From a virus, in IMG/VR virus record IMGVR_UViG_3300025648_000015, positions 1 through 64,000 of that record: DNA of 64,000 nt; one strand, 5' to 3'. The translations under genes were made by a program, and so were the position numbers. Positions within the stretch are counted from its first letter, which is position 1, and each line of letters opens with the position of its first letter. The notes beneath the pieces were generated by a model that saw only the letters and a program-made list of their open reading frames with translations, ran no database searches and was not told where the DNA came from. Of the stretch, positions 1 to 64,000 are shown one piece after another.

Positions 1-2
1 AC

Positions 3-524
3 TACGATGATTCAATTAACCTAGCATTTGATGCTAAAATTGCCGGTAAGAGCCTCGTTGCTGCTAAGCACGAACTGCTCACCAAAACTGGTGATTTTCT
101 ATTCCTCGCTCACTCAGATCGTGAGCTTGCTCAGCGTATGCAAATGATAGAAGAAGACATTGAGAAGGTAGCTTATCGCAAACTATCAAGCATTAGTGAT
201 TCCAAGGCCAAACTAGTACGTGCTATTTTTGACGAATGGGAACTTCGTCACGCTAGCTGTGATATGTGCAAAGTTGCACATGAAGAAGATAAATGTGTAG
301 AGTGCAATCGCAAACTAAAAACAGGCACTGCTATCACAGGTGGAGGGCTTAACCACTGTCGTGATTGTTATGTAAAAATGACTGATAATCATGAAATCCC
401 AAAACACTGGGGCCAAATTGAAGCTTCTAAGGGTGACCAAAAGAATTGTGCAGAATGTGGTAAGCCTGCTACCCACAAGGATGTTCGCGGTTATTTGGAA
501 CTTTGCGACAATTGCGCTAAGTAA
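3..524 (+). CDS. 5'-truncated Cys-rich hypothetical protein (Zn-ribbon CxxC pairs)
   Basis: The frame of the 138..524 ORF is open from base 3 (TAC GAT GAT TCA...), so the gene starts before the window. It contains CDMC, CVEC, CRDC, CAEC and CDNC. Confidence 0.75.
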   Translation, partial: YDDSINLAFDAKIAGKSLVAAKHELLTKTGDFLFLAHSDRELAQRMQMIEEDIEKVAYRKLSSISDSKAKLVRAIFDEWELRHASCDMCKVAHEEDKCVECNRKLKTGTAITGGGLNHCRDCYVKMTDNHEIPKHWGQIEASKGDQKNCAECGKPATHKDVRGYLELCDNCAK

Positions 525-546
525 TATTAATCTAAATTAGGTTAAT

Positions 547-1887
547 ATGGCTTACAATTCTAAAAATAGTGATGCTTTTATTATAAAGCTTGCTGAGTCA
601 GAAGAAGTATCCAACCCTGATGTTATCTCGCAAGATGATATTGACACGGTATTCTCTGGCCTTGTAGACACGCCCCTACCCGAATTGCTTAAAGGTTTAA
701 TTGAAAAAGGTCATAAATCACCTAATAGTTTTCCCATTAAGATCAAAAAAGAAAAAAACGAGCATCTAGCTAATAAGTTTAATTCTAGTAAGATAGCTAG
801 TGAATCTACTTTTGATGAAGAAGATTGGGAGCAGATGCACCCTGATTGGGCTAACGAGTTTAGTCCAGGTGAAGAGTCAAGCCACGAAATTGTATCATTC
901 GGTGGTGAAGATATTGAAGGTGGACCAAGGGTAGAAACTAGTGGTGCTTCAGAAGAAGACGAAACAGAAGAATACGAAACAAAGAATAGAAACCAGATTG
1001 ATTGCCCTAATTGTTATGGCGTTTCAAAGCATAACAAAGATAAATTTGCTATTTATACTGAACCACATTGTAAGGGATGCCCAACTAAGAATTGTGGAAG
1101 CGATCAAAATAACGTATCACCACACTGTGCTGGTTGTGAACTTCTTAATCATGGTTGTAAGGGTCGTGACAGAGCATATTATGAAGGCGATAAAGACGCT
1201 GAATGTCCTGTATGCCACAACGAAGGAACTATTACTAAAAGAGATAAGCACTGCTTAACTTGTGACGATAAGAAATGTAAAGGCCCAGACCCACTGGCAA
1301 AAGGACATGGCCATTGCTATGGTTGCAAAGACCAAAAAGCACCAAATGATTATCACTTGCCTGAGGCACCTTATTCAGAAATATTTAACCCAGGTCAACA
1401 CACAGTTCCTGAAGATGATGAATTTGATGATTTTGAAAGACATGAAGAAGACGAAGACATGTCATCTGGCTTTGGTGGCGAAGGTGCTCCTGTAAGAAAA
1501 AGAGACCTAAGTAGTGCTGTTGTAGAAAAACCACGTTATGAGAAGCAAGAAGAATCTAGCCGACTTGATTCACCTGTTTCTTTATCAAAATCAATGAGAA
1601 TTAATGAAATTGCTCCTAAAGAACAAGATGCTCCTAAAGAAGATAGATACGAAGTAACTGAAAAGAACCAACCAGTACCAGTTCTCAAAGCAGAAAAGCA
1701 TAATCCATGGTGTAAGTGTGGAGGCTCAGGTATTGTTTCTAACCCGGAAGAAATCGCAAAAATTAACGTTAGCGATGAATTTAAAAATGGTATTGCTAAT
1801 ATTAAGAACACTGCAAAAAACGACGAAGAGGCATCGAACAGGAAACAGCAGTTTATCCTCGATCAATATAAGTGTAAGGAAATGTAA
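547..1887 (+). CDS. Acidic multi-zinc-finger protein, putative internal head protein
   Basis: 446 aa; CPNCYG, CKGC, CAGC, CPVCHNEG, CLTC, CYGC, CKCGGSG; long D/E tracts; upstream of the portal gene. Confidence 0.6.
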   Translation: MAYNSKNSDAFIIKLAESEEVSNPDVISQDDIDTVFSGLVDTPLPELLKGLIEKGHKSPNSFPIKIKKEKNEHLANKFNSSKIASESTFDEEDWEQMHPDWANEFSPGEESSHEIVSFGGEDIEGGPRVETSGASEEDETEEYETKNRNQIDCPNCYGVSKHNKDKFAIYTEPHCKGCPTKNCGSDQNNVSPHCAGCELLNHGCKGRDRAYYEGDKDAECPVCHNEGTITKRDKHCLTCDDKKCKGPDPLAKGHGHCYGCKDQKAPNDYHLPEAPYSEIFNPGQHTVPEDDEFDDFERHEEDEDMSSGFGGEGAPVRKRDLSSAVVEKPRYEKQEESSRLDSPVSLSKSMRINEIAPKEQDAPKEDRYEVTEKNQPVPVLKAEKHNPWCKCGGSGIVSNPEEIAKINVSDEFKNGIANIKNTAKNDEEASNRKQQFILDQYKCKEM

Positions 1888-2540
1888 TGCCTAGATTTCA
1901 ACACACATCACGACAAGATCCTAGACAACCGCATGTTGGTATATGCCAAGTTCAACATGATAAAAATAAGTACGATGAAGAAGGTTTTAAAACCATCTAC
2001 AACAAAACAAAAGAACAAATGGGTAATTGCGATGCACAAGATAGAAATTACCAAGACGATGGTTACGAGAGTGACCCAGAAGAAACATTGCAGGCTAAAT
2101 TTACTAGAACTAATTTGCCGAATGCTATTACAGTGATTACTGAAGCTGGTGAAAAATACACACCATCTTGTGCCGCGCACGCATCTCATTTTAGAGATAC
2201 TCAACTAAGAAACATTGCTGATCTTCAAAACATTCGACCAGATCTAAACGAAGGTGAGTCCAATGAAGCACGTTGGCACTTTTCAGAGCGTTCCAAGAAG
2301 TTCTTAAGCAGAGCCAACCAGAATTGGAATAGTTTAGTTAAACTAAGAAGAATTAATAACTTTAATAGTGGTACTGAGAACGTTGGGCCTACACCACAGG
2401 TTATACAACCTAAAAATACAGAAAAAAGTTCAATTTCTTTACCTGCGAATGAAACTCCAGTAGCTTTACCAGTGGACTTGAAAGGTATGCTTAAATCACC
2501 TGACAAGTACAATGGTTGGTTAGACGACATAGAAGACTAG
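1887..2540 (+). CDS. Hypothetical protein
   Basis: 217-aa ORF, TAATG-coupled to the previous gene. Confidence 0.7.
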   Translation: MPRFQHTSRQDPRQPHVGICQVQHDKNKYDEEGFKTIYNKTKEQMGNCDAQDRNYQDDGYESDPEETLQAKFTRTNLPNAITVITEAGEKYTPSCAAHASHFRDTQLRNIADLQNIRPDLNEGESNEARWHFSERSKKFLSRANQNWNSLVKLRRINNFNSGTENVGPTPQVIQPKNTEKSSISLPANETPVALPVDLKGMLKSPDKYNGWLDDIED

Positions 2541-2542
2541 TT

Positions 2543-5023
2543 ATGTTTAATTTTTCTTTCAATAAAAATAAAGTAAAAGTAGCAAAAGACACCAGACAAC
2601 CAATGGTGTTTAACTTATCACAGCTTCTTGCTCAACAAGAAGAAGCAGACAATAATGAATACGATAAGAAACGTCAAGAAAAGTCTAGGCAAAAGATTGA
2701 ACATCTTGATGCCCCATATGCTATCTATAGTGGCGACCCAGATTATCACGTAACTAGAAACCCTAATGTAGAGCCAGGTAAGTGGAATTTTGTTCACCAC
2801 ACAGAAATTGGGAACGATAGAACAGGCCGCTCAATTGCAAGAGATCTTAAATCAGAATTAGAAAAGATTGATTCACCATACGAAAAAACTTTTCTATCGC
2901 CAGACCAATACGCTCATGATGAAAAGATGACTAAGTTAGCACCTAAAGGTATGCTTGGCTATAGGTTGAAAAAAGAGAATCAACCAATACGTTCTGATAA
3001 CACGTCTATTAGAGAATTTCATCAAGTACTGAACAATGCAGAAATACGTGGAAAAATGCGCCAGCGGGTAGGTGAATTGCCATCAATAAATGCTCCTGAG
3101 TTCGATCCAACTCATCCTCTTAACCTTATTGCTACTCATGGTGGCCAAACTGCAATTAAAAAGATGTTCACTGACCAAGTCCCATACCTTACAGCAAATC
3201 CTGGCGAGAACATTTGTGTTTGCGGTAGAGAAGCTAGCAAGCACACTGATGAAGCAACTGCGAGTGAGCATCATGGTAAGATTGGCGAGCATTTAGAAAC
3301 ACACGAATTTACTCCACAATATGTAAACACTGGCGATGGAGAATATTCAAAAGGTTCTGAATCTAGAGCTTCACAATCACCTTTGCGTTTTGCTGCTTTA
3401 CCATCAACAGATAAAGATGGGAACCGTACTCTAAAGAGTAGAAAAGTTGATGAAGGCATGAATGCTGAATCAATGCCTATGGTTCTTGTTGGCACTTCAG
3501 CAGCTAAATTTAATCGTGTTACAACTTCTGAACCACCTGGAACAATTAATAACTTTCAAAAAGCAAATGTTTCAAGAACAAAGTGTTCACATTGCACCAA
3601 TGGTAGAGTTGACCCTTATAAGAGATCTAATAACGTTCACTGTGAAAATTGTATGCCTGGTAAAATAACCATGAAGACTATAAACGAAAACGGTAAAGAA
3701 AAAGGTATACCTTACACTGTAGGAATGGGTGGAGGAAAAGTACGTTATTTAGACCAGAAGGATGCCCCCAATTGTGAAAATTGTAAGGGTAAAGGTTACA
3801 CACTTAGTAAAGATAAAACAGCAAGTGATTTAGAAATACCATGCAGAGCTTGCAAAAGCACAGGTAAGCAAATTGAAACCGTTGAAGGTTCTGGTACTCA
3901 ATGCACAAATTGTAATTCACACAATTCATCAATAGATACAACCCCTGGAAACTCATGCAAATATTGTGATGGTAAAGGTTATTCTAAAGAAGAAACAGTA
4001 AAGATACCACAGAATATTAAATTGGATGTTAGCAAAACGCCATTCGAAGGCAACCCAATTATCATGCGACCATTCTCAAAAGAATCGAGCGAAGAATCAA
4101 CGGGAGTTGATGGATACTTGGGTCATGGTAAGAAGTCATGCACTAGATGCCATGGTAATGACGAGTACCAAACAGAAGATGGAAAACCTTGTAATTGTAG
4201 AATCGGTAGCTTTTCCAATGAAGACCATATTGTTGCTCCAAAGGGATCACGTTATATTTTCCCAGATCATATTGAGTTGCCTGCAGATCATTTTCTTAAA
4301 GCACTAGCGTCTGTTTACCCTGACCACGCTACTAACCCACATAGCATTAAGGATCTTAACAATACATCAGACCCAATAACTGGTACCTCACCAAATAACC
4401 CAACTGGTCATCGTTATGAGACTGCTGATGGTAAAAACTACGAAGCACATAAATTTACTCATCTATGGAACCCAGGCGTTAGTGTAACACCAGACATGTT
4501 AGCTGAACTTAATAAACAAAGTGCAGTGCACCACAGCAGTAAGAATGCTAAATATACTGCGGCTAGTGCTGATCTAGAGCTTGTTACTAACTTTGTTAGA
4601 GATAATTTACAAAGAATGCCAATCAATATTACTGGTAGAAAACAAAGTATCATGAGAAAGACTGAAGCATTACCAGGCGGAAGAACTAATCCTAAGTCAT
4701 TCCACCCAGCTGTTCAACCAGCTATCTCTAAAGTTGAGAGTGCTATTGATGAACTTGGCGATAGTGATCGTGAAAAGTTTAGTCCACTTCTTGATGATGT
4801 TTACCAAAAAGCTTCACATGTTGCACACGATAGAGAAGTAACTGGTAAATTGGATAGCCCACATTACGATGAATATCAGAAGAGTATACAAAAAGTATTG
4901 TCTACTGTTAGTAGATTCCACGGTGATGAAAAAGCACAAAAAGTACAAAAAGCTTTTACTAGTTTGCCAAACCAACCTGTACCTCCATTAGAGACTGTCA
5001 ATGAGGAAAATGTTAATGCTTAG
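2543..5023 (+). CDS. Large protein with DnaJ-type CxxCxGxG zinc-finger repeats
   Basis: CSHCTNG, CENCMPG, CENCKGKG, CRACKSTG, CTNC, CKYCDGKG, CTRCHG. Start moved to ATG 2543, just after the upstream stop. Confidence 0.65.
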   Translation: MFNFSFNKNKVKVAKDTRQPMVFNLSQLLAQQEEADNNEYDKKRQEKSRQKIEHLDAPYAIYSGDPDYHVTRNPNVEPGKWNFVHHTEIGNDRTGRSIARDLKSELEKIDSPYEKTFLSPDQYAHDEKMTKLAPKGMLGYRLKKENQPIRSDNTSIREFHQVLNNAEIRGKMRQRVGELPSINAPEFDPTHPLNLIATHGGQTAIKKMFTDQVPYLTANPGENICVCGREASKHTDEATASEHHGKIGEHLETHEFTPQYVNTGDGEYSKGSESRASQSPLRFAALPSTDKDGNRTLKSRKVDEGMNAESMPMVLVGTSAAKFNRVTTSEPPGTINNFQKANVSRTKCSHCTNGRVDPYKRSNNVHCENCMPGKITMKTINENGKEKGIPYTVGMGGGKVRYLDQKDAPNCENCKGKGYTLSKDKTASDLEIPCRACKSTGKQIETVEGSGTQCTNCNSHNSSIDTTPGNSCKYCDGKGYSKEETVKIPQNIKLDVSKTPFEGNPIIMRPFSKESSEESTGVDGYLGHGKKSCTRCHGNDEYQTEDGKPCNCRIGSFSNEDHIVAPKGSRYIFPDHIELPADHFLKALASVYPDHATNPHSIKDLNNTSDPITGTSPNNPTGHRYETADGKNYEAHKFTHLWNPGVSVTPDMLAELNKQSAVHHSSKNAKYTAASADLELVTNFVRDNLQRMPINITGRKQSIMRKTEALPGGRTNPKSFHPAVQPAISKVESAIDELGDSDREKFSPLLDDVYQKASHVAHDREVTGKLDSPHYDEYQKSIQKVLSTVSRFHGDEKAQKVQKAFTSLPNQPVPPLETVNEENVNA

Positions 5024-6995
5024 AAAAAAATTTAATGCTAAATATGCTAATGATATGAGCTTCTTGAATGAAATGGGTATGAACATTATTGACCCTGACG
5101 CGTTATCAGATATTGAGAGTGGCGATGAGGGAACAGAAGATAGTAGAACAAGGCCAGTTTACGTATATTCAAAAGATCCTAATAGAGTTCAAAGAGAACC
5201 CAATGAAGTTATCATGGATCAAAAATCTTCTATACCAAAATTAAAAGAATTAACTAATGCTATCCGTAATCGTAAGTCTCCTAAATTAGATTACTTACAT
5301 GAACATGCAGAAAATATTTTTAATATTGGTGCACATTATGCATATATGGACATGGTTGCTCGTAATTCAGCATACGCATGTCCAACTTGTGGTGGTAAAA
5401 AAAATGGTGGTAGAAAAAAACTACCAGCATCAAGAATTAAAGAACAAGCATCAGATGTTTGCCCAACTTGTAAAAATACTGGTCATACATTAACTAACCC
5501 AGAATTAAATATTTTTGATATTAAACAACAAGCTGAGAATTACAACACTGCTCTTAGTTTTCACGATACTTATTGTACAAGTAAGCGTTGCCACAATAGA
5601 TGCCAATTTAAAGAAGATATTGATAAGCATTGCCGTACCGGTATTCCTCTTCATGAAATTAAGAAAAAGGATACTCACCTACGATCTGGAACAACTAATG
5701 AATGGTTGATTAATAACTTAAGGCCAAAAGTTGTACACGATGAATATAAAGGTTTTTCTCCATTTCTTCGTGCAGTCGGTGGCCGTGAAGATGACCCCTT
5801 GCAAGAGGGTGACTTTGTACACTTTATTAATCATGATACTATCAACCCTGGGAATACTCTTAAAAAGAAGGATGAAGGTTTCCACAGATTTAAAGAAGAA
5901 TATGACGAACAAGGCAAACCAACTGGTTCTTGTGCTGTAAAAGATTGTGGTAAAGAAAAATTTAATATCAATCACATTGAAAGACAAAAATTACCAAGCG
6001 ATGAAAATATTTACGTTAAAGGTGGTCGTGATAAGCAAAGCACCGGTATTATAGCTAATATTAATCCTGATGGTACCGGCGATGTCTTTCAATATTATCG
6101 TCCAATTAAATTTGTTCAAGAAGAAGTAAATCAACGAGAGAATGGGCATCCAGAACGTGCTATCAAATTTCACAGCGCATACGATGGTATGAATCTACGT
6201 GGTGAAGATGATAAAGAAACAAGAGATCTTCAACATCATCTTAAAAATTCATATAATGAAATCATGCCACTTATTGGTGAACGTTCACCTTTATCATCTA
6301 CTAACTACGGGAGATGGAGGATTCAGCGTAATGTTCCTCTTTCTAGAGCAGTTAGATTATCTCCAATAACTGCACCTTTAGCTGCTACATCAGGAGTAAC
6401 TACAGAAGTTGTTCCTAAAAGCAAGATTAAGGGTGTTTATCCTGGTGGATCTTGGCTACCAAAAAGAAAAAAGAATTCCGATGGGGTTACACCCCCAGAG
6501 CCTAAAACTAGAGTGGACATCATTCACCGTCAAGCAATGGGATGTAGTACAGACGAATTACGAAATATACCTTTGAAGACTAATGACCCTGATACCATTG
6601 AAGAATTTAAAAGATTCTCATCAAGATGGGATCAAAGACTAGGTATAAAGCCAGGGCACCCGCTTAGCATTAGTTCAATAGAACCTGGCACAGCGGTGAG
6701 TGAACAACATAGAGCACCTACAAAGAGTATCGAAGAAAATACTGCACCGAAGTCTTTTAATAGCGGATCCTTTAGCCAACTTGAGATACCAACAGTAGAA
6801 ATACCTGGTGCACTTAAAATGACTCATACTCCAGAACAACAGAATGATATGCTTAACGTAATTGAAGGTCATATAGGTAGAAAACTACAACCTCATGAGC
6901 GCAACCAGGCTATTGAGGGTATTAGAAAAGATAATCACATCAATGGTGGGCTTAAAGCAATTGGTCAAAAAGTTGATGAAGACGAAGAGGAATAA
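5016..6995 (+). CDS. Protein with CxxCxGxG-like zinc finger, putative internal head protein
   Basis: CPTCGG, CPTCKNTG, CTSKRCHNRC. Start uncertain (5001, 5010 or 5016). Confidence 0.6.
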   Translation: MLRKKFNAKYANDMSFLNEMGMNIIDPDALSDIESGDEGTEDSRTRPVYVYSKDPNRVQREPNEVIMDQKSSIPKLKELTNAIRNRKSPKLDYLHEHAENIFNIGAHYAYMDMVARNSAYACPTCGGKKNGGRKKLPASRIKEQASDVCPTCKNTGHTLTNPELNIFDIKQQAENYNTALSFHDTYCTSKRCHNRCQFKEDIDKHCRTGIPLHEIKKKDTHLRSGTTNEWLINNLRPKVVHDEYKGFSPFLRAVGGREDDPLQEGDFVHFINHDTINPGNTLKKKDEGFHRFKEEYDEQGKPTGSCAVKDCGKEKFNINHIERQKLPSDENIYVKGGRDKQSTGIIANINPDGTGDVFQYYRPIKFVQEEVNQRENGHPERAIKFHSAYDGMNLRGEDDKETRDLQHHLKNSYNEIMPLIGERSPLSSTNYGRWRIQRNVPLSRAVRLSPITAPLAATSGVTTEVVPKSKIKGVYPGGSWLPKRKKNSDGVTPPEPKTRVDIIHRQAMGCSTDELRNIPLKTNDPDTIEEFKRFSSRWDQRLGIKPGHPLSISSIEPGTAVSEQHRAPTKSIEENTAPKSFNSGSFSQLEIPTVEIPGALKMTHTPEQQNDMLNVIEGHIGRKLQPHERNQAIEGIRKDNHINGGLKAIGQKVDEDEEE

Positions 6996-6997
6996 TT

Positions 6998-7408
6998 ATG
7001 GAAAATAAGAGAATAAGCTATGTAGAGCCAATTGATGCACCTGCAGGAAAAGCTTGCCGTGGTTGTGACATGCCAAACACTGTGGACAATCCGGTTGTCC
7101 TTCAAGGTCATGCACCTGATGGTAGGCCGCTTTATGGCCACTCAGGATGTTCTTCTTTGATGGGATCAGAAGAAAAGACTACTGCTCTCCCAACCCCCAT
7201 TGCAGGTAACCTAGGACTTATTCCAGGCTACAAAGAAGAAACCGAAGATATTTGGGCATTTGCTACAAAGTCTGTATTCAAGATAGATCAGACACAGGAC
7301 GAAATTAGTACACAATTAGAGAAAGATACTAAGGAAGTACCAGCTACAACAGTAGATGCAACACAACCTTACAATTCCAGTGGCGCCCCAGTGATGCCAA
7401 AACACTAA
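6998..7408 (+). CDS. Hypothetical protein (CxxC...HxxC)
   Basis: 136-aa ORF with GAGG RBS. Confidence 0.7.
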   Translation: MENKRISYVEPIDAPAGKACRGCDMPNTVDNPVVLQGHAPDGRPLYGHSGCSSLMGSEEKTTALPTPIAGNLGLIPGYKEETEDIWAFATKSVFKIDQTQDEISTQLEKDTKEVPATTVDATQPYNSSGAPVMPKH

Positions 7409-7467
7409 AACAATGTAATTTAACAAGATATATACCATAGTGTATGTATCCAAGTACAGGAGAAATC

Positions 7468-8007
7468 ATGGAACCACGTTTTAATATCAGAGTTGCAGAC
7501 ATGGCAAACCCGGACAATAATTTCCAGGACCCAAACCAGCAATGGAACGGTGACTTTATCGACCAAGACAGCAACCACTTCGAAAAGAATATGGATGCTT
7601 ACATGCAACAGCGTCAAGGATTGGGCGACCAGATCCAACGTTATGTTGACGAATCACACATGCACGCTCAGGACGCTAATCCTGCTCAAGACCGTGCTTT
7701 GATGGTTATGGAGCCAGAAGTTGCTGGCACTGGTGACCTTCAGCTTGCTCCAGTTAAGGCTTCTAAGCTTGCTTCACAAGCTAATGGATTCCGTAACGAC
7801 CAGGCTCGTGTTGACTTCACACTTGGCATTGTTGCTAAGGCAGAAGCAGGAACGCTAGTTAATTCACGAGTTGTTGCTGAAACACCTACTACTAAAATAG
7901 CCGGTACGGTTATTGCTGTTGGTGACTCTGAGTTTGCCGTTATCTGGGATGACAAGACTGCTTCAGTAGAACGCAAAGGCGACTACGAACTCGTTTTCTC
8001 TAACTAA
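7468..8007 (+). CDS. Hypothetical head-associated protein
   Basis: AGGAGA RBS before ATG 7468. The C-terminus (GTVIAVGDSEFAVIWDD) looks like a small beta domain. Confidence 0.65.
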   Translation: MEPRFNIRVADMANPDNNFQDPNQQWNGDFIDQDSNHFEKNMDAYMQQRQGLGDQIQRYVDESHMHAQDANPAQDRALMVMEPEVAGTGDLQLAPVKASKLASQANGFRNDQARVDFTLGIVAKAEAGTLVNSRVVAETPTTKIAGTVIAVGDSEFAVIWDDKTASVERKGDYELVFSN

Positions 8008-8028
8008 GGATCCGACTAACTAAAAAAT

Positions 8029-8619
8029 ATGTTTAGATCACAGAAAACTAAGATCGTTTCTACTCCAGTAGAAGAGGTCCTTGAGGTTGAAGTACCAGCT
8101 ACGCTAGTCGAACAAACAGTAGCTAACATAGAATTCTTAGCGATTATCTCACAGAATGATGAAACAGCCGAAGGCCGTTTAACTGATTATGATGGGAATG
8201 CCTATGTTTATTCATGGGATTTTAAGTCAAAAAGAATAGTTAGGTTGACTGGGGAAAGAATTGATTTTCTTACCTGGTCGTTATGTGATCAAGTACTACA
8301 AAAGTACTACAACAGAACTGAGAAGCCAATTGAAGAACCAATTGGCCCACAGATCGAACAAGCAGTAAATAAGGTATTGGCTCCTCTAACTACTTCTGTA
8401 AAGAATGTAGAGGGCAAGATTGAAAAGGCATTGACTGTAAAGGCTCCCCAGCCAGCTCCTGTACAAGCTCAGCCAGCGTCTAGACCACAATCTGTTCAGT
8501 CAGCACCTGTTGATGCACCAGCAGTAAATGTCGCTGATGATGATATCAGCGTAAATGCTTTGAGGTATTTGCAAGATTCCAATGTGAATGACCTCGGTAT
8601 AGATTATATGAGCCTCTAG
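8029..8619 (+). CDS. Hypothetical protein with Pro/Ala/Gln linker
   Basis: 196-aa ORF. Confidence 0.7.
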   Translation: MFRSQKTKIVSTPVEEVLEVEVPATLVEQTVANIEFLAIISQNDETAEGRLTDYDGNAYVYSWDFKSKRIVRLTGERIDFLTWSLCDQVLQKYYNRTEKPIEEPIGPQIEQAVNKVLAPLTTSVKNVEGKIEKALTVKAPQPAPVQAQPASRPQSVQSAPVDAPAVNVADDDISVNALRYLQDSNVNDLGIDYMSL

Positions 8620-8627
8620 GAGATATT

Positions 8628-9368
8628 ATGCAGGCAGCAGAAGGCAAAGGACCCAAGCAAATTAAGAAGCCATATGTACTTGGCCAATTTACTACCGTTT
8701 ATGGCAATGATGGTACCCCAGGTACAGTTAATATAGCAAACCCTCCCTATTCACCTGTTGTAGGTGCAAATAGCACTATCAGTGGTGGATCTAGATGGAA
8801 TGGTGGAATGGTTGGATCAAACGTACCAGGGCTTAACCTAAACGTTAATGGCAACGGAGCAACCGATGTTGGTTTTGTTTGTTCTCCAGACCCTTCGATT
8901 ACTCCAACTGACCTTGAAACGCTTTATGCTGGTTTCTGGGCAGAAGCAGGTTTTAGTGGAACTTGTTTCCTACAACTGCAAGGTAGCAACAATAGAAGTT
9001 ATCAGAATGCTGATTATAACTCACCAGCATGGATTACTATTTTGACTGGTACACTTACTTCTACCAGTGGTAACGTTACATTCACGTTGAACAATACTTC
9101 AGCTACACAAGAGACTCCAAAAGTAGCTTATCGTGTCACAGCTAGTGGTGGAACAGGAATTATTGATTGGGCTATCCCAGGTCTATTTACTGACCTTAGT
9201 GCTATGTCTATCGGAATTAATGCAGCTGATGCCAATGGAAATATTGGTCAAATGAGCACTCAAGGACCACGTTATCTTGCTATTTCTGGTGGTCAAGTTA
9301 CTGCAACGGTAAATGGAACACCACCATACACAGCAACTGCTAACAACGCCGACTACATCGCATCATAA
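8628..9368 (+). CDS. Gly/Thr/Ser-rich beta-strand virion protein (putative)
   Basis: AGGAG RBS; composition matches the other external structural proteins. Confidence 0.55.
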   Translation: MQAAEGKGPKQIKKPYVLGQFTTVYGNDGTPGTVNIANPPYSPVVGANSTISGGSRWNGGMVGSNVPGLNLNVNGNGATDVGFVCSPDPSITPTDLETLYAGFWAEAGFSGTCFLQLQGSNNRSYQNADYNSPAWITILTGTLTSTSGNVTFTLNNTSATQETPKVAYRVTASGGTGIIDWAIPGLFTDLSAMSIGINAADANGNIGQMSTQGPRYLAISGGQVTATVNGTPPYTATANNADYIAS

Positions 9369-9378
9369 AGGACTTGAC

Positions 9379-9567
9379 ATGGAACGACAACAGAATGTAA
9401 GATTAAGCAACATCCGTAGAGTTGGTGCAAACTTTGATTTCAACGGCAACCCAATCACTCAGAACAAATCAGGCGGTATCGTTCGATTCAGTGGAGATAT
9501 TGGAATGTATAGTTGTGGGCACCAGTCTATACCTGGTGTTGAAGTCTGTAGCTGCCAAGCTTACTAG
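9379..9567 (+). CDS. Small Cys-containing hypothetical protein
   Basis: AAGGA RBS before ATG 9379 (MERQQNVR...); CGH...CSC at the C-terminus. Confidence 0.6.
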   Translation: MERQQNVRLSNIRRVGANFDFNGNPITQNKSGGIVRFSGDIGMYSCGHQSIPGVEVCSCQAY

Positions 9568-9579
9568 AAAGCCTTACTA

Positions 9580-11961
9580 ATGTCGCAAAAAGACTGGAGT
9601 GCTTCAGCGGAATTTAACCGTATGAAGTCAGCCGGTATTACACTACCTAAGAACCCTATTGCTGGGCGTGTAGCCGCACGTGACATGTTAAAGCGTGCCG
9701 CAACACCTGGATCGATGATGAATGAAGTCGGTCCTATGGCAGCCGCTATGGGTGGCACTACGCAAGGTCGTGATCGACTAAATAAACTTGGTAGCAGTGG
9801 TCACATTAATCTAGAAGGTATTGCTAACACTCCCAATCGTAGATTAGCTGCAGCAACTGGATCAGATGCTCAATGGGCATTACCAAAACTGCATGACCCA
9901 TTTGAATACTGGCGTGAACGCACCTGGTGGTTCAATATGGAGGACCCAGATGAACAAACACGTAAGATCAGAGACTGGGCCAGACTTCTCTACACGACTC
10001 ATCATTTGGTTCCTGGACTTATTGATATCTATACGAGATTCCCACTCTTAGACATTGAATTAGTTCACCCAGATAAGCGTATTAGCGATTTCTACAACGA
10101 CCTTTTCTTCGATGGTCTTAATTACAATGAATTTCTTTATGACCTTGGTCGTGAACACTGGACCGTTGGTGAAGTGTTTGCTATGGGTTCTTGGCACGAT
10201 GGTATCGGTGCTTGGGAAGAAGATGAGATTATCAACCCAAACGATGTTATTGTTGCAAAGAACAGAGCTCTAAGAACTTATCAATACCACGTTAAAGTAC
10301 CTGAAGAGATTAAGCGTCTTATTGAACGCCGTGATCCCCCTCAGGAGTATGCAATGCTTATGCAACTTTACCCAGATGTTGTTGCGTGGGCTCGCCAAGA
10401 TAAAGAAATCCCTGTTTCAGATGTAATTATGAAGCAGATCAAATTTAAGACTAACCCTTGGAGCGAGCATGGTACTCCTATTCTTTTACGTGCTTTTCGT
10501 ATGCTTATGCTGGAAGAGAGCCTCAACGCTGCTCAGGATGCTATTGCTGACAGACTCTATTCTCCTCTTATTCTTGCTACTCTTGGTCTCCCGGACGTAG
10601 ACCAAGATGGTCCATGGATCCCAGACGCTCAAGAACTTCAATCATTGCGTGATGACTTGTCTATGGCAATCAACTCAGACTTCCGTTTAATGACTTACCA
10701 CCATGGACTAACGATCCAGAATGCATTTGGTCGTGAGAGCATGCCTCGACTTGACCAAGACTTTCTCCGTGTACAAACTAATGTTATGGGTGTATTCGGA
10801 ATTGGTAGTGACCTTATCCAAGGTGGTCAAGGTGGAACATATGCATCAGGTGCACTTAACCGAGAGTTAATTACTCAGATGCTCTCTACCTACCAGCACA
10901 AGATTGAACAATTTATTCGTAGTCGCATGGAACCAGTAGCAGAAAGACAAGGTCACTATGAAATGCGCAATGTCGGTGGTCAAATGGTTCCTGTTATGGA
11001 AACTGTTCTCATGGTTGATGAGGAAACAGGTGCTGAATACGTTGAAGAACGTCCAAAGCTAGCCATTCCAGAAGTTCGTTTCCGTAGTATGAACCTACGT
11101 GACGAGACAGTAGAACGTGGATTCCTACAGCAGTTGAGTGCTTCAGGATTCCCAATTTCCCTCAGCACTCTTGCAGTCAATATTCCAATTGACTTTGATG
11201 ATGAAATTGAATCACGTAAAGAAGAAAAAATTAAGACGGTTGTTGCTGAGCAGCAGTTCAAGAAAGAACTGTTCAATCGTCTATATACGCTACAACTACC
11301 TATTCCACCGGAATATGTACAGGAATACCAGGCCTACCTTGCCATGTTGGAAGATCCATCACTAGGAGCACAATTAGCTCCTGGTGCTATGGCTGGTCTT
11401 GTTACACCCCCAAGCGCACCTAATATGACTGGCAATACTGCTGGTAATAGCGATGCTGCTGCAGGAGCACAAGTCTACCCAAGTATCAACCAAGAGGCAG
11501 CACAAGAACGTCAACGTCCTGAAGAATCATACGAACAAAGAAAGTCTCAACCTAAGCCTTCTAAAAAAGGTCCAAAGAATGGTCCTAAAAAGAAGACAGC
11601 GTCAGTCGCTGGTTGGGATGAATATGATGATGATTCATTCGAGACGGTTACTTATGGCGACCGTATGAAATTTGCTGTACCTTTTGAACAAAAAAAGCGC
11701 AAGCGTATGAAGCTTGCTAAAGGTATGAGAATTATCGCTGACGGTAGCTACGAAAAGTTTAACGAAGACGAATTTAAGCAACACCTTGCGAATGCATTGA
11801 ACGATGATGATTCAATGATACAAACACCAAGCAATCCAGCGCATTCAGGAAATCCTATTGCTGATTCAGCTGGTAAGAATTCTGCTGGCGGAGATAGTGG
11901 ATTTGATGATCCAGCTATCATACAAACTGATCCAACAAAAGAAACAGGATCAGAACAATAA
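9580..11961 (+). CDS. Portal protein
   Basis: 793 aa upstream of protease/scaffold/capsid. GTPILLRAFRMLMLEESL and Gly/Tyr-Ala-Ser (GGTYAS) segments are typical of large-myovirus portals; long low-complexity C-terminal extension. Confidence 0.85.
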   Translation: MSQKDWSASAEFNRMKSAGITLPKNPIAGRVAARDMLKRAATPGSMMNEVGPMAAAMGGTTQGRDRLNKLGSSGHINLEGIANTPNRRLAAATGSDAQWALPKLHDPFEYWRERTWWFNMEDPDEQTRKIRDWARLLYTTHHLVPGLIDIYTRFPLLDIELVHPDKRISDFYNDLFFDGLNYNEFLYDLGREHWTVGEVFAMGSWHDGIGAWEEDEIINPNDVIVAKNRALRTYQYHVKVPEEIKRLIERRDPPQEYAMLMQLYPDVVAWARQDKEIPVSDVIMKQIKFKTNPWSEHGTPILLRAFRMLMLEESLNAAQDAIADRLYSPLILATLGLPDVDQDGPWIPDAQELQSLRDDLSMAINSDFRLMTYHHGLTIQNAFGRESMPRLDQDFLRVQTNVMGVFGIGSDLIQGGQGGTYASGALNRELITQMLSTYQHKIEQFIRSRMEPVAERQGHYEMRNVGGQMVPVMETVLMVDEETGAEYVEERPKLAIPEVRFRSMNLRDETVERGFLQQLSASGFPISLSTLAVNIPIDFDDEIESRKEEKIKTVVAEQQFKKELFNRLYTLQLPIPPEYVQEYQAYLAMLEDPSLGAQLAPGAMAGLVTPPSAPNMTGNTAGNSDAAAGAQVYPSINQEAAQERQRPEESYEQRKSQPKPSKKGPKNGPKKKTASVAGWDEYDDDSFETVTYGDRMKFAVPFEQKKRKRMKLAKGMRIIADGSYEKFNEDEFKQHLANALNDDDSMIQTPSNPAHSGNPIADSAGKNSAGGDSGFDDPAIIQTDPTKETGSEQ

Positions 11962-12030
11962 GAAGATTTATAATCATTCTTATAACGCACTAATTAATAG
12001 ATATCATATTATCTATTTTGGAGAATATAT

Positions 12031-12219
12031 ATGAGCACGCTCTTTAATAATGAAACACCACGCATTCTTCCTAAGACAGCTTTTGATAAGAAAAGTTTTC
12101 TTGAGATCGTTAGTCCACTAGTAAAGCTAGACATTATTAAAGAAGGCGAAGGCCGTAAGTGCCGCAATGCTCACAAACTTGATCTTACTAATAGTATTTA
12201 CGAAAAAATTGATGAATAA
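12031..12219 (+). CDS. Small hypothetical protein
   Basis: GGAG RBS; 62 aa. Confidence 0.6.
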   Translation: MSTLFNNETPRILPKTAFDKKSFLEIVSPLVKLDIIKEGEGRKCRNAHKLDLTNSIYEKIDE

Positions 12220-12221
12220 GT

Positions 12222-12560
12222 ATGTTAGCATCCTCATTCTTCAATTCTTCAAATGTATGGTTTGGCTACATAGCTAATGCTTTCTTTACCGTAGGTGCTC
12301 TTGCAGCATTAGCTAAAGTTGTTCAAAAGTATTTTACTCATCACAGTTCTAAAGAGCTAAGCCGTATTGAAGAAGAACTTGCTGTTACTAAAGCAGATAT
12401 GGACGACAAGCTAGAACAGTTACTTTCTCAGCACCGCAATAATGGTGGATCTAGTTCTAAAGATCAGTGGGACCGTGTAGAGAAAAAGGTTGACGGCATT
12501 GGCCGTGATTTGAACCGTCATCTAGGTTACCACGAAGGTTTACTAGATGCGGACGATTAA
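12222..12560 (+). CDS. Single-TM membrane protein with coiled coil (actinophage holin-associated type)
   Basis: N-terminal hydrophobic helix, then coiled coil, NNGGSSSKDQ and H-x3-H ending as in many actinophage membrane proteins. Confidence 0.6.
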   Translation: MLASSFFNSSNVWFGYIANAFFTVGALAALAKVVQKYFTHHSSKELSRIEEELAVTKADMDDKLEQLLSQHRNNGGSSSKDQWDRVEKKVDGIGRDLNRHLGYHEGLLDADD

Positions 12561-12927
12561 GAAGGTAAGTCACTGGGACTTCCACCCAGAGGTAAGATCT
12601 GGCAACGAAAGAACTTTAGGTGAAAAAGCTGCCGATGTTATGCGTCACGGCATGGGATCATGGCCTTTTGTTTTTTCATTTGTAATTATTATGGCAGCAT
12701 GGATGTTTTATAACGGTATGTCAAAACATCCTTTTGATGTTTATCCGTTTATTCTTCTCAACCTTATGCTTTCAACATTGGCAGGATTGCAAGGAGCTAT
12801 CCTTTTAATTGCTGCTAAAAGAGCAGATCGTATTGCTGCAGAATTAGCTGCGTATCATTTAAAGGTAAGTGAAGATCACCAAGATATGCTACAACAATTG
12901 ACTGAACTATTAAAAAATAAAATTTAA
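12547..12927 (+). CDS. DUF1003-family membrane protein
   Basis: GSWPF...W...N...FDxYPFILLNLMLSTLAGLQGAILL signature. Confidence 0.85.
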   Translation: MRTIKKVSHWDFHPEVRSGNERTLGEKAADVMRHGMGSWPFVFSFVIIMAAWMFYNGMSKHPFDVYPFILLNLMLSTLAGLQGAILLIAAKRADRIAAELAAYHLKVSEDHQDMLQQLTELLKNKI

Positions 12928-12986
12928 CACAACTTTAAACATTACAACGATGTAACGCAACTGTTAGCTTATCAAAGGCTTTGAAG

Positions 12987-13646
12987 ATGATAAAATTTGG
13001 TGCACCCACTGTAACCCTAATGGGAAGAGAGACTCTTGCTGGCCATAGCCAGTCTATTGAGCTGCACAACGTTACATTAGATGATTTTGATTTTACACCA
13101 GAACCTGGTTATGTTTATGCGGTGTCTAGAGCTATTAGTTCTAGAGTAAATGCTAACTACGACGCTTGGCCTGTAGACCAGATCAAGAAAAGCTACCGCA
13201 CTTTTGTTGGAAGACCAATCTATGTAGAACACAATAACAGTGATCCAGAGCGTGCTCGAGGAGTTATCCTCGATGCTGTTTATCGTGAATCTAAGCTAGC
13301 AAGTGGTATTACTGATGCTAGTGTTTATTGCTTGATGGAAGTTGATGCGCAATCATTTCCTAAATTAGCAAACGCAATTATGGAGGGACAGCTTAATGCA
13401 GTAAGCATGGGAGCTGATGTAGAAGGCACACAATGCAGTGCCTGTGGTAAGTACGCTAGCAAGCCTGCTGAGTACTGCACCCACATCCCTCGTTTAAAAG
13501 GTCGCAATGTAACTGTTTACAAACAAGGGAAGCGTATTGACAGCCTTGTTTATGAAAGTTGCATTAAGCCAAATTTCTTCGAGCTTAGCTTTGTTTTTGA
13601 ACCAGCTGATGAGAGTGCTTGGCTACTGCAGAAGAAACGTTATTAA
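12987..13646 (+). CDS. Prohead maturation serine protease (HK97/herpes-assemblin fold) with Zn-finger insert
   Basis: NANYDAW, PIYVEHNN (His), VSMG (Ser), CSAC...CTH, FFELSFVFEPAD; located between portal and capsid. Confidence 0.85.
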   Translation: MIKFGAPTVTLMGRETLAGHSQSIELHNVTLDDFDFTPEPGYVYAVSRAISSRVNANYDAWPVDQIKKSYRTFVGRPIYVEHNNSDPERARGVILDAVYRESKLASGITDASVYCLMEVDAQSFPKLANAIMEGQLNAVSMGADVEGTQCSACGKYASKPAEYCTHIPRLKGRNVTVYKQGKRIDSLVYESCIKPNFFELSFVFEPADESAWLLQKKRY

Positions 13647-13648
13647 CA

Positions 13649-14293
13649 ATGCCAATCCTTAAAGTTTCTGAAACTCTAAGAAAAATGGCATTGGAATTAG
13701 TTCGTGTACCTATTTCCATTCTTGGTGACTGCCCGCAGTGCCAAGGAAATGGTTACAGAGATGGTATTTGCCCGGATTGTAATTACATCGATCCTAGGGT
13801 TATGGATGCTATCAACGAGTGGCAACAGGCTCAAGGTATTCAACAAAAAGCTGCTTTTAGAAGTTTGTCTTTTGTAGATATGTTACCTGATGTTTCAAAA
13901 GCAAAGGTAAAATGCCCAAAATGTGGTGACCTTACATTTAACAATGATTCGCTTAAAAAAGGTGAATTATCAGGATCTTGCGAAAATCCTGGATGTGGTC
14001 ATGAAATTGCTGGAGCTTTAGGATTTAAAAGACCTAAGTTTCTGGGTATAGATCCTAGGATGATGAAAAAAGTTCAACGTAACTTTTTGAGTCCTGCAGG
14101 AATAAAGATCGAAAAAAATAAAAACAAGCTAAAAGAAAGTTCCAAGGATGTTTCTGATCTTGGTGCTTTACAAGATGATTCAATGAACGCTAGCATGGAT
14201 GCAACGACTCGCATGAAGAATATGCTCCAGCAAAGTGCTCAAATGGATGCACAAAATAAAAACGACGAAAACGCCGAAAGCAAGGAGCTATAA
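13649..14293 (+). CDS. Zinc-ribbon head-morphogenesis protein
   Basis: CPQC..CPDC and CPKC..CENPGC. ATG 13649 follows the protease stop. Confidence 0.6.
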   Translation: MPILKVSETLRKMALELVRVPISILGDCPQCQGNGYRDGICPDCNYIDPRVMDAINEWQQAQGIQQKAAFRSLSFVDMLPDVSKAKVKCPKCGDLTFNNDSLKKGELSGSCENPGCGHEIAGALGFKRPKFLGIDPRMMKKVQRNFLSPAGIKIEKNKNKLKESSKDVSDLGALQDDSMNASMDATTRMKNMLQQSAQMDAQNKNDENAESKEL

Positions 14294-15645
14294 TGAGCCG
14301 TTTCGATGATGAGCTGATCAAGCAGGCAGACAATGCCTACCAGCAACAGGTAGGAGAGGGTAAGACAACAACTCCTCGCCAAGAACCATACAACCAAGTT
14401 GACACTATCAATCTTGACAGTGGCTTTGGTGCTCCTGAAAAGGCACCAGCTCCTGTTGATGAAGTTGCTGACTGGATTGCTAACCAACCAATGATGCGTC
14501 AAATAGATGTTCGTGACCTTGACGCTGCCGACCAAGGTGAAATCATTGGTGGGCCTGGTTCAAGTGCTGTTTACGCAGAAGGAGGACCAGTGTATGCTGG
14601 AAAGAACCCAATCGATGAAAGTCTTTACAATGTTTACAAGTCTTCACGTGAAATCCGTGATGCAATTGAAGCACAAACTGATTTTGACTTCTCTAACCTA
14701 ATTACTGCTGCTAATGATGCAGCTACTGTTCTTCGTTTCGCTAGCGCCAACGATGAAGTTAATCAAGTTGTTGGTACTGTTGCTAGTATTGTTCTTGACA
14801 TTGAGAACGACCTTGCTACTACTGGTGACTACCGCCAAGCTTCATCTGATCTAACTCAGCTTGAGAGCCTTCTAGAAGACATCAACAAGTTTGCTACCGC
14901 TGATGGTGATACTGACGACAAGAAGTCTGAAGGCGATGCAGTTGCTGATTCAGACGACAATAAGACTGCTAAGAAGAAGTCTGAAGACGAAGACGAAGAC
15001 GAAGAAGAAGAATGCAAGAATTGCAAGGGCAAAGGTTGCGACAAGTGCAAGAAGTCAAAGAAGAAAGCTTCTAACGGTAACCAAGAATCACTTCAAGTTG
15101 TAGACGTTCGCGATCTAGATGATCAAGCTGGCGTTTGGGACCGTGATGAACTCATGGCTGCTGACCACAAAACTGATGTTCTTGTGCCTGAAGATGTAAA
15201 CGGTGAAGACGCCGGTTACGTACCATTCTACAATGATGGTGCTGAAACTGGTCGCACACCACAAGAAGACGAAGATCGTACCCCATGGCCTTACGATGGC
15301 ACTAACCCTGCCCTCGCTCCATACGCCGGTACAGTCGCCGCGGTACAAGCCTCACGTGAGAAGATTTTTGAAAGTCTTCAAATCGTAGAGCGTCTTGAGA
15401 AGCTTGGAATGGTCCAACACGATGACCGTGCTAAGCACATCGCAAAGTTTGAGCAAATGTCGGATGCAAAGCTTGCTGGATTCAAAGCTAGCCTCGACAT
15501 GCTCGAAGAGTCTGGGGCCCGTCAACCCCGGAGCCAGAAAGTGGCAAGTGGAAGTAATCGCTTGCCAGAAATGGGTCGGTTGACAACGGCCTCAACAGTT
15601 ACTCGTCAGGACATTCAGTCTGACGATTGGCTGATGACACTTTAA
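14293..15645 (+). CDS. Capsid scaffolding protein (putative)
   Basis: Very acidic, low-complexity, directly upstream of decoration and capsid genes; duplicated (I/V)DVRDLD motif. Confidence 0.65.
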   Translation: MSRFDDELIKQADNAYQQQVGEGKTTTPRQEPYNQVDTINLDSGFGAPEKAPAPVDEVADWIANQPMMRQIDVRDLDAADQGEIIGGPGSSAVYAEGGPVYAGKNPIDESLYNVYKSSREIRDAIEAQTDFDFSNLITAANDAATVLRFASANDEVNQVVGTVASIVLDIENDLATTGDYRQASSDLTQLESLLEDINKFATADGDTDDKKSEGDAVADSDDNKTAKKKSEDEDEDEEEECKNCKGKGCDKCKKSKKKASNGNQESLQVVDVRDLDDQAGVWDRDELMAADHKTDVLVPEDVNGEDAGYVPFYNDGAETGRTPQEDEDRTPWPYDGTNPALAPYAGTVAAVQASREKIFESLQIVERLEKLGMVQHDDRAKHIAKFEQMSDAKLAGFKASLDMLEESGARQPRSQKVASGSNRLPEMGRLTTASTVTRQDIQSDDWLMTL

Positions 15646-15671
15646 TCATCCCTAACTAAGGAGAAAGAAAA

Positions 15672-16190
15672 ATGCTGCAACTAAATAGCGTAGCTAACGT
15701 TGGGGTTCACCGTACGTGTACTCCATTGTACGAAAAGTACGAGGCTACTCCATACAACACGTTCCTGGACCCATCAGACACAACCAATATCTACTCAGGT
15801 ATGGTTATGTACCGTACCGGACCTGACACAGTAGCCAATGCTGGTACTGCTGTTACCGTTACTGGTGCAAAGCCTTTCGGTTTGTCTGCCCTTGACCGTA
15901 ACCCAAACATTGATGACGTAACTCAGGTTGGAATTAACGCATGGGCTGTATGGCTCGGCGGTTCTAACGCCTTCTTTACGCTCACTGCTCCGGCTTTTGA
16001 CACAACTCAAGCTTACAACGTTCTTACTACTGGTGTGCGTACACTTCTGTACACTAACGCCAATGGTCAGATCACTTCAGCTTCAGGTACTGCAAGTACT
16101 CTTGGTGCTGTTCCAGTAGCTGAGTTGATTGATGTAATCAGCCCAACGCAGATCACTGTTCGTCTAATCCCATTCGGCGCTACCGCCTAA
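15672..16190 (+). CDS. Capsid decoration/cement protein (putative)
   Basis: AAGGAG RBS; 172 aa immediately before the major capsid gene. Confidence 0.65.
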   Translation: MLQLNSVANVGVHRTCTPLYEKYEATPYNTFLDPSDTTNIYSGMVMYRTGPDTVANAGTAVTVTGAKPFGLSALDRNPNIDDVTQVGINAWAVWLGGSNAFFTLTAPAFDTTQAYNVLTTGVRTLLYTNANGQITSASGTASTLGAVPVAELIDVISPTQITVRLIPFGATA

Positions 16191-16214
16191 GGGTTTTTGA
16201 AAGGAAATATAATA

Positions 16215-17228
16215 ATGAGTTCAATTACTCCTAATGGTGCTGTAGCCGATCACTTGGCTCCACGTACTGCTAAGAAGTCTGACGATTATGTTGCAAGCAT
16301 TGTAGAGGCTCAAGAGCGTCTCGCTTCAGCAACTGGTCGTAAGACAGCTACTCGTGAAGAGAAGCAACGCCGTCTTGCAGGAATCCTTGCAGACAAGGAC
16401 AACTACATGGTCCGTCTCGGACAGGGTATGATTGGTCCTATCCAGCTTAAGCTTCGTTACCAGGGTATGACCCGTAACGTTCTTCTGGAAGATCCACTAA
16501 CACCTGGTGTCCCAGTTATGTACGATGTACTTGACGAATACGGTCAGGCTTACATTCTTTCTGGTAATGAAGGTGAAGTTCGCGTCACCCCATTCGAAGG
16601 TAAGAAAGTTCCAGTCCGTTTGTTCCGTATTGCTACATTCCCTCAAATTAAGAAGGAAGACCTCTGGTACCTACGTGTTAACATCGTTGAATACGCTCAG
16701 GACATGTCAAAGCAAGCTATCATGATGCAGGAAGACGCACGTCTTATCACTGTTCTTGAAGCTGCTATTAACAACTACGCAGTTGACCCTAACCACACTG
16801 TTTCACCTAACCACATCGTTAACGAGCTTTCAGGATACATTACTCCTGACTCACTCTACGACCTCGTGGCTTTGATTGAAGTTCACCAGTTGGAGGCTTC
16901 ACGTCTATTGTTCAACCCAATTGACTACCGTGACCTCTACAAGTGGGACATCAACCAAACAGGTTGGGCATTCAAGGACCGCGTTGTTGCCGGTGAGCGT
17001 ATCGTTCAATTCGGTGGCTTCCAAGTACAACGTTCAATCGAAGTACCACAGGGTACAGTTTACATGACACCATCACCAGAATTCCTCGGTGTGTTCCCAG
17101 TTATGTACTCACTCGATGTTGAAGAGAACCACACACCTGAGAAGTTCCACAAGGGATGGGTAATGGACGAGCTCGTTTCAGAGATCGTACTCAACCCACG
17201 TGGTCTTGGTAAGATCGTTAAGGCTTAG
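16215..17228 (+). CDS. Major capsid protein (HK97 fold, Bxz1-like)
   Basis: GAAAGGA RBS before ATG 16215; LGQGMIGPIQLKLRYQG..RNVLLED, RLFRIATFPQI, QEDARL, LNPRG; strong codon bias typical of high expression. Confidence 0.9.
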   Translation: MSSITPNGAVADHLAPRTAKKSDDYVASIVEAQERLASATGRKTATREEKQRRLAGILADKDNYMVRLGQGMIGPIQLKLRYQGMTRNVLLEDPLTPGVPVMYDVLDEYGQAYILSGNEGEVRVTPFEGKKVPVRLFRIATFPQIKKEDLWYLRVNIVEYAQDMSKQAIMMQEDARLITVLEAAINNYAVDPNHTVSPNHIVNELSGYITPDSLYDLVALIEVHQLEASRLLFNPIDYRDLYKWDINQTGWAFKDRVVAGERIVQFGGFQVQRSIEVPQGTVYMTPSPEFLGVFPVMYSLDVEENHTPEKFHKGWVMDELVSEIVLNPRGLGKIVKA

Positions 17229-17235
17229 TCTTAAC

Positions 17236-17286
17236 ACATCTAGGTGGGGTATAGGTTATATAATAGCTTATACCTCACCAGGATGT
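17236..17286 (+). terminator. Long stem-loop after the capsid gene (terminator or mRNA stabiliser)
   Basis: ACATC-TA-GGTGGGGTATAGGTTA-TATAA-TAGCTTATACCTCACC-AG-GATGT pairs with G-U wobble; no U tract. Confidence 0.6.
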
Positions 17287-17388
17287 AAAACTCGCATTAA
17301 AGAAATACCCTCGAAGTTGCAATAACTAGGTATCGAAAATCTCTTTACCTACCTAGGGAGAAATCCCCTTGAAGATAGGAGCATTAAA

Positions 17389-17955
17389 ATGGCAAGAACA
17401 GTATCACGTAGTGGTGACAATGGCGAATCAACTCCAGTTCCAGTAGTGGACTTGGGTGGATATGTTGAAGATCACCGTCCGGATCCTGCTGATCTAAGCA
17501 AGGCTCGTGCAGCTGCACCAGTCGCTTTCACCGGTATGCAAGAAATTAACACTGCAGACTGGATTGAGAACTTGATGGACAGTGGAACGGTGTTTTCTAA
17601 TCCTAAGGGTAGCTTTAAACTAGCTGGCCTTGGATACCACGGAAGCATCCAACCTATTCCAACTGAGATCCGCCAGGACCCATATGTACTGAGAGCCGTA
17701 CAACGTGGCCGCATTGCTTTCCTCAGCGAAGAGCAGGCTATGAATAAGATCGCTGATTTGAAGGATGAAAACAGTACTAGTGAAAGTCACATGGATCACC
17801 TCCGTGACAGTCTAGCTGCTGGTGCTAGTGACAACAATGGCATGTACAAGATTGACTTGCCAGATGAAGCTGAACCAAAGGGACCAAGCCAGTCTTGGGA
17901 ACAGGTTTGGGACAATAGCACAAGCACTCCTACTAAGCCTAAGAAGAACGCATAA
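17389..17955 (+). CDS. Hypothetical head-associated protein
   Basis: AGGAG RBS; follows the capsid gene. Confidence 0.7.
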   Translation: MARTVSRSGDNGESTPVPVVDLGGYVEDHRPDPADLSKARAAAPVAFTGMQEINTADWIENLMDSGTVFSNPKGSFKLAGLGYHGSIQPIPTEIRQDPYVLRAVQRGRIAFLSEEQAMNKIADLKDENSTSESHMDHLRDSLAAGASDNNGMYKIDLPDEAEPKGPSQSWEQVWDNSTSTPTKPKKNA

Positions 17956-17960
17956 CAACC

Positions 17961-17981
17961 GGTGGACTGCAAAGCTCCACC
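17961..17981 (+). terminator. Short GC-rich hairpin
   Basis: GGTGGA...TCCACC inverted repeat in the intergenic space. Confidence 0.4.
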
Positions 17982-17997
17982 CTTATAAGGAGCTTAA

Positions 17998-18264
17998 ATG
18001 AGCGACGAAATTAAGAACACAGTTAAGCCTAGTAACGTTGGTGCTGAGCCTGTTGGCGCAGTAATCCCAAGCGGTACAGTGCTCAGCGGTACAACAATCT
18101 ATAATGAACCATGGTTCAGTGTTTGGTTGCCACAGACATTCCCTGGAACTGTTACTGGTGGTGTAGCACAACCTACCTTGAGCGGTACTGGTTACCAAGG
18201 TGCAAACAATGTCGGTCTGGTATTCCAGAACGATCAATACAACACAACCGTGAGAGGATTCTAA
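17998..18264 (+). CDS. Small virion protein (putative)
   Basis: AAGGAG RBS; SG/TG-rich. Confidence 0.65.
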   Translation: MSDEIKNTVKPSNVGAEPVGAVIPSGTVLSGTTIYNEPWFSVWLPQTFPGTVTGGVAQPTLSGTGYQGANNVGLVFQNDQYNTTVRGF

Positions 18265-18265
18265 C

Positions 18266-18970
18266 ATGGCTATTACACCAAACACAGCAATAGAACAGGC
18301 TAATAAGCAGGCGCTACGTGGAGTAGCACGCGGTGGTTTTAATTCATACGCACCTTCTGCTATTGACCCTACTGTTTACGTAAATGCTGCTGCTACTACT
18401 AGTGGTATTCTTGAACTCGTAGTTCCTGCAACTGGTGCTACTACTTTCACAATCAGTGGCCCTAATGGAACTACTGCTACCCTTACTGGTACTGCTACTG
18501 GTACCCAGGTTAGCGGTTTGGTTTCTGCTCTTGCTGCTGGTCCACTTTCTGGTTACACATTTTATGTAAACGCCGGTGGTGCTAACTACATCAATGGTAC
18601 TACTACAACAATCATCGTTCCTTCCGGAGCTGCATTGCTTGTTGTATCTGGTACTGGTGGTGCTGTTCCTACCATTACTGCACTTGCATTCAGTGGTTCA
18701 AACGCTGAAGCTGTTACTTACCCTAACTATGTTGGTACTCCTAATTCTGCACCTACTTGGGTAGATGATGCTACTGTTCACGCTTACCAAGTTGGTATTG
18801 GTGGAGCACAGAACACACAAATCATTGAACAAAAGCAAGTTCGTCAGATTCTTACCGGTAACGGTCCTGATGGTGGTTCACAAACTGAACAATACAATGG
18901 TTACTTTGCTTCTTACAGCGGAAACCTTTACCAGACCGTACAGAAGAACACCAAGCGCCAGCAGTGCTAA
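18266..18970 (+). CDS. Gly/Thr/Ala-rich virion protein (putative)
   Basis: 234 aa; composition and position. Confidence 0.6.
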   Translation: MAITPNTAIEQANKQALRGVARGGFNSYAPSAIDPTVYVNAAATTSGILELVVPATGATTFTISGPNGTTATLTGTATGTQVSGLVSALAAGPLSGYTFYVNAGGANYINGTTTTIIVPSGAALLVVSGTGGAVPTITALAFSGSNAEAVTYPNYVGTPNSAPTWVDDATVHAYQVGIGGAQNTQIIEQKQVRQILTGNGPDGGSQTEQYNGYFASYSGNLYQTVQKNTKRQQC

Positions 18971-19120
18971 ATGGAACACGTACCTTTTAGAATAAAGGTA
19001 GATGCGGTTATAACTAGAGCGGATGGTGTCCAGGAAAACCTGGGCACCATTAGTTCTAATACGACAGAAAATAAAAATGATCACTCTACTGACGAACAAG
19101 ACCAGAAACAGTTTAGTTAA
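18971..19120 (+). CDS. 49-aa small protein not in the ORF track (MEHVPFRIKVDAVITRADGVQENLG...)
   Basis: ATG directly after the TAA at 18970, open to TAA at 19120; overlaps the next gene's start. Confidence 0.6.
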   Translation: MEHVPFRIKVDAVITRADGVQENLGTISSNTTENKNDHSTDEQDQKQFS

Positions 19121-19682
19121 TGCAATAACAGGCTCTGGGTACTCATTAGCCATTCCACAATTTATTGCATGGGGTACTGGGTCAGGAACCGTTCAAGCGA
19201 CCGATATAACCCTATTTAACCCCGTTCAGGTGCCTGTTAGTGGTACAGTAAGCACTCTTACAACGTCAACATCTGGCGACACATATCTTTGCAGTGCAAC
19301 ATTAACTGCAAGTGGACATTACAACATAACAAATATTGGTTTGTTTACCACTGGTGCAACACCTGCAATGGGTACATTAACAAGCCAAGTCAACCCTGGA
19401 GCAACCACTATACAAATAAGTGGTTACAATGCATTCCCAAACACTTTTCCATTCAACATACAGGTACTATCAGAAGTAATGACAGTAATTTCTGGAAATG
19501 GTACCAATACTTATAATGTAATTAGGGGCGTAAATGGCTCTAGTATGATGACAACGATAATTCCTTCTCTTACTACTGTAGTGGGTCAAGCTGGTTTTAT
19601 GTTTTTAAAAAGCAGTTTTCCAGGTATTGGTTTGCAGTACGGAGACAGCATCAAATTTAATATTAGCATTCAATTTATATAG
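19077..19682 (+). CDS. Virion structural protein (fibre-attachment/baseplate-like N-terminus)
   Basis: MITLLTN...IAWGTGSGT..ATDITL...ITNIGLF pattern typical of tail-fibre attachment domains. Confidence 0.6.
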   Translation: MITLLTNKTRNSLVNAITGSGYSLAIPQFIAWGTGSGTVQATDITLFNPVQVPVSGTVSTLTTSTSGDTYLCSATLTASGHYNITNIGLFTTGATPAMGTLTSQVNPGATTIQISGYNAFPNTFPFNIQVLSEVMTVISGNGTNTYNVIRGVNGSSMMTTIIPSLTTVVGQAGFMFLKSSFPGIGLQYGDSIKFNISIQFI

Positions 19683-19690
19683 GAGCAACT

Positions 19691-20230
19691 ATGGCTAGTT
19701 TTAACTCTAATTTTTATTTTCCTCAGGAAGGTCTTAACTACCTTTTGAACGCAATTCCAAGAGGAACACAGGCCGTTCCTTCTACACTTTATCTAGGTCT
19801 TACAGCCACTACTTGGTCAACCATTAGTGGATACGCTGCTGCAGGTGATGTTCCTCTTACCCTCAATGGTGGTACTTACCCAATTCTTGAAGCTAGTGGT
19901 CTCAGTGGTTATTCACGTCTAACTCTTTCTGGATCTGGTTGGCAAGCACCACAGACTAACACAATTACAATTGGTACAAGCACAGGAATTCCTGTACAAT
20001 ACTGTACTTACTCAGGAACTAACCCTCTTACATTCACAAACACTGGTGCTACATACACTACTATCAACGGTATCTTCCTTACCATCACTGGTACTGTAGG
20101 ATCAAGTAGCTCAGGCGGAAGTACAGTTCTATGGTACGCACCATTCTCTGATCTTTCAACCGTAACTCTAGCTTCAGGCGACTCACTAACTGTTACTCCT
20201 ACTTGGCAATCTGCTTCTTACCCATACTAA
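19691..20230 (+). CDS. Virion structural protein (tail-associated)
   Basis: EGLNYLL...LYLGL...GYSRLTL...VTLASGDSLTVT, a common phage structural family pattern; AGGAG RBS. Confidence 0.65.
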   Translation: MASFNSNFYFPQEGLNYLLNAIPRGTQAVPSTLYLGLTATTWSTISGYAAAGDVPLTLNGGTYPILEASGLSGYSRLTLSGSGWQAPQTNTITIGTSTGIPVQYCTYSGTNPLTFTNTGATYTTINGIFLTITGTVGSSSSGGSTVLWYAPFSDLSTVTLASGDSLTVTPTWQSASYPY

Positions 20231-20278
20231 TTAGTAATCAGTAACAGGTAGATAAACAATTAATAGGAGTATTATTTA

Positions 20279-23200
20279 ATGGCCCTCCCAGATTCCAGTG
20301 TAATACGATCATACCCTGGTGGTGCTGCACCTACGTATCTTTCAGCATCGCTTGACTATGCATTCGCAAGCGGACAAACAATAACTGTAGCTAATACCAC
20401 GGGATGGTATGAAGTTAGCGCAGGCGGATATAATACCACTAATCCACTAGGAACTAGTGGACCTTTTACGCTTGTTGTAGATTACGGTCTAGGCAGCGAA
20501 GAAAAGATACTGTGTGCTAGCGGTGCCATCTCACTTGGTGTTAATACCACTATTTTTGTTTATAACGTTAGTGGTACCAATGGCCGTGGCTATGACGGAA
20601 CAACTGCAACTTCGCACTCAGTAGGAACTTCTAGCGATTATAACGTATTCCCTGTTGCTACAGCTATTGAACAAGCTCAATTTAATCTTGCAGCAAGCAA
20701 ATTAGGCAATTCAACTTTAGTAGTATCAGGCACAACTGCTGGTGGAGATCTTGCTGGGACTTATCCTAATCCAACACTTAAAGCAATATACACTGGCGAC
20801 ACATTCTCTGGTGGTGGCGGAAGCTTCTTGCCAACATTTTCATGGGATAATGCTGGTCGTATAACTAATGTTTCAGGTATAAATATATTTATTCCAACAA
20901 GTGCAGTAAGTGGATTGAATACGACTATTAGTGGTTTACAGACCCAAATTAACACTAATGGTACAAACATTAGTACACAGAGTGGGCAAATAAATACATT
21001 ATTTGCAACAACTAGCGGTCAAGCTTCAAGCATAGCTACACAAAGTGGACAAATTAATTCATTGTTTATAACAACTAGTGGTAACTCTACAGACATTAAC
21101 AATCAAGCTGCAGCCATTAGCGGTTTAAATACACAAGTAAGCGATTTAAACAATTCTACTACCTCAGGATTTGCTAGTGTAAATACACAAATATCAGGAC
21201 TCAATGTAGTAGTTAGTGGTCAAGCCAATACTCTTGCTACTGAAGCAAACAACATTGCTGTCCTTAGTGGTCAATACGTAACTCTTTCAGGTAACTTAGT
21301 TACTACTAACTCTAATGTTGCCAACCTCAGTGGCCAATTCGCATCACTTTCTGGTTCATATAATACCACGTCAGGAATCGTAACTAACCAAACTGGATAC
21401 ATTGCCACACTTAGTGGTCAAATGATCACTGCTAATAACGGTATATCAACTAACGCTGCAAACCTTGCCACGTTATCTGGTCAATATACTACTACTAGTG
21501 GAATTGTTACCAACCACACTTCATACATTGCAACAATTTCTGGTAAACAAATTACTGATGAAAACAACATAGCAACACTTTCAGGAAACATTGTTACCAT
21601 TAGTGGAAAGCAAGTAACTGACGAAGCTAATATTGCTTCTCTTTCAGGGTCTCTTGTTACCCTAAGTGGTCAATTTGTAACTACTTCAGGAAGAACAATC
21701 TTCTCTGGCACTAATGCCGGTGGAGATTTAACTGGTACATACCCTAACCCAACTCTTAGAACAATTAGTGGTGTTAGTGGTACCTATGGATCTGCTACAC
21801 AAACTCCATTGCTTTCTATCGATTCAAATGGTCGTGTTACTAATGCACAACTTTACACAATCCAGATTGCTGAAAACCAAGTAAACAACCTAACAACAGA
21901 TATGACTAGCATATCTGGAAACATTGCTAGTGTATCTGGTAAACAAGCTACAGATGCTTCTAATATTGCATCGTTGTCAGGTAGTCTTGCTACTCTTTCA
22001 GGCCAGTATGTATCAACGAGTGGAATCGTCACTAATAACACTAGCTACATTGCTACCATATCGGGTAAGCAAATTACCGATGAGGCAAACATTGCATCAT
22101 TGAGTGGTTCTCTTGCAACGCTCAGTGGCCAATATGTTACCACTTCAGGTCTTGTTACAAATCAGGCTGGATACATATCTACAATATCTGGCAAACAGAT
22201 TGCTGATGAAGCTAATCTTGCCACACTATCTGGTCAATATGCTACAACTAGTGGCATTGTTACCAATAACACTGGTTATATTGCTACTATTTCAGGTAAG
22301 CAAGTCACCGACGAAGCTAATATTGCTTCATTGAGTGGCAGCCTTGCTACAGTTAGTGGAGTTGCTTATGCTGCCCTTCCTAGAACTGGTGGAACAATCA
22401 GTGGCAACCTTACAGTAACTGGAACACTAACTGCTGGTTCTTTAACTGTTAGTGGTGGTAATGTTCTAATTAGCGGTTCAACTGCCAATGGCGACCTTTC
22501 AGGCACCTATCCAGCCCCTACAGTGGCAAAGATCCAAGGAGTTGCTGTAAGCCCAACAACTCCAACTAATAACCAAGTTCTACGCTACAGCACTACATCT
22601 GGCACTTGGTATGCTGGTACGGGTAATGCTCTATTCCCAACTACTACTCAGAGTGGTAACTACACAGCAGTTCCCAATGATTATGTAGTATGTAATGCAA
22701 CTGCTGGTGCAATGACAGTCACTCTAACTAATGCTCCTGCAAACGGTTCAATAATTGCAGTTGCTAGCCAAGCTACAAGCACTTACAACGTTACTGTTGT
22801 AGCTAGCGGTAGCGACACGATTCCTGGTGGTTCTTTTGTCTTGGCAGGCAACGGAGTGTTTAACTCTGTTGAATTCTACTACGATGCTGGATTAGCTGAA
22901 TGGTTGATTGTAAGTAACCAATTCGGTGATGTTGCTGGTGGAGATCTTACCGGAACTTATCCTAACCCAACAGTTTCTTATCTTAATGGTGTCCCTGTAA
23001 GCCCTACACCTCCAAATACTGGTCAAGTTCTTGCATCAGTTGGTGGAGTGTGGACTCCAATCACGTCAAGTGGAATTGGAACACCTGGTCCTGGTGGAGC
23101 TAATGGTTACTATGGTGCCTTCTATGACACCACTAATCAAACTGCTACAAGCACTACAAGTGGAAACGTTCTAGCAATTGGTAGTACATTCTCTGCCAAT

Positions 23201-26200
23201 GGTATAACTAGATCGGCTAGTGGAACAATTACATTTGGTTATGCTGGTACTTATCTTATTGCTTATACAGTTCAACTAATTACATCTTCCAGTGCTTCTA
23301 GAAACGTAGATATTTGGTTCCGTAAAAATGGTGTTAATGTTCCAAATACGAATGCAACATTTGCAGTGCCAGCATCACCAACGCCAGGTGGCGGAAATGC
23401 TGTAACTGCTGCTGTAACACATATAATCGTTGCAAGTGGTAATGACAACTTCCAAATTATGTGGATGCCAACCAACACTGATACTACTGTTGAAACTATT
23501 GCCTCTGGCGCTAACTACCCAACTGCTCCTGGAGTATTTGTATCTGTTTCTCAAATCATGTACAACCAAACAGGTACATACACAGTTAACGCAGTCGCTG
23601 CTAGTGGTACTAATGCTACTACTGCAACTCCACTTACACTTAGTACATATGCTCCAATAACTGGTGCTACTGCTTCAGGTAACACAGCATCTGGTACAGG
23701 AGTTATTCTTCCTACGCCAACATATAACGGTCAATGGATGCAGATCCACAATGAAGACCTAACTCACTGGCTCCTTGTCTATCCACAACCAACAGCGTAT
23801 ATTGATAATGGTTCAACTGGTGCTCCTATTTGGTTACCACCAACTAGTTATTGGGAAGGTGTAGCTACAACTACCACTTCCTGGGATACTGCTATCCAAC
23901 CATTGACTAGTAACTCACTTGCTGTTAGTTACTTGGTTGTTCCTGGTCAAACAGACATTGAACTACAAACCTACGGTACTCCTGGTACATACGGTACTAC
24001 TAGTGGTATTCCAGTAATTACAACAGATACCTATGGTCGTTCGACTGTAACTGTAACTGGTGTACAAATTAACCAAAGTCAAGTAACTGGTCTTTCTGGA
24101 AACTTGTCAGCATTGAGTGGTTCAATAACTACAACCAGTAGCAACCTTGCAACGCTCAGTGGTCAATACGCCACAACATCAGGTATTGTTACAAACCAAA
24201 CTGGTTACATTGCAACCCTATCGGGTCAAATGGTTACTGCTAATAGTAACATTGCCTCTACAAGTGGATCGCTTGCAACCCTTTCTGGACAGTTTGTAGC
24301 CCTCTCAGGATCATACAGCACAACTAGTGGTAACCTAAATACTACTAATACCAATGTTGCTAATCTTAGTGGTCAATACGCCACTCTTAGTGGTCAATAT
24401 GCAGCTACTTCAGGAATTGTTACCAACCACACAAGTTACATTGCCGCTACTAGCGGTTCTCTTGCCACTCTTAGTGGTCAATTCGTAGCTCTTTCTGGTT
24501 CATATAATACCACTTCAGGAATTGTTACAAGCCAAACAAGTTATATTTCAACTTTGTCAGGACAAGTAGTAACACTTTCTGGTAGTGATGCTAACAAGCT
24601 TCCACTTAGCGGAGGAACCGTTACCGGTACTTTGAATGTTAATAGCCCATTCAATGTTAATGGAAACGTTAGCATTACTGGTACAGAAACTATTTCTGGT
24701 GCTCTAAACGTTAACTACACGATCAATGCTACAACGCCGACTAACAACCCACCAATCAACTTTGGTGGTGGACTAAGCTATTCTGATGTTAACACAATTG
24801 CTGGATTTAACACTAGCGTTAACAACTACAACCAGATTGTTCTACAAAATACTAACTCAGGTACTTCAGCTAGCACTAACTTAAACGTAAGTAACAACTT
24901 GGGAACAAGTGGTACTAACTATGGTGAGTTTGGTATGAACTCCAGTAATTTTACTGGTACTGGTGCGTTTAATACTGCAGGAGCAGTTTACCTTGCTTCA
25001 GCCTCTACAGACCTAGCTATCGGTACTTATGGTAACAATGCTATTCACTTTGTAACTAATAGTGCAACAGCTGATGCAATGACAATTACCAGTGGTGGGA
25101 ACGTCGTTGTCGGTAGTGGTTTGACTGTTAGTGGAACATTTACTCTTGCAACAGGTATCACTATATCAACTCCTATTGGTAACTATCCTATAGCAATTGG
25201 TTACCAAGCTGGTCAAACTGATAATGGTAATGGTGGTGTAGCAGTTGGTTACCAAGCTGGTCAAAGTAACAATAATTATGGTGTATCTTTAGGTTATCTT
25301 GCCGGACAAAATGGAAACAGCAAAGGTGTAGCAATTGGTGCTGCTGCTGGTCAAACAACTAACGCTTCAGGTATTGCAATTGGTTTCCAAGCTGCTGCAC
25401 TTGGTAACAACAATAGCATTGCAATTGGTTTTAATTCTCAAACTGGATCTAGTGGGTACGCAATAGCACTAGGTACTAGCAGCACAGCAAGTGCTTCAGG
25501 TTCTGTAGCAATTGGTATGAATGCAACTGCAACTGGAACAAACCAATTTGTTCTTGGTACATCAAACCATAACGTTCAAGTACCTGGTACCTTTGCTGTA
25601 AGTGGTTCTTTGACCGTAAGTGGTACTGCTGTAATGACCAGTGGTTCTGCAGTCGGTGGAGATCTTACTGGTACAATAGGTAATGCAAAAGTAACTAAGT
25701 TACAAGGTTACACAGTATCAAGCGGTGCACCTACTGCCAATGCAATGCTTGTTTACAGTGGTTCTCAATGGACCTCAGGTCCTGCTGTAAGCGGTACAAC
25801 TGGTACAGGTGGAATAATCCCTTACGCTACCAACCCATTGCTCGTAGCACCTCTAGAACAGGTTGTAGTTAGCTCTGGTGTAGTATCTTCAAGCGCTGCT
25901 GCTGTTCTCAACACCGTTTCTGGTGGAGTCTATGTCTACACTGCTGCTCCAACATCAGCATGGCAAATCCAAATAACCAATGCTCCAACTACTGTTGGTC
26001 AAGCCGTTACTGTCACTGTTGGTACAAATAATGGTTCTACAGCCTACCTCCCATCAGGGTTTACGATCAATGGTTACACTGTTAACGGTGGTACTACGCT
26101 ACCTGCCCATGGAACAGCATATACTAACACTTATACCGTGACAGCGTACTACCAAGGTGGTTCAATATGGACTGCTGCAGATGCAACAGTAAACTATGAT

Positions 26201-26272
26201 TTCTATGCTATTACATTAATATGTACAGCAGCTAATACGTATGTTATGCTACTCGGACAGACTAAGTTCTAA
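20279..26272 (+). CDS. Long trimeric fibre/adhesin (1997 aa)
   Basis: SG-containing heptad coiled coils; four GDLxGTYPxPT repeats plus one degenerate copy; BclA/C1q-like segment (YYGAFYDTT...GTYLIAYTVQL...IWFRKNG); YadA-head-like (V/I)A(I/V)G repeats near the C-terminus. Confidence 0.8.
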   Translation: MALPDSSVIRSYPGGAAPTYLSASLDYAFASGQTITVANTTGWYEVSAGGYNTTNPLGTSGPFTLVVDYGLGSEEKILCASGAISLGVNTTIFVYNVSGTNGRGYDGTTATSHSVGTSSDYNVFPVATAIEQAQFNLAASKLGNSTLVVSGTTAGGDLAGTYPNPTLKAIYTGDTFSGGGGSFLPTFSWDNAGRITNVSGINIFIPTSAVSGLNTTISGLQTQINTNGTNISTQSGQINTLFATTSGQASSIATQSGQINSLFITTSGNSTDINNQAAAISGLNTQVSDLNNSTTSGFASVNTQISGLNVVVSGQANTLATEANNIAVLSGQYVTLSGNLVTTNSNVANLSGQFASLSGSYNTTSGIVTNQTGYIATLSGQMITANNGISTNAANLATLSGQYTTTSGIVTNHTSYIATISGKQITDENNIATLSGNIVTISGKQVTDEANIASLSGSLVTLSGQFVTTSGRTIFSGTNAGGDLTGTYPNPTLRTISGVSGTYGSATQTPLLSIDSNGRVTNAQLYTIQIAENQVNNLTTDMTSISGNIASVSGKQATDASNIASLSGSLATLSGQYVSTSGIVTNNTSYIATISGKQITDEANIASLSGSLATLSGQYVTTSGLVTNQAGYISTISGKQIADEANLATLSGQYATTSGIVTNNTGYIATISGKQVTDEANIASLSGSLATVSGVAYAALPRTGGTISGNLTVTGTLTAGSLTVSGGNVLISGSTANGDLSGTYPAPTVAKIQGVAVSPTTPTNNQVLRYSTTSGTWYAGTGNALFPTTTQSGNYTAVPNDYVVCNATAGAMTVTLTNAPANGSIIAVASQATSTYNVTVVASGSDTIPGGSFVLAGNGVFNSVEFYYDAGLAEWLIVSNQFGDVAGGDLTGTYPNPTVSYLNGVPVSPTPPNTGQVLASVGGVWTPITSSGIGTPGPGGANGYYGAFYDTTNQTATSTTSGNVLAIGSTFSANGITRSASGTITFGYAGTYLIAYTVQLITSSSASRNVDIWFRKNGVNVPNTNATFAVPASPTPGGGNAVTAAVTHIIVASGNDNFQIMWMPTNTDTTVETIASGANYPTAPGVFVSVSQIMYNQTGTYTVNAVAASGTNATTATPLTLSTYAPITGATASGNTASGTGVILPTPTYNGQWMQIHNEDLTHWLLVYPQPTAYIDNGSTGAPIWLPPTSYWEGVATTTTSWDTAIQPLTSNSLAVSYLVVPGQTDIELQTYGTPGTYGTTSGIPVITTDTYGRSTVTVTGVQINQSQVTGLSGNLSALSGSITTTSSNLATLSGQYATTSGIVTNQTGYIATLSGQMVTANSNIASTSGSLATLSGQFVALSGSYSTTSGNLNTTNTNVANLSGQYATLSGQYAATSGIVTNHTSYIAATSGSLATLSGQFVALSGSYNTTSGIVTSQTSYISTLSGQVVTLSGSDANKLPLSGGTVTGTLNVNSPFNVNGNVSITGTETISGALNVNYTINATTPTNNPPINFGGGLSYSDVNTIAGFNTSVNNYNQIVLQNTNSGTSASTNLNVSNNLGTSGTNYGEFGMNSSNFTGTGAFNTAGAVYLASASTDLAIGTYGNNAIHFVTNSATADAMTITSGGNVVVGSGLTVSGTFTLATGITISTPIGNYPIAIGYQAGQTDNGNGGVAVGYQAGQSNNNYGVSLGYLAGQNGNSKGVAIGAAAGQTTNASGIAIGFQAAALGNNNSIAIGFNSQTGSSGYAIALGTSSTASASGSVAIGMNATATGTNQFVLGTSNHNVQVPGTFAVSGSLTVSGTAVMTSGSAVGGDLTGTIGNAKVTKLQGYTVSSGAPTANAMLVYSGSQWTSGPAVSGTTGTGGIIPYATNPLLVAPLEQVVVSSGVVSSSAAAVLNTVSGGVYVYTAAPTSAWQIQITNAPTTVGQAVTVTVGTNNGSTAYLPSGFTINGYTVNGGTTLPAHGTAYTNTYTVTAYYQGGSIWTAADATVNYDFYAITLICTAANTYVMLLGQTKF

Positions 26273-26297
26273 TGTTATTATTGGAGATTAATTTCTA

Positions 26298-27425
26298 ATG
26301 CCATTATTCTCATCGTTAAGTGACCTTGCCGCTCGTGCTTATGGACTCCTATCAGGATCTTTAGCACCTATTAGCGACCTGTTTGCAAGAACAACATCAG
26401 GATCATTAGGAACAGCAACATCAGGACAACTTTGGGTTGCACAAACTGGTGTATGGTATGCAACGAGCGGATCAGCTACCACATCAACAGCAGCTAGTTC
26501 TTACCCATTAGCTACAATACCTTACAAAGCTAGTGCAACAATGACGTTGAAGAGTGCTTCAAACGGTACTGGAATTGCTTTTTGGTGGACAAGTACTGGT
26601 AACTGGTGGGCAGTTGTTAACAATGCTTACTCACAAAATAACATAACAAGCTATACCTGTACTGGTGGATATCCTTGCACAGGTTATACATGCGCAGGCT
26701 ATGGACCAGTGTGTCAAAGCTATTACACTGTTTGTACAGGTTATGGTTACAGCAGTGCTTATGGTGATCCAAATGCTAAGGGAGCAACTACAACGTTGCC
26801 TAAGCGAAAGCGTCGTACAAAAGAAGATTCACCAAATACTCGACCCATTGATGTTCCAAAGCCGCAAAACCTTAGTTACGCACCAATTCCACCACCATTC
26901 TTCCCACCCTTCTTTCCGCCTTTCTTCCCACCCTTTTTCCCACCATTCTTTCCACCTTTCTTTCCTCCATTCTTTCCACCGTTCTTTCCTCCGTTCTTTC
27001 CACCGTATTTCCCACCGTGCATAAGTTATGGATTAGCTTGTGGAGGATACGCTACAGGATGTACATCATATTCTTGCTCTTCTTATGGTGCTTGCGCTGG
27101 ATACACAGCCAACTACACAACACAGTACTATAACCAGCTAAGCTTGCTACAATCTGTAGGTGGTACAATCACTACAATTGCAACAGGAGTTCTACAAGGG
27201 CCTTCAAATAGCACAACAGCTCAGATTAACTCTATCCAAATCGTTACCACTAATAGCAACATTACAGCAACTGCCTTTAGTGATTCTGCATTGGTAACAT
27301 CTCTGGGAACTTTGTCTAGCAATCAGACTGCTCCAACTGGTAATGTTAGTGTTGGTATTATTGATTCACCGGTTGGCGGAAGTGCCACCCAAGGTAGTAC
27401 TGTAGGACCATTTACAGCGTTATAA
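26298..27425 (+). CDS. Putative fibre-tip/receptor-binding protein with mirrored Cys ladder and (PPFF)9 insert
   Basis: Beta-rich N- and C-terminal halves interrupted by a 10-Cys, KRKRR and PPFF insert; directly after the fibre gene. Confidence 0.6.
   Translation: MPLFSSLSDLAARAYGLLSGSLAPISDLFARTTSGSLGTATSGQLWVAQTGVWYATSGSATTSTAASSYPLATIPYKASATMTLKSASNGTGIAFWWTSTGNWWAVVNNAYSQNNITSYTCTGGYPCTGYTCAGYGPVCQSYYTVCTGYGYSSAYGDPNAKGATTTLPKRKRRTKEDSPNTRPIDVPKPQNLSYAPIPPPFFPPFFPPFFPPFFPPFFPPFFPPFFPPFFPPFFPPYFPPCISYGLACGGYATGCTSYSCSSYGACAGYTANYTTQYYNQLSLLQSVGGTITTIATGVLQGPSNSTTAQINSIQIVTTNSNITATAFSDSALVTSLGTLSSNQTAPTGNVSVGIIDSPVGGSATQGSTVGPFTAL
26892..27011 (+). repeat. Coding tandem repeat: 9 x PPFF + PPYF (12-bp units)
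   Basis: All ten 12-bp units differ at the DNA level; the nine PPFF units differ only at synonymous positions. Confidence 0.95.
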
Positions 27426-27441
27426 TTAATAGAAAGAGACC

Positions 27442-27681
27442 ATGACAAACAAAGAAGAAAACCTAAATAATACGCCTCCTATGTATCGGATTGCTTTTAT
27501 TCTTGATGGTTTTGTACAAGAAGTAATTGAATGCTCAGAGAGATTTGCAGCTTTATTACTAAGTAAGCCAATAGCAAGAAACATAACAGGACTTGACATA
27601 CCGGTAGGATTTCAGTATGATGTAGCTACCGATACTTTCACTGATTTTGATGGTGAAAGCCTAGAAAATAATAGGAGTTAA
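27442..27681 (+). CDS. Small fibre-associated protein, paralog 1
   Basis: RIAFILDG.V...C..R.AA...S.P...IT motif shared with the next ORF. Confidence 0.7.
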   Translation: MTNKEENLNNTPPMYRIAFILDGFVQEVIECSERFAALLLSKPIARNITGLDIPVGFQYDVATDTFTDFDGESLENNRS

Positions 27682-27682
27682 T

Positions 27683-27916
27683 ATGGCAATTCCAATCCCA
27701 GAAGATCCAATGATAGCTATCAATACTACTAACCGTTTGGCATTTATCCTTGATGGTCAAGTAGTTCATGTTCAAAGTTGCAGTGCTAGAAATGCAGCAA
27801 TTATGACAAGCCAACCAATAGTAATTGATATTACAGATCATGAACGCGGCGCTTTTATCCAAGTTGGTCTTGGTTACGATGAAGAAGCCGGTGAATTTGC
27901 GAGTGAATACCGTTAA
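27683..27916 (+). CDS. Small fibre-associated protein, paralog 2
   Basis: RLAFILDGQV...CSARNAAIMTSQP; AGGAG RBS. Confidence 0.7.
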   Translation: MAIPIPEDPMIAINTTNRLAFILDGQVVHVQSCSARNAAIMTSQPIVIDITDHERGAFIQVGLGYDEEAGEFASEYR

Positions 27917-27918
27917 AA

Positions 27919-28239
27919 ATGAACGGACAACCAAAGCAAACGCCTTGGGAATTATATTTAGAAAATCTAAAGAATACTTCCGAAGAAACATCTGAACAAC
28001 GCCCAGCTAGACCATGGGATCTATTCAATAAAAAAATTGGTAGAGTAGAAGACGAATTAGCTAGTGAACGCCTTGCAATTTGCAAAGATTGTCCACGCAT
28101 TCGTAAGTCATCCATGCTATGTAAAGAATGTGGTTGCTTTATGCCTGGAAAAGTAAAATTACCTAATGCATTCTGTCCAATAGGTAAATGGCAAGCCGTT
28201 GAACAAGAACTAGAGGTTAATGAGGAAGACGAAGAGTAA
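27919..28239 (+). CDS. Cys-rich small protein (RxxxCxxC...CxxCGC...CPxxKW)
   Basis: RLAICKDC, CKECGCFM, CPIGKW; probable metal binder. Confidence 0.75.
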   Translation: MNGQPKQTPWELYLENLKNTSEETSEQRPARPWDLFNKKIGRVEDELASERLAICKDCPRIRKSSMLCKECGCFMPGKVKLPNAFCPIGKWQAVEQELEVNEEDEE

Positions 28240-28919
28240 TGTCGCGTCAAATCATAAAATACGAAAGTCGTAATGGTTTTATAGATCACATGAGGCCTAT
28301 GCTTTCCGTTGTACCTGATTGGTACAAAAAAACAAAAAGATGGGTAACTGACGAAAATGGTCAAGAATGGCCTGGAGTTAAACATTGCATCCCATTCCTT
28401 GAAAGCCTTACGCTCGGTTACACCATAGTTCTTGAAGAAAGTGTATATGTTCAAAGAACAGAAAACGGTGTAATTATACGTTATAATAATCCAAAAGAAC
28501 CTGTCGTTAACAATAGGCCAAGTGCAGTAACTGATCCATCACCAGTCCCAGAGGGATATGAAGATGAACATTTTATTTGGTTTGCTAACATAACTGTAAG
28601 ACCTCCTGATGGTTATTCATTACTTTACACACACCCATTGAATCGTTGGGATCTACCATTCTTAACAAGCAGTGCGGTGGTAGACGATTATGTAATGCCC
28701 GGTGCTAACATGTCTTTTTTTATTAAAAAAGGTTTTGAAGGTGAAATACCTAAAGGCACCCCTATAGCTCAAGTGATACCATTTAAAAGAGAAGAATGGG
28801 TAGCTAAATCTACAAAAGGTCTTTGGGACATAGCTGATACTACTGTGAAAGCTCCTATATCTGAGTTGTTGAATGGTCATTATAGAAAAAACTTCTGGAA
28901 GAAGAAGGTGTATAAATAA
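28239..28919 (+). CDS. dUTPase-like-fold protein (DUF6065-like), paralog 1
   Basis: KHCIPFLES..GY, PDGYSLLYTHPLNR, IPKGTPIAQVIPFKREEW. Confidence 0.6.
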   Translation: MSRQIIKYESRNGFIDHMRPMLSVVPDWYKKTKRWVTDENGQEWPGVKHCIPFLESLTLGYTIVLEESVYVQRTENGVIIRYNNPKEPVVNNRPSAVTDPSPVPEGYEDEHFIWFANITVRPPDGYSLLYTHPLNRWDLPFLTSSAVVDDYVMPGANMSFFIKKGFEGEIPKGTPIAQVIPFKREEWVAKSTKGLWDIADTTVKAPISELLNGHYRKNFWKKKVYK

Positions 28920-29632
28920 TGTTTAAAAAGAATAATAAAAACGTACTTCATTATGAAGGCTCCCCAACCGTAGAAAAAAAGGGTATAGGAGCTATGGTTG
29001 AAATCGTACCTGATTGGTATAAAAAAACACCAAAGTTTTTAGATAATAAAGATCCAAATAACAATATGCCTGCTATGGGTCTTAAGATGTGTATACCATT
29101 CTTAGATGCTATGACAACTGGATTTTATATGTCTTTGCCACAAGAAGTTTATGTAGAGCAAACAGAGAATGGACCATCTATCCGTTGCAAACAACAACCA
29201 ATGCCAATTAGCAATAGACCTCCAATGACTACAGACCCAATGCCATCGCCAGCTGGTCATGATGAAGAGCATTTTATTTGGCAAACTCAGTATGCTTTCC
29301 ACCTTCCTGAAGGATATAGTGCAATTCTGACACACCCATTTAATAGGTTTGAACTACCATTTATAACATTTACTGGTATTGTAGACGGTGACTTTTTTAT
29401 GCATGGCGGCAATATACCTTTTAGTATTAAAAAAGGCTTTGAAGGAGTTATCCCTAAAGGTACTCCAATACTGCAAATTATACCATTCAAAAGAGAAGAC
29501 TGGGTAGCTAAAAAGAAAAAAGGAGTATGGAAAAGAAGCATGGAAAACCATCCCGAAAGAAGCTATGATTATCAAGTTGGTTGGTATAGAAAAAATATAT
29601 GGCGTAAAAAAACTTATAAGGTAGAAAGTTAA
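28919..29632 (+). CDS. dUTPase-like-fold protein (DUF6065-like), paralog 2
   Basis: KMCIPFLDA..GF, PEGYSAILTHPFNR, IPKGTPILQIIPFKREDW; clearly homologous to the preceding ORF. Confidence 0.6.
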   Translation: MFKKNNKNVLHYEGSPTVEKKGIGAMVEIVPDWYKKTPKFLDNKDPNNNMPAMGLKMCIPFLDAMTTGFYMSLPQEVYVEQTENGPSIRCKQQPMPISNRPPMTTDPMPSPAGHDEEHFIWQTQYAFHLPEGYSAILTHPFNRFELPFITFTGIVDGDFFMHGGNIPFSIKKGFEGVIPKGTPILQIIPFKREDWVAKKKKGVWKRSMENHPERSYDYQVGWYRKNIWRKKTYKVES

Positions 29633-29904
29633 TGTTTAAGAAAAACAAAATATATAATGAAAAGCGTCGTTGGAAAACAATGGTAATCCCTAAGAACGAT
29701 GAGAACCAAACAAGGTACCTTCGTTTTACGGAATCACGCACTGCAACAAGACTGTTCATAGAAAAAGACAAGAATTACAAATTTTATGTTGTCTCTAGAG
29801 GAACTAACCCAGGTAAAGTAAAAGTAGTCGGAATTGCAACAGACATAAAGAGTGCTATCACATTATCTAACCTTGAATTGGAAAAAATCAATAAAGGTGA
29901 ATAA
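29632..29904 (+). CDS. Basic hypothetical protein
   Basis: 90-aa ORF, TAATG-coupled on both sides. Confidence 0.6.
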   Translation: MFKKNKIYNEKRRWKTMVIPKNDENQTRYLRFTESRTATRLFIEKDKNYKFYVVSRGTNPGKVKVVGIATDIKSAITLSNLELEKINKGE

Positions 29905-30608
29905 TGATTTATTCACCTGATAATAACTTTTTATTGTTAAAAAATTATAAAGTTGGTGGGAGCTCATTAGAAATAGCGTTGACCAATATAGTTCCAGAAA
30001 ATGCTACTTGCACAGAACTTAAACCTTCAGAGTATGGTCATATGCCAAGAAACCATATATATGATAATATTGAACTAGAAAACCATGCTTCATATTATGA
30101 TATATGTGATATATTCGGTGAAGAAAAAATAAATAATACAATTTCTGTTGTCTTTGTAAGACACCCATATGAGATTGTAGCTTCATGGTATTTTCATAAA
30201 ATGAAAGAATATTGGGGAGAAAAAACCAATGATAATGCTGACCCATTTGAATATGGTGGCGGTTATGACTGGGATGCGTTATCTCTAAAACAAAAAGATT
30301 ATTTAAATAAAATGTTTTTCTATGGAAAAGAAACAGATTTTCGTTCTATTAATAGTACAAAATGGATATATGCACCAAATGGTGAAATACTAGTTGATCA
30401 TGTTCTACGATATGAGAATGGAATAGAAAACGAAATAAATAAAATTTTACCAATGGTTGGGCTGCCAAAGATTACAATACCTTACAAAGCAAAAAGCAAA
30501 TACAAACCACAACATATTACCTATAAAAATATGTTTGGCAAACAAGAACTTGAAACTATACAAAAAGAATGGTCTTGGGAATTTGAAATCTTTGGTTATG
30601 AGCCTTAA
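29904..30608 (+). CDS. Sulfotransferase family protein (PAPS-dependent)
   Basis: 5'-PSB-like KVGGSS and 3'-PB-like VRHPYEIVASWY; C-terminal E..FGY ending typical of Sulfotransfer_2 proteins. Confidence 0.7.
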   Translation: MIYSPDNNFLLLKNYKVGGSSLEIALTNIVPENATCTELKPSEYGHMPRNHIYDNIELENHASYYDICDIFGEEKINNTISVVFVRHPYEIVASWYFHKMKEYWGEKTNDNADPFEYGGGYDWDALSLKQKDYLNKMFFYGKETDFRSINSTKWIYAPNGEILVDHVLRYENGIENEINKILPMVGLPKITIPYKAKSKYKPQHITYKNMFGKQELETIQKEWSWEFEIFGYEP

Positions 30609-31184
30609 ATGACACTAACTAAGGTTTGGAGCAAATACAATAATCCATTTAATTTTATTAACAAAGGCAACGTAGACGTTGGTAAAATTGCGGATTATTT
30701 GTTGAGCAAGAATGAAGATAAATACTTTGATGAACGGTTAAATATAATCCACCATCAACATGGTAAAATTCTAATAGTGCAAGATTACCCCAGGAATTGG
30801 TTCTATCCGGCACCTTTCACGCCAGAATTTGAATGTAAAGATAAAGAACTTTGGGCATTAACTAAACCAATAATCGATAAATTAGAAAAAGACTGCGATG
30901 GTAAAGCAGCTAAAATATTTTATTTCTTATTGCCAGCTGGAACCAATATCTATATTCATATGGATCTTGGACAATATTTTAGTGCTGTACATAGACATCA
31001 AATACCGATAATAACTAATCCTCAATGTGAAACATGGGTTGATGGCGAAACTATAAACATGAAGCCAGGGGAAATCTGGGAGATAAATAATGTTAAACGC
31101 CATGCAGTTGATAACAATGGAACAACACCAAGGATTAATTTAGTTGTGGACATAATGCCTATGTGGGCTATAGAATCAAAATAG
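30609..31184 (+). CDS. Aspartyl/asparaginyl beta-hydroxylase-like 2OG-Fe(II) oxygenase
   Basis: IYIHMD, RHQIPIITNP, GEIWEINN..RHAVDN...PRINLVVD. Confidence 0.85.
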   Translation: MTLTKVWSKYNNPFNFINKGNVDVGKIADYLLSKNEDKYFDERLNIIHHQHGKILIVQDYPRNWFYPAPFTPEFECKDKELWALTKPIIDKLEKDCDGKAAKIFYFLLPAGTNIYIHMDLGQYFSAVHRHQIPIITNPQCETWVDGETINMKPGEIWEINNVKRHAVDNNGTTPRINLVVDIMPMWAIESK

Positions 31185-31194
31185 GAGACAAAAT

Positions 31195-31890
31195 ATGCTT
31201 AGAGAACAATTTGAATTGCCTTTAAATCAAAAAGCATATGATGACGGCTTTTACGAGTTTCGTGGATTGCAAATAGCCATTGGTGAGGGTGTTTATGCAG
31301 AGGCTTATGGAATTGATGTGTTTTTTGAGAACATGTTACTTTTTGTAAAAGAAAAGATTAATTCATTAGAAGGCCTTACCATAATAGACATGTGTGCTGG
31401 ATCAGGCATGCTCGGCATAGCAATGGCAATAGAATTCCCCAATTCAGTAATTTATGGTGTAGAGAAATATGAAAAGCCATTTTTTTGGACTACAAAGAAT
31501 GCAGATGGTTTTAAAGAGCAAATAAATAAAAGCAATTCTAAATTCATTCCAGTGATGTGTAGTGCTCTTGATTCAATTGATAATCTTAAACATCTTCATG
31601 GTCAGGTCGATTTTATTCTTGCAGGTTATCCATGCATACCCATCCCAGATGACCTTTCAAAAGTGGATACTCTCCCTTACGATCTAACATCAGTAGCTGG
31701 TGGCGAAGACGGGTTAGATGTTATAAAAGAAATTTTAACCGCATCATCTATTCTTCTAAAAAAAGGTGGAATTTTAGTAACAACTACTCCAGTAAGAATG
31801 TTTAAACATGTAGAACCATTGCTTGATGACTCAGTGTGGAGCGAAACATTTGAATCACCTCTTGAGTTCATGGTTACAGTTAAAAAATAA
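31195..31890 (+). CDS. HemK/PrmC-like SAM-dependent methyltransferase (divergent)
   Basis: IDMCAGSG motif I and AGGEDGLDVIKEIL. The canonical NPPY is replaced by GYPC. Confidence 0.75.
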   Translation: MLREQFELPLNQKAYDDGFYEFRGLQIAIGEGVYAEAYGIDVFFENMLLFVKEKINSLEGLTIIDMCAGSGMLGIAMAIEFPNSVIYGVEKYEKPFFWTTKNADGFKEQINKSNSKFIPVMCSALDSIDNLKHLHGQVDFILAGYPCIPIPDDLSKVDTLPYDLTSVAGGEDGLDVIKEILTASSILLKKGGILVTTTPVRMFKHVEPLLDDSVWSETFESPLEFMVTVKK

Positions 31891-31900
31891 AAGGTAAATC

Positions 31901-32482
31901 ATGGATGAAATAAAAAGAGAAATATTAGCACCAGGCATCATAAGCTATAGCAATGTAGGAGCAAATATTTCTAATATGGTTCCTGAATGGGAAGAGCATG
32001 TTAAAAATGGTTCTTTAAATTGGGCTCCACATTCTTATGTTGGAGAAAACATAAATGTTCCAGAAGTTAGAAAAGTAAAGCTTATGGGTATTTCCAATGA
32101 TGGTATAAACGAAATAATAGATAGTATAAGAGAACATTTTGATAATGCTTATAAAGCATACGTAGACGATTATTGTGAAAGGTATCGTACCAATACTATT
32201 GGATCTGATGCATACCAAATTCTAAAGTATGAAATAGGTCATCATTATAAAGCACATACTGATTGGGATCGTGGTGAGTGGTTTGAAAAAAGAACTTTTT
32301 CTTTAACACATTATCTTAACGATGATTACGAGGGTGGAGAAATTAATTATGTTGAATTTGGTTTAAAAATTAAACCAAAGAAGGGGCAATTGATTATTTT
32401 CCCTGCACACTTCCCTTATGCACACCAAGTAGAACCAGTTATCAGTGGAGTGCGCTGGGCAATAACAAAATTCTACCACTAA
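31901..32482 (+). CDS. Prolyl-4-hydroxylase-like 2OG-Fe(II) oxygenase
   Basis: YKAHTD, YLNDDYEGGE, IFPA, HQVEPVISGVRW (HxD...H triad plus 2OG-binding Arg). Confidence 0.85.
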   Translation: MDEIKREILAPGIISYSNVGANISNMVPEWEEHVKNGSLNWAPHSYVGENINVPEVRKVKLMGISNDGINEIIDSIREHFDNAYKAYVDDYCERYRTNTIGSDAYQILKYEIGHHYKAHTDWDRGEWFEKRTFSLTHYLNDDYEGGEINYVEFGLKIKPKKGQLIIFPAHFPYAHQVEPVISGVRWAITKFYH

Positions 32483-32901
32483 TGATTATCCAGATTATTG
32501 GGCTTCCTGGATCAGGTAAGACCGCCCTAGCAAATGGTTTAAAAGAAAAAATACCTGTAATTCATTTAAATGCTGATGAGGTTAGGGCAACAATCAATTC
32601 AGATCTTGGGTTCTCAAACGATGACAGGGTTGAACAAGCACGCAGGCTTGGTGAGATGGCAAGACTTTTAGAACGCCAAGGTCATAACATAATTGTGGAT
32701 TTTGTTTGCCCTACGGAAGAGGCAAGAGAGGCTTTTGGCAAACCAGACATTCTTATCTGGATGGACCGTATCAAAAAAAGCCGTTTTGAGGACACCAATA
32801 CCCTTTGGCAAGACCCAATAAATTACGTTGATTTTATAATCAAAAATGGCTTAACCGTTGAACAAGAAGTAGATTGCATCATTAGTAAATACGGCCTTTA
32901 G
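32482..32901 (+). CDS. cysC: Adenylyl-sulfate (APS) kinase-like P-loop protein
   Basis: GLPGSGKT, NADEVR, LGFSNDDRVEQARR. Shorter than canonical CysC. Confidence 0.65.
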   Translation: MIIQIIGLPGSGKTALANGLKEKIPVIHLNADEVRATINSDLGFSNDDRVEQARRLGEMARLLERQGHNIIVDFVCPTEEAREAFGKPDILIWMDRIKKSRFEDTNTLWQDPINYVDFIIKNGLTVEQEVDCIISKYGL

Positions 32902-33009
32902 ATCCTTACAATGTAAGACCCTCTATAACTCAACAGAGTATATAGTAATCCCTTTCTAGCTTGCTCTTCCCCAAGAATCTAACCATCAAAGATTGCGTAA
33001 TATAGCATA

Positions 33010-35229
33010 ATGGCCAATAAAAAACCCAAGAATAATATTACTAGAGGGTACCGTTCAACCAATAATAAGGTCATTGAAGGTTGGACTGGTGGTGAGGGTG
33101 GACCACACCCGCCAGAATATAGTAGTAATTATAAGACTATTCTATTTAGTTATTTTGCCACGAACAAAAATGGTAAAGTACCAGAAGGTTGGAGAGGTGG
33201 TCAAGGTCCACATGTCCCACCACCTTATGTAGGACCTAAGAGTAGCTTTACTAGAGCATTCTATTCACCCAATACTGAAGCGTATGAGCTTGGTTGGAGA
33301 GGTGGCTATGGATTCCAAAAACACCTTGATTACTTTAAGAATGCCATCGCTTTGGCCACAATATTGGTTAATAACCAGTCAAAAATCGGTAGAATTAAAC
33401 AAGCTTCATCTACGTCTACAAATTTAGCAAAAACCTCAAAAAGTTATATCCAATTAAGATTTGCCATTGCTCTACAAACCTCAGCAATTGTTACTAGATA
33501 CATTAAGTCAAAACTTAAATCTGCAATAGTTAATTATGTTGGTGTTATAAAGAATAGCAAGCGTTTTACAGGTATTCGTCGTGCTACCGCTAATAGCATT
33601 GGTTACGCAAAAGTTACTAAAATCACAAGACATTTTAGAGTTTCTATAGTTAATCTTGTAAACTTTGCATTCGAAGGCCGCATCGATCGATTCTTTAGAA
33701 AAGCGATTGCTGCCTATACACAATCAGTAATTATTGTCAAACGATCTAGATTCACCCGTACTGCTAAGGCATTGCAAACCTATTTAGCAACTAGTTTAAA
33801 GCCATTTGATCAATATTACAGAAGTGCGATCGCTACTTCAACCAGACTAGTAAATTCTAGTAAAACTTTTAATAGGTTTAGAAAAAGCACTATAACAAGT
33901 ATAAACATAGCAAATAGCTATAAAACAATCAAACGTATAAAACAAGCATTAGCTGAATCCACGTTCTTGGTTCGTAATATAAAATCCTACAATAATTTTA
34001 AAAGAGCGTTTGCCACCAGAGTTTCGCTTATTACATCTAAAAATTCTAACATTAGAAGCAAATTAGTTACCGTTACTAGGGTATCTCTTGTAAAGAGTAG
34101 CAGGACATATAATGCCAGAGTCCGTGCTATAGCTATCAATATTGTCAAAACTATTAAAATTGGTAGGTTTATAAGAACCGGTTCAGCTAATGCTATCAAC
34201 ATAGCAAATTCTTATAGAATTAATGTTCTTTTTAAAAAAGCCATTTCTATGGTTATCAACATAGCACGAGATGGAAAGATCGATCGATTCTACCGTTATG
34301 CCATAGCTAGAACAACCAATTTGGTTACCACTACTAAACAATCTAGATTTATTAGAGTAGCTAAATCAACCCAAGTAGGCATTACCATTGCAACAAGAAT
34401 TGTCGTAGCTAGACGCCTCGCAACAGCTAACCGTGCAATGCTCGTTAAAGTCAGCAAAAACTATGGCAAGAACATAAAAGTTATATTCACAGGGTTAACC
34501 AAAAATAACAAATTATTTAGATTCACAAGAAGAGCAACGGCAGCAGTCATTAATCTTGCTACTACCAGGAAATTTTCTAGGTTCATTAGAGTTGCTAAAG
34601 TAACTGCAACTAATATTGCATTCGATGGAAAAATTGATCAATTCTATCGTTATGCGATTGCTAGAACTACAGGGCTTATTAAAACCACTAAATTATCTAG
34701 GTTCAATAGGAATGCCAACGCTAATAGAATAAACCTTGCTAGAACCAATAAACGCCGTGCTACCTATATCAAGACTCTATCCACTAATTTGAGTTTTAAT
34801 ATCAAATCCCATGCATACCGTAAAATTGCCAAGAATATTGTTATATTCATTGGTAAAGTTGTAAGTGGTGGAAAAGTTACACATAAGAATGCTTCAGTAT
34901 TGCAGAGCGTATCAGCTACTGTAACCAAGGCAAACAACCGTAAAAAATACGCCACTGCCACGGTTAGCTATGAAATTGGTACTACCAAGGGTAGAACTTA
35001 TCTTAGAAGAGCAATTGCCACAACAGTCGGATTGGTTCGCTATGGACTCAGCCTAGTAATGAATGTAAGATCTATAGAATCTGCCAAGGTTGAGCCAGTC
35101 AACGAGGTCAATTTCTATGTTACACCTAACAACCCAGACGTTGTTGGGGAGTACACATCTGAAAATGACCAGCCTGGTGACTATTCAGAGCCTGTGAATA
35201 ACCTTGGTGAAGATGTAGTACCTACTTAA
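33010..35229 (+). CDS. Extremely basic repeat protein
   Basis: Three GW(T/R)GG repeats, then about 570 aa of Arg/Lys/Thr/Ala-rich ~20-aa repeats, then an acidic C-terminus. Confidence 0.7.
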   Translation: MANKKPKNNITRGYRSTNNKVIEGWTGGEGGPHPPEYSSNYKTILFSYFATNKNGKVPEGWRGGQGPHVPPPYVGPKSSFTRAFYSPNTEAYELGWRGGYGFQKHLDYFKNAIALATILVNNQSKIGRIKQASSTSTNLAKTSKSYIQLRFAIALQTSAIVTRYIKSKLKSAIVNYVGVIKNSKRFTGIRRATANSIGYAKVTKITRHFRVSIVNLVNFAFEGRIDRFFRKAIAAYTQSVIIVKRSRFTRTAKALQTYLATSLKPFDQYYRSAIATSTRLVNSSKTFNRFRKSTITSINIANSYKTIKRIKQALAESTFLVRNIKSYNNFKRAFATRVSLITSKNSNIRSKLVTVTRVSLVKSSRTYNARVRAIAINIVKTIKIGRFIRTGSANAINIANSYRINVLFKKAISMVINIARDGKIDRFYRYAIARTTNLVTTTKQSRFIRVAKSTQVGITIATRIVVARRLATANRAMLVKVSKNYGKNIKVIFTGLTKNNKLFRFTRRATAAVINLATTRKFSRFIRVAKVTATNIAFDGKIDQFYRYAIARTTGLIKTTKLSRFNRNANANRINLARTNKRRATYIKTLSTNLSFNIKSHAYRKIAKNIVIFIGKVVSGGKVTHKNASVLQSVSATVTKANNRKKYATATVSYEIGTTKGRTYLRRAIATTVGLVRYGLSLVMNVRSIESAKVEPVNEVNFYVTPNNPDVVGEYTSENDQPGDYSEPVNNLGEDVVPT

Positions 35230-35263
35230 AAACACCATAGATTATAGGATAATTGAGGAAAAT

Positions 35264-35443
35264 ATGTTAACTTTTGCAGTTCTTGATGCTAATAACATAG
35301 TGGAGAACATCATAGTAGCCGATTCCCTTGAGACAGCAGAATCTGTTACTAGAACAACTTGTATCCAATATGACGAAACAAACCCAGCATATATTGGCTG
35401 GCAATATAACGGAACTACTTTTGTAGATCCAAATGCACAATAA
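35264..35443 (+). CDS. 59-aa fibre-associated small protein not in the ORF track (MLTFAVLDANNIVENIIVAD...IGWQYNGTTF)
   Basis: GAGG RBS, ATG 35264, TAA 35443; same general pattern as 27442 and 27683. Confidence 0.75.
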   Translation: MLTFAVLDANNIVENIIVADSLETAESVTRTTCIQYDETNPAYIGWQYNGTTFVDPNAQ

Positions 35444-35457
35444 GATAAGGAAAAATA

Positions 35458-35949
35458 ATGACTGACGTAAGACAAACAATTGTTGACTGGGCTAAGTGGT
35501 GCGCTGCTAATCACGACAAATTCACATACTCAGAAGGACCACAACGCATGTCCAGCATTGGACACCCAGGCAAACTGCCAGTTATCGCTGACTGCTCAGC
35601 CTTTGTGACATTGATGTACAACTGGGCTGGCGCTCCTGACCCAAATGCTCAGAGCTACAACCACACCGGCTACACCGGCACACTGCTTTCACATGGGACT
35701 AAGATTGCCCTCAAGGATGTTCTGCCAGGCGATGTAATTGTCTATGGCCCAGGAACCGGTTGGCACACAGCACTTGTAGTTGACGTTACCGGCGCTAACG
35801 CAAAGAACCCCCTCACGGTGTCCCATGGACAGGCCGGAGATCCGAGTTATTGCCACGTCAATCAAGATGGTCGTTTGCCACAAACCTACCTACGCTTCAA
35901 CACTTCTGCAATTAACGCTCAGTCAATCCACACACCACCTGCAAAGTAG
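35458..35949 (+). CDS. NlpC/P60 peptidoglycan peptidase (candidate endolysin)
   Basis: DCSAFV (catalytic Cys), PGDVIVYG, WHTALV (His). Confidence 0.85.
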   Translation: MTDVRQTIVDWAKWCAANHDKFTYSEGPQRMSSIGHPGKLPVIADCSAFVTLMYNWAGAPDPNAQSYNHTGYTGTLLSHGTKIALKDVLPGDVIVYGPGTGWHTALVVDVTGANAKNPLTVSHGQAGDPSYCHVNQDGRLPQTYLRFNTSAINAQSIHTPPAK

Positions 35950-35954
35950 GATAA

Positions 35955-36701
35955 ATGGCACGTTATCGTCAAGACTTTGTTTATGGTGTGGCATCGGGTG
36001 TTCTTGCTAGTTCTGCACAAACTACTATTACCGGTACCAACTGGCCAACCACTATCCCAAGTGGTTCATACATGCCTATTGTGCTTAACCCAGGTTACTA
36101 TGGTGCTAGTGGTTCACCAGAAATTGTTTATATAACATCTGCTACAAGCACTGTTGCTACGGTAGTTAGAAACCAAGAAGGCACATCACCTACTAGCACG
36201 CCTAGCGGTGGAGTAACTCCATGGATTGCTGGACCACTTATTACTGATTTTGGTGTTGTTAACCAAATCGCCAATGGTGATTTCCCATCGCCGACTGCAA
36301 GTGGACAATTCTTTGTTTCAAGCGCATCAGGAAGCAATTCACCTTATTGGTCAAACGTTATCCCTGCTGGTGTAATTCAATATGTATATGATAGTAATGG
36401 TGGATCAGCTACATACATTGCAAACACCACAGACATTAATAACATTGTACAAATTAGTGGTAACTGCGTAATTCAATTACCTTCTGGTGGTATTACTTAT
36501 GGTCAACAGATCACGTTCATTCAACTTACTAGTGGCACCGTAACAGCATTCTCCGGTGGTGCAACCCTTATTTCTACGGGTGCTTTGAACGGTGGCGCCA
36601 ACCCACAACTTAGAGCACAATATAGTGCTGCTACTGCTATCTACTTGGGTACCACAATGAGTGCAAGCCCAACATGGATCATCACTGGAGACGTAATCTA
36701 A
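35955..36701 (+). CDS. Virion fibre-associated protein
   Basis: PEIVYIT...TVVRNQEGT N-terminus; C-terminal LRAQYSAAT...WIITGD fibre-type domain. Confidence 0.65.
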   Translation: MARYRQDFVYGVASGVLASSAQTTITGTNWPTTIPSGSYMPIVLNPGYYGASGSPEIVYITSATSTVATVVRNQEGTSPTSTPSGGVTPWIAGPLITDFGVVNQIANGDFPSPTASGQFFVSSASGSNSPYWSNVIPAGVIQYVYDSNGGSATYIANTTDINNIVQISGNCVIQLPSGGITYGQQITFIQLTSGTVTAFSGGATLISTGALNGGANPQLRAQYSAATAIYLGTTMSASPTWIITGDVI

Positions 36702-36703
36702 CA

Positions 36704-38959
36704 ATGCCTATCATCTTCGGTGTTATTGCTTCGGAGGAGTCTGGCCACTTACAGCCACAACCTCCATTTATCGATACCACCTCAGGTGCCGTAGTTATTT
36801 CAGGCGGAACAACTTCTGGTAGTAGTTCCACAGTCCAAGTCTATTTTACACCAAACCCTTATGGTCAAAGAGCAACTAATTATGCTATTACTGCTTTTAG
36901 TGGATCACCAATCGTTGCAGTTACCGGTACGACTGTTACCGGCACTACAAGCCCAATAACAATTACTTACCCATTTGCTCCTAATGGCCTTTATGAATTT
37001 AAAGGTTATGCACTTAATGCCAAAGGTGCTAGTTCTTATGGCAATCAGAGTAATCAAGTAGAACCTTTTGTTGCTACAGCTACGCCGTCTGGTTTATCTG
37101 TAAACACTTTATCTACATCTGGAGTACAATTCACATTCCTACCAGTATCTGGTTCTACAAGTTATTTGCTTTCTGCATATGGTTCGTACACAGACCCTAA
37201 TACACAAATAACAACTACCGATAGTGCTTCATTCACTCTTTCAGGGTCAGCAATGACATATCCAACGGTTACTGGTATTCTTAACCATGGTTATTTTGTA
37301 GGTATGACCTACGAATTTTATGTCCAATCACAAAACTTCGCTGGTACAAGTGCTAGTGGAGCAAACATACCTTTAACACCAAACCCATTTGGCTCACCAA
37401 AGGTGCCAGTATTTACTGCTACATTATCTGGATCTGTTAATGCTGGTATCAACATTGTTGTAACACCAGACACCAATACATTAGACAATTTGCCTACGGG
37501 TTACAATTATGCTGATAGCACTGGTGGTTTTAACAATAGCGTAAGTTATTCTGGAACAACATGGACATTGATCAATTCATCTAATCCAATTCTTCCAGTT
37601 AGTACAGTCAACGTTACTGCTAAAGCAAGATCACCATACCCAGATACTCCAGGTACCCCAGTGGTGTTTAAATTCCCACCACAGGCTTCTCCATCCGTTA
37701 TTTCAACAGTTACCGCATCTGGATCTGGATTTAATTCTTCAACTGCCAATGCAACAATTACAGTTAACTGGACACAACCAACTTTTAATACGCAATACAG
37801 TCAACCAACTAACTATAACGTAGTTCTTTCTGGTACAAATGGTGATGTTTATTCTGGTACAACTTCTTATGGCCTTAATAGCCTTGCTTTTAATAATAAC
37901 TATTATGTAAATACAAATTTCACTGCTACTGTTGTAGCTACTAACTCTGGTGGTAAAAGTCCTGTTGCAACTGCAGGCAGTGCTGTTCAACCTTACATAG
38001 TTGCTGTTCCAGGCGCTGTAACTGGAGTGACAGGCGGAGCAGCTGGAACCGCAGAGTTCGATTACCAATGGACTCCTCCAACCAGTGGTGGTCCATATTC
38101 AAATATACTTCTATACACTTCACCAGCAACTACTACTCAAACAGTACCTTCTGGTACAAGCCAAGCTTACTTTACTTATAATTTTGCACAAGGAACATCC
38201 TACACATTCTATGCTGCTCCATATAATGGAGCTGGTTACTCAGCACCAGTATCTTCAGTGACTGCAACACCTTATCCAGGCTTTGTACCAATAACAGTTT
38301 ACACTATTGGAGCTGGTGGTGGAGGTGGATGGTACACCGGAGGTGCTGCAGGAAACTTAGTTAATGGTGGATCAGCACAAGCAACAAAAGGACAAACTAT
38401 ATCATGCGTTATAGGAGCAGGTGGTAGTGCAACTGCTGTTTCAACTGCTACTGCTGGAACCGGTGGTAATAGTGGTGCAACTGATTACGGAGTTACTGTA
38501 TCCGTAATTGGCTTCGGTGGTAACGGTGGAGGACCTGGAACCACTAGCAATAGAGGAACTGGTGGTAGTAACAACTCATGGTCTGGTGGAACAGGTGTTG
38601 CTGGTGCTGGTGGTGGTGGTGCAGGATCTAATGGCAATGGTAGCGCAGGAGCTGGTACCACTGGTGGTAATGGTGGACCATCTACCCCTATTGGACCATT
38701 TGGAACTATGGGACCATATAACGTCGGTGGTGGTGGTGGTGGTCGAGGTACAGTTACTCAAGGTAATACTCCATCACAATATCTACCAGGAACTGGTGGT
38801 TTCTCAGAAAACGTTGGACAATCTGGTTATGTAGCCATACGATGGGCAATTGCTGATTACCCAGGCACTCCAACCATCGTAGGAAGCCACGCACAGTCTA
38901 CTGATGGAGTATACAACTATGCAGAATGGACCAGCACTGGTTCAATTACTTTTAACTAA
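36704..38959 (+). CDS. Fibronectin type III repeat protein with glycine-rich C-terminal domain
   Basis: Repeated FN3-like patterns (VNWTQP, YQWTPP, Y.F.V.A.N..G.S), then IGAGGGGG...GQSGYVAIRW...WTSTGSITF. Confidence 0.8.
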   Translation: MPIIFGVIASEESGHLQPQPPFIDTTSGAVVISGGTTSGSSSTVQVYFTPNPYGQRATNYAITAFSGSPIVAVTGTTVTGTTSPITITYPFAPNGLYEFKGYALNAKGASSYGNQSNQVEPFVATATPSGLSVNTLSTSGVQFTFLPVSGSTSYLLSAYGSYTDPNTQITTTDSASFTLSGSAMTYPTVTGILNHGYFVGMTYEFYVQSQNFAGTSASGANIPLTPNPFGSPKVPVFTATLSGSVNAGINIVVTPDTNTLDNLPTGYNYADSTGGFNNSVSYSGTTWTLINSSNPILPVSTVNVTAKARSPYPDTPGTPVVFKFPPQASPSVISTVTASGSGFNSSTANATITVNWTQPTFNTQYSQPTNYNVVLSGTNGDVYSGTTSYGLNSLAFNNNYYVNTNFTATVVATNSGGKSPVATAGSAVQPYIVAVPGAVTGVTGGAAGTAEFDYQWTPPTSGGPYSNILLYTSPATTTQTVPSGTSQAYFTYNFAQGTSYTFYAAPYNGAGYSAPVSSVTATPYPGFVPITVYTIGAGGGGGWYTGGAAGNLVNGGSAQATKGQTISCVIGAGGSATAVSTATAGTGGNSGATDYGVTVSVIGFGGNGGGPGTTSNRGTGGSNNSWSGGTGVAGAGGGGAGSNGNGSAGAGTTGGNGGPSTPIGPFGTMGPYNVGGGGGGRGTVTQGNTPSQYLPGTGGFSENVGQSGYVAIRWAIADYPGTPTIVGSHAQSTDGVYNYAEWTSTGSITFN

Positions 38960-38967
38960 GGAAAAAT

Positions 38968-39834
38968 ATGAGAGTACGCCCCTTTCCACAATATGCAGTA
39001 GAGCCAGTAGGCATTATGACCTACTCACAAGGTGTTCTTACTGACCCTGACAATCAAAACGTTACGCTTAGCATTGTCAATTCTGATAACGGTACGGTTA
39101 TTGTTCCTGCAGGAACTACTGCTACATACGAAAGCACAGGAACTTACCAATATACGTTGACTGCTAATCAATCATCAATCCAAGGCAATTACAATGTTAC
39201 TTGGAATTACACAATTAGTGGATCACCAAGAGTATATACAGATAGTATTGTTATTACTGATCAGATGCCATATTGGAGCAACCTTAGCTACGATGAACGT
39301 CAAATGGTTACTGGGATTGTTCATAGGTTAGACAAGAGTTTTGACTCCACTGCTGGCGGACCTTACTTACAAGAACTTAATCAAAGTGGTTTTATCATGT
39401 ATGAAGAAGTTGCAATGATCATGCAAGATGAAGCAATTGACTACATTAACTACGAGTTTCAACCTATCTTTAGCCCAGCTTATGAAATTGGTTTAAATGC
39501 TCAAGTCCCATTCCCAAGCACTTATTACGGTGTACTAGCTAGCCAGACTTATGCTCACTTCTTAAAGCACATTGCTCGTAACTATATTGAACAACCTTCA
39601 CCACAAGGTATGAACGCTGCTTGGATGGATCGTAGAGATTACTACCAGAGATGGTGGCAATTGTACTTATTTGATAAAGAAATTGCTGACAAGCAACTAC
39701 GTCAAATGAAGCGTCAGTTCATGGTTGGTTCACGCAGAAGTCTCTTGGTTGCTGGTGGTCTTATCCCACGAATGTTTGTCAACCCAGCACGTCCTCACTT
39801 CCAATACGCTGCAGCTAACATGGGTGGAGCATAA
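38968..39834 (+). CDS. Head-tail adaptor/neck protein (putative)
   Basis: Ig-like N-terminus plus helical C-terminus; first gene of the neck-tail block. Confidence 0.55.
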   Translation: MRVRPFPQYAVEPVGIMTYSQGVLTDPDNQNVTLSIVNSDNGTVIVPAGTTATYESTGTYQYTLTANQSSIQGNYNVTWNYTISGSPRVYTDSIVITDQMPYWSNLSYDERQMVTGIVHRLDKSFDSTAGGPYLQELNQSGFIMYEEVAMIMQDEAIDYINYEFQPIFSPAYEIGLNAQVPFPSTYYGVLASQTYAHFLKHIARNYIEQPSPQGMNAAWMDRRDYYQRWWQLYLFDKEIADKQLRQMKRQFMVGSRRSLLVAGGLIPRMFVNPARPHFQYAAANMGGA

Positions 39835-39837
39835 TAA

Positions 39838-40524
39838 ATGTCTGGTATTGATCCACAGCCAGGGCCGGTTGTACCCGGTGCCGGTGGACTATCCACCCAG
39901 CAAGAAAGCCCTCTTCTCGTTGTAAAACAACGTGAAATATGGGCTCAGACTGACCAGCAACGTTTCCACGATGAAGCTTTGCAATGGTATGGAGAAGAAG
40001 TTATTGTACGTCAACTTTGGCGTGCAGAAGATGCTGCTCTTGGACTTGTAGGATACTGTCAACAATGCCAAGATAGCCCAAACCCATCACAACCTAATGC
40101 TGCTGTCCAATCACGAGTTAGCAAAGTATACCGTCAAACGGGTAATAGTTACTGTGGGACTTGTTATGGAACAACATTCAGTGGTGGATTTAAACCAACT
40201 TGTTATCACTTATATATGCTAGCTGCTGACACACCTCAAATTCGTATGAATCTAAGCACTGGTCAATTTTGGAAAGATAATCCAACTGTTCAGTTCAGCT
40301 GGTATCCAGAAATTAGAACTGGTGACTTAGTTGTTCGTGTAAACGAATGGTACGAAGAAACGCCAACATCGCTTGGAGATAGATTTCAAGTTAGTGCCGT
40401 AAGCCCACAAAGCATCCGCACTGGCCCAGGAACAAGTTATAGCCCAAGTGTTTATGTTAACCAAACTTGTACTTTAGAAAACGTATTCCCAAGTGCTCCA
40501 TACTACAATGTACCGGTGATTTAA
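39838..40524 (+). CDS. Head-closure/neck protein with Zn finger (putative)
   Basis: CQQC...CGTCYGTTFSGGF; GDLVVR. Confidence 0.55.
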   Translation: MSGIDPQPGPVVPGAGGLSTQQESPLLVVKQREIWAQTDQQRFHDEALQWYGEEVIVRQLWRAEDAALGLVGYCQQCQDSPNPSQPNAAVQSRVSKVYRQTGNSYCGTCYGTTFSGGFKPTCYHLYMLAADTPQIRMNLSTGQFWKDNPTVQFSWYPEIRTGDLVVRVNEWYEETPTSLGDRFQVSAVSPQSIRTGPGTSYSPSVYVNQTCTLENVFPSAPYYNVPVI

Positions 40525-41045
40525 TGTACGAAGGAATAGCAGCACCAGATGCATTGACACAACGTTTAGCTAGACGTGCAGTCGAGATTGCTCAAGTCAT
40601 TGGACCACGTAAAAGTGGTAAAGCACTAAACAGTTTGATCCCTTTTTATCAAACTGGTGTAATAGGTATTGAAGTTCCTGATGAAGTAGCTTATCTAATG
40701 GATCTAGACCAAGGTATTAAAGCTCACGCAATGGTTGATTTATCAGGAAGAGTTATACCAATTAGGAACACAGACGGAACTATTTCTTTTAGACGAGCTG
40801 GCGCTAACCAAATTGGCAATATCCCTATTATTACTAGATTAGCTAAAGATGGAAGAATTAAAGAAAGCAAGCCTGAATGGGTATATCCTAAGAAGCCTGC
40901 ATTGAAGGTATTAGAAAATTCATTAAACGCAAGCGTTGAAGAATGGAAAAGAACTGTTACTTCTAAAGAAGTATTAAATCTTTTGATGCAGACTGATGCA
41001 AAAGACGATTTAGGAGAAATCTTTTACGGAAAGAATATGATATAA
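40524..41045 (+). CDS. Neck/tail-completion protein (putative)
   Basis: PRKSGKALNSL resembles the HK97 gp10-like pattern; TAATG overlap gives the start at 40524. Confidence 0.5.
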   Translation: MYEGIAAPDALTQRLARRAVEIAQVIGPRKSGKALNSLIPFYQTGVIGIEVPDEVAYLMDLDQGIKAHAMVDLSGRVIPIRNTDGTISFRRAGANQIGNIPIITRLAKDGRIKESKPEWVYPKKPALKVLENSLNASVEEWKRTVTSKEVLNLLMQTDAKDDLGEIFYGKNMI

Positions 41046-41046
41046 A

Positions 41047-41709
41047 ATGTTTACTACAGCCGTAAAAACCGCAATCGTTGAAGCACTTCAAGCCGGGTTC
41101 TCAGCTCTAGCATCTGCTCCAATTGATACTAGCCTCGATCTGGTTCCAAACAGCGTAACAATTGAGTATCCACTCGAACTAGTTGCATGGCCAGCAGTCT
41201 TTGTGCAGTTCAGACCAAGTAAAATTCAATGGTCAGGTCTTAACCCAGACATTTATACAGCTGCTTCAGGCGGTATAGTTATTAGTGGTACAACTTATTC
41301 TGGAACTCAAAGTTCAAGAACAGGCTACTTTGAAGGTAGCATAGATTTACAAATTATGGCTATGCACAGCGAAGAGCGAGACCGCCTATACGATAGCGTT
41401 GCTAATTTGATCCTTATGGGTCAGGGTAGCCCAGCTAGCACAGCGTTTTTTAATAGCATTGTTAACAACAATTTGCTGGGTATGACCTTACTTTTGGATA
41501 CTTTTACCCCATTAGGTGACAGCGTTAGCGTTGGGACCCCATGGAGTCCAGAAGAATTGACTTATGAGGCTAGCATAAGAGTCCAATGTATAGGTGACTT
41601 TTATGAGAATAAGTACAACTACGTACTACCTGAATTCACAATTGTTACCGCTAGCGGAACTATGGTTGCTAACCCTTATTCTACACCAAATGAAACAAAT
41701 ACCTTATAA
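41047..41709 (+). CDS. Tail terminator (putative)
   Basis: EYPLE..WPAVFV, DLQIMA..SEERDRL; immediately before the sheath gene. Confidence 0.6.
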   Translation: MFTTAVKTAIVEALQAGFSALASAPIDTSLDLVPNSVTIEYPLELVAWPAVFVQFRPSKIQWSGLNPDIYTAASGGIVISGTTYSGTQSSRTGYFEGSIDLQIMAMHSEERDRLYDSVANLILMGQGSPASTAFFNSIVNNNLLGMTLLLDTFTPLGDSVSVGTPWSPEELTYEASIRVQCIGDFYENKYNYVLPEFTIVTASGTMVANPYSTPNETNTL

Positions 41710-41774
41710 TAAAACTGGTAAAAGAAATACTGTAAAACAATCGCGATTATGCATAAGGCATTGAAGGAGAATGT

Positions 41775-43322
41775 ATGCCCATTTCCAACTATCAGATTCC
41801 AGGTGTTTATGTCACGCAGTCTGGCACATCGCTGACAGCTATAAACCCTACAAATCTTAATATTCTATTGCTTGCTGACCAGCCTGTCGCTGGTAGCAAT
41901 ACTGACACGTTCTATAACATCACTGCTACATCCGGTGTAACAATCGGTCAACTTACTACCCCTATGGTCAACACGACTTCAACGGGTACTTACACTTCTT
42001 TCTCTGGTTACACTGTAACTTGGGTTAGTGGTAGCACAACTGTTACTGGTACTTACGGTGTTAACTTTACTGTCAGCACCGCCAGTGGTCAGCCTTTTAG
42101 TGCTATAACTACAGTTGGAACCACAACTGGCGTTGGACTTCCAAGTGGAACTGTTTCTGTTACATACGGTCACAACTGGGCAGCATACGGAACTTATTAC
42201 GATTTTAATACACTCACCAACACAATTGGTGCTGCTATCAGTGGAACAACAATTAATAATCCAGCTGTGCTTGCTGCACAATTTGCATTCCAAAATGGTG
42301 CAAATGTTGTACAAGTTCTTCCTGTAGCTCGTATTTCATCAAGCGGACAAAGTGCTGCTACTACTACCGACTGGAACCGTGCACTTGCAACTAACGGTAC
42401 AGGTAGTGACCCAACATACCTTTCATCATTCGCTGGCGTAGACGTAATTGTCCCACTCTATGGTTTTGTTACCAATGGGCAAGTTACTGCTTACGCAAAC
42501 GGTACGGTTGCTAGCACATTGGCTGCGTACCTTACTAGCCAAAATAGCAATGGTAATTACCAGCGTGCCTTCCTTGGTTTTGATGGAACCTCTAACCAGA
42601 TCACTACTTCAGGTGTGCAATCATTTGTTGGTGGAATTGGTGCAAGCAATGCAGGTACACGAGTCAGTGTTGTATTCCCAGGTTCTATTAACTACAACCC
42701 AGGATTGAATACTAATACTGGACTTACCAACGTTAACTTCAATATCCCTGGTTACTACCTTGCTGCTGCAATCGCTGGTACTTTTGTAGGACAGACTCAA
42801 GTTAGCACCCCTATTACAAATAAGATTGTTTATGGATTTAATTACATCCCTAACCAAATTAGCCTTACGGACGCAGCTACTAACTATCTACCTTATGGTG
42901 TTACTACAGTTTACCAAAAGCGTGACGGTAACCTCTGGATTCTACAGGGTCTTACAACTAATGTAAATAACTGGTTGACACAAGAAATATCAATCAATGC
43001 TGTTGGTGACCGCTTAGCTAACAACGTTCGACGTGACTTGGTCAATAGTGCACTTATTGGTGGTCCTTTGACACAGATTACTACTGGTGCTGCGCTTTCA
43101 ACAGTGCAAGGTACTTTGATCAATGCAAAGGCATCTGGACTTATCCAAAGTTACCAGAATATTAATTACACAGTTAACCCATCTAACCCAACGACTGTAA
43201 ATATTACTTTCCAATATTCTCCGACGTATCCGATTAATTACATCCAGACTACTTTGAGCCTAAATACTCAAACTGGTACCGTAATTACGAATAATACTCA
43301 GAGCAATCTTGTAGTCTACTAG
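41775..43322 (+). CDS. Tail sheath protein
   Basis: YQIPGVY N-terminus, YYLAAAIAG, EISI, V.ITFQYSPTYPINYI C-terminus; AAGGAG RBS. Confidence 0.9.
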   Translation: MPISNYQIPGVYVTQSGTSLTAINPTNLNILLLADQPVAGSNTDTFYNITATSGVTIGQLTTPMVNTTSTGTYTSFSGYTVTWVSGSTTVTGTYGVNFTVSTASGQPFSAITTVGTTTGVGLPSGTVSVTYGHNWAAYGTYYDFNTLTNTIGAAISGTTINNPAVLAAQFAFQNGANVVQVLPVARISSSGQSAATTTDWNRALATNGTGSDPTYLSSFAGVDVIVPLYGFVTNGQVTAYANGTVASTLAAYLTSQNSNGNYQRAFLGFDGTSNQITTSGVQSFVGGIGASNAGTRVSVVFPGSINYNPGLNTNTGLTNVNFNIPGYYLAAAIAGTFVGQTQVSTPITNKIVYGFNYIPNQISLTDAATNYLPYGVTTVYQKRDGNLWILQGLTTNVNNWLTQEISINAVGDRLANNVRRDLVNSALIGGPLTQITTGAALSTVQGTLINAKASGLIQSYQNINYTVNPSNPTTVNITFQYSPTYPINYIQTTLSLNTQTGTVITNNTQSNLVVY

Positions 43323-43334
43323 GAGCAATAAAAA

Positions 43335-43811
43335 ATGGCAACTTCACTATTTCGCGTAGGTGGACACTATACTGCGTTCACCTACAATGGACAGGCACTA
43401 GCCTATGCTCAGGTTATCAATGAGCGAGGCCCACAGCCTGTAGCACAACCACAGCCTATCCAACCTTTGGATAACGCTTACCCAATTGAGATTGCTTTGC
43501 CTGCTGCTTTGAATGCAGGATATCTCGAAATCACATTCCTAGAACAATGGAATGCTGAAGTATGGGCACAATTGGGTGCAAACTTTGCTAATGCAGCTGA
43601 CCTCCTTGACGTGTTCAAGGCTCAACTTGCTCAAGGCGAAGTCCAGTGCATAAAAGTCATCAATAAGCCAGACGGTACCCAGCGTAGAATTACTTACACT
43701 GGTTGTGTCGTAGTTAACGTCACAGTTGATGAATTAATCCAAATTGGAACAATGACTATTCCCAAGACGATTACAATCATGTACCGTCAAAGAACCGAAA
43801 CTCTAAATTAA
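43335..43811 (+). CDS. Tail tube protein
   Basis: 158 aa directly after the sheath; R.ITYTGCVV. Confidence 0.8.
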   Translation: MATSLFRVGGHYTAFTYNGQALAYAQVINERGPQPVAQPQPIQPLDNAYPIEIALPAALNAGYLEITFLEQWNAEVWAQLGANFANAADLLDVFKAQLAQGEVQCIKVINKPDGTQRRITYTGCVVVNVTVDELIQIGTMTIPKTITIMYRQRTETLN

Positions 43812-43828
43812 GAAAGGCATGAAATAAA

Positions 43829-44812
43829 ATGTCCGTACGTTCATATGTAATTCAATTGCAGGCAGGAGTGGGTCAAGCCATTCTTCCTGATCACCGTAAG
43901 ATGGTCCCAGGTGTACAATACGTGGTAGATGCTGATACGTTCTCAAAGATTAGCCTAGGTGCTCGTCAGAATGTTATCAAAGTTGTCACTGTTAACACTG
44001 ACCTTACCACTGCTAGTGGTGGTTTTGTACCTGCCCAAGTATCAAATGGTGTAAATACCCAGTTGTTTGGTGGAAATGGTCCACTCAGCCTCCTCGGTAC
44101 TGTAAGCAACACTCTTAGCACATTCAGCATTGCTGGTTTTGCTGCTCAAGGAGCTGCTGCTGGTGGAACCACTGGTGCTGGTGCTGGTATTGGAACACCA
44201 CAAGACACACTACTAGGATCTTTCCAACCTTACTCACTAACTGGTCCTGATGGTGCTCGTTACCAACTCGTTTATAATGGAACTGCTACTACCATTTCAG
44301 GTGGTTGGGCAACGGTATGGCAAGACGAAAGCAATGGTTACGTATCAACTGCTTCTGGTATCACATACCAAGTCAAGCAAGATGGTCAAGGCGTTTCATA
44401 TGTTATTAGCGCCAATACAACTCTTAGCGGTGTAAACGGAAACGTTACTACTGTTGGTACTAAGCAAGGTGCTTTCTCAGGTGTTGCACTTGTTAACATT
44501 CCTGCTGGTTACTTTGGTTTCACTCAAATCGAAGGTATTTGCCCATCAGTTGCTGTCGTTAGCGGTACTGCCGTTGGAACTGCAGTTGGTGTTGTAGCAA
44601 CTAGCAACGCTGGTTACCTTGGAGTTCCTGCTTCAACTACCACAGCTGTTAGCTCACTTGGTGTTGTAACTGGTAGCCCACTTGCTAATAACATTGCTGG
44701 TACAACGCTTACTACTCCTGCTTCAGGTACTAACGGTCAGTTTTTTGCTCAAGTTGAACTCCGTAGCCGCAGAAGCAAGAAGCCTTACAACCGCTTCCTT
44801 AACAAAAACTAA
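43829..44812 (+). CDS. Virion protein (Gly/Thr-rich, decoration-like C-terminal domain)
   Basis: GYFGFTQIEG segment; basic C-terminal tail. Confidence 0.5.
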   Translation: MSVRSYVIQLQAGVGQAILPDHRKMVPGVQYVVDADTFSKISLGARQNVIKVVTVNTDLTTASGGFVPAQVSNGVNTQLFGGNGPLSLLGTVSNTLSTFSIAGFAAQGAAAGGTTGAGAGIGTPQDTLLGSFQPYSLTGPDGARYQLVYNGTATTISGGWATVWQDESNGYVSTASGITYQVKQDGQGVSYVISANTTLSGVNGNVTTVGTKQGAFSGVALVNIPAGYFGFTQIEGICPSVAVVSGTAVGTAVGVVATSNAGYLGVPASTTTAVSSLGVVTGSPLANNIAGTTLTTPASGTNGQFFAQVELRSRRSKKPYNRFLNKN

Positions 44813-44862
44813 TTAAGCTAATGTGGTAGGCTTTGAATAGAAGCCCTAGATCCAAAGGAAAC

Positions 44863-45390
44863 ATGACAACGAAGAATGGAATCGGATGGGGGAGTGAAGA
44901 CCTCCCCCAGACCGAAACAAGTAAGAACATCGATAGCTTTCCAGAAGAATGGAAAGATGATTTCGAAGGCCTGCTCTTTTTAGGTTATTTACAACGTGAA
45001 GTCACAAAAGTGCCTTTCCACAAGTTTGTGGTTAGAACATTGACTATTAACGAAAAGCTAGAAATTAGTCTATTGACAAAGCCGTACCTAGATACTGTTG
45101 GGTACGCTCGTTCTTACAAATCTGCTATCGTTGCTGCCGGATTGGTTAGTGTTGATGGTAGGGATCTAATCCCTGGTAATAAAAATATTAACGTAGTTAG
45201 ACAAAAGTATGATTACGTAGTCAATAATTGGTATGATACTATTATTGATATTCTTTACGAAGAAATTGATTCTCTTGAAAACCGTGTAATTATGGTATTG
45301 CAAGAACTCGGTATTATTGAACCAGTTGTCCCTTTTGATATCTTTGAAAAGGTAGAAGAGGAACTGGATATCCCAAAAGATGGGAAGTAG
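44863..45390 (+). CDS. Tail assembly chaperone (G-like)
   Basis: AAGGA RBS at ATG 44863; ends with slippery C CCA AAA. Confidence 0.75.
   Translation: MTTKNGIGWGSEDLPQTETSKNIDSFPEEWKDDFEGLLFLGYLQREVTKVPFHKFVVRTLTINEKLEISLLTKPYLDTVGYARSYKSAIVAAGLVSVDGRDLIPGNKNINVVRQKYDYVVNNWYDTIIDILYEEIDSLENRVIMVLQELGIIEPVVPFDIFEKVEEELDIPKDGK
45372..45378 (+). promoter_or_regulatory. -1 programmed ribosomal frameshift site CCCAAAA
   Basis: X XXY YYZ in the zero frame; the -1 frame (CCC AAA AGA TGG GAA GTA GAT CCG TAT GTG) reads straight into the 45399 ORF. Confidence 0.85.
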
Positions 45391-45398
45391 ATCCGTAT

Positions 45399-45800
45399 GT
45401 GATCGAGAATAGTGAGATTGCCAATCTTACTGGTGTTTTTACCAGAGGCAACCTCAATGTAGTACAACAACAAATCCTTGTAACGCATACTATCCGTAAA
45501 CGTAGACAAGAAAATGAGTTAGAAGAACTTCGTTTTGAACAGAATCTGTTTATAAACAACCCAGAGTTCCATAGCATTTACATGAAGAAAAAACAAGAAG
45601 AGGAAGAGATGGGCGATGTCGTCTGGCTTACTCCTCAAAGTATTGAAGAACAACGTGAGCTCGATAAGGTATTCGCAGAAATGGCAAAACCTCAACAAAG
45701 AACACCTGAAGAAATCGCCGCTGACGCAGCTTTTGTCGAACAAATGACTTTAAACAACCCATTTGATGGCATAGATATAGACGAGATAGGAGGTGATTAA
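45399..45800 (+). CDS. Tail assembly chaperone, frameshifted C-terminal part (T of G-T)
   Basis: In the -1 frame of the upstream gene; precedes the tape measure gene. Confidence 0.75.
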   Translation: MIENSEIANLTGVFTRGNLNVVQQQILVTHTIRKRRQENELEELRFEQNLFINNPEFHSIYMKKKQEEEEMGDVVWLTPQSIEEQRELDKVFAEMAKPQQRTPEEIAADAAFVEQMTLNNPFDGIDIDEIGGD

Positions 45801-48217
45801 TGGCTACAGGTGATCCACTTGAGATACCGGTAAATTTTCAAGATAATACCGGTTCTACAGTACAAGGTTTTCAACAACTCGCTTCTGTAACAAAACAAAT
45901 ACGTGACGACGTAGAAGCCATTGATACCGCTATTTCTGGCGTTACTGATCGTGCAGACAAACTAAGAGGTTATTTCCAAGAAAACTTAGATGTTGTTACT
46001 GGAATTAAATCTATTTTAGAGATTGTATCAACACAAGCACAAGCTAACCAAGCTACATTTAGCAACCTTGTAATGCAATTGCAAGAAATGATGAATAGCG
46101 CAAGAGGCCTCGGCGGCAATGCCAATATGGGTCAAGCTATGCAGATGCTTGGTTTTGGTGGTAACACTGGTGCTGGTTACTTTGGTAACACTGGTTCTGG
46201 TGGATATAGTCAAAGCATCACTTCATCCGTAGACTTTTCTACTGACCCTAACGTACAAAGAACTTCCATTAATAACAGATTCGCTGGTAAGTCTAGAGAC
46301 TTTAGCGATCTTATGTCAGGAATATCTGGTGGCAATGGCAATAATATAGTACCACCAAACGCACCTCCATCTGGTGGATATGACGAAGAAGACGATGGTA
46401 GAAAAAGAGTCTTTGGCAATGCTCTAAGCCAAATAATTTCACCTACAGTTAATAATCAAGTGCCTAACGATTCTTTGCAAACAAGGCTTCAAGCGCAACT
46501 TAAAAATAATTATTCAAATATTGCTGATAGCATTATTGCTCAAAAAAAAGAAGGCAGAGCAGCAGAAGTTGCCTACAGACAATCTACTAATTTAATTACT
46601 AGAACACTTGGAAATAGAGCTGGTAGCTTTTACAAAAGTGTTCTTGGTAATCTTGGTATTGATAGAGAAACACTTAGACAAGCTCAAGCTGAAGCTAAAT
46701 ATGAAAATGTTCTTGATGCAAATGGTAACCCAACGTATTATCCTGGTAGTACCATACCAATTCAACAACGCACAAGCGAAATCGTTTCCGGTGGCACTGA
46801 AGATAAAATGCTTAAAATTGCTGACCACATTACAAGCATATTTGGATCTAAACTATTAACAAAATTTACTGAATTTGCTGGCTATGCAAATATTGCATCC
46901 GGAATTTACGGGGGTGCCGTTGCTATTGCTAACCAAGCACGACAAATTACTGGTTTTGCCCAAGCACAAGGACAAAACGTTGGTCAAGTAGATTATGGAC
47001 GTAGCGCTGGACAAGCCCTTAGTGCTTTTGTACAATCTGGATTTAATCTTAATCCATCTTTCAGTATGGCCGATGTTATGCAAGCTCAAAACAATGCTCA
47101 AGCTCTTGGTCTAAGAGGCGGAAACATACAACAATATGTTAATAATGCTTTGCAATTTAAGACACAATATGGTTTAAATGCACAACAAACTCAACAAATC
47201 ATTGGTGGTGGTTTAGCTGCCGGTGTAAACATGGGCGATACTGCTAACGCTTTTGCTTATGTACGTCAACTTGAAAATAATACTCAAACAAGTACAGCAT
47301 ATGGTAATCAAGCTTTTATGACTGGAATGTCTCAATATGCTGCTGGAGGAGCTACCGGCGTTGTAGCTGCGCAACTAGGTGCACAAGCTGCTCAATTTGG
47401 TGCAGGAAACTTTGTTTTGCAAGCACAAGGTGCAACTGGTACAGAGTTGTTAGGAACACAATTAGGCAATGCTTTGATGGCGCAAGCTCTTGGTACAAGT
47501 TACATGGGTCTATATGCAACAGAACGTAAATCTACTTCAGCACAATTGCAGACTGCTACATATACTTCTGATGAACAAATCCTACATTGGGCACAAATTG
47601 ATACAACAACTGATTATCAAGGTAGCCAAAAAAAGTTTGATGATAAAAACGCTGGTCAATATATGATCTTATCTGCTATCATGAGTCAACCTTCAATGGG
47701 TTCTGCTATAAATAAACAAGGTGACACACCACAACACGCAGGTAATTGGGCATGGGGCGTTGTAAAACAAGTACAAACTGCAAAAAAATATGGTGCACCT
47801 GTCGCATTCACTGATGCTACTGCTAGCGGTAATGTAAAGAAAATAGTTGATCAGACAAATCAAGCTGCTCCAGGCGGACAGCTTCGTATTAGAGGTGCTA
47901 GTTCAGAATATGTTTTTAAACAAGAACAAGAACATGCTCTAGAAGCACTTAATAAAGTAACTCAAGGTACAATCAATGTGCCAAAATCTGTTTACCAAGA
48001 AGCTTATAATGCCTATCAATCAGGAGATTATACGACTGCTACACAAGATATTTATGGATATAAAGCACCAAGCAATAACAATAATGCATCAACATCACAT
48101 GTTAGCCTTAGTTTTAATCCATCTACTGCACAAGCTCTTAGCTTTTCTATGCAAAACAATGCAGCTGGTTATACTACTGGCACTATACCACTTACTAAAA
48201 TACCAAAACATTTATGA
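45800..48217 (+). CDS. Tape measure protein
   Basis: 805 aa, Ala/Gly/Gln-rich helical composition, after the frameshifted chaperones. Confidence 0.8.
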   Translation: MATGDPLEIPVNFQDNTGSTVQGFQQLASVTKQIRDDVEAIDTAISGVTDRADKLRGYFQENLDVVTGIKSILEIVSTQAQANQATFSNLVMQLQEMMNSARGLGGNANMGQAMQMLGFGGNTGAGYFGNTGSGGYSQSITSSVDFSTDPNVQRTSINNRFAGKSRDFSDLMSGISGGNGNNIVPPNAPPSGGYDEEDDGRKRVFGNALSQIISPTVNNQVPNDSLQTRLQAQLKNNYSNIADSIIAQKKEGRAAEVAYRQSTNLITRTLGNRAGSFYKSVLGNLGIDRETLRQAQAEAKYENVLDANGNPTYYPGSTIPIQQRTSEIVSGGTEDKMLKIADHITSIFGSKLLTKFTEFAGYANIASGIYGGAVAIANQARQITGFAQAQGQNVGQVDYGRSAGQALSAFVQSGFNLNPSFSMADVMQAQNNAQALGLRGGNIQQYVNNALQFKTQYGLNAQQTQQIIGGGLAAGVNMGDTANAFAYVRQLENNTQTSTAYGNQAFMTGMSQYAAGGATGVVAAQLGAQAAQFGAGNFVLQAQGATGTELLGTQLGNALMAQALGTSYMGLYATERKSTSAQLQTATYTSDEQILHWAQIDTTTDYQGSQKKFDDKNAGQYMILSAIMSQPSMGSAINKQGDTPQHAGNWAWGVVKQVQTAKKYGAPVAFTDATASGNVKKIVDQTNQAAPGGQLRIRGASSEYVFKQEQEHALEALNKVTQGTINVPKSVYQEAYNAYQSGDYTTATQDIYGYKAPSNNNNASTSHVSLSFNPSTAQALSFSMQNNAAGYTTGTIPLTKIPKHL

Positions 48218-48223
48218 TAAATT

Positions 48224-48844
48224 ATGGCAGTTAATATCGTAGGAGGCAGTCAAAACTCATTAGACCAACCATTGTTGGTTAGTTCTGCCACGATCAAAGA
48301 CAATTATACTGGTAAAACTTATACTTTCCCTTTTAATGTTAATTCGTTAAATTGGTCGTACCAAGTAAACTCACAAAGCTACGATACTATTGGTGGCCGT
48401 GTAACTCAAATATTATCTGTAAGAATTAATACTATGCAAGTGCAAGGTGATGCTGGCAGTAGAGGCACTCTTATGGAATTATATGAAATCTTTAAAACTG
48501 TACAAGATAGCCAAAACCAGTCTAAAAAACCTATGACTTTTAGTATTCCTAGTAGAAATTTATCTTTTATGGTATTTTTACAAAACTTTCAAATGGGTTG
48601 GGATATCACTACAGTAACTTACCCATACTATCTTACTTTTGAAGTGCAACAAGATCTTACAAAAGTTGTTACGCAAAGCGCCACTTTAAAAGCTCTCAAT
48701 AGTTATTCAGCAACCGCTGGTGGCATTGGGTTTAATGAATTATGGACTGGTCTTAGCACAATTTCTCAAAGTACAAAAACCGCAAATATTCTTCAAGCAT
48801 TGGAAAACTCTAATGCTTCTCAACTTTTTACAACTGGTAGTTAA
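48224..48844 (+). CDS. Tail tube initiator/baseplate protein (putative)
   Basis: FPFNVNSLNWSY, TIGGRVTQILS, Y.LTFEV; position after the tape measure. Confidence 0.6.
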   Translation: MAVNIVGGSQNSLDQPLLVSSATIKDNYTGKTYTFPFNVNSLNWSYQVNSQSYDTIGGRVTQILSVRINTMQVQGDAGSRGTLMELYEIFKTVQDSQNQSKKPMTFSIPSRNLSFMVFLQNFQMGWDITTVTYPYYLTFEVQQDLTKVVTQSATLKALNSYSATAGGIGFNELWTGLSTISQSTKTANILQALENSNASQLFTTGS

Positions 48845-48846
48845 TT

Positions 48847-49044
48847 ATGGATAATAATACAAACATAAACAATGTTGAAGGTATGTATTCTGCTAATTGT
48901 AGGATATCAACACCTATTCTTTATCCACAAGCTAACGTAAAAAGTTTTAATGGATTTGCATGGAGTAATAGTATGGGGATGATACACGAAACATCTCCTA
49001 TAGTAGATGAAGGTTGGCAGCAATGGCTGGGAACGCAACAATAA
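48847..49044 (+). CDS. Small hypothetical protein
   Basis: 65-aa ORF filling the gap. Confidence 0.5.
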   Translation: MDNNTNINNVEGMYSANCRISTPILYPQANVKSFNGFAWSNSMGMIHETSPIVDEGWQQWLGTQQ

Positions 49045-49718
49045 CATTATTTGATGGTAAAAAATTAACTACATTTGAAGTATGGTTGCAAAGCATTAGT
49101 ACTAGTTCAACTAATCAATTTTTAACACAACAAACACGAGACGGGATATCTTGGCTCCCTATTAGACGTGCTGAAATGTTTGCTAATTTTACAATTGTTT
49201 GGTCATTGGTTAGTCTTAAGCCAAAAGGTACCGAACCAGATCTTGGTTTTGAAGATATTGATCCTACTGATGGTTTTTCAAAATTAAACAAATTTCAAGA
49301 TGCTATCAATGCTCATCAAATAGCTTATGTTAATGGTACGACTGCAGCAACAATGGAATTAAATTATTACAATAATTCTGATCCAACTTTACCTACATAT
49401 AATACTATTATTAGCAAGAACCCTTTACAACCGCTAAAATATAATGGTTGGATACAAATTGTAGAAAAACAATTTGTACGTTTTAAAAGTTATTTTGTTA
49501 CTAATTATACTATGAATATCTTAACAAAAAATATTGCAAACACCCCTTCATCTTCTTTGGAAGCTGGTTCTAAGATTACATATGCACCTTCTGCTTATGA
49601 TCAAGAAGCATACGGTGCTAGTTGGGTCGATCTTTATGCTACTGGCATTGTACAAGGAGCAATTAATACAAAAGCAAGTAGCATTAATAGTCAAAACGGT
49701 GGAGTGCCAAGCGCATGA
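49023..49718 (+). CDS. Baseplate protein (putative)
   Basis: Position; likely ATG at 49023. Confidence 0.55.
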   Translation: MAGNATITLFDGKKLTTFEVWLQSISTSSTNQFLTQQTRDGISWLPIRRAEMFANFTIVWSLVSLKPKGTEPDLGFEDIDPTDGFSKLNKFQDAINAHQIAYVNGTTAATMELNYYNNSDPTLPTYNTIISKNPLQPLKYNGWIQIVEKQFVRFKSYFVTNYTMNILTKNIANTPSSSLEAGSKITYAPSAYDQEAYGASWVDLYATGIVQGAINTKASSINSQNGGVPSA

Positions 49719-52501
49719 GTATTGAAACTGGTCAATCCGGAACTTTCTTTTATACTCCTGATATTAGTGTTGTTGTTAATACTAGTTCAGGGCCTGTAGA
49801 TATATCAGCAGATGTTGTTGACTTTAATTTACAAAGACAAATTAATGCCGTAAGTACTTTTACTTGTACCCTTAATAACCCAGGGTTTAAATATAACTAT
49901 GATGGTGGTTCTACACCTATATCAACCATGGATCGTATTGTAGTGTTCTTAAAAAGAACTAGTTACGTACAAGTATTTACTGGTTTTGTAACATATGCAC
50001 CCCTTGTAACTTTAATTCCTACTCCAATCCAGATCCAAGCTACTTGTACGCTTAGAATATTGCAATCAACTTACTGGGATGACACGCTTATCCAATTTCA
50101 AAATCTTCTTCTTAACTATATGGACTCTGCTGCTCAAAGCAGCAACAGCACACTTAATGACGGTGGTATTGCGCAAGCAGTCGTCAATGTCCTTTATAAC
50201 GTATGCAACTGGAATCCAAATAATATCCACATCCAAGGTATTCCAAATAGCTTTATTAATTTTACAGCGCAAGTATATAGTAATTTGATTAGTTCAGCAA
50301 ATGGACTAGACCAGAACTCTGTGCAAGAATTAAGTAAAATTATTAGTGCTGCTGGTGTTTCTAGTGGGCAAAATGCAGTAACAACTAATTCTGCAGGCGT
50401 TGAAACACTTACAAACAACCAAGCACCTGATGGTGGTATTGGTACTAAAATTTCTGTTAGCCAAGCAAAACCATTTATTACAACAGGAATTGGTGGGAAT
50501 CCAGCTTATTTCCCAGGGCCTAACTCAATGAACCCAGTTAATTCTTCATTGATTACTGAAGACATTTATTATTGTTCAGCCCCATTTTCTTATTTAAATC
50601 TACAAAACCAAACTGAAATTAATAATGCCAAAACTTGGTTGGCACAAAACCACGTTACGGGTAAAAACGATGGAAGACTTTTACTATTAATCAATCAAAG
50701 ATATAATAAAGTTGTTGCTGTAAGAACAACTAGTGTTCCACAAAAAACTACAGGAAAAAACAACCAAGCAATTGTTGATAAAAGTGTTGATTATTTTCAA
50801 GTACACCCTGGTGTAATAGCATATCTTACAAATAACGCAAACGATCCTAAATCGTATGACCCTAAAAATGCTACAAGCAGTATGTACTCAGAAGTTACTT
50901 ACTTATGGGCAGATCAAACTGTAGTTAACGTTGGTCCACAGAATGGTCTTAATTCAAATCTTATTCAAACAAATGCTAGTGTTAATTCTCAAGATGTATT
51001 AAACAATACAGCAATCGTTAATTCAGTTATTAGTAATATGAGAACTCAAGTTGGTCATACTAAATATGTTTATGGTGGCAGAACTCCAGGGGTTGGTTTT
51101 GATTGTTCTGGTCTGGTTCAATGGGCATGGAATACAGAATTTAAAAAAAGAAACGTCAATGCTTCATTGAATGCTAATACAAATTCTCAATTTGGTTCTC
51201 TTGCGCCGAGTGACAAACAAATGGTCAACGGTCCAGTTCCTTTAAACAACCAAATTTTAGGAACATATTTTGGTGTGAATGCGCAACCACAAGCTGGTGA
51301 TGCTTTGTATTTTTATAATATGCCAAAAGCAGGTGGAGATAATACACCACCACCGAACCACGTGGCAACATTAAGCATTGACTTTGGTCAACCTGGACCA
51401 AATGGTGAAAAAGCTAACCCCGATCAAGGTTGGTACATTGCAGCACAAACAAGCTCAGGGCCATTAAAAGATCAAATTGTTGAACAACCAATATATTGGA
51501 GCCAAATTGTTGGCGGTTATAATAATAAAAAAGCTCAAAGCAATGGTTCTATTTATTTAGGAGCTAGACGACCTTTGTCATTGTTTGGTGGCGCTACTAC
51601 AACTTTAAATTCAAATAGTTCAAACAATGGTAGTTATTATAATGCTAATGACCCATCACAAAGGTCTGCTTTAAACCTTACCAACGCTTTTAATACTCTT
51701 TTTCAAGCTCCACAATTTGACGTAAGAGCAAGTGTTATCCAAGGTTCACCAAGAGCGTTTTTACTTGATAACCCAGTAATGCAAGACATTACACAAATTA
51801 TGGGTGCTGGTCTTCGTCTATACCAAAGTGCGCCAAATGGTGACTTTGTTGCCTGGTTCCCTGATTACTATGGTATTTATGGCACTGATCCAGTTATGGA
51901 TATTAGCCCAGTAGAAATTATGGATTTCCAAATTTATCATGATGACAACCAATTAGCTACTCACGTAGGTGTCATCGGTGATACTACCGGTATTGGTCAA
52001 CAAGTTAGTTTCCAAGATTATATTACAACAAATGGTATTGTTAGCATCCAAGATACAAGCACTATGGAAATTTTGTTTGGTACTTATTTGGTTCAAAACA
52101 ATACTAATAACAATACTACAGGAAATACTCCAACATCTACTAACTTAAAAAATGTCCTTACATTTTTGAATAGATATGGTATGCGACCAATGGTCCAAGA
52201 GCAAAGTGTTATTCACAGTCATGCTATTGAATATTTATATGCTTTACAACAATTTATGCTTCAATGGGTTAACCAATTTGTTAGCACTGTCCAACTTACA
52301 TTTATGCCTGAACTTTATCCAGGTATGAGAATAAAGATAAACATGGATCAAAATAACGTTTATCATTTTTATGTAATGGGTGTTACTCACCAGGGTAGCC
52401 GTTCTGGTGGATTTACTACACAAGTACAATTAACTGCTCCTATGAAGGGTAATAAGATTCTTCACTATGGGCTTGATCTAGTGCCGAATGTAATATCATG
52501 A
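49715..52501 (+). CDS. Baseplate hub protein with inserted NlpC/P60 peptidase domain
   Basis: Hub-type N- and C-termini (FMPELYPGMRI...YVMGVTH...GFTTQVQL) flanking YVYGG..PGVGFDCSGLVQWAW...NHVA. Confidence 0.85.
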   Translation: MSIETGQSGTFFYTPDISVVVNTSSGPVDISADVVDFNLQRQINAVSTFTCTLNNPGFKYNYDGGSTPISTMDRIVVFLKRTSYVQVFTGFVTYAPLVTLIPTPIQIQATCTLRILQSTYWDDTLIQFQNLLLNYMDSAAQSSNSTLNDGGIAQAVVNVLYNVCNWNPNNIHIQGIPNSFINFTAQVYSNLISSANGLDQNSVQELSKIISAAGVSSGQNAVTTNSAGVETLTNNQAPDGGIGTKISVSQAKPFITTGIGGNPAYFPGPNSMNPVNSSLITEDIYYCSAPFSYLNLQNQTEINNAKTWLAQNHVTGKNDGRLLLLINQRYNKVVAVRTTSVPQKTTGKNNQAIVDKSVDYFQVHPGVIAYLTNNANDPKSYDPKNATSSMYSEVTYLWADQTVVNVGPQNGLNSNLIQTNASVNSQDVLNNTAIVNSVISNMRTQVGHTKYVYGGRTPGVGFDCSGLVQWAWNTEFKKRNVNASLNANTNSQFGSLAPSDKQMVNGPVPLNNQILGTYFGVNAQPQAGDALYFYNMPKAGGDNTPPPNHVATLSIDFGQPGPNGEKANPDQGWYIAAQTSSGPLKDQIVEQPIYWSQIVGGYNNKKAQSNGSIYLGARRPLSLFGGATTTLNSNSSNNGSYYNANDPSQRSALNLTNAFNTLFQAPQFDVRASVIQGSPRAFLLDNPVMQDITQIMGAGLRLYQSAPNGDFVAWFPDYYGIYGTDPVMDISPVEIMDFQIYHDDNQLATHVGVIGDTTGIGQQVSFQDYITTNGIVSIQDTSTMEILFGTYLVQNNTNNNTTGNTPTSTNLKNVLTFLNRYGMRPMVQEQSVIHSHAIEYLYALQQFMLQWVNQFVSTVQLTFMPELYPGMRIKINMDQNNVYHFYVMGVTHQGSRSGGFTTQVQLTAPMKGNKILHYGLDLVPNVIS

Positions 52502-53766
52502 GTGTTACAGGAAATCCATATGATAAAAAAATGGGCGTTATTAAAGTACGCCTTACATCACTTCCACAACTTCATCCTTTTAGCCTAGCAAACAATGCTG
52601 CACAAAATTATTATTGTCTAGCTTTAGACACAAAAGGTTTTCAAGTTGAAATCGATCTCCAAGCTATGCCACCAGGAGTTACACTTGCTCAATTACAACC
52701 TAACCAAGTTTGGTGGGTAGAAAAAAGAACAACATTATATAGGTTATATCTATACGGTGGCATATTTGATAGCACAAAAAATCAAGTAGTTAGTACAACA
52801 CCTCTACCGAGCAGTGCAGCAACAGGAGGAGTACCTGCAGGAACGCTTCTTGATTTTGCTGGCCCTGTTGCACCATCTGGGTATCTTCTATGTGATGGAT
52901 CTAGTTATTCTACAACTACATATAGTGGTCTATTCAATGCCATTAGTTATACATGGGGTGGAACTGGATCTAGTTTTAACGTACCTGATCTTAGAGGTCG
53001 TACAACGATTGGTGCAGGCAGTGGTACAGGGCTTACCCTTAGAGCTTTAGCTACTTATAGCGGTGAAGAAACTCACGTATTGGTATCTGGAGAAACTCCT
53101 TTAGTAGCTCACTCCCATGGATTCTCAGTGCCTGCACAAACAGGCCTTACAACTAGTACAGGAACTAGCAATACTGTCAGTTTGAATACAGCCGGTGGAT
53201 CTACTGGTTCAGGATCTACAGGAACTGGTACTACCAATTCAACTACTACTGTGGCAGGTAGTGCTAGTATTAGTTCTGGTACTACAGGAACCGGTACTGC
53301 TAATATTAGTGCTAGTACAAGTGTAAGTATAACAGATCCTGGTCACACACATAGTGCTGGATCTTATGCTTTTATGGTATACAACACTACTGGTGGTGGA
53401 AACCTTTATGGTACCGGAACCCCTAGTAACCACTTTGGTACTGCTAACCCAACTCAATCTGCAACAACAGGTATTACTTCTAGTGCTACTACTTCTGGTA
53501 GTGACTCTGGTCACACTCACAGTCTATCTGGTGTTAGTGTTAGCATCCCTTCACTCACCGTTAATGGTGCTACTATACCTGCACTTTCGATTCCATCTCT
53601 TTCTATTGCTTCTCAAGCAGTTACCGGTAGCGTATCTATTCCTGGTCTTGCTTTTACAGTGCCTGCCCAAACGGGGCTTACAACCAGCGGAAACACCGCT
53701 ACAACAGCTTCTGGCCACAATAATATGCAGCCATATGCCGTAGTTACCAAGATCATCAAGTATTGA
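52498..53766 (+). CDS. Spike-position protein with phage tail-collar domain
   Basis: VPAGTLLDFAG..APSGYLLCDG...LF..I...WG....FNVPDLRGR; HxH motifs; HNNMQPYAVVTKIIKY terminus. Confidence 0.8.
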   Translation: MSVTGNPYDKKMGVIKVRLTSLPQLHPFSLANNAAQNYYCLALDTKGFQVEIDLQAMPPGVTLAQLQPNQVWWVEKRTTLYRLYLYGGIFDSTKNQVVSTTPLPSSAATGGVPAGTLLDFAGPVAPSGYLLCDGSSYSTTTYSGLFNAISYTWGGTGSSFNVPDLRGRTTIGAGSGTGLTLRALATYSGEETHVLVSGETPLVAHSHGFSVPAQTGLTTSTGTSNTVSLNTAGGSTGSGSTGTGTTNSTTTVAGSASISSGTTGTGTANISASTSVSITDPGHTHSAGSYAFMVYNTTGGGNLYGTGTPSNHFGTANPTQSATTGITSSATTSGSDSGHTHSLSGVSVSIPSLTVNGATIPALSIPSLSIASQAVTGSVSIPGLAFTVPAQTGLTTSGNTATTASGHNNMQPYAVVTKIIKY

Positions 53767-53798
53767 TGTATAAAAAGCCCTATTTTGCCTAAGATACT

Positions 53799-54251
53799 AT
53801 GAAGACTATAACAGTTAGCAACGGTGATATTAAACTTAGTACAGGAAAAATACAGTTTTCCACAGGTAATGCTAAGTTAGTACAAGACATATCTTTATGG
53901 CTAAAAGAACCCATTGGCACTGGATTCACCACGCCTAACTTTGGTAGCCTATTGCCACAATTGGTTGGTGGGACACAATCTGCATCAACCATTAGTACAG
54001 TAACAAACGAAATCATTCGCGTATTACAACTATACCAGGGTCAACAAGCATTATATCTACAACAAGCACAAAATACAGCACAGCTTGCCAACTGGAATAA
54101 AAGTGAAATTATACAAAACATTGTATCGGTAAATGTATCGATACAGAATACAACAATATTTGCCGCTATTGCTTTAAACACTTTGAATAACAATACGGTA
54201 AATCTTAATCTGACGATCAATAGCAACGGAGTGAATATAACTAATGGCTGA
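53799..54251 (+). CDS. Baseplate wedge protein (gp25/W-like)
   Basis: KLVQDI...L.EPIG....PNFGSLL. Confidence 0.75.
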   Translation: MKTITVSNGDIKLSTGKIQFSTGNAKLVQDISLWLKEPIGTGFTTPNFGSLLPQLVGGTQSASTISTVTNEIIRVLQLYQGQQALYLQQAQNTAQLANWNKSEIIQNIVSVNVSIQNTTIFAAIALNTLNNNTVNLNLTINSNGVNITNG

Positions 54252-56712
54252 TACCTCAGGAGTTCTCGCTAGGCTACAAGCCGCCCTTTCAGTATACGAC
54301 CCCACCTGGGACGTCAGCGTTGGTACAGCCACGTATAAAATCCTAGAATCTGTTGCAAAAGAAATTGCTCTTGCTAACAATAACTCTGTTCTTCAAACAT
54401 ATAGTTATGATGTTAACACAAAGAATGGTATTGAATTAGATACATTTTGTAACTTGTTTGGTGTTTATCGCCAATTTGGTAAAAGAGCTTCTGGGCTTGC
54501 AACTTTTTCTGTTAATACTCCATCAACTAACATTATTGATATCCCACTAGGTACACAAATTGCTGTACCAATTGGCACTAATTATACGTCTGCAATTTAC
54601 TACGCAACTTCTGCACCAGCAATTATTGGCGTTGGTAGCACATCCGTTGACGTTCCAATCATTGCAACACTACCTGGAGCTTATGGCAATGTACCAACTG
54701 GTGCAATTACTACAAAAGTTAGTTCACTTGTTGGTATTACATCAGTAGTTAACAATAGTGCAATAACTGGTGGTCTTGACCCAGAAAGTGATGCTTCTTT
54801 ACGAGCTAGATGGCAAAGCACAGCTTTTAACAACAACATTGGTACACAAGGTAAGTATATTCTTACTGCTCTTCAAGATCCAAACGTAACTCTTGCTAAC
54901 ACAGTTAGTCAACAGACTTTCTATAGCGAACAACTACAAATTAATTCATCAATCAGTGGAACAGGCAATGCATTTACCATGCTGCTTGTAGCTTATTCTG
55001 GTATGACTAGCGTAATTAGTGGTACTACTTTTAGTGGGACCACAGTCGTTGCAAGCAGTGGATTTACCGGTTCAGTTACTGGTAGTGCGTTAGCTTCTGG
55101 AATAACTGCAATGATCAGTGGTGTTGCACCAAACTATCAAATTGTTGCATCACCTAACTCAAATACTAATACAGTCAATGGAACAGGTGTTTTAATTAAT
55201 TATAGCGCAGGTTTACCATATCGTATAATGATTGGTAGCGGTACTTCTATCCCAGGTGCAAGCGTTACTACCAGTGGCGTTACCACTGTAAGTGGTGTTA
55301 GTTACTATAGTTATATTCAAAGTGCAAACCCTGACATTGGTACTAGCGGTACATTGTCATATAATGGTACTTTTGGTGGATATGTCTACCCGCAGGGTAA
55401 TGAATTAATTGGTTCAAACCTTAATACGCCTTCACAAATAGTATACGCAAACAACACTGATTATTACTATCCTACAAACCCAACTGCCCCTCTAGTAGTA
55501 ACTATTGCAAACAATGCCAACCAAACTGCACTATTTGCTGGCAACCAAATACAATTAATTTCAGAATATTGCCCAGCATCAAGTAGGTCTATAACACTTG
55601 CTAGTGGTAATTTTATTGATATCTTTATTAATGGTACGTCAGCTTCTTCAGCAACTGAACAAGTTGTTTTTAATCCATCATTTACTTTAAGTTCAGGCAA
55701 CGCGATTGCTAGTCTAAACACTGTTAACTACACATTGGCTAGTGGTGCTGTAGCAACTACAAACTCAACAATTGCTAATGATATTTATATCCCATTAAAC
55801 CAACAACCTGTTATCAACTTCCCATCTCAGTTGTCTACATCAACTAGTGGAATAGCAGACAATATTTATCTTTACAATGTTGGCACAAGTAGTGGTACTA
55901 CTTACCCAATTGCTTTAAATAAATATCCATGGGTAACGTTTACAGGTACGGTTGTATCAGGAGCAACTACGAATGGAACAACATTTATTCCAGTAACAAA
56001 TGCCAATGGTCTATCACAGTTATACCCAGGTTTAGCACTCGCTAATAGTGCAATTGCATCAGGATCTGGTTACTATATTACACAAGTAACATCCAGTGGT
56101 GTTTATGTAAATCAAAATATTACTGCACCATCAGGTACTGCAACTACAGCAGCAATTAGCGGTAAAACTTTAGTTTACCCAATTTATGACACAACAGACA
56201 ATAAAAATAGTGTACTACAAACAACTGGCCTTGCATTTGATGTAACAACGCCACCAAGTGGTTGGCCTGCATTGCCAACACTTATGTCATGGTTGAAATA
56301 CAACCATAATTATAATAGCGATGTAGTTTCTGTAGAAACGTTGGTACAACAAAGTAGACCATTAGGAACAAACACTCTTGTTCACCAAGCAAACTATATC
56401 AACCTGGTTCTTAACCTTAGAATTGTGTTCTCATCTGGGTTTACTCCAACTTCAGTTGAAACAAATATTGCTAATAACCTTGCTACTTATTTTAGTAGTT
56501 TTTATTATCTTGGAAGTATTTCTTTCTCGACTCTTGCAGCTCAAATCCTATCAGTGCCAGGGGTATCAAACGTTAAAGTAACAAGTATTAATACTGTTGC
56601 TTTAGATGGAACAATACTCACTACACAATCTAGTGATTTTAACCTTGCAAGCAACCAATTACCATTGCTTAACGCAATTAACTTTACAGTTAAGGGAAAT
56701 AGTAATTTCTAA
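54244..56712 (+). CDS. Baseplate J-like wedge protein
   Basis: G.ELD.F..LFG..R, A..PG..GNV..G.IT, GG.DPESDASLRAR, VPGVSNV. Confidence 0.9.
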   Translation: MADTSGVLARLQAALSVYDPTWDVSVGTATYKILESVAKEIALANNNSVLQTYSYDVNTKNGIELDTFCNLFGVYRQFGKRASGLATFSVNTPSTNIIDIPLGTQIAVPIGTNYTSAIYYATSAPAIIGVGSTSVDVPIIATLPGAYGNVPTGAITTKVSSLVGITSVVNNSAITGGLDPESDASLRARWQSTAFNNNIGTQGKYILTALQDPNVTLANTVSQQTFYSEQLQINSSISGTGNAFTMLLVAYSGMTSVISGTTFSGTTVVASSGFTGSVTGSALASGITAMISGVAPNYQIVASPNSNTNTVNGTGVLINYSAGLPYRIMIGSGTSIPGASVTTSGVTTVSGVSYYSYIQSANPDIGTSGTLSYNGTFGGYVYPQGNELIGSNLNTPSQIVYANNTDYYYPTNPTAPLVVTIANNANQTALFAGNQIQLISEYCPASSRSITLASGNFIDIFINGTSASSATEQVVFNPSFTLSSGNAIASLNTVNYTLASGAVATTNSTIANDIYIPLNQQPVINFPSQLSTSTSGIADNIYLYNVGTSSGTTYPIALNKYPWVTFTGTVVSGATTNGTTFIPVTNANGLSQLYPGLALANSAIASGSGYYITQVTSSGVYVNQNITAPSGTATTAAISGKTLVYPIYDTTDNKNSVLQTTGLAFDVTTPPSGWPALPTLMSWLKYNHNYNSDVVSVETLVQQSRPLGTNTLVHQANYINLVLNLRIVFSSGFTPTSVETNIANNLATYFSSFYYLGSISFSTLAAQILSVPGVSNVKVTSINTVALDGTILTTQSSDFNLASNQLPLLNAINFTVKGNSNF

Positions 56713-57668
56713 TGGCTGGTAATCTTTTCCCCACTGCTTTGCACTCTACCTTTATACAAAAGGTAAGTAATTTTCCAGATGATATTTATGATTTTAATAG
56801 TGGTGATGACCTCACCACGTTAATGAATATTTTGCTTGGCAACAGTGGTACTGGACAACTTAACAACCTACAGCTTGCTGCAAGGCTTGGTCAGCAAAAT
56901 ATAGAATTTAATAATTTAGATACAATACTTGGATTAATTCTTAATGTAAAAAGAACTGCTCCTGAAATCTATAGTTTTGCTACAAATCCTTTTATTGATC
57001 AATTGACTGATGCTCAATGGCAAGAAATCAGTACAAAAGATGCAAGTTATCGTGAAAGACTTATGGGAGCTGCAGAAGCTTTTCAAATAGGTTCAACGCT
57101 GTGGGGCGTTCTCACTATGTGTGAAGCATTAACACAAACAAAGTTTTATGTTGTAGAAAGTTGGAGAACACCCGGTTATGGAAGATCGGGCGTTAACCCA
57201 GCCCAAGAAATAGTTCTTATTCCTTTAATGGATTCTACTAACAATAGTGGTTTCTTTACTTGGGATCAAAGCAAAGTTAATACAATTTTGAATACTATAA
57301 AGTATTTTACATTTAATAATTTTGTAATTAGCTTTGGTTCGCCTATTAATACACTTACTCAAATTTCTGGAAACTACGTAGCAACTAACGGTGGTTATTC
57401 AGAATACTTTCATTTGCAAACATCTGTGAATGCAAACGGTTTGAACTCACCTGGAAATATACAACCAGGTGCTAACACAAGATATTGGGTAAAGAATAAT
57501 ACAAGCAGCGTAGCTCCACATTTTGCTCACTTGCAAACACAAGAAATAATTATTGACTTAACAGGGAATATTAATTTTGTTAGCAGTACTGATCCAACTG
57601 GTTTCCCAGAAAACAGCGTTGCTCTTCCTTCTATCCAAGTTACATCAACAGTCTATGGTGCACAATAA
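56712..57668 (+). CDS. Baseplate wedge protein (I-like)
   Basis: LD.ILG...R, D.SYRERL; follows the J-like gene. Confidence 0.65.
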   Translation: MAGNLFPTALHSTFIQKVSNFPDDIYDFNSGDDLTTLMNILLGNSGTGQLNNLQLAARLGQQNIEFNNLDTILGLILNVKRTAPEIYSFATNPFIDQLTDAQWQEISTKDASYRERLMGAAEAFQIGSTLWGVLTMCEALTQTKFYVVESWRTPGYGRSGVNPAQEIVLIPLMDSTNNSGFFTWDQSKVNTILNTIKYFTFNNFVISFGSPINTLTQISGNYVATNGGYSEYFHLQTSVNANGLNSPGNIQPGANTRYWVKNNTSSVAPHFAHLQTQEIIIDLTGNINFVSSTDPTGFPENSVALPSIQVTSTVYGAQ

Positions 57669-60600
57669 TGCCAATTTTACCAAACAATACAGACCCCTCA
57701 AAAGAATACGTAACGCAATCGGTTAATCCGCCTTTAACTATTGACGGTGTTGTCTATAATAAAATTTATTCACACACTGGTGTAATTGATACTTTATCAA
57801 ATATTCAAAGCACTGGATATTCAGATCCCAATGTAAACATTTTTAATCAATCAAATAGTATTATTAGTTTTGATCCACAACTACAAAAATCATGGATCTC
57901 AAGTACTGATTTTGGTGGACCTACAAGTAATCCTGTAGTAATTACTTACGATATTGTAAATACTACTTATTACAACAATATTGTTTTTGATGTGCTTAAC
58001 GTACCTTGTTTTGTTGAGATACTAGACGAGAATGATAATCCATTGCCCGGTTCCTCAACATTCTCAATTGCCGGTGGTGGAGACATTTACACAACTACTA
58101 ATTGGTTGCGTTTAGAATACAATGCACCAACTAACCCAACACCAGCTACAGTATCAGGTACAAATGGAACAAGTAATTTTACTTATCCATTAACTGGTGT
58201 AAGCGAAATATCTATTCGCATTACAAGGAATAAAACTGTTCAATCTAACTCGGGTAATGGAAATACTTTAACAAATATTGCTTATTCAGTAGGTGTACAA
58301 AACTTTAGTATCAAATTAATTGTTAAAAATAATTCTGATATTCCTGCCGCGGTTGTTAGTGGTTCTAATTCTATTATTACACAAAATCGTTTTAATTTTG
58401 TAGAAACATATTCTTATTCAGTTAATAGTGTTTCTAATATGTTTGTTAATGATTCAACATATTGGAAATGTGCTCCACAACCTGTAAAAGACTCAATCGT
58501 ATATTTTTATATGAAAGTTAGCGATCCAACGCCAAAAACAATTAATAGACTATACATTGATCCATTGTACAGTGGTTGCAAATTTAATGTCTATTACACT
58601 ATTCAATCAACAATTAGTGGTACAGTAGATCCAAGCACTTTCTCTTGGACGCCTATTCAAAGAGATTTTTCTTTAAGAAAAGGTTTATACGATTTACCAA
58701 CCGTAAGCTGCACGTATTTAAAAATTGAATTTATAAAACTTATACCAGAAGTATATGACCTGCCATTGGATTCAATTAATAAAACTATTAATGTTTTTCC
58801 TTATGATGTTGAAAATTACTTCTCTCAACTAGAAGCAAATATTATTGACGGTAATGCAGTAAAATATGCAATTACTAACCCAGGTGCTATTGGTGTTTCA
58901 ACTATCTTAAACCAACAGATTAGTAACTCAACTATCCTGGGTAATGCAACTGCAAATATTGGTAATAATTCTACTTTTCCAAGTCTTGCAAATCTTAACT
59001 CAACACAGATTAATAATCCTACTACACAATCTATAAATACAAGTTCATATATCATTGACCCAAGTATTAGTTACAAACTATTAGATTCTAATGGTAATTA
59101 TAACTATAGTTCATATAATGAATTCCTTCAAAGAAGATTTCCAGACAATCGTGTCCATGTTTATAATCAAGTAAACATTAATCAAACTTGGCACCAAGCC
59201 TACTTTACTGGTATTAGATACATTACTTCATTTTTTGAAAATAATTTTGATGATCTACGTGGAACACCACAAAATTTTATTTCAAGCAATGGATCAAACA
59301 CAGGATTCTCTAGCCAAGGTGTTGATTACATTAACCTTAATGTTGACGAAATTGCAGTAACACCATGGTTCTCTACCATTGATAGTTTTAACGCATTTAA
59401 TATTGGTGGTTTAACTACTGACTGGCAAAGTTTTTTAACTCAAGGCAATACAATTAGCAATGATAATACATTGATGAATAACATTAGTGCTGCAACTTTA
59501 AGCACCATGCTCATTAATGCTAGCGGTACAAAAATAGGTACGCTTGGTACAAGTACTATTTATGCAATATCTGGTCAACCTAATACTCAATATGGTATCC
59601 AATCAGCAGCGTATTCTTTTGGCAATAATATTCTTAATTACTACAACGCTAATTTCCTACCATACTCTGGATCAATTTTAAATTGGTCAGGTCTTGGTGG
59701 TACTACAATAACTGGTACATCTGTAAATTATTATAATCCATCAACGGGTCTTAGTGGCACTGCTAGCGGACTAAGTGTTAGCGGTGGGAACTATACAGCA
59801 GCATTTAACTTTACTATACCAAACGTCAATGCAAGTGGTATCCAAACTTGGCAATTGCAATTTGGTGCACCATCGTTTGGTGTAGTTGGTTATGCAAGCT
59901 ATACACAAGCCGGTGGGTTTAATTACTACTTTTTAACCAATGTCCAAGCTTCTGGTTCTACTAATATTAGTCTAAAAACTAGATTTATTAATCCAACAAC
60001 TAATAATGTAATCTCTGGAACTACTGTGAGTGGTAGTACAGTTGCTGTAACTTCTGGATTTAATATAGCTACTGTTACTGGAACTAATTATAGCACTTCA
60101 ATACCATCAAATACAATTCAATTAGTGATTAGTGGTAGCGCAAGCGTACCATATTCACTATATCAATTAGGTGTTTTCACTCAACCAACTAATAAATGGA
60201 TTGGGCCATCCGACCATAGCAATATGAGAGTTAGTGGAACAGTACGTGTACTATTGCCAAAAAATAATGCAGGAACTTATAGAGCAAGTCTTATTGGCAC
60301 TGATGTATTAGGTAACTTATCTGAACTAGCTTATAAAATTTATACACCAGGAACTATGCCAATAAATACTTGGTTCGATGTAGAACTAGAAGGATTTACC
60401 GGTAGCAATTACGTATCATTCGTAATGGTTATAAGGCAGATTGTACCAACAATTAACGAAATTTTTTATGTAAGTATGCTTGCACCATTCTATCACCCAG
60501 TGCGTTATGAATTTACTAATACACAAAACAACAATATTACTGGAAAAACAGGTTGGTATCCAATCACTCTTGGTGTAAATGATGCAAATAGTTTTATAAG

Positions 60601-60880
60601 TACTGCATCTGGATTACCAGCCAGTGGAATACAAATACGTATGACAGCTCTAGACCCTAATGTTTATGTAACTGGAGTAAGTATTATTCCACAATATAAA
60701 CAAAACTCATATTACTCTAATCTTGATATAAATTACATTGGAGTGAGTAAAACCAATGAAATTAGTTCACGACGTAGTATTAGTAGTAAACCTTATTTTC
60801 AGTTGAATTCTGAATATCATCCAGCTATTTTTAATATAAATAGGATCTCAAGCAATGTAAATCTTTACAACGTAGATTGA
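57668..60880 (+). CDS. Large peripheral baseplate protein with beta-sandwich domains
   Basis: 1070 aa; TYWKCAPQP...INRLYIDP...YLKIEF (discoidin-like pattern). Confidence 0.6.
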   Translation: MPILPNNTDPSKEYVTQSVNPPLTIDGVVYNKIYSHTGVIDTLSNIQSTGYSDPNVNIFNQSNSIISFDPQLQKSWISSTDFGGPTSNPVVITYDIVNTTYYNNIVFDVLNVPCFVEILDENDNPLPGSSTFSIAGGGDIYTTTNWLRLEYNAPTNPTPATVSGTNGTSNFTYPLTGVSEISIRITRNKTVQSNSGNGNTLTNIAYSVGVQNFSIKLIVKNNSDIPAAVVSGSNSIITQNRFNFVETYSYSVNSVSNMFVNDSTYWKCAPQPVKDSIVYFYMKVSDPTPKTINRLYIDPLYSGCKFNVYYTIQSTISGTVDPSTFSWTPIQRDFSLRKGLYDLPTVSCTYLKIEFIKLIPEVYDLPLDSINKTINVFPYDVENYFSQLEANIIDGNAVKYAITNPGAIGVSTILNQQISNSTILGNATANIGNNSTFPSLANLNSTQINNPTTQSINTSSYIIDPSISYKLLDSNGNYNYSSYNEFLQRRFPDNRVHVYNQVNINQTWHQAYFTGIRYITSFFENNFDDLRGTPQNFISSNGSNTGFSSQGVDYINLNVDEIAVTPWFSTIDSFNAFNIGGLTTDWQSFLTQGNTISNDNTLMNNISAATLSTMLINASGTKIGTLGTSTIYAISGQPNTQYGIQSAAYSFGNNILNYYNANFLPYSGSILNWSGLGGTTITGTSVNYYNPSTGLSGTASGLSVSGGNYTAAFNFTIPNVNASGIQTWQLQFGAPSFGVVGYASYTQAGGFNYYFLTNVQASGSTNISLKTRFINPTTNNVISGTTVSGSTVAVTSGFNIATVTGTNYSTSIPSNTIQLVISGSASVPYSLYQLGVFTQPTNKWIGPSDHSNMRVSGTVRVLLPKNNAGTYRASLIGTDVLGNLSELAYKIYTPGTMPINTWFDVELEGFTGSNYVSFVMVIRQIVPTINEIFYVSMLAPFYHPVRYEFTNTQNNNITGKTGWYPITLGVNDANSFISTASGLPASGIQIRMTALDPNVYVTGVSIIPQYKQNSYYSNLDINYIGVSKTNEISSRRSISSKPYFQLNSEYHPAIFNINRISSNVNLYNVD

Positions 60881-60905
60881 TTTTCTCTGTTGTTTATGGT
60901 AATAT
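60877..60905 (+). promoter_or_regulatory. SigA/sigma70-type promoter, likely leaderless
   Basis: TTGATT-N17-TAATAT with TG extension; ATG 60912 lies 6 nt after the -10 box. Confidence 0.6.
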
Positions 60906-60911
60906 TTACTC

Positions 60912-62771
60912 ATGCCTTCAGAGAAGACTATATATGTTCAAAAGAGTAAATTACTCAATGGAGTACTAAGATACAGCTCCTTGGACCCTGAAGTCAAGAA
61001 AAAACTTTTGATGCTTGATAATTACGGTACTTTAAAAAACCGTGACAGGATTGATGAGTTTGCTCAGCTTGTAGAAAATAATGATTATTCTTTAATTTTT
61101 GAGGATAAAGAAGCTGAAAACGATTTTATAGATTTACAGATGTGCAGTTCTGAACCATATGAAGTTAATAGCCCTTTTTTGGTTGAGAACCATTTATTCC
61201 CTTTTCAGCATGTTGGACTTAATTATGTCTGGAAGCAAATGCTCTCAGAAAACCCACAAGTATTAGTCCAGTGGGATACAGGTGCAGGCAAAACTTTATT
61301 GAGTTGCCTCACTAGCCAGAAACTGTTTGATCATGGTGCCATTGACAAGGTGCTGGTCTTTTCAAAGAAGATCAAACAATACGACTGGGAACAGGAGTTT
61401 AAGCGGATGACACACTTAACTGTTGAACGTGTAACAGAAAAGATGACTCGCAAAGCTCGCCACGCCATGTACGAAAAAAACACTAACCAAGTATTAGTTC
61501 TTAACTACGAAAAAGTACGTGAAGGCAATATGGCTAAAGTGCCAGGCCAGAGAAAGAAAGTTAAGTCCTACGACCGTACAGATTTATTGCAAATTCTGAA
61601 CATGATCAAGGGGCAACGTGTACTTATCATTATTGATGAAGCACAAAAAATCAACAGCGGAGAAAGTCTGTTGGGAGAAGGTTTTCATACTCTTATTAAC
61701 ACACCGGATAGCGAAACAAAAGCTCTAGCATTAACGGCTACACCATATACGACTAGCCCATTGAACATCCGTAATATTTTTTCTGTAGTAGCCCCTGGTA
61801 TTCCTGACGTTAGTGACATGAAACGTGATGTTTTTAAACGTTTTTACGGTAAAGAGTTCAGCATGTATAGCAATGGTTTTGTACAAGAACTATATGTAAA
61901 AGAATGGGATCGTGCAAAACTTTCTTTATTAGGTAAGAAACACGAAAATTGGACTCACATTGCAATGAAAAGCGATCCCATTATTGCTGCACAGTTCCCT
62001 GAAAGCACTCCAAAAAAGCTTGTATATGAACTTTCTGATATTGACCGTGCTATTTATGATTGGGCTGAAGAACAAGCTCGTGAACGTTATAATCCAGATA
62101 ACCAAGTTGCTAACTGGAGCTATATTGACGTACTCCGTATGATTTGCAATACCACTGAAGGTCTTAAAAACAGTAATGGTAAGTTTGCTAAAGAAATTGT
62201 TGCAGAGTTTGGTAATGACATCAGCATCCAGAATAGTGCAAAATATCAGTTGATTATAAATAATCTTGACGTTTATTTTGAAAAAAATGAAAAAGTTGTT
62301 TTGTTTACATATTGGACAAACGGCACTCTATTTCCATATTACGAAGCGTTAAAAGCACAATACCCAGATGTTCTTATTTTGCCTATCTGGGGAGTTGGAA
62401 TGAGCACTGATCAGTCAGCAGAAAACATGAAACTATTTAATGCTGCTAAAGGTCCAGCTGTATTAATTACAAGTGATGTACTCCAAGAAGGTGCAAACCT
62501 TTATGCACCATACCTTTGGAACATTGAAGTACCACGTACATATGCAGATTACAAACAACGTAAAGATCGTATCAATCGTGCCGATTCTCGCTCAAAAGGA
62601 GTTGACAAAACATGGGTATATCGTCCAGTAGCTGTAAATACTATTGAAGAAAGAGTAGATGCAAAAGTTTTGAGACGGAGAGCGGAAGCAGAAGCAATTC
62701 GTGGTATTATAGACGAGCATGCTGACATGGAAGACACTATTGATGTAACACCGTTTGGATTTTTGTTTTAA
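60912..62771 (+). CDS. SNF2-like superfamily 2 helicase/translocase
   Basis: LFPFQ, DTGAGKT, IIDEAQKI, LTATP, EGANL, QRKDRINR, TIEE. Confidence 0.9.
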   Translation: MPSEKTIYVQKSKLLNGVLRYSSLDPEVKKKLLMLDNYGTLKNRDRIDEFAQLVENNDYSLIFEDKEAENDFIDLQMCSSEPYEVNSPFLVENHLFPFQHVGLNYVWKQMLSENPQVLVQWDTGAGKTLLSCLTSQKLFDHGAIDKVLVFSKKIKQYDWEQEFKRMTHLTVERVTEKMTRKARHAMYEKNTNQVLVLNYEKVREGNMAKVPGQRKKVKSYDRTDLLQILNMIKGQRVLIIIDEAQKINSGESLLGEGFHTLINTPDSETKALALTATPYTTSPLNIRNIFSVVAPGIPDVSDMKRDVFKRFYGKEFSMYSNGFVQELYVKEWDRAKLSLLGKKHENWTHIAMKSDPIIAAQFPESTPKKLVYELSDIDRAIYDWAEEQARERYNPDNQVANWSYIDVLRMICNTTEGLKNSNGKFAKEIVAEFGNDISIQNSAKYQLIINNLDVYFEKNEKVVLFTYWTNGTLFPYYEALKAQYPDVLILPIWGVGMSTDQSAENMKLFNAAKGPAVLITSDVLQEGANLYAPYLWNIEVPRTYADYKQRKDRINRADSRSKGVDKTWVYRPVAVNTIEERVDAKVLRRRAEAEAIRGIIDEHADMEDTIDVTPFGFLF

Positions 62772-62772
62772 T

Positions 62773-62801
62773 TTGACTCTGGTCCCATATCGTGATATGT
62801 T
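62773..62801 (+). promoter_or_regulatory. SigA/sigma70-type promoter
   Basis: TTGACT-N17-TATGTT with TG extension, upstream of the rpf-like gene. Confidence 0.6.
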
Positions 62802-62869
62802 TTATAAACTTAAAGAAGGGAGATCTATTGAAAACTAACTGACCTTATTGTTAGAGAGATAGGATAATC

Positions 62870-63262
62870 TTGAGACGTTTAATTACAATCTCAGTATTAG
62901 CTGTCAGTATGGTTATTAATCATGTTGGAGCTAGCACCCCAAAAGTATTAACAAACAAAGAAACACCAAAAGTGGTTCAAAAGATTAAAAAAGTAGTATA
63001 TCCAGTGATATTGTTTTCTAGGCCAATTATGTTGGCTTGGGAAAAAGTTAACATCTGTGAAATGGGTGGTAACTGGCATTACATAGGCCCCTACTACAGT
63101 GGTGGACTAGGAATGACTAATATTAACTGGATTAAATTTGGCGGTTTAAAATTTGCCAAGAATGCAGGATTAGCAACACCAGAAGAGCAGGTAACAATTG
63201 CTCGTGAGATCGAAAAAAGTGGCTACGTTCCTGACCAATATGGTTGCGGACAAGGCTGGTAG
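62870..63262 (+). CDS. rpf: Secreted resuscitation-promoting-factor-like transglycosylase
   Basis: Signal-peptide-like N-terminus; WEKVNICEMGGNW, YSGGLG, W..FGG..FA..A.LATPEEQV.IA matches the Rpf core with its catalytic Glu. Confidence 0.85.
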   Translation: MRRLITISVLAVSMVINHVGASTPKVLTNKETPKVVQKIKKVVYPVILFSRPIMLAWEKVNICEMGGNWHYIGPYYSGGLGMTNINWIKFGGLKFAKNAGLATPEEQVTIAREIEKSGYVPDQYGCGQGW

Positions 63263-63277
63263 AGGAGAAAATAATAA

Positions 63278-63493
63278 ATGGCAATTAATAAGTATGATCA
63301 GATCCAACGAGACATGATGGACATGATCACCAGTGGTCAGATGCATAGTACCTTGATTGGTAAGACCATTGCTGTGGGCGGAAATAGCCCACGATCACTC
63401 CAAGAAATTGAAGATTTTGTAGAATATATCATAAATTTGCTTAAAAAAGCAGAGCAATTCCGAAAGGATAATGTAAAAAAGAGCAAAAGATAG
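63278..63493 (+). CDS. Small hypothetical protein
   Basis: AGGAG RBS; 71 aa. Confidence 0.65.
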   Translation: MAINKYDQIQRDMMDMITSGQMHSTLIGKTIAVGGNSPRSLQEIEDFVEYIINLLKKAEQFRKDNVKKSKR

Positions 63494-63600
63494 CTAATGA
63501 AGTGAGAGAGCTTTACAGCCTCTCCAGAAGGGCCTGGTCTTCCTCGGGAGTTGCAGTCGGTGTTCATACCTTGACTCCTCCCGAGGCCCTTCCAGCTATC
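63489..63600 (+). ncRNA. Candidate structured RNA (multi-stem, GC-rich); family not identified
   Basis: Nested complementary pairs GATAGCT/AGCTATC, GAGAG/CTCTC, GAAGGG/CCCTTC, CCTCGGGAG/CTCCCGAGG, AGTC/GACT, GGT/ACC. Confidence 0.55.
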
Positions 63601-63616
63601 AATCTTTCCAATAATT

Positions 63617-64000
63617 ATGGATACTAAAATTGATTATAAATGGCAAAAAGAGTCTGCCTGTAAAGGAATGGATATTGAGTTGTTCTATCCATCGCATGGT
63701 AAAGCTCCATCAAAACAACTATCAGACAAATGCGATGGTTGTCCAGTATCCACACAATGCCTTGATCATGCACTCAAATATGAAGAATATGGGCATTGGG
63801 CTAATACAGGACCAACTGAACGTAGAGAATTACGTAATAAACTTGGCATAGAATTGGTTAATATTAATATTGCGTTTCTAAATAATCAATATATTGAAGA
63901 AGAAGAAAAAGTTGAATCTACTTCTATAAAAATTAAAGGACGTGGTCGTAGACCAGCAGATTGTGGGACACGTTCTGGTTATGGTGCACACAGGCGAAAA
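63617..64000 (+). CDS. whiB: WhiB-family Fe-S transcription factor (3'-truncated; missed by the ORF track)
   Basis: MDTKIDYKWQKESACKGMDIELFYP...CDGCPVSTQCLDHAL..EEYGHWANTGPTERR: four Cys and a G-x-W turn; C-terminal GRGRRPADCGTRSGYGAHRRK. Confidence 0.9.
   Translation, partial: MDTKIDYKWQKESACKGMDIELFYPSHGKAPSKQLSDKCDGCPVSTQCLDHALKYEEYGHWANTGPTERRELRNKLGIELVNINIAFLNNQYIEEEEKVESTSIKIKGRGRRPADCGTRSGYGAHRRK

Follow-up and report, generated by a model that had tools for sequence, protein, structure and literature searches.

A dipeptide, Ser-Gly (SG), recurs in many structural proteins of the window, the 64,000-nucleotide stretch of phage DNA analyzed here, and this raises the question of what the dipeptide marks. 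The earlier note on this DNA had suggested that SG is a sequon for a surface coat on the outer virion proteins, possibly sulfated, by analogy with eukaryotic glycosaminoglycan attachment and with the O-glycosylation of actinobacteriophage virions. The phage is an uncultured lake phage.

Excess of Ser-Gly in outer virion proteins

ORFs were called crudely, by length, and the expected numbers of SG and of the reversed dipeptide (GS) were taken from the composition of each protein. Over the proteins listed in the earlier note, SG was found 253 times against 97.5 expected (2.6-fold) and GS was not raised, so the dense occurrence of SG in unrelated external structural proteins was borne out. Without the tail fibre, SG was still found 150 times against 67.7 expected (2.2-fold; z = 10), the top deviation among all dipeptides, with observed to expected ratios of 1.05 for GS, 1.06 for TG, 0.94 for AG and 1.0 for NG. 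The comparison with GS, TG and AG that had been proposed singled out SG alone: in about 11 unrelated outer virion proteins SG reaches 2.1 to 3.5 times the composition expectation, and the other three dipeptides are at expectation. An unbiased shuffle test, which took in all 116 proteins of at least 100 amino acids, gave p < 0.01 for 11 proteins, 10 of which are encoded within the structural block at 18-61 kb. The listed proteins hold as a pool, but not singly in the cases of the proteins at 8628 (p = 0.11), 43829 (p = 0.12) and 52498 (p = 0.05). Across the other 131 ORFs the SG ratio was 1.05. The Ser codons in SG are half AGY (50%) and half TCN (50%), indicating that the bias acts on the protein and that no single DNA word explains SG.

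The tail fibre (1997 aa; 20279..26272, + strand) is composed of heptad and 14-residue repeats with SG at the e and f positions, with a putative beta-roll like the YadA head near the C-terminus, for which the YadA_head match is weak. It has 103 SG against 29.8 expected, and 29 GS. Successive SG sites were seven residues apart in 29 cases and 14 apart in 19, which confirms the heptad spacing described before, and SG is invariant among homologues of 40-44% identity. An AF2 segment model predicts an unbroken helix over residues 12-139.

The baseplate J (wedge) protein (822 aa; 54244..56712, + strand; PF04865, E = 1e-24) has 26 SG against 8.4 expected, and seven GS; 23 of the 26 sites lie in the variable middle region (residues 237-680). 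Its orthologues have 23-31 SG against about 9 expected, and Ser is retained at 0.71 when it belongs to SG, compared with 0.49 for other Ser. Downstream on the same strand are a 318-aa baseplate protein (56712..57668; SG 5 against 2.0, GS 2, p = 0.036) and a 1070-aa baseplate or minor tail protein (57668..60880; phrog_2840, minor tail protein; SG 21 against 9.0, GS 8). In the orthologues of the latter, SG is found 15-28 times against 8-10 expected, and Ser is retained at 0.68 in SG and at 0.43 otherwise. The tail sheath (41775..43322, + strand; phrog_2839) has 10 SG against 4.3 expected, and four GS. Upstream of the sheath gene, a 220-aa putative tail terminator (41047..41709, + strand) has five SG against 1.6 expected and a loop bearing SG. 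When the protein from phages with the GT4 glycosyltransferase gene described below (GT4-plus) was aligned with its orthologues from phages without the gene (GT4-minus), WSG, AASGG and TASGT in the former corresponded to YTG or HTG, a gap, and TITG or TLTG in the latter.

Three small Ser/Thr/Gly-rich virion proteins encoded downstream of the capsid gene (18266-18970, 19023-19682 and 19691-20230, all + strand) had no PHROG match and contain 8, 7 and 8 SG against 1.9, 2.2 and 2.7 expected, respectively (shuffle p = 0.0005 to 0.0035). A 248-aa protein (35955-36701, + strand; SG 10 against 3.6, p = 0.0005) and a 761-aa FN3-domain protein (36674-38959, + strand; fn3 domain, E = 1e-9; SG 22 against 13.4, p = 0.009) are also enriched.

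Context of the Ser-Gly sites

In the outer tail, baseplate and fibre proteins, Thr-aliphatic-Ser-Gly is in 5- to 8-fold excess. The pattern [TAVIL]SG accounts for 90 of the 103 fibre sites, and for 61% of the non-fibre sites against a background of 41%. An extended context (Thr at -2, Ala, Ile or Val at -1, and Thr at +2) is shared between the window's clade and the siphovirus-like lineage described below and was not found at the SG sites of GT4-minus relatives; T[AVIL]SG exceeded shuffled sequences 5- to 8-fold and 4- to 14-fold in these two lineages, respectively, versus 0.9- to 1.6-fold. The residue following SG is Thr or Ser outside the fibre; within the fibre, and only there, Gln is the most frequent (20 of 103 sites). 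Asp and Glu together make up 2-4% of positions -3 to +3 around SG against 7% in the background.

As read from secondary structure, the sites occupy the e/f face of the helix in the fibre, loops adjoining strands in baseplate J (17 of 26 sites; AF2 model, pLDDT 85.8) and the N-terminal 190 residues of the sheath (8 of 10 sites). Because the motif is predicted both on a coiled-coil surface and in loops flanking strands, a single structural role fits poorly.

Comparison with other phages

Four whole genomes of the window's clade, all GT4-plus, have SG and GS ratios of 2.53 and 1.05 (G000), 2.00 and 0.78 (G006), 1.92 and 0.93 (G007), and 1.60 and 1.04 (G008), and SG differs from GS in each after removal of the largest contributor (p = 2e-5 to 3e-3). 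In contrast, the ratios in the GT4-minus syntenic relatives are 1.30 and 1.31 (G002), 1.20 and 1.19 (G001), and 1.01 and 1.08 (G003). Of these, G002 is complete and has a capsid protein at 90% identity. The other controls are balanced as well (T4 virion, 1.09 and 1.11; Cali, 1.06 and 1.06; Myrna, 1.05 and 1.20), and 132 distant baseplate J homologues have an SG ratio of 1.38 and a GS ratio of 1.29. Neither the folds nor a low-GC composition rich in Ser accounts for the SG excess. The controls also carry glycosyltransferases, with one GT2 gene in G002 and three in Cali.

Five siphovirus-like contigs (G010-G014) carry a GT2-like gene (35-41% identity to that of this phage) and a GT4 gene (45-53%) as a pair just upstream of the terminase gene. 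The Ser-rich proteins of these contigs contain 185 SG against 94 expected, and 103 GS. Four of the five contigs have the SG excess; the exception, G014 (25% complete), has the pair and no asymmetry. Tetrasphaera phage TJE1 is weakly asymmetric (47 versus 28, p = 0.04). Overall, the asymmetry was found in nine of the 10 genomes or contigs with the pair and in none of the eight without it (Mann-Whitney, p = 7e-4, phylogeny uncorrected), a comparison that represents about two to three independent lineages since the GT4-plus myoviruses form one clade. The SG excess co-varies with the glycosyltransferase pair, including in the independent siphovirus-like lineage, and its restriction to the compared phages with the pair suggests that SG is probably the site of a sugar coat.

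Among aligned positions that precede a conserved Gly, Ser in GT4-plus corresponded to Thr in GT4-minus 48 times and the reverse was found 19 times, compared with 322 and 308 Ser/Thr exchanges at other positions. At conserved-Gly positions that can be aligned, Ser shows no net gain (118 versus 113), so the bulk of the excess is found in variable domains and in proteins specific to a lineage, for which it is harder to rule out a shift in composition or architecture.

Glycosyltransferase operon and tailoring cassette

The statement that no glycosyltransferase is visible in the window was literally true, and the proposed search of the rest of the genome was positive: a translationally coupled operon of GT2-like, GT4 and GT17-like genes (genome positions 64099-66826, the GT2-like/GT4 pair at 64099-66065) begins 99 bp past the window end. 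GT4 matches PF00534 (41.4 bits, cut-off 26.4) and the GT17-like protein matches PF04724 (67.7 bits, cut-off 26); the GT2-like protein scores 17.5 bits, under the cut-off of 23.3, and keeps the conserved IPxxN and NDD motifs. GT4 matches generic GT4 C-terminal domains only, is far under every equivalog cut-off and matches none of the protein glycosyltransferases among the NCBIfam equivalogs specifically; judged from these matches, it might act on a cell-wall polymer or on a lipid. An SNF2 helicase gene separates the operon from the baseplate genes, and the operon is equally near to the replication and tail modules. A tblastn search of 50,697 phage records gave no mycobacteriophage match to GT4 or the GT17-like protein at E <= 1e-3, and the closest cultured match was TJE1 (38.5% identity).

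Inside the structural block, Pfam and NCBIfam matches define a putative tailoring cassette (29904..32901, + strand), which encodes a carbohydrate-type sulfotransferase (29904-30608; PF03567, weak match of 23.8 bits), an Asp/Asn beta-hydroxylase-like cupin (30609-31184), a HemK/PrmC-like protein Gln methyltransferase (31195-31890), a 2OG-Fe(II) oxygenase (31901-32482) and a truncated APS kinase (32482-32901), all on the + strand. The sulfotransferase and APS kinase seen earlier in the window are thus present, the latter in truncated form. No homologues of the cassette were found in G002. The glycan-building genes found behind GT4 differ among relatives (GT25-like, GT10 fucosyltransferase-like, sulfotransferase); in one of them (L042), two 2OG oxygenases and a sulfotransferase come directly after GT4.

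Comparison with known glycosylation systems

In eukaryotic proteoglycans, xylosylation of Ser-Gly is followed by the synthesis of sulfated glycosaminoglycans, and acidic residues flank Ser-Gly in the xylosyltransferase consensus. The phage resembles this system in its proposed Ser-Gly, Ser-specific acceptor and in a carbohydrate-type sulfotransferase with a kinase supplying PAPS. However, the glycosaminoglycan analogy fails on the flanks, which are depleted of acidic residues here, and the phage enzymes would be cytoplasmic rather than Golgi-resident. Neither a GT14 xylosyltransferase nor a UDP-xylose synthase was among the Pfam matches of the scanned proteins (genome 79% complete).

GtfA/GtfB of accessory Sec adhesins and SdgA/SdgB of staphylococcal Ser-Asp repeats are GT4 protein O-GlcNAc transferases. 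They are similar to the proposed system in being cytoplasmic GT4 enzymes acting on Ser in dipeptide-like repeats of long surface fibres. Their motif is Ser-Asp or Ser-Ala, unlike the Ser-Gly with aliphatic and Thr flanks found here, and the phage GT4 scored only 18.1 bits against TIGR02918 (cut-off 574.6) and 16.7 bits against NF047880 (cut-off 800), with MshA, BshA and glycogen synthase scoring at least as high through the generic C-terminal domain.

The virions of Che8, Corndog and Myrna are glycosylated by phage-encoded glycosyltransferases, according to the passages of PMC12363180 and PMC11256854 that cite Freeman et al. 2023. The present phage shares the actinobacteriophage context, with WhiB and Rpf-like genes and a portal protein 40% identical to that of cluster C phages, and it has its own glycosyltransferases, whose proposed targets are likewise its structural proteins. 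However, its GT4 has no detectable mycobacteriophage homologue, and the structural proteins of Che8 and Myrna show no SG excess. The capsid and tail-tube proteins of Che8 end in Gly-Ser and have no internal SG sites of the present kind, and the candidate sites here, which number in the hundreds, are on the fibre, baseplate and sheath and not on the capsid or tail tube. The known actinophage mechanism, offered before as a precedent, has therefore not simply been carried over.

The cytoplasmic heptosyltransferase TibC modifies Ser and not Thr, and one mapped site in TibA, Ser-313, lies in N-S-G-G between beta-strand-like segments (PMC4358343). TibC and AAH, which act on TibA and AIDA-I, resemble the proposed system as soluble cytoplasmic enzymes that modify many Ser residues of a repetitive fibrous adhesin (PMC4358343). 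They differ in being dodecameric iron-finger heptosyltransferases rather than GT4 enzymes, and in having a beta-helix as substrate instead of a coiled coil together with globular baseplate proteins; the other mapped TibA site, Ser-322, is followed by Ala.

Alternative explanations

Internal repeats, regional composition or the gene calling could have produced the excess as an artefact, since most of the 103 fibre sites trace back to the duplication of heptad units, the clustering of Ser and Gly in shared regions slightly inflates whole-protein expectations, and the ORF calling was crude. However, SG remains 2.1- to 2.2-fold and top-ranked without the fibre, and regional concentration would lift GS equally, which stays near 1.0; in residues 237-680 of baseplate J alone, SG is found 23 times against 5.8 expected and GS five times. 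In addition, the SG-rich proteins have no BLAST similarity to each other, and orthologues from more than 30 contigs reproduce the pattern. The artefact reading is contradicted by these controls, and we regard it as very improbable. It is also improbable, though less so, that SG marks another modification by the cassette, such as direct Ser O-sulfation, 2OG-oxygenase hydroxylation of a neighbouring residue, or the HemK-like enzyme's N5-methylation of Gln in the SGQ heptads of the fibre. SGQ resembles GGQ, the target of PrmC, and within the fibre Gln follows SG more often than any other residue does; three protein-modifying enzyme families are encoded inside the structural block, and the cassette is absent from GT4-minus G002. 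On the other side, the preference for Gln is confined to the fibre, the PF03567 match is weak and members of that family are carbohydrate sulfotransferases, and the genes found in common between G010-G014 and this phage are the glycosyltransferase pair and one weak fibre match (the cassette being left out of this comparison). The cassette is also mobile, and its position directly after GT4 in L042 fits glycan tailoring better.

A stronger but still rather unlikely alternative is that SG is an unmodified structural or biophysical feature of lineage-specific outer domains, either a turn or bulge of the type strand-Ser-Gly-strand, or a pattern on helices that gives a hydrophilic, uncharged and deamidation-proof surface. 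The glycosyltransferase pair would then act elsewhere, on host wall glycopolymers or lipids, and the ancestry that it shares with the motif would be coincidental. Ser-Gly turns normally occur in loops adjoining strands such as those of baseplate J, the DG ratio is low (0.6-0.7) in the SG-rich virion proteins, and the excess falls mostly outside the positions that can be aligned with GT4-minus orthologues, in variable regions and in proteins specific to the clade. Moreover, a single historical coincidence could explain the contrast within the one clade of GT4-plus myoviruses, and GT4 lacks a specific protein-glycosyltransferase match. Against this, one dipeptide with one set of flanks is enriched in a predicted alpha-helical coiled coil and in beta-loops alike, and the asymmetry is missing from close relatives whose orthologues are just as rich in Ser, Thr and Gly, as it is from T4, Cali, Myrna and the distant baseplate J homologues. 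At conserved turns, GT4-plus phages favour Ser where relatives have the structurally near-equivalent Thr, and the association and the flanks recur in an unrelated lineage that shares only the pair.

Proposed role of the Ser-Gly motif

We consider that SG may be a tag for Ser-specific O-glycosylation, possibly sulfated, a reading to which we give about an even chance, and that the phage probably links a sugar coat to its virion at Thr-aliphatic-Ser-Gly. What stands of the sequon proposed earlier is an ordered, protein-level excess that is confined to the outer virion and conserved in the clade; the glycosaminoglycan analogy and the known actinophage mechanism do not. The Ser modification itself, the enzyme that would start the chain and the kind of sugar, sulfated or not, are inferences from the sequences. 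In the proposed mechanism, Thr-(Ala/Ile/Val/Leu)-Ser-Gly-(Thr/Ser) would be the acceptor tag on assembled or assembling outer virion proteins, namely the fibre, the baseplate, the sheath periphery and the small decoration-like proteins, and the conserved GT2-like/GT4 pair, as cytoplasmic glycosyltransferases encoded by the phage itself, would act on it. The first sugar would then be extended or decorated by variable enzymes, in this phage the GT17-like protein and the sulfotransferase with APS kinase, and in relatives the GT25-like and GT10 fucosyltransferase-like proteins. The tail would end up covered in glycan, and the fibre would resemble a bottle brush with one site per 7 or 14 residues.

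More tentatively, a mobile module of GT2-like and GT4 enzymes may read Thr-aliphatic-Ser-Gly as a simple Ser-specific tag, so that hundreds of O-glycans would cover the tails, baseplates and fibres of unrelated aquatic phages, and lineage-variable fucosyl-, GT17-, GT25-type and sulfo-transferases would diversify these glycans. If true, the phages would in effect make a glycocalyx of their own, with a sequon that can be read from their genes.

Excess of Ser-Gly in the virion proteins

We counted dipeptides in every protein of the window (ORFs were called crudely, by length) and compared the observed numbers with those expected from composition. The fibre has 103 Ser-Gly (SG) against 29.8 expected, the baseplate J protein 26 against 8.4, and the 1070-aa baseplate protein 21 against 9.0. 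SG was also elevated in the sheath and in the proteins starting at 18266, 19023, 19691, 35955 and 41047, and less so in the FN3 protein. An earlier note had claimed that SG is dense in unrelated outer structural proteins, and the counts bear this out: with the fibre removed, the pooled set still has 150 SG against 67.7 expected (z = 10), the largest deviation of all dipeptides, with GS at 1.05 of expectation. The per-protein comparison with GS, TG and AG, which that note had proposed as a check, placed all three at expectation in the SG-rich proteins. SG in the remaining 131 ORFs was 1.05 of expectation. When every protein of 100 aa or longer (116 in all) was shuffled, 11 had p < 0.01, ten of them within the structural block at 18-61 kb. 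Of the proteins listed in the note, those starting at 8628, 43829 and 52498 were not individually significant in the shuffle test.

The Ser codons of SG are AGY and TCN in roughly equal shares, and none of the other pairs of a T-ending codon with Gly (NNT-GGN: TG, AG, NG and DG) was enriched; therefore the bias is at the peptide level, and a codon word or other DNA-level cause was excluded. A common domain spread through the SG-rich proteins was also rejected, since an all-against-all BLAST showed no mutual similarity among them. Nor is the excess a general trait of phage tails, as indicated by the observed/expected ratios of SG and GS in the virion proteins of T4 (1.09 and 1.11), Cali (1.06 and 1.06), Myrna (1.05 and 1.20) and Che8 (1.23 and 1.02), and in 132 distant baseplate J representatives (1.38 and 1.29). 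Four distant baseplate J homologues (P0019, P0020, P0022 and P0062) are SG-rich; looking for loci related to P0020 and P0022 yielded nothing informative. The capsid (...NKTGS) and major tail protein (...YSDGS) of the glycosylated phage Che8 (L048; genes 5051-5872 and 7613-8422) terminate in Gly-Ser, which may have a bearing on the glycosylation site of that phage.

The phage and its glycosyltransferase genes

The window comes from a 116,145-bp IMG/VR viral contig estimated to be 79% complete. The phage is a myovirus, with genes for a portal (9580-11961), major capsid protein (16197-17228), sheath (41775-43322), tube (43335-43811), tail-collar protein (52498-53766) and baseplate J protein (54244-56712). 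Its gene order matches that of the Mycobacterium cluster C phages, and its portal is 40% identical to those of, for example, Cali; a megablast search of the phage collection with the structural block gave no matches. An Rpf-type transglycosylase gene (62870-63262) lies upstream of the glycosyltransferase operon described below, and the gene of a WhiB-family regulator (63617-64102 of the genome, 63617-64000 within the window) overlaps its start. Because both are actinobacterial hallmarks, the gene content supports a probable actinobacterial host, probably a freshwater one, for this phage of 40% GC. The relatives, all from metagenome contigs, have a GC content of 37-47%.

The earlier note had seen no glycosyltransferase in the window and had suggested a search of the rest of the genome, which found three overlapping, apparently translationally coupled genes directly past the window end: GT2-like (genome 64099-64794; a weak Pfam match with conserved IPxxN and NDD motifs), GT4 (genome 64779-66065; PF00534 over the cut-off) and GT17-like (genome 66062-66826). 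The GT2-like and GT4 genes are present in every relative of the clade checked, with identities of 48-79% and 63-83%, respectively, and are conserved at least as well as the tail proteins. The genes after GT4 in one relative encode GT25-like and GT10 fucosyltransferase-like proteins (L030:11284-12923), and those in another encode two 2OG-Fe(II) oxygenases and a sulfotransferase (L042:11274-13834), so that from its gene content the region past GT4 looks like a hypervariable glycan-tailoring island. A PDB sequence search with the GT2-like and GT17-like proteins and with the GT2-like profile gave no significant match; the best PDB match of GT4 was the chlorovirus glycosyltransferase B736L (E 4e-4).

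Within the window, a tailoring cassette at 29.9-32.9 kb encodes a sulfotransferase of the carbohydrate type, a cupin that resembles Asp/Asn hydroxylases, a HemK-like protein methyltransferase, a 2OG oxygenase and an APS kinase in truncated form. The APS kinase (32482-32901; 139 aa) aligns to its profile over positions 4-91 of 152 only, which are the P-loop half, and may be inactive or partner-dependent. The methyltransferase (31195-31890) is a HemK/PrmC-like protein glutamine-N5 methyltransferase (TIGR03534, E 6e-16). Gln follows SG at 20 of the 103 fibre sites, and this Ser-Gly-Gln, very frequent in the fibre heptads, recalls the Gly-Gly-Gln target of PrmC; methylation of fibre Gln by the enzyme is possible. 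Two adjacent paralogues at the head of the cassette (28239-28919 and 28919-29632; 49% identity over 210 aa) had no Pfam or NCBIfam matches.

Comparison with relatives that have and lack the GT2-like/GT4 pair

We compared whole contigs of phages with the GT2-like/GT4 pair (GT4-plus) and of syntenic relatives without it (GT4-minus), using the observed/expected ratios of SG and GS among the Ser-rich proteins of each genome. The SG and GS ratios were 2.53 and 1.05 (G000), 2.00 and 0.78 (G006), 1.92 and 0.93 (G007), and 1.60 and 1.04 (G008) in the GT4-plus genomes, against 1.30 and 1.31 (G002), 1.20 and 1.19 (G001), and 1.01 and 1.08 (G003) in the GT4-minus genomes. G002, a complete genome with terminal repeats, encodes a capsid protein that shares 90% identity with that of the phage of the window. 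When the top SG contributor of each genome was dropped, SG and GS still differed in the GT4-plus genomes (p = 2e-5 to 3e-3) and did not differ in the GT4-minus genomes (p = 0.5-0.9). According to marker identities, the GT4-plus genomes group in a single clade that excludes the GT4-minus genomes, and the myovirus comparison is therefore one evolutionary contrast. Controls without the cassette still carry other glycosyltransferases, one GT2 gene in G002 and three genes in Cali; the GT2-family gene of G002 (421-aa ORF; G002:C1:34520-34924 (-), L098) lies inside the structural module of this genome, which has no SG asymmetry.

The excess persists within the phage's own clade: SG numbers 23-31 against about 9 expected in the baseplate J orthologues (57-69% identity) and 15-28 against 8-10 expected in those of the 1070-aa protein. 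The Ser of SG was retained at 0.71 and 0.68 in these two proteins, whereas Ser elsewhere was kept at 0.49 and 0.43; singletons make up about 40-50% of the SG columns, indicating that the sites turn over too. In the 41047 protein, Ser-Gly of the GT4-plus phages is Thr-Gly in GT4-minus orthologues, at the same turns. Over the full set of orthologue pairs, Ser in GT4-plus with Thr in GT4-minus was found 48 times before conserved Gly and the reverse 19 times, against 322 and 308 elsewhere; these numbers are pseudo-replicated over genome pairs. The net gain of Ser at alignable Gly positions was nil (118 against 113), and therefore most of the excess lies in variable or lineage-specific sequence.

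Contigs of a second group (G010-G014; 28-41 kb) were retrieved with a GT4 profile. They are siphovirus-like, with the gene order terminase, head morphogenesis protein, protease, capsid and tape-measure. In all, the comparison covers two to three independent lineages. Their GT2-like/GT4 pair, 35-41% and 45-53% identical to that of the phage, lies directly upstream of the terminase gene; in BLAST of the GT4-flanking loci, one weak fibre match alone was common to the phage beyond the pair. Their Ser-rich proteins have 185 SG against 94 expected, with 103 GS. The counts were 55 against 25 in G010 (p 0.001) and 52 against 27 in G013 (p 0.007), and G014 (25% complete) had no SG asymmetry. In this lineage the SG excess is strongest in an 889-aa Ser/Thr-rich protein of G010 (27 against 7.6 expected; GS 8), whose gene (L161:16093-18762 (-)) is placed between those for head morphogenesis and the protease. 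Tetrasphaera phage TJE1, whose GT4 (38.5% identical) adjoins sugar-nucleotide genes and the terminase, had a weak asymmetry (47 against 28, p 0.04), and that of Synechococcus phage S-CBS4 was non-significant, its GT4 (30% identical) being too distant to inform.

Both lineages share the context of SG: Thr at -2 (2.4-2.8x), Ala, Ile or Val at -1 and Thr at +2, with Asp and Glu scarcer around the motif. This context was absent at the SG sites of the GT4-minus relatives. Relative to shuffled sequences, and leaving the fibre out, T[AVIL]SG was 5-8x in the four GT4-plus myovirus genomes; it was 4-14x in the second lineage, where counts are small, against 0.9-1.6x in GT4-minus relatives; its mirror image was 0-4x, and about 1-2x where counts exceeded two.

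Structural setting of the SG sites

The fibre repeats are canonical heptads (a, Ile/Leu/Met/Tyr; d, Leu/Ile/Ala/Thr; e, Ser; f, Gly), and their SG is invariant across homologues at 40-44% identity. An AF2 model of residues 196-480 contained a single unbroken helix of about 130 residues (pLDDT 76-92 for the first 100 or so residues and low beyond). Of the 26 SG sites of baseplate J, its model (pLDDT 85.8) puts 17 in loops, most of them adjoining strands; 23 of the 26 fall in the variable middle region of the protein (5.8 expected; GS 5). Fibre residues ~1640-1760 (window ~25200-25560) resemble a YadA-head-like left-handed beta-roll (AIGxxAGQ units), and because this follows coiled-coil stalks, the layout is like that of a trimeric autotransporter adhesin. 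The gene after the fibre (26298-27425) encodes a 375-aa protein that has a (PPFF)9 repeat between arms rich in Cys, Tyr and Gly, and a basic KRKRR stretch; the protein had no Pfam or PHROG matches, and its SG is at expectation (4/4.3).

Interpretation of the SG motif

The best-supported reading, which we hold with moderate confidence, is that SG is a Ser-specific O-glycosylation tag. The GT2-like/GT4 module would read the tag, and lineage-variable enzymes would elaborate the glycan, possibly by sulfation in the phage of the window. In its main rival, SG would carry no modification and would serve a structural or biophysical purpose in outer domains specific to the clade, with the glycosyltransferases acting elsewhere; the location of most of the excess in variable or lineage-specific sequence agrees with this, but the models place the tag both in beta-loops and on the surface of a helix, a distribution that one role in folding would explain poorly, and we consider this rival the less probable of the two. 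That SG is a site for some other modification by the tailoring cassette seems improbable. Glycosylation of DNA by these enzymes seems less likely, given their fucosyl- and sulfo-transferase neighbours and given that a thymidylate-synthase-like hydroxymethylase was not found in the 79%-complete genome.

To our knowledge, virion glycosylation of phages is known from a few mycobacteriophages only. No SG sequon or site-predicting tag of phages was found in the literature searched, the primary Che8/Corndog/Myrna-type paper being outside that search. The mycobacteriophages offer a precedent for how the proposed system could work. The GT4 of the phage has no mycobacteriophage homologue and Che8 and Myrna have no SG excess, so that membership in their system by homology fails. 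Myrna is reported to be glycosylated (PMC12363180). TibC-type heptosylation, which is on Ser only with one mapped site in N-S-G-G (PMC4358343), is a useful mechanistic analogue of the proposed SG glycosylation. The analogy with eukaryotic glycosaminoglycan attachment, drawn in the earlier note, holds for the SG dipeptide and the presence of sulfation genes and goes no further: SG is flanked here by aliphatic residues and much Thr, whereas proteoglycan sites have acidic flanks.

If Thr-aliphatic-Ser-Gly is a true acceptor, glycosylated virion proteins and their sites would be readable from metagenomic sequence, and the GT2-like/GT4 pair would offer a transferable means of O-glycosylating proteins at defined sites in bacteria. 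For abundant freshwater actinobacterial phages, glycan coats on tail and fibre would then matter to adsorption, host range, particle stability and losses to grazers or debris.

Follow-up and report, generated by a model that had tools for sequence, protein, structure and literature searches.

We found that a virus protein of predicted lectin fold carries ten cysteines in two arms whose spacings mirror each other, and that such mirrored spacing occurs well above chance across a large family of its relatives. The best explanation is a stalk built as a ladder of disulfides between the two arms, and sequence comparisons lead us to regard this reading as probable. The protein, here called P0001, is encoded in a 64,000-nucleotide stretch of viral DNA, the window (positions 1 to 64,000 of the IMG/VR record IMGVR_UViG_3300025648_000015). 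It is probably a structural, host-adhesion protein of an uncultured myophage that infects a low-GC freshwater actinobacterium. The features discussed below are collected in Table 1.

Table 1. P0001, its parts and its neighbouring genes (positions are those of the window; C1 to C10 are the cysteines of P0001 in order)
Feature	Position	Strand	Details
Repetitive fibre gene	20279..26272	+	1997 aa; ends 25 nt before the P0001 gene; last ~160 aa match phrog_5906
Predicted lectin-fold protein with cysteine-rich insert, whole gene (P0001)	26298..27425	+	375 aa; open reading frame, translation
N-terminal half of predicted beta-sandwich, aa 1-120	26298..26657	+	pLDDT 89-97 for aa 21-110; strand 103-121 leads to C1
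Arm 1 of putative stalk	26658..26735	+	C121, C127, C132, C139, C146; spacings 6 5 7 7; Tyr at +3 or +4 of each
Tip loop	26736..27017	+	94 aa with 30 Pro, 19 Phe and no Cys; first part rich in Gly/Tyr, followed by basic cluster and Pro-Phe repeat; pLDDT 41-48
KRKRR basic cluster, aa 169-173	26802..26816	+	RRKKRNR in relative L082
(PPFF)9 + PPYF tandem repeat	26892..27011	+	12-nt period; TRF
Arm 2 of putative stalk	27018..27095	+	C241, C248, C255, C260, C266; spacings 7 7 5 6, the reverse of arm 1
C-terminal half of predicted beta-sandwich, aa 267-375	27096..27422	+	AF2 pLDDT 87-98; long strand 269-287 returns from C10
Small conserved gene	27442..27681	+	79 aa; paralogue of next gene; no family match; relatives in 37/80 loci, beside the DUF6171 gene
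Small conserved gene	27683..27916	+	77 aa; paralogue of previous gene; relatives in 33/80 loci
DUF6171-like gene	27919..28239	+	106 aa; Pfam PF19668 26.8 bits (cut-off 27); phrog_13558 E 1.5e-16

The translation of the reading frame contains no cysteines other than the ten listed in Table 1, and their spacings read 6 5 7 7 (95) 7 7 5 6, with the gap between the arms in brackets. An earlier note, made from the sequence alone, had described two mirrored arms of five cysteines at 26658-27095, and the translation confirmed this exactly: C1 begins at nucleotide 26658 and C10 finishes at nucleotide 27095. The CxxY pattern that it had reported for nine of the ten cysteines is also present, with a tyrosine at +3; the exception is C1, where the tyrosine stands at +4. 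Between the arms lie, as it had said, the KRKRR segment and the Pro-Phe repeat, which consists of nine PPFF units plus PPYF. Taken by itself, however, the mirror in P0001 is only weakly significant (p 0.03-0.09) and not decisive. Its chance probability is 0.003 when all spacings are shuffled, 0.03 when the centre gap is held fixed and 0.086 (1 in 12) when only the order of arm 2 is shuffled. The decisive statistics are those of the whole family.

By sequence searches, P0001 is a member of a large phage family that has no name. The protein had no match in Pfam, PHROG or NCBIfam (E up to 0.1-1), and the gene had none by blastn and tblastn against 50,697 phage records. A word-index search matched 134 proteins to P0001, and at least 214 relatives were found in IMG/VR. 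When 1.84 billion representatives were searched with a family profile (A1), 1257 clusters (50% identity representatives) were recovered at E<=1e-3 and 346 at E<=1e-30; the window protein itself scores E 2e-86 against this profile. Six relatives in BFVD are labelled 'uncultured Caudovirales phage'. A scan of 185,579 species genomes with a second profile (A2) revealed a single relative among cellular genomes, on a metagenome-assembled contig labelled Bacteroidetes, and no cultured host or prophage was found in that scan.

Members of the family share a conserved N-terminal region of ~120 residues and a C-terminal region of ~110 residues, and the insert between them varies wildly in length and sequence. 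W46, G51, G90 and W96 are invariant in the N-terminal half of the family alignment, and the window protein fits this alignment with both halves present. The inserts are 72% S/T/C/G/Y/N, with ~4% charged residues. As in the family, the cysteines of P0001 are restricted to the insert (aa 121-266) and even in number. A radical-SAM CXXX-repeat target (TIGR04114) was considered and rejected: P0001 gave no match, and the distant homologue P0030 reached only 17.3 bits against a cut-off of 20. A radical-SAM maturase partner was likewise sought, and no such domain was present among the reading frames scanned in the window.

AlphaFold2 (AF2), run with the family alignment, brought the two conserved halves together as one beta-sandwich at pLDDT >90. 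Comparison of this body with known structures by VIA-align returned the carbohydrate-binding module CBM66 (4b1m; Z 16.1, rmsd 2.7, 153 residues aligned), the receptor-binding domain of TM4 gp23 (9n6a; Z 15.0) and the CBM of the Douge baseplate protein BppU (8zdo; Z 14.6). The alignments cover model residues 30-375, with 153-171 residues aligned at rmsd 2.7-4.1 and a sequence identity of 4-9%. Foldseek against the PDB gave only weak hits to legume lectins (E 0.1), and the fold emerged through VIA-align. At the sequence level (Pfam, NCBIfam, PHROG), P0001 falls into no named family of CBMs or lectins. The model thus describes the body as a two-sheet jelly-roll, a ConA-like or CBM-like beta-sandwich that is split by the hypervariable cysteine-rich insert, which bears out the beta-sandwich body proposed in the earlier note. 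The first ~25 residues are conserved, yet are of low confidence in the model.

Two of the three structural matches, the TM4 gp23 and Douge BppU domains, sit on actinophage tails, and all three share the beta-sandwich fold of the P0001 body. For the Douge CBM, the ligands are glycans of the mycobacterial surface (PMC13033339). Judged from the model, the P0001 body should resemble, in both fold and mode of action, the CBM heads that receptor-binding proteins of actinophages carry, and it may bind sugar. Compared by their descriptions, 4b1m, 9n6a and 8zdo differ from P0001 in one respect: no description of a long, cysteine-rich, two-armed insert between strands was found for them.

The model says less about the insert. 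The two long strands that flank it terminate at C1 and C10, and the relative P0008 gave the same picture, with its two conserved halves again joined in one sandwich. Beyond these points, the predicted monomer gave the body and left the ladder unmodelled: confidence in the insert is pLDDT 41-59 for P0001 and 25-31 for P0008, which has a short loop and was predicted with a subfamily alignment. The two short strands that AF2 draws in the insert of P0001 (142-149 and 241-248) are out of register with the cysteine pairs.

The family as a whole is more informative. If the arms form a ladder, the spacing is expected to stay palindromic as the arms change in length, and this is what the homologues show. 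When the sequences of the subfamily of P0001 are split at their largest gap, the arms hold 2+2, 3+3, 4+4, 5+5 or 9+9 cysteines, and elsewhere in the family up to 23+23. One compensatory change was also seen: P0008 reads 5 5 7 7 (15) 7 7 5 5, against 6 5 7 7 and 7 7 5 6 in P0001. The distant member P0250 reads 3 5 5 5 5 5 7 7 5 12 (10) 12 5 7 7 5 5 5 5 10 2. In P0187 and P0244, even the long Cys-free spacers face each other, with 49 and 48 residues in the one and 46 and 45 in the other.

The number of cysteines is even in 123 of 124 representatives (<=50% mutual identity; binomial 1e-35), in 65 of 69 unique patterns and in 50 of 51 IMG/VR loci. A bias of this kind towards even counts is generally taken as a sign of disulfide bonding (PMC2823432). 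Of 122 representatives, 47 have significant mirror spacing (p<0.05). Two stricter null models leave 42 and 35 of 125 at this level, where chance predicts 6.2 (Fisher p 1e-38 for the first and 1e-28 for the second), and mirrored spacing is about six times more frequent than chance would give. Furthermore, the largest gap falls exactly in the middle in 27 of 103 cases, where 7.3 are expected. Together, the parity, the mirror and the central gap favour a two-armed stalk that runs out and back and is linked rung by rung.

Other explanations of the cysteines have to be weighed against this one. They might form disulfides but no simple ladder, with a knot or mini-hairpin in each arm and one bond that closes the loop, or with bonds between the subunits of an oligomer. 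In favour of this, several relatives are direct tandem arrays: L023 reads (7 7 6 13)n with 52 cysteines, P0069 (7 7 5 11)n and P0046 (2 3 5 10)n, and the unit '7 7 5' of arm 2 of P0001 recurs in tandem-array relatives. Bonds between subunits would suit the fact that phage fibre proteins are usually trimers. However, each arm of P0001 holds an odd number of cysteines, five, which makes purely local pairing impossible. An origin by duplication, moreover, predicts direct spacing, whereas 87 representatives are fitted better by mirror order and 21 by direct order, and the two arms change in step. We consider this arrangement unlikely for P0001. A sizeable part of the family is nevertheless unmirrored and consists of tandem four-cysteine modules, such as those of L023 or the (16 1 ~12)n of L060; for these members, their sequences suggest that local pairing is likelier.

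Binding of metal between the arms, as zinc or Fe-S type clusters, is a second alternative, and we think it quite unlikely. It would agree with synthesis of P0001 in the reducing cytoplasm, with four-cysteine relatives (7 (13) 7 and 7 (17) 7) that could make a Cys4 site, and with the CxCxxC caps found at both ends of the insert in many distant relatives. P0001, though, contains neither CxxC nor histidine, its spacings of 5-7 are unlike those of zinc knuckles, and ten is not a multiple of four. Among the representatives, cysteine counts that are multiples of four (67) show no preference over those that are 2 modulo 4 (56), and this speaks against Cys4 metal sites. Finally, it is very unlikely that the insert is a linker of low complexity that evolves fast, adopts no fixed structure and owes its parity and symmetry to repeat expansion: its low AF2 confidence, its biased composition and its slippage-like changes in length would fit, but slippage by units of one cysteine (the CTGYG type of P0045 and P0023) predicts odd counts in half of the proteins, and slippage yields direct order, not mirror order.

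Under the disulfide-ladder reading, two neighbouring long strands would leave the sandwich body and feed the stalk. The chain would run out along arm 1, turn through the 94-residue tip loop and return along arm 2, with its cysteines at mirror positions. The arms would be antiparallel and stapled by five disulfides, for which the family statistics make C121-C266, C127-C260, C132-C255, C139-C248 and C146-C241 the most likely pairs. The stalk cannot be a textbook beta-ribbon, because the odd spacings (5 and 7) make successive rungs alternate between hydrogen-bonded and non-hydrogen-bonded sites. The outcome would be a stiff stalk that resists protease and shear and presents a flexible, basic, Pro/Phe-rich tip. 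Across the family, its length and sequence evolve very fast while the pairing would be maintained, as might be expected of an element that touches the host and is under diversifying selection.

The place of synthesis is a complication for a ladder, since P0001 is made in a reducing cytoplasm. Inspection of its N-terminal sequence by eye revealed no evident export signal; oxidation would therefore presumably take place after lysis, in oxic water, or with the aid of a phage-encoded helper.

The tip of the putative stalk was examined separately. Among the ten 12-nt units of the Pro-Phe repeat there are 16 differences at third codon positions against one at first and second positions, which indicates that it is the protein sequence of the repeat that is conserved. 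Two near relatives, L081 and L082, which were reached through the DUF6171 search described below, retain the ladder, the basic cluster and a Pro-Phe/Tyr repeat, the latter with varying number and variants of the units. L081 has a neighbour gene that is 98% identical, and L082 represents P0002 at full length. The distance from C5 to C6 differs among the three close relatives (95 residues in P0001, 102 and 104 in the others). Despite its different loop length, L081 has both arms unchanged (6 5 7 7 and 7 7 5 6), and arm 2 of L082 reads 7 8 5 6. The tip loop of most mirrored relatives is 8-20 residues long, and sequence comparison identifies the 94-residue loop of P0001 as a clade-specific expansion.

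The earlier note had seen in this loop a folded knob. We found no folded mini-domain there: the loop is Cys-free, Pro/Phe-rich and basic, and its pLDDT is low throughout (Table 1). The model thus points to a flexible or polyproline-like appendage in place of a knob. The note had further suggested that KRKRR is a processing site, so that the mature protein would be two chains joined by the ladder. The basic cluster is retained in the three close relatives (KRKRR, KRKRR and RRKKRNR) and is exceptional in a family whose inserts carry so few charged residues. No protease of matching specificity was identified in this analysis, however, and a basic patch beside an aromatic repeat may just as well be a surface that makes contact with anionic cell-wall polymers; we give cleavage hardly any credence.

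The genes around P0001 were informative about its host and its partners. The window contains portal, sheath and Baseplate_J genes, a myophage-like structural region, together with a WhiB gene, a gene for an Rpf-like transglycosylase and a GC content of ~40%. The last three features suggest that the host is probably a low-GC freshwater actinobacterium.

Directly upstream of P0001 lies the long fibre gene. In related loci the upstream reading frame is S/T/G-rich, and in 29 of 32 it finishes in a C-terminal domain that shares homology with the final ~200 residues of the window fibre. Prediction of a complex between the C-terminal 200 residues of that fibre (A3) and P0001 (A1) returned a score of 0.02, which makes no call for or against binding. 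Given this very conserved gene order, P0001 is probably borne by the distal end of the 1997-residue fibre. It is by synteny that the 'fibre-tip' placement of the earlier note is a probable one. In the window and in the siphovirus-like locus L025, the fibre and P0001 genes stand as a pair between capsid genes and tail genes, and their products may decorate the tail, the neck or the head of the virion.

Downstream, the DUF6171-like gene is a nearly invariable neighbour. This gene follows the family gene in 76 of 80 loci, usually with a gene of ~79 residues adjoining. A reverse search that started from DUF6171 (564 IMG/VR relatives; 77 new loci examined) located a member of the family upstream, in the same orientation, in 72 of 77 loci, among them all 66 for which 1.5 kb or more of upstream sequence was available. 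The gene was also placed with DUF6171 by Atlas clusters, at 0.93. Its product has six invariant cysteines (CxxC ... CxxCxC ... CP), an invariant PWD motif and a weak resemblance to the bL32 zinc ribbon, and is a probable zinc ribbon. No paper that mentions DUF6171 was found. On the same conserved order, P0001 probably needs this zinc-ribbon-like protein. Other neighbours are linked more loosely: genes for P4H-like oxygenases lie near the family in 26 of 80 loci and phrog_7084 genes in 30. The sulfotransferase, AspH-like and APS-kinase-like genes of the window were considered as dedicated modifiers and rejected, as they stand beside the family in only 0, 3 and 5 of the 80 loci.

Parts of this design recall known systems. 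In theta-defensins, tachyplesin and protegrin, antiparallel arms with mirrored cysteines are joined by serial, parallel cross-arm disulfides. These cystine-ladder molecules are free peptides of 16-18 residues with 2-3 rungs that lie two residues apart. In contrast, P0001 would have five rungs at intervals of 5-7 residues within a protein of 375 residues, and its relatives up to 23 rungs, 5-12 residues apart, in virion-type proteins of 30-60 kDa; the likeness is in logic only. Granulin/epithelin modules have near-palindromic cysteine spacing and a pseudo-two-fold stack of hairpins that a rod of disulfides holds together. Like these modules, some relatives (P0023 and P0020) have CC doublets, which P0001 lacks, but granulin is a eukaryotic secreted module with a fixed motif of 12 cysteines, and it forms a hairpin stack and not a single long hairpin.

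The earlier note had likened the insert to the bovine ultralong CDR-H3, in which a disulfide-free stalk bears a disulfide-rich mini-domain as its knob. The two share a long two-stranded projection from a beta-sandwich with a variable tip. The analogy is nevertheless inverted, since the disulfides sit in the knob there and would sit in the stalk here: all cysteines of P0001 are in the arms, and its tip is low-complexity sequence. As for gene order, lambda Stf/Tfa and T4 gp37/gp38 consist of a receptor-binding gene followed by a dedicated chaperone gene. The small conserved DUF6171-like gene after the adhesin resembles this arrangement, but its six-cysteine, probably zinc-ribbon product is unrelated to Tfa or gp38. 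The Tentaclins, C-type lectins with a hypermutated hairpin, offer a conceptual parallel only (PMC10743442).

The literature yielded no description of this family or design, of a disulfide ladder in phages or of cysteine-rich fibres in actinophages. It is fairly likely that P0001 represents something new, a phage adhesin of lectin fold with a stalk of disulfide rungs that has not been described. A bolder version of this proposal is possible but doubtful. It would make the family an unrecognised structural class in which a length-adjustable stalk of two to more than 20 rungs, both of whose arms grow at once by repeat expansion, stands on a lectin-fold adhesin; the stalk would be matured by the co-inherited DUF6171 protein as a folding or thiol-oxidation factor, and in the clade of P0001 the tip would be a Pro-Phe rod, perhaps hydroxylated by the P4H-like oxygenase of the phage itself.

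If the ladder is real, it raises the question of how a phage orders 5 to 23 disulfides in a protein made in the cytoplasm, and the linked DUF6171 protein is a candidate for a role in this process. It would also offer an evolvable scaffold of natural origin, in which a rigid stalk of adjustable length bears a variable tip on a lectin body, and would be relevant both to those who study phage host range and to protein engineers. Almost nothing is known of how the abundant phages of freshwater Actinobacteria, most of them uncultured, recognise their hosts. The 1257 clusters of the family and its near absence from cellular genomes suggest that it is one of the main variable surface modules of these phages.

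The Cys-ladder gene, whose protein carries a Cys-rich insert on a lectin-fold body, is closely linked to a small gene encoding a DUF6171-like protein with six cysteines. In a search that started from the Cys-ladder gene, the two were found together in 76 of the 80 related loci, and in the search from the opposite side, starting from DUF6171, the linkage was present in all 66 testable loci (those with at least 1.5 kb of upstream DNA). No paper describing the DUF6171 family turned up in the literature. We regard the DUF6171-like protein as a candidate for the role of a dedicated chaperone of the Cys-ladder protein, or of a factor in its maturation. Genes of phrog_7084 also accompany the module, often in pairs, in 30 of the 80 loci; the two in the window had no match in Pfam.

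The Cys-free tip loop of the Cys-ladder protein contains a Pro-Phe repeat, and a gene for a prolyl-4-hydroxylase (P4H)-like oxygenase sits 4.5 kb downstream. P4H-like genes were present in 26 of the 80 loci, with up to seven copies upstream in L069, L078 and L080. In the chlorovirus PBCV-1, a viral P4H has Pro-rich repeats as its substrate. Other genes confirmed by Pfam also lie downstream. This region (29904-32901) is more AT-rich, with a GC content of 0.35, and its genes showed no conservation with the Cys-ladder family beyond the closest relatives.

Features in and downstream of the Cys-ladder gene (window positions)
Feature	Position	Remark
PPFF repeat	26892-27011	40 residues of Pro-Phe, within the Cys-ladder protein
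DUF6171-like six-Cys gene	27919-28239	linkage to the Cys-ladder gene assessed over loci L001-L157
phrog_7084 paralogue	28239-28919	tandem with the next
phrog_7084 paralogue	28919-29632	
Sulfotransfer_2	29904-30608	Pfam-confirmed
Asp_Arg_Hydrox	30609-31184	Pfam-confirmed
P4H-like 2OG-FeII_Oxy_3 gene	31901-32482	Pfam-confirmed
APS-kinase-like P-loop protein, truncated	32482-32901	Pfam-confirmed

The cysteine pattern varies across the family. In many distant relatives (for example P0084, P0094, P0141 and P0187) the same CxCxxC cap occurs at both ends of the insert, in direct orientation ('2 3 ... 2 3') and not mirrored, and it is absent from the query. These six cap cysteines, at the base of the stalk, might make up a cluster or knot of their own. 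A further member, an 820-aa ORF (L023:703 onwards), has 52 cysteines, carried by a 33-residue module with four Cys (spacings 7 7 6 13) that is directly repeated some twelve times, and is a different solution, of tandem modules, on the same body. Separately, a single 64.7-kb viral contig, IMGVR_UViG_3300002301_000018, carries two divergent copies of the family (L002 and L007/L083), each preceded by a fibre-like gene and having 30 cysteines with numerous CC doublets. The closest database match, P0002, is a 222-aa cluster record ending in CLLYTSPSPRD, a translated Nextera transposase adaptor; the record thus represents an adaptor-truncated contig whose final 'Cys' is artefactual, and its full-length form was found in L082.

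The fibre and Cys-ladder pair (20279-27425) lies between capsid and tail genes (sheath or major tail) in a myophage-like genome, and likewise in the siphophage-like genome of L025 (8225-10864). This shared gene order suggests that the fibre may be a neck or head appendage instead of a baseplate fibre.

Follow-up and report, generated by a model that had tools for sequence, protein, structure and literature searches.

Putative sulfation and tip-linked modules lie side by side in the fibre region of an uncultured, WhiB-encoding phage

APS kinase produces PAPS, the donor used by sulfotransferases. Bacterial loci pairing PAPS supply with a sulfotransferase include NodPQ with NodH, RaxPQ with RaxST, and mycobacterial CysDNC with Stf. 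Members of the P4H, AspH and HemK families modify protein side chains, and AspH-family enzymes also act on free amino acids. Among freshwater phages, cysC is widespread and transcribed, and has been read as assimilatory sulfate reduction (Chen and Banfield 2024, PMC10914622). For a group that includes the cluster C mycobacteriophages, glycans are reported on the C-terminal ends of capsid and tail-tube subunits (Freeman 2023, PMID 37329881, according to passages in PMC12619734 and PMC13313380). We found no published description of the phage sulfation and tip arrangement reported here. The window analyzed comprises 64,000 nucleotides (positions 1–64,000 of record IMGVR_UViG_3300025648_000015) of an uncultured phage, for which WhiB and a GC content of 40% suggest a low-GC actinobacterial host. 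Its capsid protein is 63–65% identical to capsids of cluster C mycobacteriophages. Our favored explanation, held with slightly less than even confidence, is that a block of eleven genes represents two neighboring accessory modules within the late operon of a myovirus that encodes WhiB and infects a low-GC actinobacterium, namely a tip-maturation set (module 1, 27442–29904) and a PAPS-dependent O-sulfation unit (module 2), with the fibre or tip as candidate acceptor.

The block (27442–32901) contains eleven ORFs, all on the + strand and spaced by −1 to +10 nt, in agreement with the first-pass annotation, which had described tightly packed genes between virion genes. The overlapping or nearly abutting genes, together with the lack of promoter or terminator signals above chance in the block, tie it to the fibre genes. 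The block and the adjacent tip gene comprise:

26298–27425, + strand: tip protein (375 aa, translation), candidate acceptor, outside the block as first delimited
27442–27681, + strand: g1, small protein (79 aa) of the tip-linked block, paralog of g2
27683–27916, + strand: g2, small protein (77 aa), paralog of g1
27919–28239, + strand: g3, Cys-rich, DUF6171-like protein (106 aa) with CxxC...CxxCGC...C
28239–28919, + strand: g4, protein with a predicted dUTPase fold (226 aa; phrog_7084, E 5e-27)
28919–29632, + strand: g5, dUTPase-fold protein (237 aa; phrog_7084, E 1e-33)
29632–29904, + strand: g6, small protein (90 aa) adjoining dUTPase-fold genes in relatives
29904–32901, + strand: putative sulfation block (module 2), g7 to g11
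29904–30608, + strand: g7, sulfotransferase (234 aa; Sulfotransfer_2; phrog_3347)
30609–31184, + strand: g8, AspH-like 2OG/Fe(II) dioxygenase (191 aa; Asp_Arg_Hydrox, 48.2 bits, E 1.4e-12)
31195–31890, + strand: g9, HemK-like class I SAM methyltransferase (231 aa; motif IV is G-Y-P-C)
31901–32482, + strand: g10, P4H-like 2OG/Fe(II) dioxygenase (193 aa; 2OG-FeII_Oxy_3, 63.9 bits, E 2.8e-17; phrog_61)
32482–32901, + strand: g11, trimmed APS kinase (139 aa; APS_kinase, 65.6 bits, profile positions 4–91)

Upstream lie a 1997-aa fibre protein and the 375-aa tip protein; downstream follow a 739-aa protein, an NlpC/P60-like protein and an FN3 protein, with tail sheath and baseplate genes beyond. The block is AT-rich as previously noted (GC 0.351 vs. 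0.410 ± 0.043 in the remaining genes, with a minimum of 0.298 in g7), but only moderately so, since several baseplate genes match it. All folds named in the first-pass annotation were recovered, including the dUTPase fold of both paralogs. The proposal of a single cassette did not hold: gene linkage across loci separates two juxtaposed modules.

The second module includes a sulfotransferase and an APS kinase. The Pfam Sulfotransfer_2 match of g7 is barely above the cut-off (23.8 vs. 22 bits), and its PAPS-binding motifs are invariant across 13 homologs (K16-V-G-G-S/T-S, the 5'-phosphosulfate loop; R86-x-P...S94, the 3'-phosphate motif), as is H61. The closest Atlas clusters are viral Sulfotransfer_2 proteins, and when GTDB genomes were scanned with a pattern, no cellular relative emerged. 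In g11, the nucleotide and APS motifs are conserved (GLPGSGKT, LNAD, DLGFS, DRVEQARR, VCP), and roughly the top 48 solved matches of its AlphaFold model (pLDDT 94) are APS kinases (TMq 0.79–0.87). Although trimmed, the protein is predicted to adopt the APS-kinase fold over its whole length and should convert APS to PAPS. The functional link proposed earlier between both enzymes was borne out, as a kinase gene occurs in 31 of 42 viral loci with a g7-type sulfotransferase, mostly within ~1 kb.

An ordinary auxiliary metabolic role, with phage cysC boosting host assimilatory sulfate reduction and the other genes being unrelated morons, is the least probable of the alternatives we considered and improbable in absolute terms. 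It is in line with the assimilatory reading of freshwater phage cysC and with the majority of kinase loci, which lack a g7-type sulfotransferase; Sulfotransfer_2 was recognizable within 10 kb in just 7/77 kinase-seeded loci, indicating that the kinase has other uses. By contrast, the sulfotransferase rarely occurs without the kinase, and gene overlap suggests a single unit. In the 116-kb record, neither PAPS reductase and CysD nor ATP sulfurylase is encoded (cysH, cysD, cysN and sat are all absent), which places the kinase outside any sulfate-assimilation set; DUF2061 is likewise missing, and assimilation is unlikely. Furthermore, a Nanopelagicales-like host, if this is the host, would lack a complete assimilatory pathway (PMC12817590). 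The earlier claim that these are not auxiliary metabolic genes draws support from gene content in the record and is weakened by other actinophages, most of which carry the AspH–sulfotransferase–kinase set outside a structural block, near WhiB, peroxiredoxin, GMP reductase and nucleases.

In the clade formed by the window and loci L004, L005, L012, L134 and L135, the sulfation genes stay in the fibre/tip region in three arrangements, and in other phages they lie beside collagen-like or PA14 proteins. Their neighborhoods also bear on a different target. Cell-wall glycans or lipids could be sulfated, hydroxylated or methylated during infection, for instance to mask receptors so that progeny or competitors do not adsorb to infected cells or debris. 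We consider such modification of the host envelope unlikely, at about one chance in five. Mycobacteria do possess sulfated envelope lipids made by PAPS-dependent sulfotransferases, and Sulfotransfer_2 is a carbohydrate-type family (PHROG label of g7: galactose-3-O-sulfotransferase). Frequent neighbors of the sulfotransferase fit as well, namely a GT2 glycosyltransferase directly downstream in 15/42 loci and Stealth_CR2, as do DUF2061, a small membrane protein adjoining the kinase in 68/77 loci, and the non-structural siting in many actinophages. However, within the window's clade the genes keep to the fibre region, where they overlap with late genes, and no signal or membrane segments were evident by eye in the eleven proteins. 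The absence from the window's lineage of DUF2061 and of the nucleotidyltransferase half, which accompany the kinase elsewhere, counts against our favored explanation with regard to APS supply.

Both dioxygenases retain the HxD...H plus Arg signature. All 8 homologs of g8 that were compared share its H117-x-D119, H165 and R175, and g8-type genes directly adjoin the sulfotransferase in 19/42 loci and lie near the kinase in 20/77. This linkage accords with the hydroxylate-then-sulfate order suggested initially. The best solved match of g8 is a free L-proline cis-4-hydroxylase, which weakens the proposed action on protein side chains and would suit small-molecule chemistry, in which a free amino acid or metabolite is hydroxylated and then sulfated or methylated to give a metabolic or signalling product. 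The metabolic neighbors in locus L120 (AhpC, a CMD-family protein, GMP reductase) and AspH-like genes that accompany the kinase even without a sulfotransferase point the same way. Yet the hydroxylase match is weak (E 0.005), known acceptors of the g7 family are chiefly glycans, GT2 adjoins the sulfotransferase as described, and the fibre-region siting is kept across the clade; we regard a small-molecule product as quite unlikely, at roughly one in ten.

P4H enzymes of Bacillus anthracis and chlorella virus PBCV-1 hydroxylate proline-rich repeat peptides. Among solved structures, these enzymes match g10 best in sequence (PDB 3itq and 5hv0 for B. anthracis, 5c5t for PBCV-1), the B. anthracis enzyme ranking first, and they share its HxD...H and basic 2OG-binding residue (H119-x-D121, H175 and R185 aligned). 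A Pro-rich candidate is at hand in the PP[FY]F tract 4.5 kb upstream. However, g10 aligns by its C-terminal half only (E 1.6e-7), and PP[FY]F is neither a collagen-like nor a PAPK-like repeat. The methyltransferase g9 best matches Thermotoga maritima HemK among solved structures (E 1e-4) and shares with PrmC/HemK N5-glutamine methyltransferases (PDB 1nv8, 1sg9) the SAM motif and a GGxDGLD segment; its Pfam methyltransferase matches all fall below cut-off. GYPC replaces the substrate-binding NPPY, and [GS]YPC is kept in L004 and L005. This substitution weakens the proposal of a protein methylator, NPPY being the defining motif of protein-glutamine and N6-adenine methyltransferases. The gene is restricted to the window's lineage (2/42 sulfotransferase loci).

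Between conserved N- and C-terminal domains, the tip protein carries a hypervariable insert in which two arms rich in Cys, Tyr and Gly occur together with a basic segment and a PP[FY]F tract (×10), the sole Pro-rich tract among the neighboring structural proteins. Inserts across the family are Cys/Tyr-rich (up to 51 Cys) and highly divergent in sequence; the tract differs in length in L004 and L005. Covariation between insert type and cassette content, which the first-pass annotation proposed to test, is seen insofar as PP[FY]F is confined to the three phages in which the P4H-like and methyltransferase genes are also present. The association of P4H with Pro-repeats, however, comes down to a single lineage and one further case, and does not reach significance (p = 0.18). 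In independent loci seeded with the tip protein, module 1 genes lie 3' of its gene, and in other uncultured phages variants of the module likewise come after this Cys/Tyr-rich, hypervariable gene. The paralogy of g1 and g2 (47% identity) had been missed; g1, without a Pfam or PHROG match, has homologs 3' of the tip gene in L017, L051, L065, L080, L081, L134 and L137, and homologs of g2 occur in L012, L136 and L137. The g3 protein (DUF6171, E 6.9e-6, 26.8 bits against a cut-off of 27; phrog_13558, E 1.5e-16) is encoded downstream of the tip gene in 6/7 tip-seeded loci (excluding near relatives of the window) and occurs in 18/79 dUTPase-fold-seeded loci. Homologs of g6, which has no Pfam match, lie by dUTPase-fold genes in L012 (two copies), L017/L135 and L134. 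We suggest that module 1 travels with the hypervariable tip gene and probably serves tip maturation.

The paralogs g4 and g5 (46% identity) belong to a family with at least 596 viral and 325 cellular loci. All top 22 fold matches of the g5 model (pLDDT 89) are dUTPases or dCTP deaminases (Z 9.4–5.3); R100, H139, P140, N142, R143, T182, P183 and Q186 are invariant and D156 nearly so. Their GVVDG and GTPxxQ resemble motifs III and IV of trimeric dUTPases. In contrast to those enzymes, g4 and g5 are ~80 residues longer, have no evident Gly-rich motif V and no dUTPase Pfam match, and family members form multi-copy arrays beside fibre genes. Herpesvirus tegument proteins among the fold matches illustrate that this fold can be non-enzymatic. 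The motifs would agree with a nucleotide- or DNA-linked modification, in which the substrates of the dUTPase-fold proteins, the kinase, the methyltransferase and the oxygenases would be nucleotides, nucleotide sugars or sugars attached to DNA. So would the absence of a canonical dUTPase from the record, the halovirus homologs by thymidylate synthase and DNA polymerase (the haloarchaeal placement next to thymidylate synthase counts against our favored explanation), and a phiRSL1 kinase homolog adjoining annotated HMC glucosyltransferases and sugar nucleotidyltransferases. Nevertheless, aquatic-phage dUTPase-fold genes lie by fibres, tip, DUF6171 and glycosyltransferase genes rather than replication genes, the oxygenases are P4H-/AspH-type rather than TET/JBP-type, and the block sits in a late structural operon. 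Such a role appears as improbable as small-molecule chemistry. The dUTPase-fold genes mostly lack sulfation genes as company (present in 4–5/79 loci), which counts against our favored explanation.

We return to PAPS-dependent O-sulfation beside a tip-maturation set. Here, g11 would phosphorylate APS to PAPS, and g7 would transfer the sulfate onto a hydroxyl group of an acceptor that g8 may prepare or further tailor; in this lineage, the P4H-like dioxygenase and the HemK-derived methyltransferase could tailor the same acceptor. Most likely, PAPS feeds sulfotransfer, possibly after hydroxylation. Folds, catalytic motifs and gene linkage are observed here, and from them we infer the use of PAPS in sulfotransfer, hydroxylation ahead of sulfation and a late-made macromolecule as acceptor. 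The phage probably decorates a large molecule made late in infection, perhaps its own fibre, and we favor as acceptor a fibre/tip protein or glycans placed on it by phage glycosyltransferases. The virion-tailoring pathway first proposed is supported in part: it retains the linkage of g7 to kinase and AspH-like genes and the fibre-region position in the clade, and it is weakened by the non-virion siting in other actinophages, the carbohydrate-type family of g7 and its frequent GT2 partner.

As in mycobacteriophage virion glycosylation, where actinophage capsid and tail are modified by phage-encoded transferases, the window phage encodes candidate glycosyltransferases (a cassette at 64.1–66.8 kb of the record with weak GT2-like, GT4 and GT17-like genes); the passages on glycosylation in PMC12619734 and PMC13313380 make no mention of sulfation, hydroxylation or APS kinase. 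Freshwater phage cysC (PMC10914622) is a gene of like kind, also carried by freshwater-type phages with WhiB; the 62 cysC genes reported there may belong to this family or to another. The window kinase differs in its company, and its association with a sulfotransferase and hydroxylases without cysH points to sulfotransfer rather than assimilation. In the NodPQ-, RaxPQ- and CysDNC-type loci, too, an APS kinase is encoded beside a sulfotransferase that depends on PAPS, which puts donor synthesis at the point of use, and reductive genes are likewise lacking. Unlike these loci, the putative module is phage-encoded, with a kinase trimmed to 139 aa and without ATP sulfurylase; its sulfotransferase belongs to a branch of Sulfotransfer_2 that is largely viral, and an AspH-like dioxygenase recurs as a partner.

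The IMG/VR record is 116 kb long with an estimated completeness of 79%, the window being its first 64 kb, and the window codes for a portal, a major capsid protein, a tail sheath and baseplate-type proteins. The capsid protein is 63–65% identical to its counterparts in cluster C mycobacteriophages and Rhodococcus phage E3. Two WhiB genes occur in the record, whose GC content is ~40%, and we infer that the virus is a myovirus of a low-GC actinobacterium. Eleven tightly packed genes directly follow the gene of a 375-aa tail-fibre tip protein (26298–27425, + strand). Every family that the first-pass annotation had named in this block was recovered through Pfam, matches to solved structures or a fold model. 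The block is also more AT-rich than the remaining genes, as had been noticed (GC 0.351 vs 0.410 ± 0.043, falling to 0.298 in the sulfotransferase gene), some baseplate genes being equally AT-rich. The proteins of 79 aa and 77 aa encoded by the first two genes are paralogs too. Scanning for promoters and terminators gave counts at or below shuffled expectation, and megablast and tblastn searches of cultured phages with the cassette and the sulfotransferase returned no match.

Features of the block
27442–32901, +, block of eleven ORFs with intergenic gaps of −1 to +10 nt
27919–28239, +, g3, Cys-rich DUF6171 protein (Pfam and PHROG matches)
28239–29632, +, g4 and g5, dUTPase-fold paralogs (AlphaFold model and structural matches)
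29904–30608, +, g7, Sulfotransfer_2 protein (Pfam)
30609–31184, +, g8, AspH-like dioxygenase (Pfam)
31195–31890, +, g9, HemK-like methyltransferase (match to solved structure)
31901–32482, +, g10, P4H-like dioxygenase (Pfam and match to solved structure)
32482–32901, +, g11, APS kinase (Pfam)

The eleven genes had been read as one virion-tailoring cassette. Neighbour counts at viral loci fetched with four seeds (the dUTPase-fold family, the N-terminal domain of the tip, the sulfotransferase and the kinase) instead separate a tip-linked set (27442–29904) from a sulfation set (29904–32901), which are merely neighbours here. A sulfotransferase or kinase was present at only 4–5 of 79 dUTPase-fold-seeded loci, and the methyltransferase accompanied the sulfotransferase in the window's near relatives L004 and L005 only.

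Neighbours of the sulfotransferase gene at sulfotransferase-seeded loci
Kinase nearby, 31/42
DUF2061 (small membrane protein) nearby, 27/42
WhiB nearby, 21/42
AspH-like gene directly adjacent, 19/42
GT2 directly downstream, 15/42
dUTPase-fold gene nearby, 14/42
P4H-like gene nearby, 9/42
Methyltransferase nearby, 2/42

Seeding with the kinase gave 77 viral loci, all with a C-terminal fusion domain on the kinase (77/77); DUF2061 adjoined the kinase at 68, and a P4H-like gene was found at 23 and an AspH-like gene at 20. A recognisable Sulfotransfer_2 gene was present at just seven of the 77, and since an HMM derived from the aligned sulfotransferases failed to pick up the divergent copy of L135, a locus of the window's clade, counts of loci without a sulfotransferase are upper bounds. 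From the neighbour counts we conclude that the sulfotransferase depends on the kinase and that the kinase has another use besides.

The 139-aa kinase matches the APS kinase family (PF01583, CysC) at 65.6 bits (cut-off 21.1), over profile positions 4–91 of 152 only. It carries GLPGSGKT (7–14), LNAD (29–32), DLGFS (41–45), DRVEQARR (48–55) and VCP (75–77). The P-loop and the APS-site segment align to solved APS kinases and are nearly invariant in 18 homologs, with Asn in place of the first Asp of LDGD in the canonical segment (LDGD...R...DLGFS...DRxENIRR...ISP). The lid is ~30 residues shorter than in APS kinases and has a conserved RFEDTN at the position of FTGIDxPYE, to which it may be equivalent. 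With an AlphaFold model of pLDDT 94, the ~48 top Foldseek matches were all APS kinases (TMq 0.79–0.87, 22–27% identity), the first non-APS kinase appearing at rank 50. The model indicates a trimmed enzyme with a complete domain fold, not a fragment, which is predicted to convert APS and ATP to PAPS. A truncated pseudogene was ruled out by conservation at 55–98% identity, the complete fold and the occurrence of this short form in L012 too, another locus of the window's clade. In Ralstonia phage phiRSL1 (L097, 4989–10348), ORF238, annotated as an APS kinase and 48% identical to the window's kinase, lies directly upstream of annotated HMC glucosyltransferases and sugar nucleotidyltransferases; here the kinase family is found in another gene setting.

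The kinase of relatives is a fused protein of 252–256 aa (L009:9043–9801; L135:3129–3899), comprising an APS-kinase domain and a ~110-aa HIGH-motif nucleotidyltransferase that carries GRYQPWHEGH...ISAT (NMNAT-like, E 1.8e-4; CTP_transf_like, E 4.7e-5); this domain order resembles that of PAPS synthase, and the nucleotidyltransferase is the C-terminal domain present at all 77 kinase-seeded loci. The lineage of the window's kinase lacks the nucleotidyltransferase half, no copy of which occurs elsewhere in the record, and a search of the 116 kb found no ATP sulfurylase, PAPS reductase/CysD or DUF2061. The dUTPase-fold paralogs were considered as a stand-in for the missing ATP sulfurylase, both reactions attacking a nucleotide alpha-phosphate, and set aside given how rarely sulfation genes occur at dUTPase-fold loci (4–5/79). 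The seeming association of the short kinase with a dUTPase-fold gene in every case came from one clade and from loci seeded by that gene itself.

The match of the sulfotransferase to Sulfotransfer_2 (PF03567) is marginal in score (23.8 bits, cut-off 22) and spans profile positions 5–251 of 252; its Atlas neighbours are Sulfotransfer_2 clusters. A K-V-G-G-S/T-S loop, an R-x-P...S motif and a His are kept in 13 homologs (37–80% identity), among which K16, V17, S21, R86, P88 and S94 are invariant. We take the conserved residues to be the 5'-phosphosulfate loop (K-x-G-G-S/T-S) and the 3'-phosphate motif (R-x-P...S). A sequence search of solved structures gave no match, and a pattern scan of GTDB genomes, of limited sensitivity, found no cellular relative. 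The GT2 gene so often directly downstream hints at a carbohydrate acceptor.

Both dioxygenases retain the expected active-site residues. The AspH-like protein matches the aspartyl/asparaginyl beta-hydroxylase family (PF05118) at 48.2 bits (cut-off 22.6), and its metal and 2OG ligands (H117, D119, H165 and R175) are invariant in eight homologs. Among solved structures it matches a hydroxylase of free L-proline best (E 0.005), so the earlier assumption that protein side chains are the targets of these families is only partly safe. The P4H-like protein scores 63.9 bits against PF13640 (cut-off 27), and its H119-x-D121, H175 and R185 align to the Bacillus anthracis P4H, giving the triad and the basic 2OG-binding residue. 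On a 115-kb phage contig (L117:4111–16403), five separate P4H-like 2OG oxygenase matches, probably at least four genes, surround a kinase–sulfotransferase–AspH set. The methyltransferase resembles HemK in part: DMCAGSG (65–71, SAM motif I) and GGEDGLD (169–175) align to the Thermotoga maritima protein (E 1e-4). In HemK/PrmC, the NPPY motif IV binds the target amide nitrogen; here G-Y-P-C (144–147) aligns at that place, and S-Y-P-C in L005. With NPPY absent, the Pfam MTS score at 15.4 bits (cut-off 23) and all seven methyltransferase families under their cut-offs, the protein should not be filed as HemK.

The tip-linked set has its own recurrent partners. A dUTPase fold, claimed from sequence alone, held for the 237-aa paralog, whose AlphaFold model (pLDDT 89) matched a dUTPase or a dCTP deaminase in each of its 22 best structural hits. 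VIA-align Z scores for the g5 model ran from 9.4 to 5.3 over 22 dUTPase-fold chains, the next unrelated chain reaching 4.7, and the top Foldseek E-value was 4.5e-4. Searching Pfam with both paralogs gave no match, PF00692 included, nor did a search of solved structures with the family's sequence profile. By eye, the segments GVVDG (D156) and GTPxxQ (Q186), with conserved polar residues, resemble dUTPase motifs III and IV, and motif V was not seen. The family is present at no fewer than 596 viral loci, with two to four copies at 33 of the 81 analysed, and its commonest viral neighbours are fibre-like proteins, DUF6171, the tip family, glycosyltransferases and lysozyme. Homologs in haloarchaeal myoviruses adjoin thymidylate synthase and DNA polymerase (Halovirus HSTV-2, L098, 6884–7753). 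Large chromosomal contigs from Bradyrhizobium, Phenylobacterium and gammaproteobacterial MAGs carry others (L140–L217); their sole recurrent neighbour there is a convergent TPR protein (24/58 loci) that offers no functional hint.

The Cys-rich protein falls just below the DUF6171 cut-off (26.8 bits vs 27) and matches phrog_13558 (E 1.5e-16). Broader tip alignments were too divergent to serve as seeds, and an alignment of three N-terminal domains was used; at tip-seeded loci outside the window's near relatives, DUF6171 immediately followed the tip in 6/7, often with a homolog of the first two genes and dUTPase-fold genes. Tip proteins (window 26298–27425; L017:7565–8812; L039:18–1388, − strand; L090:6112–7461; L094:4280–5383) keep their N- and C-terminal domains around a hypervariable, low-complexity insert rich in Cys, Tyr, Gly, Ser and Thr, with 51 Cys in one 456-aa member. 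The repeat units differ wholly among phages (PPFF, NPYNPC, SPSYPC, GPFYxQVCN), and the PP[FY]F tract varies in length among phages whose tips are otherwise 87% identical. The tract holds 40, 47 and 53 prolines, respectively, in the three near relatives compared; it occurs only where P4H-like and methyltransferase genes do, and the tip of an unrelated locus bearing a P4H-like gene (L081) has GPFY repeats. Covariation between tip insert and cassette content had been put forward as a check on the cassette; scored as P4H-like gene against Pro-repeats, it was not significant (Fisher p = 0.18) and comes essentially from one lineage. Just downstream of the block, a 739-aa protein (33010–35229) without Pfam or PHROG match is 97% identical in L004 and only 43–54% in L005, with flanking genes staying at ~90%; in this it is like another fibre or receptor-binding protein under rapid evolution. 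The structural module ends (63617–64000 and beyond; L016:1618–4827 = record 63617–66826) with WhiB and, after it, three genes of glycosyltransferase type (weak GT2-like, GT4 and GT17-like), with which the phage could glycosylate something by itself.

With a PAPS-making kinase beside a PAPS-using enzyme and no reductive genes in the record, the sulfation set most likely serves sulfotransfer. Nanopelagicales-type cells have no complete assimilatory pathway (PMC12817590), and the host, if of this type, would lack one as well. An AspH-like gene as a frequent neighbour is consistent with hydroxylation before O-sulfation, and a frequent GT2 with sulfation of glycans; the two readings could each hold in different phages. 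We rank tailoring of a virion fibre, tip or glycan first, and hold the full explanation that includes it with slightly less than even confidence. Genes of the sulfation block overlap late fibre genes, and throughout the window's clade they remain within the fibre and tip genes, in three layouts: after the tip gene in the window, L004 and L005; after it but in altered order in L012; and ahead of the fibre, adjoining a collagen/CBM5_12 protein, in L134 and L135. In other phages they lie beside collagen-like or PA14 proteins. The phage's own glycosyltransferase cassette (64.1–66.8 kb) points the same way, and Mycobacterium phages are reported to bear glycans on the C-terminal ends of their capsid and tail-tube subunits (Freeman 2023, as cited in PMC12619734 and PMC13313380). 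Against the virion are the covariation result and L120, a locus with the commonest arrangement in the other actinophages, where the module lies between peroxiredoxin/GMP reductase/nuclease genes and a PA14 protein. Modification of the host envelope, which we rank second and consider unlikely, is suited equally well by the Sulfotransfer_2 family and its GT2 and Stealth neighbours. The position of the homologous kinase among annotated DNA-sugar transferases in phiRSL1 also speaks against the virion.

Virion tailoring could take a specific form, which we put forward as a doubtful proposal, in which the receptor-binding tip is chemically modified by the phage's own enzymes. The two dioxygenases (P4H-like and AspH-like) would hydroxylate the Pro/aromatic and Cys/Tyr-rich tip insert, or glycans on the tip; the sulfotransferase, supplied with PAPS by the phage's own APS kinase, would O-sulfate the hydroxylated residues or glycans; and the tip-linked DUF6171 and dUTPase-fold proteins would be further tip maturation factors.

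Phage sulfotransferases are common in metagenomes, and their role in phages "remains unclear" (PMC10580990). Our literature search found no description of a phage module joining sulfotransferase, APS kinase and hydroxylase, and no report of a sulfated, hydroxylated virion fibre for any phage. The company of the kinase in most sulfotransferase loci, in many cases joined by a glycosyltransferase or an AspH-like hydroxylase, and the lack of reductive genes in the record shift the reading towards sulfation of macromolecules. If the acceptor is the virion, sulfation and hydroxylation would join glycosylation as decorations of actinophage particles, with possible effects on how the phage recognises its host, on stability, and on escape from antibodies or defences. 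The analysis also defines a predicted minimal APS kinase of 139 aa, a widespread dUTPase-fold family and a family of rapidly evolving tip proteins, rich in Cys and Tyr, that has its own set of escort genes. The current interpretation of cysC in freshwater phages is sulfur assimilation (PMC10914622), whereas the window's kinase is read here as serving sulfotransfer.
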